Below, piece after piece: positions 1-23,511 of a DNA stretch of 23,511 bases. The notes beneath the pieces are model-generated. The model worked only from the letters and a program-made list of their open reading frames with translations. It did no database searches and was not told where the DNA came from. The position numbers were made by a program, and so were the translations under genes. The DNA lies in NCBI GenBank assembly GCA_002269645.1, contig NIVC01000603.1:1-23511 (forward strand), read 5' to 3'. Source of the DNA: Macrostomum lignano. Its lineage: Eukaryota. Every line of letters starts with the position of its first letter. Positions within the stretch are counted from its first letter, which is position 1.

Positions 1-1555
1 GGGCTGAGCCAGATCCAAGTTCGATGCTTTAATCGCGGCTGAGCCAGATCCAAGTTCGATGCTTTAATCGGGCTGAGCCAGATCCAAGTTCGATGCTTTA
101 ATCGGGCTGAGCCAGATCCAAGTTCGATGCTTTAATCGGGCTGAGCCAGATCCAAGTTCGATGCTTTAATCGGGCTGAGCCAGATCAAGTTCGATGCTTT
201 AATCGGCTGAGCCAGATCCAAGTTCGATGCTTTAATCGGGCTGAGCCAGATCCAAGTTCGATGCTTTAATCGGCTGAGCCAGATCCAAGTTCGATGCTTT
301 AATCGGCTGAGCCAGATCCAAGTTCGATGCTTTAATCGGGCTGAGCCAGATCCAAGTTCGATGCTTTAATCGCGCTGAGCCAGATCCAAGTTCGATGCTT
401 TAATCGGGCTGAGCCAGATTCAAGTTCGATGCTTTAATCGGGCTGAGCCAGATCCAAGTTCGATGCTTTAATCGGGCTGAGCCAGATCCAAGTTCGATGC
501 TTTAATCGGGCTGAGCCAGATCCAAGTTCGATGCTTTAATCGGGCTGAGCCAGATCCAAGTTCGATGCTTTAATCGGGCTGAGCCAGATCCAAGTTCGAT
601 GCTTTAATCGGGCTGAGCCAGATCCAAGTTCGATGCTTTAATCGGGCTGAGCCAGATCCAAGTTCGATGCTTTAATCGGGCTGAGCCAGATCCAAGTTCG
701 ATGCTTTAATCGGGCTGAGCCAGATCCAAGTTCGATGCTTTAATCGCGCTGAGCCAGATCCAAGTTCGATGCTTTAATCGGGCTGAGCCAGATTCAAGTT
801 CGATGCTTTAATCGGGCTGAGCCAGATCCAAGTTCGATGCTTTAATCGGGCTGAGCCAGATCCAAGTTCGATGCTTTAATCGGGCTGAGCCAGATCCAAG
901 TTCGATGCTTTAATCGGGCTGAGCCAGATCCAAGTTCGATGCTTTAATCGGGCTGAGCCAGATCCAAGTTCGATGCTTTAATCGGGCTGAGCCAGATCCA
1001 AGTTCGATGCTTTAATCGGGCTGAGCCAGATCAAGTTCGATGCTTTAATCGGGCTGAGCCAGATCCAAGTTCGATGCTTTAATCGGGCTGAGCCAGATTC
1101 AAGTTCGATGCTTTAATCGGGCTGAGCCAGATCCAAGTTCGATGCTTTAATCGGGCTGAGCCAGATCCAAGTTCGATGCTTTAATCGGGCTGAGCCAGAT
1201 TCAAGTTCGATGCTTTAATCGGGCTGAGCCAGATCCAAGTTCGATGCTTTAATCGGGCTGAGCCAGATCCAAGTTCGATGCTTTAATCGGGCTGAGCCAG
1301 ATCCAAGTTCGATGCTTTAATCGGGCTGAGCCAGATCCAAGTTCGATGCTTTAATCGGGCTGAGCCAGATCCAAGTTCGATGCTTTAATCGGGCTGAGCC
1401 AGATCCAAGTTCGATGCTTTAATCGGGCTGAGCCAGATCCAAGTTCGATGCTTTAATCGGGCTGAGCCAGATCCAAGTTCGATGCTTTAATCGGGCTGAG
1501 CCAGATCCAAGTTCAATGCTTTAATCGGGCTGAGCCAGATCCAAGTTCGATGCTT
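1..1555. repeat. 34-bp tandem minisatellite, ~46 copies, truncated by window edge; lies in the intron after exon 6 of receptor copy B
   Basis: Unit GGGCTGAGCCAGATCCAAGTTCGATGCTTTAATC repeated head-to-tail with only sporadic 1-bp variants; no spacers. Confidence 0.99.
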
Positions 1556-1771
1556 GTGCAACATTTTTTTACAAATAAGAGAGTTGTTTGAGTTTTAAAC
1601 AACAAATAAAAAACACAATACCAACAACACAACGACAACATTATCTGTATCGAAACTTTTTAGTCAAGTGGAAACTTATTTTCTAAGTTTCTGTTGGGCT
1701 ATAACAAACATTTCAGATGAGTTAAAATGCCATTCTTTATCCATTCAATTTCAAATTGAAATGAAACTCAC

Positions 1772-2325
1772 ACAGCACGGTAACGAAGGTTGAAACTCGA
1801 GTGGAGTTCGCCTGGCAGGTGTAGCTGCCGGAGTGCTGCCGCAGCGCCCTGTTGATCCGCAGCTCCGGGCCCGCACTGCAGTTCCCATCTGGTTGGCACA
1901 GCTGCATGCCGCTTGTGTTGTTACCAATGATCTCCGAACCATTGAAGTACAGCGTGCAGCTCACTGCAAAACTGTCGTTCTCGGCTGCTGTTTGCGCATG
2001 CGAGGATGCTGAAAATGCAACACGTTATGGTTGCTTTTGTCTATTAATTGTATTTAAATATGGAGACAAGCAATGACACTCAGCTCACACAGCACTGTGA
2101 CGGAAGTTGACTCTGCGGCAGAGCCAAGCTGGCAGGTGTAGAGGCCAGAGTGCTGCGACTGTGCCTTCACAACCGACAGCTTCCGGGTTTTCGTGCAGTT
2201 TCCGTCTGGTTGGCACAGCTGCAGCTGCCTTGAGTTCGTGCTCAACTCCGTGCCGTTGCATAGAATGCATGAGCAGCTCACGTTGAAGCTTTCGTTTGCA
2301 GCAACAAGTTGGTCTGTCGATGGCA
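1772..2325 (-). other. Two tandem Ig-superfamily exons, 237 nt each, phase 1-1
   Basis: B-strand F.VSC, F-strand HSG.YTCQ and G-strand T.VTVL in both; both share QLCQPDGNC. Confidence 0.85.
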
Positions 2326-3938
2326 CTGCAAATCAAGTCATATAAATTTATACTTTAATGCTATAATGCTATTTACCGTGGGAGTTTTCGTGTCATTCAT
2401 GACCCATGAAGGCCAGCCCCCAATGCACAGAGAGTGCACAAGCCTGATGACTAGAAAGTCAGGCCAAAGCTCACAATATTATCAGATATTTTCATGCCAC
2501 TTTTGAGGCTTCTCTGGTCTTCAAGTGCTTTGGAAAAGTCCACAGCCTCACCCAGGCGCACTGTCTGCAGCGTCAGATCTGAGACGCTCAGATAGCCGTA
2601 GTCTCTGGATGAGAAGCTCAGGCTGACGTTTCTCCTGAGGAGCAGATACCGGACCTGGGATGTTGCACTCAACATTTTGAGATCCGAGTGAGATGAACTA
2701 ATTAAGCACATAATCTCTGTAGCATCAATGCTCACCTCTGCAAGACAGTCCACCATGTAGAGCCCACCACGCGTGCTACTCATCGACCTATTTGTAGTGA
2801 CACCGCAACGCTTCCAACTGCTCCGGTATTTATTAAACTGTTTGCTCATATTTTTTGAGTTGCAATGGTTGCCAGAAAACAGTTGCTCCTCTGAGTTCGA
2901 AGTCCAGATCTCGATGCCAGCTGAGCTGCGGAACATTTCAGCATCCGAGAAGACTGAAATTATTGCCAGAACAACGAGATTGTAAAAATACCGGAAGAAA
3001 GAGGGTTTCAGGAATGCTGCTACCTCAGTTATTTTGTTTCAAAAAGCAGCTGCTGTTTTTTATGAAACCAACCAACTAGCCAAGAGTCCTGCTTGGACTC
3101 AACCGCAGGGACATCAGGGCCGTGACCATGGACCTCTCGGGTCATGGCTGTTTTGCCAGGCATCGTTACCTTCAGGAAAAATCCGTAGCGAGGAATGATG
3201 CCCTTTCTGCCTCTCCGGTGTCGAGAATGCGGAGCACTTCATCTGTGAATGCTCCGCCTTTACTCAGGACAGCCTTCACCTACCTCGGCCAAACCCGGAC
3301 CTCTCCGACGTTTTCAGGCCCGAGAATCTCTGCCAGCTCGTCCGCTACCTAAGGGCTACCGCGCTGCGGACACTGGCACCACCGGATCTCCCTGCAGAAC
3401 ACCGCAGCACCAGCTTCCCTGGTCGCCAGGGGTTCGCAAAATGGGCGGCGACGCCTCGCTGCATCCGGATGCCCGGACCCCTGAAGCTATGTCAAGTAAG
3501 TTAACCAACTAGTCAATCAGTGCTTCATAAAACTGGTCTGTGGTGTAACTCACCCTCGCTGTCCTTCACTGTCACAGAACCGATGAGCACTGACTCACTC
3601 AGCTGCACAGCGAACCAGTGAAATCCGCTATCGTTAAAATGCTTTTTGTCATTGCTGTGAATGAACTGAAAACTTTGGCTTGTGTTCAGAACATTGCTCT
3701 CATTCAGCTGGTCTCTCTCGTGAAAGCAAGAATAGGAATAAGAGGACTGCCAGGCGTTGAGTACAGTCTTGTTGCGAATCGGCACCTCACCTGCAACATA
3801 GGAACTTGAGAAGTTAGAAATCCATTTCGCTTGAAAAAACACCCTGGAGGGTTTAAAAAGCTTTCACTTACAGTCGCAGCGACAGGTAGCGATGCAGAGC
3901 ACAGCCCCTAACAGGGATATCAGCGTTGCAGCTTCCAT
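1772..3938 (-). CDS. Receptor copy B, exons 1-6 (3' part outside window): signal peptide + F-type-lectin-like domain + 2 Ig domains, ~355 aa
   Basis: Exons 3938-3872, 3790-3554, 2920-2736, 2654-2552, 2325-2089, 2008-1772. All introns GT..AG with matching phases (1,1,0,1,1) and no stops; three are 80-81 nt. N-terminus MEAATLISLLGAVLCIATCRCD is signal-peptide-like; at least 15 N-x-S/T sequons. Confidence 0.85.
2552..3790 (-). other. Divergent F-type lectin / F5/8 type C-like domain (exons 2-4 of copy B)
   Basis: Order of motifs NAWQSS ... FIHS ... HWFAVQL....IGSVTV ... GIEIWTSNS ... C ... VRYLLL ... YLSVSDLTL parallels the FTLD pattern A.QSS / THT / WW.VDL / V.I.NR / EI.VG / GRYV / L.LCEV.V. 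By-eye match only. Confidence 0.5.
3080..3502 (+). mobile_element. 5'-truncated non-LTR retrotransposon (3' end of ORF2, LOA/R1/I-like CCHC region) in intron 2 of copy B
   Basis: 10-bp TSD AACCAACTAG at 3070-3079 and 3503-3512. Across frameshifts it translates [22 protein letters not shown]...[21 protein letters not shown]...LVRYLRAT; ends in AAGTAAGT. Confidence 0.85.
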
Positions 3939-4559
3939 GAGACACTTGCTGATCACTTCAAAGCAATTCTGCCGTTAGTACAACAAGCGCAGCAAAAAGA
4001 ATCCATTTTGTGTCGTGGCTTTTTTATATGGCTGCAGAAACCATTGATGCGGGGCTGCAGTCGCAAGTTCTGTTCCGGCAGGTGGTGACTACAAGTTCCA
4101 TCTGTGTATAAGACTGCAAGTTGAAACAAAATGTTTACAAACTCTCTGTCTGGCTGCAGCTTAGCCAAACTGAACTTGGCTTGGAATAAGCGACGAAAAT
4201 CATATTTGGGTTTCCTGGCTCCGATGGGTCGGGGACTGAGTTTGCTTGGCCGTCTCTGCAGGTACAAATGTCGCATTATGTAATTTAACAAATGACACCA
4301 CTTGAACATATTCTTTTGTTTCAAGAAAAATGGATATGAAGTATGATGAGAAATGATCTGGATGAAGACTCGGAAAATCCGATTAAATTTAACAAACTTT
4401 TACTGTTAACAGACTGAAATATCATTCAAAAAGAATATTTGATTTCAATTAATCAGTTTAGAAAGAAGAGAAAGCATTGATACAAGCGTAGGGACAAATT
4501 GGAATGAATTATCGATATTCGGCTATTGATTAAGTTTAAAATCTTTCATACGCACGTAC

Positions 4560-6220
4560 ACGGATTCATGTATTCTCACAGTTACACTTGCGCTCTCACA
4601 AGGTGTCTGATCGTCAGGCATGTACAGCCCGCGTTTGTAAGCCCAGATGAGTTGGGGGTCGTTTAAGCCGCCTTCAAACGCACCAGCACAAATCACATGT
4701 CATCACACTGAAATTGGCCTCATTATCAATTACACGGTGCACTCGCTCTCAGATTCCCAGTTAATCGTTGAGACCGAAAGCGCAGCCGGAAGCTCTGAGC
4801 ATAGCTGTACTCCAGGGGGGTTGCTGGGCTCAAGGGGTTGCTGGGGATGAACTTTTGGGAAACGAAGTTACGAAATTGTTTGAGCTTTCCAGATACCAAA
4901 TAGGCACTTTGTATTTGCTTAAACCAACAAGAAAATTGAGCCTAAATGATACGCATCCGTATGTACCATCAGTAGGTACCATGGCGGAGCCAGCATCTTG
5001 AGGTTCTTCATCTGCGGCTGCTTGCTGTGTGGCTTTCAAAGAATTGCGAAGTCGGCTGCAATTTAGCTGCACACGCTGCTGTTCTGTTCCAAGTTCAGCT
5101 CGAGTCGCCGTCACTTCAGACAGGTTTTGGCAGGTCTTCGGCCTCAACACAGTGATAGACAAGTTCGACGGAGGGTTTGCATAGGAAGGCCAAATCGGTA
5201 ATTGCTTCACAGTTGAACACAGAATGCTCTCAAAACAGGGATCGGCCTCTTGCTCGATAAACATCTCACTCAGCAACAGTGACAGAAGCTGCCCTAGAGG
5301 ACATTCTGTTTCTCAAACTTAGCAGATCTTGTCTCTGTGCCATTCTTAGCAGATCTTCTCAATCTGCTCGGTTCTTGCAGGATCTTCTAAGATGGGAGGT
5401 ACATTTGTTTTGTTATTCATGTGGCTAAAGTGTTCTAGCTGAACTAATATTTTATTTTATTACAAAATGGGACAATAAATTTAAGAAAATATGCGATTCG
5501 AAGCTATAAAAAATATAAAAGCTAAGATCTTGTACGATGTAGCAAGTCGCACAGATCTGGTAAGTTTACCTAAGTATTATTATAGCGAAGATCTTGCACG
5601 TTCTTGCAAGTACTTGCGCAGCAACCCAAGAAGATAGACAAGATCTGCTAAGAATCAACAAGCCAATGTCTTCTAGGGTGAGCTGTTAGCAGAGCCCAGC
5701 TGGCAAGTGTCGCGTCCTGTGTTCCGAGTGCTGCGACTTTCAGTTGTAGAGAGGCGGCTGTGGGCACCCTGACGCACTTTAAGCGACATTGTCACACAAC
5801 CGGCGAGAGGCATTTCTGCCCATTCCGCTGACTCCCCTGAGCAGGCACACAAGCGCGCGGATACGTACGCAGTCATACGCACAGGCACACACTCACACAG
5901 GAGTGTACAGCGGCCCTAACTTTATTTATCGTCAGGCATTTACACTTCACTGTGCCTTGTGGGTTGGCACTCAAGGGCGTAAATTGCACGAGCAGAGCCA
6001 AGTCGAGATTCCAATTTAGCCCAAATTTGATGTGACTGCACTTGGAATCGAGCCTGGGCCGCTGGCACATGAGAGACCACTAGGATGCGGCCTCCCCTGC
6101 TGCCGTGACTGGGTTGACAGAGCTGCAGATTGCTGTTGAACTCTGAGTCGTTGCAGTATGCAGTGAGCAGTTCACCGTTGTGTTTGGGTTCACAGCTTAC
6201 TTGTGAGTGAGTAGGAATGG
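4560..6220 (-). pseudogene. Decayed third paralog fragment of the receptor (Ig-like and stalk exons)
   Basis: Remnants QVSC...NSNLQLCQP (from acceptor at 6221), TCQLGSANSSASVTV (split by MITE), PPSNLSITVLRPKTCQNLSEV (matches copy A exon 7 PPSSASISVLNLPTCESSSDV; acceptor reads AA at 5177-5178 instead of AG), GGLNDPQLIW (~4645-4670). Outer boundaries approximate. Confidence 0.7.
5292..5678. mobile_element. 387-bp non-autonomous DNA transposon (MITE), CMC/EnSpm-like
   Basis: TIR CCCTAGA(G/A)GACATT (13/14) plus inner 17-bp perfect inverted repeat CTTAGCAGATCTTGTCT; several subterminal AGATCT-core motifs; 2-bp TSD TG (5290-5291, 5679-5680). CMC elements have CAC/CCC termini and 2-4 bp TSDs. Confidence 0.8.
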
Positions 6221-6566
6221 CTAAAATACTCGTAGAGTTTCCTTTGCATTATTGAAGTAGGGTGCATACATATTAACTATATTACTCGTAAGTAGCTAAC
6301 CTAGCATCTATTTTCCCAACTAATCACAAAATTCCCCGTTTAAAATTGTTTGAATAATCTCTTTTGTTTTAATTTCATCTTTTGTTTAAATTTTCCTTTT
6401 TGTTAATATGAACTCCCCAACCCCTTCTAAATTAGTATAAATACAAGCGACTTGAGGCAAGTTCTGCTAACTCTCGTTCGGCCTAAAAATTGAAAGGCAA
6501 GAAAAGGGAATCTTCTAGCTTGGCGTTTAAGGCTTAGTTCTTTACAGACGAATAGGGGAAATAGGC

Positions 6567-7041
6567 AAATCGAGGTCGTTTTGACCCAGAAAATTGTGTA
6601 AATCGAGGTCGTCTTGACCCAGAAAATTGTGTAAATCGAGGTCGTCTTGACCCAGAAAATTGTGTAAATCGAGGTCGTCTTGACCCAGAAAATTGTGTAA
6701 ATCGAGGTCGTCTTGACCCAGAAAATTGTGTAAATCGAGGTCGTCTTGACCCAGAAAATTGTGTAAATCGAGGTCGTCTTGACCCAGAAAATTGTGTAAA
6801 TCGAGGTCGTCTTGACCCAGAAATAAGTGTAAATCGAGGTCGTCTTGACCCAGAAATAAGTGTAAATCGAGGTCGTCTTGACCCAGAAATAAGTGTAAAT
6901 CGAGGTCGTCTTGACCCAAAAATAGTGCAAATCAAAGTCTTGTTGACTCAGAATAGGAGTCTGGAGTAGGGAGAACTTGAGGTCGTGGAGACCCAGAATA
7001 GGAGCCTGAGATAGGGGAAACTAGAGGTCGTGCAGACCCTA
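6567..7041. repeat. 33-bp tandem repeat (11 units, 6567-6929) grading into diverged 32-bp and 45-bp units
   Basis: Unit AAATCGAGGTCGTCTTGACCCAGAAAATTGTGT; units 1-7 carry AAAATT, units 8-10 AAATAA; distal units keep the GAGGTCG..GACCC core. Confidence 0.97.
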
Positions 7042-7490
7042 AGAAAGCCGTACAAGCTAATAATAGATATTAGGCGCTAAGGAATTAGGCAATAGGGGGC
7101 TATCGTTGGACACCCTTGATCCTCGGAAAACTTTCGGACTTTCGGACTTAGTTAGGGAACCGCTCGGGCACTAAACGCTATCACGAGGCTCTTTTAAGAA
7201 AACCGCGTGAACTAGAGATTTGTAGGAAAGAATCATAGTTTGGGGCATTCAACGCTACTTAAAGTAGACTATTAGGGGATTAATCGGTAGGATTTTAGCT
7301 AGGAACAAATAGGTATGTTACATTATTATTAAGCATCTTCGCTTAATGATGAAACTTCATTAAACTAATTATTTCAAACAGACAGGAACAGCTGAACTTT
7401 ATTCGAAACTTTGCTTGATTGCCTCGAACAAACAGACGCGAATTTAATTTTAAACAGCCTCAGTTTGTGGTCTTTCTACATGTACTGCAG

Positions 7491-7587
7491 GTTATGATGT
7501 AATTTTAGCATTTTTTAAACCGGTTCTACTGCTATGGCCTTCAATCGGCATTGTTGCATTGTTAATTTGGTATTATGTTAATAAAAA
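7491..7587 (+). other. Possible orphan exon encoding a transmembrane segment
   Basis: ACTGCAG| acceptor, |GTAAGT donor at 7588; open frame YDVILAFFKPVLLLWPSIGIVALLIWYYVNK. AT-rich DNA readily yields hydrophobic peptides; partner exons not established. Confidence 0.3.
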
Positions 7588-8196
7588 GTAAGTTGAGTAA
7601 TTAAAAAATAAAATTTAATAAATAAATATATATAATATGTATAGAATAATATAACAACAACAACAACAACAGAGTACGCTGCCGGATCACAAAAGCAACG
7701 TCAGATTAATATATTAATTATTAATTAATATAAAATAAATTTACCAAATTTTATATCCCAAATTTTGGTATGGTGTTATAAATTTGATCAAATGAAAAGT
7801 CAGTCTAATGAAAAAAATGTTTAAAACATCAAGAGACCTTCAGTGTTTAGCCTTTGTATTTTAGGCCAGATATGATGTAGTAATGTAGCTTCGAACAGAT
7901 AGGTTTTTTGCATTATCTATTACTATTGTATATAATACAATGTTTATTGGCAAAAAGGTGAATTGTGAATAAATTCTGAAAAAACTATCAAAAGAATTTT
8001 GCTTCTGTATCAAACAGATCAGGTGATATTGGTAATTGTACTGTCGGCTTCAAAACTGCTTTACAGTATTCGGGAGTGCTGCGTCCTTATTTCTAATGTG
8101 TATCAAGCGCAGTAAAATAAAATATATTGGCCTATGAGTACGGTAAATATAGCTCTGGGATAAACACATCCTCATGAACTGAGAACAATAAATCGA

Positions 8197-11100
8197 ATTA
8201 GGCTCAGGATCAGGATCAGGATTAGGATCAGGATCAGGATCAGGATCAGAATCAGGATCAGCATCAGGATCAAGATCAAGATCAGGATCAGGATCGTGAG
8301 CGGGATCAGGATCATAAGCGGGATCAGGATCAGAATCAGGATCAGCATCAGGATCAAGATCAAGATCAGGATCAGGATCGTGAGCGGGATCAGGATCATA
8401 AGCGGGATCAGGATCATGAGCGGGATCAGGATCAGGATCGGGAGCGGGATCAGGATCAGGATCAGGATCAGGATCAGGACAAGATCAGCATCGGGATCAA
8501 AATCAGGATCAGGATCAGGATCAGGATCAGGACCAGGATCAGGACCAGGATCAGGATCAGGATCAGGATCAGGATCAAGATCAAGATCAGGATCAGGATC
8601 AGGATCAGGACACGATCAGAATCAGGATCAGGATCAGGATCAGAATCAGGAACAAGATCAGGATCAGGATCAAGACAGGATCAGCATCAGGATCAAAATC
8701 AGGATCAGAATCAGGATCAGGATCAGGACAGGATCAGGATCAGGATCAAAATCAGGATCAGGATCAGGATCAGGATCAGGATCAGGATCAGGATCAGGAC
8801 ACGATCAGGATCAGGATCAGGATCAGGATCAGGATCAGGATTAGGATCAAGATCAGGATCAGGATCAGGTTCGGGATCAGGATCAGGATCAGGATCAGGA
8901 TCAGGTTCGGGATCAGAATCAGGATCAGGATCAGGATCAGGATCGGGATCAGGATCAGGATCAGGATCCAGGATCAGGATCCAGGATCAGGATCAAGATC
9001 AAGATCAAGATCAGGATCAGGATCGGGATCAGGATCAGGACAGGATCAGCATCAGGATCAAGATCAGGATCAGGATCAGGACAGGATCAGGACCAGGATC
9101 ATGAGCGGGATCAGGATCATGAGCGGGATCAGGATCATGAGCGGGATCAGGATCATGAGCGGGATCAGGATCAGGATCGGGAGCGGGATCAGGATCAGGA
9201 TCAGGACAGGATCAGGACCAGGATCAGGATCAGGATCAGGATCAGGACACGATCAGAATCAGGATCAGGATCAGGATCAGAATCAGGAACAAGATCAGGA
9301 TCAGGATCAGGATCAGGATCAGGATCAGGACAGGATCAGCATCAGGATCAAAATCAGGATCAGAATCAGGATCAGGATCAGGACAGGATCAGGATCAGGA
9401 TCAAAATCAGGATCAGGATCAGGATCAGGATCAAGATCAGGATCAGGACACGATCAGGATCAGGATCAGGATCAGGATCAGAATCAGGAACAAGATCAGG
9501 ACAGGATCAGCATCAGGATCAAGATCAAGATCAGGATCAGGATCGGGAGCGGGATCAGGATCAGGATCAGGATCAGGATCAGGACAGGATCAGCATCAGG
9601 ATCAAAATCAGGATCAGGATCAGGATCAAGATCAAGATCAGGATCAGGATCGGGAGCGGGATCAAGATCAGGATCAGGATCAGGATCAGGACAGGATCAG
9701 CATCAGGATCAAAATCAGGATCAGGATCAGGATCAGGATCAGGATCGGGATCTGGATCAGGATCAGGATCAAGATCAAGATCAGGATCAGGATCGGGATC
9801 AGGATCAAGATCAGGATCAGGATCAGGTTCGGGATCAGGATCAGGATCAGGATCAGGATCAGGTTCGGGATCAGAATGAGGATCAGGATCAGGTTCGGGA
9901 TCAGAATGAGGATCAGGATCAGGACACGATCAGGATCAGGACAGGATTGGGACAGGATCGGGACAGGATCAGGATCAGGATCAGGATCAAGATCAGGATC
10001 AGGATCAGGATCGGGATCAGGATCAGGATCAGGATCAGGATCAGGATCAGGATCAGGATCAGGATCGGGAGCAGGATCAGGATCAAGATCAGGATCAGGA
10101 TCGGGATCAGGATCAGGATCAGGATCAGGATCAGGATAAGCATCAGGATCAGGATCAGAATCAGGATCAGGACCAGTATCAGGATCAGGATCAGGATAAG
10201 CATCAGGATCAGGATCAGAATCAGGATCAGGACCAGTATCAGGATCAGGACCAGTATCAGGATCAAGATCAGGATCGGGATCAGGATCAGGATCAGGATC
10301 AGGATCAGGATCAAGATCAAGATCAGGATCAGGATCGGGATCAGGATCAGGATCAGGATCAAGATCAAGATCAGGATCAGGATCGGGATCAGGATCAGGA
10401 TCAGGATCAGGATCAGGATCAGGATCAAGATCAAGATCAAGATCAGGATCGGGATCAGGATCAAGATCAGGATCAGGATCAGGTTCGGGATCAGAATCAG
10501 GATCAGGATCAGGACACGATCAGGATCAGGACAGGATTGGGACAGGATCGGGACAGGATCAGGATCAGGATCAGGATCAGGATCAAGATCAGGATCAGGA
10601 TCAGGATCAGGACAGGATCAGCATCAGGATCAAGATCAGGATCAGGATCAGGATCAGGATCAGGATCAGGATCAGGATCAGGATCAGGATTAGGATCAAG
10701 ATCAGGATCAGGATCAGGTTCGGGATCAGGATCAGGATCAGGATCAGGATCAGGTTCGGGATCAGAATCAGGATCAGGATCAGGATTAGGATCAAGATCA
10801 GGATCAGGATCAGGTTCGGGATCAGGATCAGGATCAGGATCAGGATCAGGTTCGGGATCAGAATCAGGATCAGGATCAGGATCAGGATCGGGATCAGGAT
10901 CATGAGCGGGATCAGGATCATGAGCGGGATCAGGATCATGAGCGGGATCAGGATCAGGATCGGGAGCGGGATCAGGATCAGGATCAGGACAGGATCAGGA
11001 CCAGGATCAGGATCAGGATCAGGATCAGGACACGATCAGAATCAGGATCAGGATCAGGATCAGAATCAGGAACAAGATCAGGATCAGGATCAGGATCAGG

Positions 11101-13759
11101 ATCAGGATCAGGACAGGATCAGCATCAGGATCAAAATCAGGATCAGAATCAGGATCAGGATCAGGACAGGATCAGGATCAGGATCAAAATCAGGATCAGG
11201 ATCAGGATCAGGATCAGGATCAGGATCAGGATCAGGATCAGGATCAGAATCAGGAACAAGATCAGGATCAGGATCAGGATCAGGATCAGGACAGGATCAG
11301 GACAGGATCAGCATCAGGATCAAGATCAAGATCAGGATCAGGATCGGGAGCGGGATCAGGATCAGGATCAGGATCAGGATCAGGACAGGATCAGCATCAG
11401 GATCAAAATCAGGATCAGGATCAGGATCAAGATCAAGATCAGGATCAGGATCGGGAGCGGGATCAAGATCAGGATCAGGATCAGGATCAGGACAGGATCA
11501 GCATCAGGATCAAAATCAGGATCAGGATCAGGATCAGGATCAGGATCGGGATCAGGATCAGGATCAGGATCAAGATCAAGATCAGGATCAGGATCGGGAT
11601 CAGGATCAAGATCAGGATCAGGATCAGGTTCGGGATCAGGATCAGGATCAGGATCAGGATCAGGTTCGGGATCAGAATGAGGATCAGGATCAGGACACGA
11701 TCAGGATCAGGACAGGATTGGGACAGGATCGGGACAGGATCAGGATAAGGATCAGGATCAGGATCAAGATCAGGATCAGGATCAGGATCGGGATCAGGAT
11801 CAGGATCAGGATCAGGATCAGGATCAGGATCAGGATCAGGATCGGGATCAGGATCAGGATCAGGATCCAGGATCAGGATCCAGGATCAGGATCAAGATCC
11901 AGATCAAGATCAGGATCAGGATCGGGATCAGGATCAGGATCGGGATCAGGATCAGGATCAGGATCAGGATCAGGATCAAGATCAAGATCAAGATCAGGAT
12001 CAGGATCAGGATCAGGATCAGGATCAGGATCAAGATCAAGATCAAGATCAGGATCGGGATCAGGATCAAGATCAGCATCAGCATCAGGATCAAAATCAGG
12101 ATCAGGATCAGGATCAGGATCAGGATCGGGATCAGGATCAGGATCAGGATCAAGATCAAGATCAGGATCAGGATCGGGATCAGGATCAAGATCAGGATCA
12201 GGATCAGGTTCGGGATCAGGATCAGGATCAGGATCAGGATCAGGTTCGGGATCAGAATGAGGATCAGGATCAGGACACGATCAGGATCAGGACAGGATTG
12301 GGACAGGATCGGGACAGGATCAGGATAAGGATCAGGATCAGGATCAAGATCAGGATCAGGATCAGGATCGGGATCAGGATCAGGATCAGGATCAGGATAA
12401 GCATCAGGATCAGGATCAGAATCAGGATCAGGACCAGTATCAGGATCAGGATCAGGATAAGCATCAGGATCAGGATCAGAATCAGGATCAGGACCAGTAT
12501 CAGGATCAAGATCAGGATCGGGATCAGGATCAGGATCAGGATCAGGATCAGGATCAAGATCAAGATCAAGATCAGGATCAGGATCAGGATCAGGATCAGG
12601 ATCAGGATCAAGATCAAGATCAAGATCAGGATCGGGATCAGGATCAAGATCAGGATCAGGATCAGGTTCGGGATCAGAATCAGGATCAGGATCAGGACAC
12701 GATCAGGATCAGGACAGGATTGGGACAGGATCGGGACAGGATCAGGATCAGGATCAGGATCAGGATCAAGATCAGGATCAGGATCAGGATCAGGACAGGA
12801 TCAGCATCAGGATCAAGATCAGGATCAGGATCAGGATCAGGATCAGGATCAGGATCAGGATCAGGATCAGGATTAGGATCAAGATCAGGATCAGGATCAG
12901 GTTCGGGATCAGGATCAGGATCAGGATCAGGATCAGGTTCGGGATCAGAATCAGGATCAGGATCAGGATTAGGATCAAGATCAGGATCAGGATCAGGTTC
13001 GGGATCAGGATCAGGATCAGGATCAGGATCAGGTTCGGGATCAGAATCAGGATCAGGATCAGGATCAGGATCGGGATCAGGATCAGGATCAGGATCCAGG
13101 ATCAGGATCCAGGATCAGGATCAAGATCAAGATCAAGATCAAGATCAGGATCAGGATCGGGATCAGGATCAGGACAGGATCAGCATCAGGATCAAGATCA
13201 GGATCAGGATCAGGATCGGGATCAGGATCAGGATCAGGATCAGGATCAGGATCATGATCAGGATCAGGATCAGGTTCGGGATCAGGATCAGGATCAGGAT
13301 CAGGATCAGGTTCGGGATCAGAATCAGGATCAGGATCAGGATCAGGATCGGGATCAGGATCAGGATCAGGATCCAGGATCAGGATCCAGGATCAGGATCA
13401 AGATCAAGATCAAGATCAGGATCAGGATCGGGATCAGGATCAGGACAGGATCAGCATCAGGATCAAGATCAGGATCAGGATCAGGATCGGGATCAGGATC
13501 AGGATCAGGATCAGGATCAGGATCATGATTAGGATCAGGATCAGGTTCGGGATCAGGATCAGGATCAGGATCAGGATCAAGATCAAGATCAAGATCAGGA
13601 TCAGGATCGGGATCAGGATCAGGATCAGGATCAGGATCAGGATCAGGATCATGATCAGGATCAGGATCAGGTTCGGGATCAGGATCAGGATCAGGATCAG
13701 GATCAAGATCAAGATCAAGATCAGGATCAGGATCGGGATCAGGATCAGGATCAGGATCA
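8197..13759. repeat. (GGATCA)n hexamer satellite, ~5.6 kb, with higher-order repeats
   Basis: Continuous GGATCA units with recurrent variants (GGATCG, AGATCA, GGACA, GGTTCG, ATGAGCGG, ATTGGG) that recur in blocks. Confidence 0.99.
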
Positions 13760-13779
13760 CTTTGACAGCCTGAAAACCC

Positions 13780-14636
13780 TCAGGTCACGTAGACACCAGT
13801 AGCATCCTCCAGGTTGTAACCAGAGTTCTCATACTCCATGACAGCAGAAACGGTAGCAACCGGTGCTCCAGATCCGGGCGTCTCGGATCGATCAGACTAA
13901 AGCGAAAAGAGTTCGAACTTTAGCTGTCACAGTTTGAGTCGACTGTACAGATTGAGAAAATCAAAGCTTACCATTGGAATAGTTTGTTTTGTCCACGACT
14001 TCTTTTCTCTGAATTTGATGACTGCAAACTGAAGTTAGCAGATGCAACACGGCAGCTTAGAGCACAGAGACGGAAAATATAATGTAGAGAGAGGGGTTAC
14101 TCACCGAGCCCAAGACAAGCAAGAGCACACTTAGCAGAGCAGTTGCTGTTAGAAATCCGTACAGGAACTGTGAAATGTACATGTGTAAGGACTTCACATC
14201 ACGTTTGATGAGACCTTTGTGATTGCCGCAGCTGTAGCAAGCTGAGGCCCTGTGCTCGGCCTTGAACCGGATCTCCGGCGGCAGATTCTGCACTGCGCTG
14301 CACTCGACGAGGCCCACAAGCCACTCTGAGCTCAGCTTCCCCCGATCGCCAGTGCCCACGTGCTGACCCAACCGTCTCCACTCGAGCTCTGGAATTGATG
14401 AAGCTCGCTGGTCAGCATGTCAGCGCATAGTCACTCATAGTGTGAAAGTGCAAAATGCAAGCAATTTACAAATGACAGCTGCGTGAGGTTTCGCACTTCC
14501 AATCCGCCACCAACAGCGCCGCATCTGTGCTCGGGCACTGGTAGAGATGCAGACGATGCGAACTGTACCAATACGTCGGATGAGCTCTCGCAGGTTGGCA
14601 GATTGAGTACAGAAATTGATGCGCTTGATGGCGGGT
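13780..14636 (-). CDS. Receptor copy A, exons 7-10: Ig-like stalk, TM helix, basic stop-transfer cluster, Tyr-containing cytoplasmic tail
   Basis: Exons 14636-14470, 14407-14105, 14028-13972, 13896-13780; introns 62, 76, 75 nt, GT..AG, all phase 0. Product ...FLYGFLTATALLSVLLLVLGS|FAVIKFREKKSWTKQTIPM|SDRSETPGSGAPVATVSAVMEYENSGYNLEDATGVYVT*. Exon 7 joins exon 6 in phase 1 to give the typical TVL-Y-PP Ig linker. The exon 7/8 junction is the least certain. Confidence 0.8.
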
Positions 14637-14984
14637 CTGTGAGCGTATTAAAAAGGGGAATGGAGTTCATCAAGTTCGATCAATAAGCTTTTCAGTTATC
14701 GAATTAAGGCGGATTTATTGGTTAATTTGGCTGGGCCAGACTTCTGCACAGCAGATGTTTGCACAGCAACTTTTTTGCAAATAAGAGGGATGATTGAGCT
14801 TAAATAATAACTGGTCCGGCCGGGCGTAGCTTGGTTGGGTGTTAAACCAGTGGGGGTGGCTCTTGTGCGTTGGTGCAGGGGGTGGTGGGCCGGGCCTTTG
14901 GTCCCGTGCCCCGGTTTATGTGCCTTTATTTAATGTGGGGCGGGCTGCCTATGGCCTGCCAAGTGCGTATCGATTCTTTTTGCA

Positions 14985-16045
14985 ATGGCGGACCGCGTGA
15001 AACTCATGCACCTGAGCAAGGTGGCTCTGCAAGCCTTGTGTGCCCACGCTAATGTAAGCAGTCGGGCAATAAGGCCGACCTTGTCAGCGCCTTGCTCGCG
15101 GCCCCAGACCAGTCGTGAACAGACTCGCTATTGCAGAACATGGAGCAATATGAGCAAGAAGCCGATGCAGACGACAACATCAGTACGGAGGCGGCTCGGG
15201 AGTCGGCGGCGGGCCTGGACGAGGACATCGCGAAGGTGGAAGAGGAGATCAGACTGTTGCAGCTACACAAGGAAGCCGCTAAACTCAAGAGGGAGATCGG
15301 AGATCTGCAACGCGAGTGTCCATCCTATGAATCGCGGTGAGTGTGCCAAGCCTGCTGCCCCCAGTTGCTTTCCTGAAGTGTGGGATGATGCTGGATTAGA
15401 CCAGGAAGATAATGGCAATGAGCTGCTTGGTAGATTGTTGTCACGGAACAGGGCTAATGAACGGATGGAGTGTTCGGGCAGGCGTAAGGCTCTCCTGATT
15501 CGTGATTTCCTTGACGGCTTTGAGCAGAAAGAGGTGCTGGCTAATGATTTTGGTGGCCGAATCACTTACAAGAGCAGAAAACATAATAGCATCACAGCAG
15601 CGCAGTATTTGGTAGGCAATGGCAGGCTGATGATGCAAATGATCAAGGATGGTGCCCTGGTGACTAATAGGAATGGAATTGCCGACACGACTGATTTGAT
15701 GAATCACCTACGCTACTCAATACAGATAGGCGAGCTGTTTGACGCGGGCTTCGGCCTTGCTCAGGTGAACCGTTTTGAAGAGGACTAACGCACTAGGCAA
15801 GCTGAAACTGGTATGTGCTGGGCAAGGAGTCTTTCCAACTCGTTGCTAAGCACTTAATCAGAACTGAAACTCGAGCAAACCATGGAGTCAGCAAGTCATT
15901 GCCCCAGCCATGGCAGCAGCGTTTTCAAAACCAATAGACCCCAAGAGCCTCAGAACGGCAGACGGGCTAGAGATCTACTTGCACTTCAAGCTGCAAATTC
16001 CGACATGTTTGCCGTATCTGTTTTGAGGCCCACCATGAGGCGAAC
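14985..16045 (+). pseudogene. gag-like ORF1 with N-terminal SAP-like motif, coiled coil and C-terminal Cys/His knuckle; disrupted
   Basis: LSKVALQALCAHANVSSR/GNKADLVSALL (frameshift ~15065); LDEDIAKVEEEIRLLQLHKE; KALLIRDFL; FEED*RTRQAETGMCW (TAA 15786-15788); CKFRHVCRICFEAHHEANH (15992-16045); TGA at 15116-15118. Confidence 0.75.
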
Positions 16046-16069
16046 CATTCGACAAGAACTGAACTCTGC

Positions 16070-17427
16070 GAAGCTGCAAATTAAGGAAGAGACTGAGAAT
16101 GGCAGATACGTGGTGGTGCCTGAGAAGCCGACGATGGTCAGCCCTCTGGGAGCTATTCCCAAGGATAACAGGAAGGTTCGACTTATTCATGACTGCAGCA
16201 CGCCTCCGGCTACTCGGTAAAAGACACTTATACGAGGAAGCTGAGCCCTAAGTTTGAGTCCGTCAAGAAGGCTGCAGCCTCTATCGGCAAGGGCTGGTTC
16301 ATGGCAAAGCTTGATTTGTCGCAAGCTTACAGAAGTGTGGCGATTCATCCGGATGATTACCAGGCGACTGGCATTGGTTAGCGCTTTAAAGGCAACCGTG
16401 ATCTGACATGGCTAATCGACACCCGGCTACCCTTTGGTAGCTGCGCCTCGGTCGAGATTTTCTACCGGCTTACTCAAGCGGTCAAGAGGATGATGGTGCG
16501 ACCGGTGTGGCCAATAGTTCGGTCTACCTGGATGATTTTCTGGTTGCGGCCGAGAGCGAGGAGGAGTGTATGGATGCCCTGAAAGAACTGATGAAGTTGG
16601 TTCGCCAGTTGGGTTTTGGTGTCAATTGGAACAAAGTGGTTGAACCTACGCAATGCTTGGTGTATCTCGGTGTGAAGATTGATACTGTCCGTGGAGTTCT
16701 TAGTGTGCCGGCGGGAAAGTGTGAGGAAATGCGCACCACACTGCTTAATTTCTCGCAGAGCAGGCGTCTCTCGAAACGCCAGCTTTCGTCGCTTTGTGGC
16801 AAGCTCAGCTGGGTCGTCCAAGTGGTGCACGCTGGGAGTTGCTTCCTCAGGCCCCTGTTCGACTTGCCTAATGCCCTGGAAAAGCCACATCACAAAGTAC
16901 GAGTGTCCGCTGACACTGTGCGTATTTTACTCTGGTGGCGCGGTGCCCTTCTGAAGCTGCCTGATTTTCAGCTTTGGAGAAGTCGCACAAACGGCTGGAT
17001 CATCGAAACCGATGCCAGCAGTGCTGGTGGTGGTGCCATTTTGCGCAATGGTAGCGGAATGATGGATTGGCTGTATGTCAATTGGGATCTGGATGCTGGA
17101 GGAAAGTTTAAAGACAAGCATATCACGTACAAAGACGCTATTGTTCCGCTATTGGCTATGGTTCGCTGGAGTGTCTTTTTAAATGACGGTTCGGTCGTGG
17201 TCTACTACGGTCGTAGTCGCGGCTGTTGGTATGATAACAGAGGTTGCTGCCGGCAGCCTGAGTTGCAGCCGCTGTTCCAGACTGCCATGCTCATTGCTGT
17301 TAGGCGTGGGGTTGAGGTGCGCACTTTTCATATGCCTGGCTGGTGCCTCGTTTTTGCGGACCCGTGCTCTCGGCTGCACGCGGTAGGCAAGATGCGCGAT
17401 TTTTATTTTGAGTGTATGGCACTGTAA
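16070..17427 (+). pseudogene. Reverse transcriptase + RNase H (DIRS/Ngaro type), disrupted
   Basis: VSPLGAIPK..VRLIHDCS, KLDLSQAYR, RLPFGS, YLDD (16525-16536), YLGVKID, TDASSAGGGA, ADPCSRL; frameshifts near 16200 and 16500, TAG at 16379-16381. Confidence 0.95.
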
Positions 17428-17479
17428 ACTGCTGTTTTAATGAAATCGCCAGCCATGCTTTCTGCCCTGCTGTCTCCGT

Positions 17480-18508
17480 TCGGCCCTGCTGGCCCCACAC
17501 AAAGCGGAGTTACCGGTCGCAGCTCGCGTCCTGGCTGTGTTTTTGCAACTCCTAGCACTTGACACCGGTGCGCGCGCAGCCGGTGCACGTGGCCGTGTAA
17601 GTGGCCGAGTTGTCCACCCGGCTGTCAGTCTTTCGGAGTTGCCAGGCGTACGCTAACGCGGTCTCGCTGTACTTCAGAGCCCTCGGTCGGCCGGACCCGT
17701 GTGAGTCGCCGATGGTTAAGCTGGTGCGTTGTGGTCTGTGGTCTTCGCTGATGTCTCAGTCGGTAGCAGTGCTCAAGGGAGCCCCTCAGAATCGCAGATC
17801 TCCTCAAGCTGAACGCCCACCTGGACCAACGAAAGAAGAGTGACATCGCGTTCTGGGCAGCTGTTCTGGCAGCCTGGTGGGGTATGCTGCGGAAAGCGAA
17901 TGTGATCGGATGCAATCGGAGCGGCTAGATCTGTGGTGCAACCTGGCGGCATCAAACATCGTCTTTTCAAAGTGCGACTGTGAGCTCACCGTACGGCATT
18001 CAAAGACCAACCAGTTTGGCGACCGAGTTCAGCGAGTGTTTCTTCCGAAACTGCCTGATGGGAGCTTGGGTGTCCTGTGCCCGTTCCGTGCGCTCGAGCG
18101 GCAGCTACGGACAAACCGAATCGGCCAGGCGCCGCGTCCGGTTCACCTGTTCTCCACGTGGTCGGCAACGGGATGTTTGCCTCTGACGGCTAGCAGGTTT
18201 GATGGCCGGCTTCGCACTCTGTACACATCGGCGGGTTTGTCACCACGTGAGTTCACTAGCCACAGGCTGCGCGCGCGCGCGGCGCTACAGCAGCCATGCA
18301 GCTCGGTGTTCCACTGCTGATGATCATCAAGAAGCTGGGTGACTGGAAGGACAACTCGGTGTTTCGCTACCTATCTGTTCGGGATTCGGATACAAGGGCG
18401 GCTGTGCATGGCTTGTCTCGCCGGGTTAGCGCGCTCCAACTCTCTCTCTGTCGAACTTTCTTGGTTTGGATTGGCCAGGCTCGAACCTGCCCGTCTCGTG
18501 CCAACTGA
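17480..18508 (+). pseudogene. Tyrosine recombinase, disrupted
   Basis: All catalytic motifs visible across frames: MLRKAN (R 17890), HSKTNQ (K 18003), SHRLR (H 18261, R 18270), LGDW (W 18344), FRYL (Y 18368); two N-terminal stops and several frameshifts. Start approximate. Confidence 0.93.
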
Positions 18509-18922
18509 CTTGACTATATCTCATTGGTTTGATGTAACCACGCTCTGGTCGCGGGATAGGGCATGGGAACTTTTTCGAAGGTGCCTCCTATCCCGTGCAC
18601 CTCCCCTGCGCAGAGCTGTCGAGACTCGGTTAGGTCTCCGGCCAGGCCTGGAGACTCCCGCTCTGCTGCACCCTCCTGCTGCCTTGACTCCGTCTCCCCT
18701 GCCGCCACACCTGCCTTTCCGGAGCTCCCTATCCCTCTCTGTACCTCCCCCCTCTACCTTATCTCCCCTGCGCTCCACCCTAGTCTTCTTGTACTTTCCC
18801 CATCCCCCCTCTCTTTGTCTCTCTCTGAACTATTTTCCTGCTCTGTCCCCTCTTTCTCTGCGTCTACTTACAGTATTTTGTGTGCTCATCGACCTCCCAT
18901 CCCTTCCCAAACTCCCAAACGG

Positions 18923-19472
18923 TGACGCAAGTCGTGTGACCCCTTCTTCCCCTCGATGACTCATCGATGACTCATCCCCCTCTCTTGCGCAACCTTTTCT
19001 CATGCTATTGTTTTCCTCCCCAAATTTCTCATGCGACACCCACCCCACCTCCGCTTCTATTGTTCTCGTTTTTGATTCTTTTGTTCTCTTTACCCCCACC
19101 AATCATCACATTTTCTCCGATTTTCTCTTTCTTTTGTTCTCGTTTTCGCACCTAATTATCACCTTTTCTCCAATGTTTGCTTTTCTATTGTTCTCGATTC
19201 TCCCCAATTATCCCCGATTTCCAATTCCTTTGTTCTCGACCCCAGCCCTATTGTTCTCAATGTTTGCTTGCGCAACACTTTCGCAACCACCCGCTGCGCC
19301 AATTATCCCCCCACCCCACCTCCGGATTGCGCAATTTCCCTATTTCTCATGTTGCTATGCCGGTCTCATGTTTCTCATCATGACTCATTCTGACGTCATT
19401 CGGCCGGCAGCCAATCAGAGAGAGGGAGCCATGGAAACGACCTTGGAGCGGCGGCTGGGAAGGCTATAAAAG
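18923..19472 (+). promoter_or_regulatory. Enhancer/promoter in the solo LTR: bZIP sites, CCAAT box, TATA box
   Basis: ATGACTCAT at 18956, 18967, 19380; TGACGTCA 19391; TTGCGCAA 18985, 19268, 19327; TGACGCAA 18923; CAGCCAATCAG (CCAAT 19411); TATAAAAG 19465. Confidence 0.75.
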
Positions 19473-19773
19473 GAGGCGGTTTTCGGCATGAGAAGACTCA
19501 ACTTTTGCCCACCTTCGGGCTCCTAGTCTTTCTTTAGACTTGCCGTCAGACTGAGTTCTGACCCATTCTCTATAAGACGAATCCCTGCCGGTCTGCGGTC
19601 TGATACCGCCAAGTTATCTTCAGCTCCCCAAGTGAGCTCGCCTATTGGCCAGCGGTCTGACACCGCCCAGCATCATCAGCTTCGCCTGATCTACACCAGC
19701 GCCTCGTCGCTTCAGCGCATCGCCGCTTCACTGTCCGCCTGACTGCAGCCTACAGCCACCCTCGGTCACTCCG

Positions 19774-19798
19774 TCTCTCTCTCTCTCTCTCTCTCTCT
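19774..19798. repeat. (TC)n microsatellite
   Basis: Direct read. Confidence 0.95.
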
Positions 19799-20949
19799 GT
19801 GCAGCTGCCGGTAAGTTCCTGTTACTGATTTGTGCTCTAATTGCCTTTGCTTATCCGGGGTTTGCCTATTTTCCATTGTCTGATTAGAGGGCTGAGCCAG
19901 TTGTGATACCGTACCTTTTGCTGTATTTTTACTCAATAGTGAAGCCGCCTAATTGCCTGGTTATTTGCCTAAGGGCCTAATTATTAACTATTAACTAACC
20001 TCATCATTATTCACTCTTTCACCATCATTTCACTCATGGCTTGCTAAGCCTTTCTCCCGGGGTGGCAAAGCATAGGGAAGTTTGGGTAAGTTAATGGCCT
20101 CTCCCCGTGCAAAGCTCGTCTGTGAGTGCGTGCTGCGGGGCCGTGTGTGCGTGCAGTAGAGGGATTAGCGAGTCTTGGCACAGAATGGCAGTAGGAAGGT
20201 TGCAACCCCCATGCTGACGCGTCCCTTCGCCCTGAGCAATCTAAACTAGAGACAGTAGATGTTCGCCTCATACTACTCTTAGTAATCAAAGTCGCAAGTC
20301 AGCCTCGCTCACAGCCACAAAGGATCCCCTGCTGAGAAATCCTCCAGATTGAGCCCAGAGTTCCCGATCATGCCCCAAGCAGAGTCCCTGTACTCGGCTG
20401 CATGTGTCTCCCCTGTTAGCCTAAATCTCCTGGTAACCACCCCAGGCGGGGCTCTAGCCTCGAGAGGTCTGGTAGAAAGATCCAGGTGCGCCAGGTCACA
20501 TAGAGTGGTGGCAGCCTTTGCTGCAGGTTTTGCACCTTGGCTGCAGGTGGGGTCCATGTGGGTCCTTGGCCCTCTGGTCACGAAGCACTACCAAAGCTAT
20601 CAATCATGTGGACGGGACAGTCTGGTGCTGGAGGTCCGTCAGGTCATTGCCCGGTCATAGGCAGCCTACGGTCATTGCCCCTCTCTCGTCTCCCCCCCCT
20701 CGTTCGTCTCTCTACGGAGCGGACAGGCGACAAGGGCGGTTACATCAGGTTTAAAAGCACAAAAAAAAAAACAACAACAACAACAACAGCAGCAGCAACA
20801 ACAACACAACGACATCATCATCTGTATCACAAGCTATTTAGTCAAGTGGAAACTTATTTTCTAAGTTTCTGTTGGGCTATAACAAACATTTCAGATGAGT
20901 TAAAGGGCCTTTCTTTATCCATTCAATTTCAAATTGAAATGAAACTCAC

Positions 20950-23166
20950 ACAGCACGGTAACGAAGGTTGAAACTCGAGTGGAGTTCACCTGGCAGGTGT
21001 AGCTGCCGGAGTGCTGCCGCAGCGCCCTGTTGATCCCAGCTCCGGGCCCGCACTGCAGTTCCCATCTGGTTGGCACAGCTGCATGCCGCTTGTGTTGTTC
21101 CAATGATCTCCGAACCATTGAAGTACAGCGTGCAGCTCACTGCAAAACTGTCGTTCTCGGCTGCTGTTTGCGCATGCGAGGATGCTGAAAATGCAACACG
21201 TTATGGTTGCTTTTTGTCTATTAATTGTATTTAAATATGGAGACAAGCAATGACACTCAGCTCACACAGCACTGTGACGGAAGTTGACTCTGCGGCAGAG
21301 CCAAGCTGGCAGGTGTAGAGGCCAGAGTGCTGCGACTGTGCCTTCACAACCGACAGCTTCCAGGTTTTCGTGCAGTTTCCGTCTGGTTGGCACAGCTGCA
21401 GCTGCCTTGAGTTCGTGCTCAACTCCGTGCCGTTGCATAGAATGCACGAGCAGCTCACGTTAAAGCTTTCGTTTGCAGCAACAAGTTGGTCTGTCGATGG
21501 TACTGCAAATCAAGTCATATAAATTTATACTTTAATGCTATAATGCTATTTACCGTGGCAGTTCTCGTGTCATTCATGACCCATGAAGGCCAGCCCCAAT
21601 GCACAGAGAGTGCACAAGCCTGATGACTAGAAAGTCAGGCCAAAGCCCACAATATTATCAGATATTTTCATGCCACTTTTGAGGCTTCTCTGGTCTTCAA
21701 GTGCTTTGGGAAAGTCCACAGCCTCACCCAGGCGCACTGTCTGCAGCGTCAGATCTGAGACGCTCAGATAGCCGTAGTCTCTGGCTGAGAAGCTCAGGCT
21801 CACGTTTCTCCTGAGGAGCAGATACCGGACCTGGGATGTTGCACTCAACATTTTGAGATCCGGGTGAGATGAACTAATTAAGCACATAATCTCTGTAGCA
21901 TCAATGCTCACCTCTGCAAGACAGTCCACCATGTAGAGCCCATTACGTGTGCTACTCATCGACCTATTTGTAGTGACACCGCAACGCTTCCAACTGCTCA
22001 GGTACTTATTAAACTGTTTGCTCATATTTTTTGAGTTGCAGTGATTGCCAGAAAACAGTTGCTCCTCTGAGTTCGAAGTCCAGATCTCGATGCCAGCTGA
22101 GCTGCGGAACATTTCAGCATCCGAGAAGACTGAAATTATTGCCAGATCAACGAGATTGTAAAAATACCGGAAGAAAGAGGGTTTCAGGAATGCTGCAGTG
22201 ATTTAGTTTCATAAGCGAACCGATGACTTTAGGGTTAAATTACAGCATCCAGCTTAGACAGTCAATAAAAAGCAGCTGCTGTTTTTTATGAAATCAACCA
22301 ACTAGCCAAGAGTCCTGCTTGGACTCAACCGCAGGGACATCAGGGCCGTGACCATGGACCTCTCGGTCATGGCTGTTTTGCCAGGCATCGTTACCTTCAG
22401 GAAAAATCCGTAGCGAGGAATGATGCCCTTTCTGCCTCTCCGGTGTCGAGAATGCGGAGCACTTCATCTGTGAATGCTCCGCCTTTACTCAGGACAGGCT
22501 TCACCTACCTCAGCCCAAACTCGGACCTCTCCGACGTTTTCAGGCCCGAGAATCTCTGCCAGCTCGTCCGCTACCTAAGGGCTACCGCGCTGCGGACACT
22601 GGCACCACCGGATCTCCCTGCAGAACACCGCAGCACCAGCTTCCCTGGTCGCCAGGGGTTCGCAAAATGGGCGCGCGACGCCTCGCTGCATCCGGATGCC
22701 CGGACTCCCTGAAGCTATGTCAAGTAAGTTAACCAACTAGTCAATCAGTGCTTCATAAAACTGGTCTGTGGTGTAACTCACCCTCGCTGCCTTCACTGTC
22801 ACAGAACCGATGAGCACTGACTCACTCAGCTGCACAGCGAACCAGTGAAATCCGCTATCGTTAAAATGCTTTTTGTCATTGCTGTGAATGAACTGAAAAC
22901 TTTGGCTTGTGTTCAGAACATTGCTCTCATTCAGCTGGTCTCTCTCGTGAAAGCAAGAATAGAAATAAGAGGACTGCAGGCGTTGAGTACAGTCTTGTTG
23001 CGAATCGGCACCCCACCTGCAACATAGGAACTTGAGAAGTTAGAAATCCATTTCGCTTGAAAAAACACCCTGGAGGGTTTAAAAAGCTTTCACTCACAGT
23101 CGCAGAGACAGGTAGCGATGCAGAGCAGAGCCCTAACAGGGATATCAGCGCTGCAGCTTCCATCAT
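20950..23166 (-). CDS. Receptor copy A, exons 1-6 (signal peptide, lectin-like domain, 2 Ig); frameshifted as assembled
   Basis: Exons 23166/23163-23098, 23016-22782, 22096-21912, 21830-21728, 21502-21266, 21184-20950 with the same splice sites as copy B. Five 1-bp deletions versus B (exon 1 x1, exon 2 x2, exon 6 x2). About 570 aa with exons 7-10 if corrected. Confidence 0.75.
22306..22730 (+). mobile_element. Duplicate of the 5'-truncated LINE, intron 2 of copy A
   Basis: Same 10-bp TSD AACCAACTAG at 22296-22305 and 22731-22740; near-identical to 3080-3502. Confidence 0.85.
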
Positions 23167-23401
23167 GCAGACACTTGCTGATCACTTCAAAGCAATTCTG
23201 TCGTTAGTACAACAAGCGCAGCAAAAAAGAATCCATTTTGATCTTGTGTCATGGCTTTTGTATTTGGCTGCAGAAACCATTGATGCAGGCTGCAGTCGCA
23301 AGTTCTGTTCCGGCAGGTGGTGACTACAAGTTCCATCTGTGTATAAGACTGCAAGTTGAAATAAAATGTTTACAAAACTCTCTGGCTGCAGCTTAGCCAA
23401 A

Positions 23402-23429
23402 CAAGGACTTCAGATAATAGAAGTCCTTG
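23402..23429. mobile_element. 28-bp hairpin insertion with 5-bp target duplication
   Basis: CAAGGACTTC-AGATAATA-GAAGTCCTTG flanked by CCAAA (23397-23401, 23430-23434); copy B has a single CCAAA at 4165-4169. Confidence 0.75.
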
Positions 23430-23511
23430 CCAAACTGAACTTGGTTTGAATAAGCGACGAAAATCAATATTTGGGTTTCTTGGCTCCGATGGGGACTGAG
23501 TTTGCTTGGCC

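Follow-up and report, generated by a model that had tools for sequence, protein, structure and literature searches.

A minus-strand tandem cluster in Macrostomum lignano of a probable Macrostomum-only family of receptor-like membrane glycoproteins

A stretch of 23,511 nucleotides from the flatworm Macrostomum lignano (contig NIVC01000603.1; in the following, the window) raises the question of whether it carries genes of a cell-surface receptor family and what role these might have. An original prediction, derived from the sequence alone, described three paralogous units for lectin-like, Ig-containing receptors with tyrosine tails and placed them among the immune and allorecognition loci. Our analysis indicates that the window is probably DNA of M. 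lignano, or a very close relative, with a tandem cluster on the minus strand that belongs to a family of type I receptor-like membrane glycoproteins found only in Macrostomum. The predicted architecture of this family consists of a signal peptide, an N-terminal beta-sandwich head of about 185 aa that is galactose-binding-domain-like (GBD-like), none, one or two short Ig-like domains (the window copies have two), a four-Cys domain, a transmembrane (TM) helix and a tail; judged from sequence, a receptor architecture is supported.

The cluster comprises the units A, B and C, and all of them lie on the same strand, as had been proposed, namely the minus strand (Table 1). Self-BLAST identified the 5' part of copy A and copy B as direct duplicates of about 2.7 kb with 93.7% identity including gaps over 2730 columns. 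Each duplicate contains six predicted exons bounded by AG/GT, which code for the signal peptide, the N-terminal domain of about 185 aa and two Ig-like domains. The predicted introns bounding the domains are of phase 1 in copy B, in agreement with the consistent splice phases claimed before, and the 237-nt size of exon 2 is the same in the paralogues P0027 and P0013. The cluster had been predicted to extend from 1772, which is the end of exon 5 in copy B, to 23166, which is the start ATG of copy A.

Table 1. Predicted features of the cluster and of the retroelement in the window
Feature	Position	Strand	Evidence
Duplicated block with copy B (promoter region and exons 1–5/6)	1622–4251	-	self-BLAST
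Copy B exon 5: Ig-like domain 2, 79 aa	1772–2008	-	
Copy B exon 4: Ig-like domain 1, 79 aa	2089–2325	-	
Copy B exon 3b: head domain end (VRYLLLRRN...LTLQTVRL)	2552–2654	-	
Copy B in-frame 81-nt intron between exons 3a and 3b	2655–2735	-	
Copy B exon 3a: head domain, middle	2736–2953	-	intron position kept in paralogues
Copy B exon 2 (237 nt): head domain, first part	3554–3790	-	AG/GT borders; paralogue exon sizes
Copy B exon 1: start ATG, signal peptide MEAATLISLLGAVLCIATCRCD; donor GT, phase 1	3872–3938	-	hydropathy
Copy C, decayed relic	5109–6167	-	tblastn: P0003 E=2e-12, P0005 E=0.002
Copy A exon 9: cytoplasmic tail ending MEYENSGYNLEDATGVYVT; TGA stop 13782–13780	13780–13896	-	motif kept in P0005, P0012, P0019
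Copy A exon 8: stop-transfer and juxtamembrane (FAVIKFREKKSWTKQTIPM)	13972–14028	-	
Copy A exon 7: membrane-proximal domain, second half (SSSGDGWVSTW...VECSAVQ...ACYSC), into TM helix	14105–14388	-	
Copy A exon 6: membrane-proximal four-Cys domain, first half (PPSSASISVLNLPTC...EHRCG...NLTQLSF)	14470–14636	-	
Retroelement inside copy A intron 5, extent approximate	14900–19400	+	RVT_1 E=1.2e-6
RT ORF of the retroelement	16507–17427	+	RVT_1 E=1.2e-6
Possible tyrosine-recombinase ORF of the retroelement	17877–18320	+	Phage_integrase E=0.21
Duplicated block with 5' part of copy A	20799–23511	-	self-BLAST, alignment
Copy A exon 5: Ig-like domain 2; 1-nt deletions 21099/21100 and 21036/21037	20950–21184	-	
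Copy A exon 4: Ig-like domain 1, frame unbroken	21266–21502	-	
Copy A exon 3b, frame unbroken	21728–21830	-	
Copy A exon 3a, frame unbroken	21912–22129	-	
Copy A exon 2: 1-nt deletions 22977/22978 and 22789/22790	22782–23016	-	
Copy A exon 1: ATG at 23166 and 23163; 1-nt deletion 23133/23134	23098–23166	-	

All ten exons of copy A are present, but the claim that the unit is complete could not be upheld. Compared with copy B it has five 1-nt deletions (one in exon 1 and two each in exons 2 and 5), and compared with the paralogues a sixth one in the G5 run of exon 7 near 14340–14346, which shifts the frame of that exon; in addition, a retroelement resides in intron 5, which measures 6.3 kb in this copy versus about 90 nt in two paralogues. 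An alternative acceptor at 14167 in exon 7 would leave a mini-exon with the TM helix only. Copy A is the only one in the window with TM and tail exons, and it is frame-broken as assembled. In copy B, the first six exons are open with intact splice sites and there is no 1-nt deletion in about 1100 nt, whereupon a 34-bp satellite, through which the copy leaves the window, reaches from below 1772 to the edge; this agrees with the prediction of an open unit that runs off the window. Copy C had been regarded as decayed, rightly so, since what is left of it are collinear fragments, namely two Ig-like halves (6167–6075 and 5756–5688) and the beginning of a membrane-proximal domain (5177–5109), and tblastn detected no head, TM or tail in this relic.

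It is possible, albeit somewhat doubtful, that segmental duplication in a highly redundant genome produced the window copies as dead or truncated by-products, with A as a pseudogene, B as a 5' fragment lacking TM and tail, C as a relic and the functional members elsewhere. The duplicated block stops about 150 nt past exon 5 in A and B alike, so that the duplication giving rise to B did not include the 3' exons; these may be absent altogether, or they may be located past the satellite outside the window, which would weaken this explanation. The substitution divergence between A and B is similar in coding (1.7%) and non-coding (2.4%) sequence, as expected of such by-products. The dN/dS between the two is about 0.4, calculated from only 18 differing codons. 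The retroelement and the six deletions in A versus none in B fit as well, and the assembly of M. lignano is known for a high degree of duplication and a wealth of repeats (PMC5730564). However, B is wholly open, and its read-through could result in a secreted head-Ig-Ig protein like the model P0003. Furthermore, P0001, a protein model from another assembly, has most of the residues diagnostic of A and lacks its frameshifts across the part covered, so the deletions may be assembly errors or allelic differences.

The reading as a Macrostomum-only receptor family is supported by the relatives of the window copies. The M. lignano proteins P0001, P0003 and P0004 in UniRef are 88–98% identical to them. 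A HMMER search of 1.84 billion representative proteins yielded 15 matches, nine of them at E<=1e-10, and those for which the source was looked up all came from M. lignano except for one on a 1.6-kb metagenome contig; a profile search of 5.8e9 proteins yielded ten matches, all from M. lignano. Neither search found an orthologue outside Macrostomum, and instead of a clear single-copy orthologue, which would have spoken against the original prediction, the matches represent an M. lignano multigene family. As anticipated there, this is not a named gene, and no family name was found in the databases and literature searched. UniRef automatically labels P0001 as a fibrinogen-related protein, a name that we rejected because there is no Pfam fibrinogen match at E<=10 and the fold is GBD-like. 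The exon plan is common to the window copies, P0027 and P0013, the latter two being derived from RNA-seq-guided annotation (PMC5730564). At another M. lignano locus (L001), three divergent paralogues are arranged in tandem on the same strand, and intact, broken and relic copies occur together there as in the window. With B open in its first six exons, A disrupted and C a relic, the window copies follow a birth-and-death pattern, and the proposed arrangement in tandem clusters is supported at both loci.

For the head, an unsplit large exon had been assumed, which turned out to be incorrect because it is interrupted by the additional in-frame 81-nt intron, the position of which is kept in RNA-seq-based paralogue models. 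An AlphaFold2 model of the head from a 21-sequence family alignment reached a pTM of 0.67 and a mean pLDDT of 65, i.e. moderate confidence, the final 33 residues of the query being intron read-through. Foldseek found 93 matches to this model in the PDB at E<=1e-3. They include modules of the CBM32 type, chitobiase domains of the F5/8-C type and F-type lectins, with target-normalised TM values of 0.56–0.67, and an F5-8C-like fold, which was to be looked for in a structure model, is accordingly predicted. The top structural matches were 2j7m, 2j1a, 3ggl and 2v5d, and the F-type lectins 3cqo, 2j1r and 3le0 followed with E values from 3.5e-5 to 4e-4 (3cqo at rank 6); the non-lectin modules SUN, DOC and PITH have the same fold. 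As CBM32 and F5/8-C match equally well or better, an F-type lectin fold holds at the superfamily level only, and the head is best modelled as a galactose-binding-domain-like jelly roll.

The proposed F-type-lectin-like head thus stands with regard to the fold and fails at the profile threshold and the fucose motif. Pfam F5_F8_type_C (PF00754) matches the same stretch in three paralogues below the gathering cutoff of 28.2 bits (P0027 with 17.3, P0005 and P0019 with about 12 bits); the window protein has no match to it, its head has none of significance to any lectin profile, and the family profile had zero matches to PDB sequences. The motif HX24RXDX4(R/K), which defines fucose binding in F-type lectin domains (FTLDs; PMC5712786), was found in none of eight family members by a regular expression that allowed a spacing of 20–30 residues, and glycan binding by the head is therefore a guess from the fold. 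A DG pair directly precedes the core strand in the family (..ADGGFHWF or ..AVDGFHWF, with NDSGFHWF in the window copy), and its position and flanks do not fit cleanly to the h2DGx cation-binding consensus.

Two Ig domains had been proposed to follow the head, and this was corroborated by the Ig_2 profile, which exceeded its cutoff of 27 bits with a score of 28.6 (E=1.7e-6) and matched two stretches, by weak PDB matches that were IgSF proteins in 36 of 36 cases, including two-domain alignments to Fc-gamma-RII, and by the VSC...YTCQ Cys pair in both 79-aa Ig exons. Contactins, Dprs and MDGA1 are among these weak matches, and discoidin-fold heads together with IgSF domains are frequent in adhesion proteins. 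Still, it is very improbable that the protein serves in common cell adhesion, by homophilic contacts or by binding to the matrix as discoidin-domain proteins do, and has no role as a recognition receptor, considering that the protein searches revealed no orthologue beyond Macrostomum, that large copy number and high divergence are unusual for core adhesion molecules and that the conserved tyrosine tail suggests signalling. The segment that had been called a stalk makes up the first half of a membrane-proximal domain of about 125 aa. This domain is conserved, and its four Cys are invariant among paralogues of 37–42% identity; the earlier model of A was open because the second half (14388–14168) had been skipped.

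The composite protein begins with a hydrophobic signal and has a single TM helix with KFREKK directly behind it; its 18 NxS/T sequons all lie in the ectodomain. The tail has 52 aa and three Tyr and closes in EYENSGYNLEDATGVYVT. In the paralogues of 37–42% identity the three tyrosines are invariant within (E/D)YENSxYxLExAxG(V/I)Y(V/I)x-COOH, so that hydropathy and the conserved tail motif together sustain the signal peptide, TM and three-Tyr tail of the prediction. The consensus motifs of ITIM, (S/I/V/L)xYxx(I/V/L), of ITSM, TxYxx(V/I), and of ITAM, YxxL/I-x6-8-YxxL/I, are all absent from the tail of the window protein, the sites being YENS, YNLE and YVT-COOH. The tails of other paralogues fit the ITSM consensus TxYxx(V/I) as a consensus match only (TVYLEI in P0027, TEYLEI in P0028 and TEYLDI in P0023), and the family may consequently signal in more than one way. 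For a family member, a likely mode of action would be ligand binding by the head, with a glycan as the most plausible ligand, and the Ig-like and membrane-proximal domains would space the head off the membrane. Upon ligand engagement, tail tyrosines might become phosphorylated and recruit SH2 adaptors, with the YxN of the tail as a putative Grb2-type site.

The physiological role suggested originally was that of an immune or allorecognition receptor cluster diversified by birth and death for non-self recognition. A lineage-restricted, fast-diverging family with intact, broken and relic copies in tandem clusters would be in line with this, and so would the combination of a lectin-fold head, Ig-like domains and tyrosine tails, of which some fit the ITSM consensus. 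However, the head core is not hypervariable and is the best conserved segment of the protein between paralogues, with 80–87% nucleotide identity of exon 2 to the paralogues at L001, and the tail in the window has no canonical immune motif. M. lignano is a solitary worm, so that allorecognition would be without obvious use, and altogether we consider this role unlikely.

The only expression summary found is that for the orthogroup of one paralogue. P0027 (BOX15_Mlig012084g1), which shares 44% identity with P0001 over 84% of this query, is encoded by a gene (Mlig012084.g1/.g2) assigned to OrthoFinder group OG0000001 in the table of Brand et al. 2020. This group comprises 158 transcripts from three Macrostomum species with a mean protein divergence of 1.30, is absent from M. 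pusillum and, in two species, is expressed more highly in adults than in hatchlings. The annotation of the group is 'positional_mix', as Testes, Tail and non-specific occur among the positional classes of its members from M. lignano. In that study, adult-over-hatchling bias nominates genes for reproduction, and such genes are fast-evolving. A family that functions in recognition or adhesion of sperm, egg or mate, with the testis or the copulatory (tail) region as its site of action, and diverges rapidly through sexual selection would explain these data, and oyster bindins provide a precedent for gamete recognition by domains of the F-type-lectin fold (PMC5712786). Nevertheless, positional_mix groups, which also hold non-specific members, were set aside by the authors, the link runs through P0027 and not through the subfamily of the window, and an adult bias would fit many somatic adult tissues too, which makes this role rather doubtful. 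The expression bias of OG0000001 points to reproduction at least as much as to immunity.

Several known systems resemble the Macrostomum family in part. F-type lectins such as MsaFBP32 of striped bass (3cqo), the Streptococcus pneumoniae module 2j1r, Drosophila furrowed/CG9095 and oyster bindins share the jelly-roll fold of the predicted head (Foldseek E=3.5e-5 for 3cqo) and a similar order of landmarks (..QSS.., Cys, a hydrophobic W-rich strand, V.V..., G.E.., C), and FTLDs can occupy the N-terminus of a membrane protein and take part in the recognition of gametes or of self/non-self (PMC5712786). Unlike in these lectins, the His following the Cys varies across the family, HX24RXDX4(R/K) is missing from all eight members, there is no significant sequence match, and CBM32 and F5/8-C domains fit the head model equally well. 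Discoidin-type proteins (discoidin-domain receptors, neuropilins and bacterial CBM32) account for the best structural matches and for the recurrent weak PF00754 hits, and in DDR1/2 a discoidin-type domain likewise heads a type I membrane protein. Here, however, the best score stays below the Pfam threshold, a kinase domain is lacking, and the terminal Cys-Cys clasp of FA58C is not kept, the N-terminal Cys being absent from P0027 and a C-terminal Cys being absent altogether.

SLAM/CD2-family and other ITSM/ITIM receptors are also IgSF type I proteins, and the tails of P0027, P0028 and P0023 fit the ITSM, whereas the subfamily of the window ends in EYENSxYxLE...VYVx-COOH and the ectodomains show no homology. 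The FREPs of snails, like further lectin-IgSF chimeras of invertebrates, are lineage-specific expanded families that combine IgSF with a lectin-type domain; FREPs are secreted and carry a fibrinogen domain, in contrast to the membrane-anchored Macrostomum proteins, which have none. Siglecs, in particular the CD33-related ones, may be regarded as a functional analogue. They differ in having a V-set Ig head with a sialic-acid-binding arginine instead of a jelly roll, in their tails and in the lack of sequence kinship, yet they combine a glycan-binding-type head, C2-like Ig spacers, a TM helix and a short tail with tyrosine motifs, and they form fast-evolving tandem clusters with pseudogenes, in which related ectodomains are joined to differing tails. 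Any likeness of the Macrostomum family to Siglecs would be convergent.

The window is repeat-rich eukaryotic DNA in which the coding signal relevant to the receptor family lies entirely on the minus strand, and comparison of the sequence with itself identified a single large duplicated block in direct orientation (1622-4251 and 20799-23511, 93.7% identity including gaps). The window shows birth and death, with one open copy (B), one disrupted copy (A) and one relic (C). The features are collected in the table.

Receptor exons, tandem repeats and retroelement ORFs in the window
Feature	Coordinates	Strand	Description
34-bp satellite	1-1555		45.9 copies, 98% identity; unit GGGCTGAGCCAGATCCAAGTTCGATGCTTTAATC
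Copy B exon 5	2008-1772	-	Ig-like domain 2
Copy B exon 4	2325-2089	-	Ig-like domain 1
Copy B exon 3b	2654-2552	-	head domain, end
Copy B exon 3a	2953-2736	-	head domain, middle
Copy B exon 2	3790-3554	-	head domain, first part; 237 nt
Copy B exon 1	3938-3872	-	signal peptide
Copy C relic	Ig-like halves 6167-6075, 5756-5688; membrane-proximal domain start 5177-5109	-	collinear matches to family exons, weak but consistent
33-bp tandem repeat	6567-6953		11.8 copies, 96%
45-bp repeat	6945-7039		short, after the 33-bp repeat
Imperfect hexamer array (AGGATC)n	8200-13759		5.5 kb, ~933 copies, 86% match
Copy A four 3' exons (6-9)	14636-14470, 14388-14105, 14028-13972, 13896-13780	-	6.3 kb downstream of the 5' exons; end ...MEYENSGYNLEDATGVYVT and stop
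Degenerate retroelement in copy A intron 5	~14900-19400	+	RT ORF plus weak recombinase match
Gag-like ORF of the retroelement	14985-15788	+	
RT ORF of the retroelement	16507-17427	+	YLDD motif, RVT_1 E=1.2e-6
Tyrosine-recombinase-like ORF of the retroelement	17877-18320	+	weak Phage_integrase match, E=0.21
Copy A six 5' exons	23166-23098, 23016-22782, 22129-21912, 21830-21728, 21502-21266, 21184-20950	-	counterparts of copy B exons 1-5

All listed exons of copy B are open and have AG/GT borders, and the introns that bound domains are in phase 1. The 81 nt at 2655-2735 are in frame and stop-free, with an intron status not decidable from sequence alone; they are read as an intron because the UniRef model P0001 of a family member splices them out and because an intron sits at precisely this position in two further members, P0027 and P0013, which also have a 237-nt exon 2. 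For both of these members, the GenBank models go back to a genome-guided RNA-seq assembly (PMC5730564). Below 1772, copies A and B still share approximately 150 nt of sequence before the satellite takes over, so copy B leaves the window without membrane-proximal, transmembrane (TM) or tail exons, in agreement with the expectation of an open copy running off the window: six open exons are followed by satellite up to the edge. The satellite begins approximately 220 nt below the last visible exon.

Copy A had been predicted to be complete, and all of its parts are indeed present, yet six 1-nt deficits break the reading frame as assembled. Five are single-base deletions relative to copy B (23133/4, 22977/8, 22789/90, 21099/100 and 21036/7), each of them frame-breaking, and the sixth lies in the G5 run of exon 7, where one added G restores the frame. 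An alternative model, in which exon 6 is spliced to a 14167 acceptor, is open, but removes half of the conserved membrane-proximal domain. The deletions may be real mutations or assembly errors; copy B has no such deletions in approximately 1100 nt, which counts against a uniform error rate. P0001 carries most of the diagnostic residues of copy A without the exon-2 frameshifts, and may derive from a third copy, since its first residue is unlike that of A. Between copies A and B, coding sequence differs by 1.7% and non-coding sequence by 2.4%, and the 10 non-synonymous and 8 synonymous changes indicate either that constraint is weak or that the sample is too small to judge. One head codon (2768-2770 and 21944-21946, STR[G/N/V]GLY) encodes Gly in B, Asn in A and P0001, and Val in the models P0002 and P0003, and may be a variable loop position; a KDSE/KGSE site varies among near-identical copies in the same way.

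The intron equivalent to intron 5 of copy A is approximately 90 nt long in two paralogues; in copy A it holds a retroelement whose ORFs suggest a putative DIRS/Ngaro-type tyrosine-recombinase element, and for which terminal repeats were looked for and none were found. Because the hexamer array starts only about 20 nt past the copy A stop codon, the 3' UTR would enter the array directly. In intron 2 of both A and B, an almost identical GC-rich block with plus-strand ORFs (3100-3500 and 22330-22730) could be a repeat embedded there or some other element. An AT-rich stretch follows the 45-bp repeat (GC 0.33 at 7001-8000). Copy C lies between the hexamer array and copy B, and its description as decayed was supported, as only Ig-like halves and the start of the membrane-proximal domain remain and no head, TM or tail was found. 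The UniRef model P0003 fuses a near-identical C-type relic to B-like exons, so the C-B arrangement is also present in another assembly.

A composite protein of 574 aa, made from B exons 1-5 and the repaired 3' exons of A, has a hydrophobic N-terminal signal, 18 NxS/T sequons, every one upstream of the TM helix, a single TM helix (approximately residues 497-521) followed by KFREKK, and a tail of 52 aa. Two Ig domains had been proposed, and this assignment held: Pfam Ig matches were marginal, whether individual exons or the spliced protein were searched, with both 79-aa exons just over threshold for Ig_2, and the PDB matches were IgSF proteins only, including alignments across both domains of Fc-gamma-RII. 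A conserved segment does occupy the place of the predicted stalk, but it is really the first half of a domain of approximately 125 aa with four invariant Cys, as defined by aligning the window gene with the paralogues P0005, P0012 and P0019. The second half (SSSGDGWVSTW...VECSAVQ...ACYSC) is located in exon 7 and is directly continuous with the TM helix.

The window gene, P0005 and P0012/P0019 share an invariant tail motif, (E/D)YENSxYxLExAxG(V/I)Y(V/I)x-COOH, despite only 37-42% identity across the C-terminal half, and this conservation speaks for a function. YxN corresponds to a Grb2-type SH2 site. In the tail of the window gene, all three tyrosines fall outside the ITIM, ITSM and ITAM consensus motifs; the tails of the members P0027, P0028 and P0023 end in T(V/E)YL(E/D)I and match the ITSM consensus. 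Architecture and conservation support a candidate cell-surface recognition receptor, which would signal via its tail tyrosines.

The N-terminal head domain had been called F-type-lectin-like, and this was upheld at the level of the fold, but not by the sequence motif. Sequence methods gave no significant match for the head (Pfam, and PDB sequences searched with the head alone, a family profile and P0027), and F5_F8_type_C matches to the same stretch in three paralogues were sub-threshold (E=0.0054, 0.18 and 0.18). AlphaFold reached pLDDT 31 from the single sequence, and pTM 0.67 with a mean pLDDT of 65 from a 21-sequence family alignment; the query was P0001, including 33 C-terminal residues of intron read-through, and these junk residues and two loops make up most of the low-confidence part. 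A Foldseek comparison of this model with the PDB yielded 93 matches (E<=1e-3) in the galactose-binding-domain (GBD)-like jelly-roll class, among them CBM32 modules, F5/8-C chitobiase domains and the F-type lectins 3cqo (rank 6), 2j1r and 3le0, and also SUN, DOC and PITH domains, and a structural search of a viral library retrieved F5/8-C domains as well. The fucose motif that defines F-type lectins, HX24RXDX4(R/K) (PMC5712786), was absent in all eight family members checked, and the His after the conserved Cys is found in the subfamily of the window, not across the family. From the modelled fold, the head is treated as a new sequence family within the GBD-like fold class, and it may plausibly bind glycans. 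The automatic UniRef names of P0001-P0030 conflict with each other (Fibrinogen C-terminal, MATH, Sushi, CUB, Ricin B-type lectin, Coatomer zeta, Pep_M12B_propep and Ig-like), and the non-Ig names had no Pfam support in the family members checked; fibrinogen, MATH, Sushi, CUB and Ricin-B were rejected for lack of Pfam support in a P0001-like head, P0027 and P0028 and in view of the GBD-like fold.

In 5.8e9 proteins, a word-seeded search picked up a single cluster, from Macrostomum lignano. HMMER, run in full with P0001 over 1.84e9 representative proteins, returned no more than 15 matches, and a profile search returned 10, all of these 10 from M. lignano. The HMMER matches with a source looked up were likewise all from this species, apart from one 1.6-kb JGI metagenome contig, and no orthologue was found at E<=1e-3 in other animals, planarians and parasitic flatworms included. 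The protein from that contig (P0017, L003 284-919; JGI 3300040801, Ga0450804_0569779), the only homologue from outside M. lignano, is 30% identical and an uninterrupted ORF spanning M. lignano intron positions; the contig may be transcript-derived or from a different flatworm. Member architecture varies: P0005 and P0027 are without an Ig-like domain, the window copies have two, and the head is common to all. Its landmarks are WQSS..CF..YxFFHS..[24 protein letters not shown]...GIEIWTS..FSGDHC..MSxQF..W..CGV...VxC..VRxLLLR...MSFADLxLQT, and nucleotide identity in the GFHWFAVQL...VTVK core stays at 80-87% for paralogues whose proteins are elsewhere 30-55% identical. The 2224-aa "RNase H domain" model P0016 (UniRef A0A1I8I140) has a head fragment at its end (residues 1993-2088), which indicates that a family member elsewhere in the genome is fused with, or broken up by, a different retroelement; the retroelement part of this model is not shared with the window. 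Databases hold the family only as uncharacterised or mislabelled proteins, and a literature search (M. lignano lectin/Ig work, gene IDs, Platyhelminthes F-type lectins) returned no description of it, as expected from the original prediction, which had recognised no named gene.

The tandem cluster of paralogues that had been predicted is seen in the window as the duplication plus copy C, and likewise at a second locus, L001 (NIVC01002544.1, Mlig_3_7 assembly), with three same-strand tandem paralogues and one minus-strand fragment, so that tandem clustering is a property of the family beyond the window. Two further observations at L001 (1-1137 and 15990-16590) are that the cluster lies approximately 9 kb downstream of a gene for a 1091-aa protein kinase, and that in one paralogue a (TAGA)n-type microsatellite fills the intron splitting the membrane-proximal domain. 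The L001 genes Mlig012084.g1 and.g2 belong to OrthoFinder group OG0000001 of Brand et al. 2020, with 158 transcripts from M. hystrix, M. lignano and M. spirale and none from M. pusillum (PMC7336406). At least 34 entries are from M. lignano, and the group's count is inflated by transcript isoforms; protein divergence averages 1.30, the positional classes are mixed (non-specific, other, tail and testes), and in two species the members are more highly expressed in adults than in hatchlings (PMC7336406). These data concern the group of the L001 genes, and would extend to the window's own subfamily only if it is a member. This sparse expression summary leans as much to a reproductive role; the immune label is without support from the evidence here, and allorecognition, which was also considered, was dropped for want of support.

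Even without an immune or mate/gamete role, the window is a clear case of birth and death via segmental duplication, the insertion of a retroelement and invasion by a satellite, in a genome very rich in repeats. Little is known about recognition receptors in flatworms, and the family is a concrete candidate, restricted to one genus and expanded (a single published orthogroup has dozens of entries from M. lignano), with a head of a glycan-binding fold class yet of its own sequence family and tails with strictly conserved Tyr motifs of two kinds. M. lignano is tractable by transgenesis and RNAi, so ligand, localisation and signalling are directly testable. If the family acts in immunity or mate/gamete recognition, it would add a new, convergent case of the receptor design with lectin head, Ig stalk and tyrosine tail. 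A bolder and rather unlikely proposal is that Macrostomum flatworms independently evolved paired receptors for self/non-self or mate/gamete discrimination, as a large, fast-evolving tandem family with a conserved lectin-fold head, variable Ig spacers and YxN-rich or ITSM-like tails, of which the former would be activating or adaptor-recruiting and the latter modulatory. If true, this would be a convergent platyhelminth lectin-IgSF recognition system built on a new GBD-fold sequence family, and its likeness to the Siglec and KIR systems would lie in paired receptors with differing tail types.
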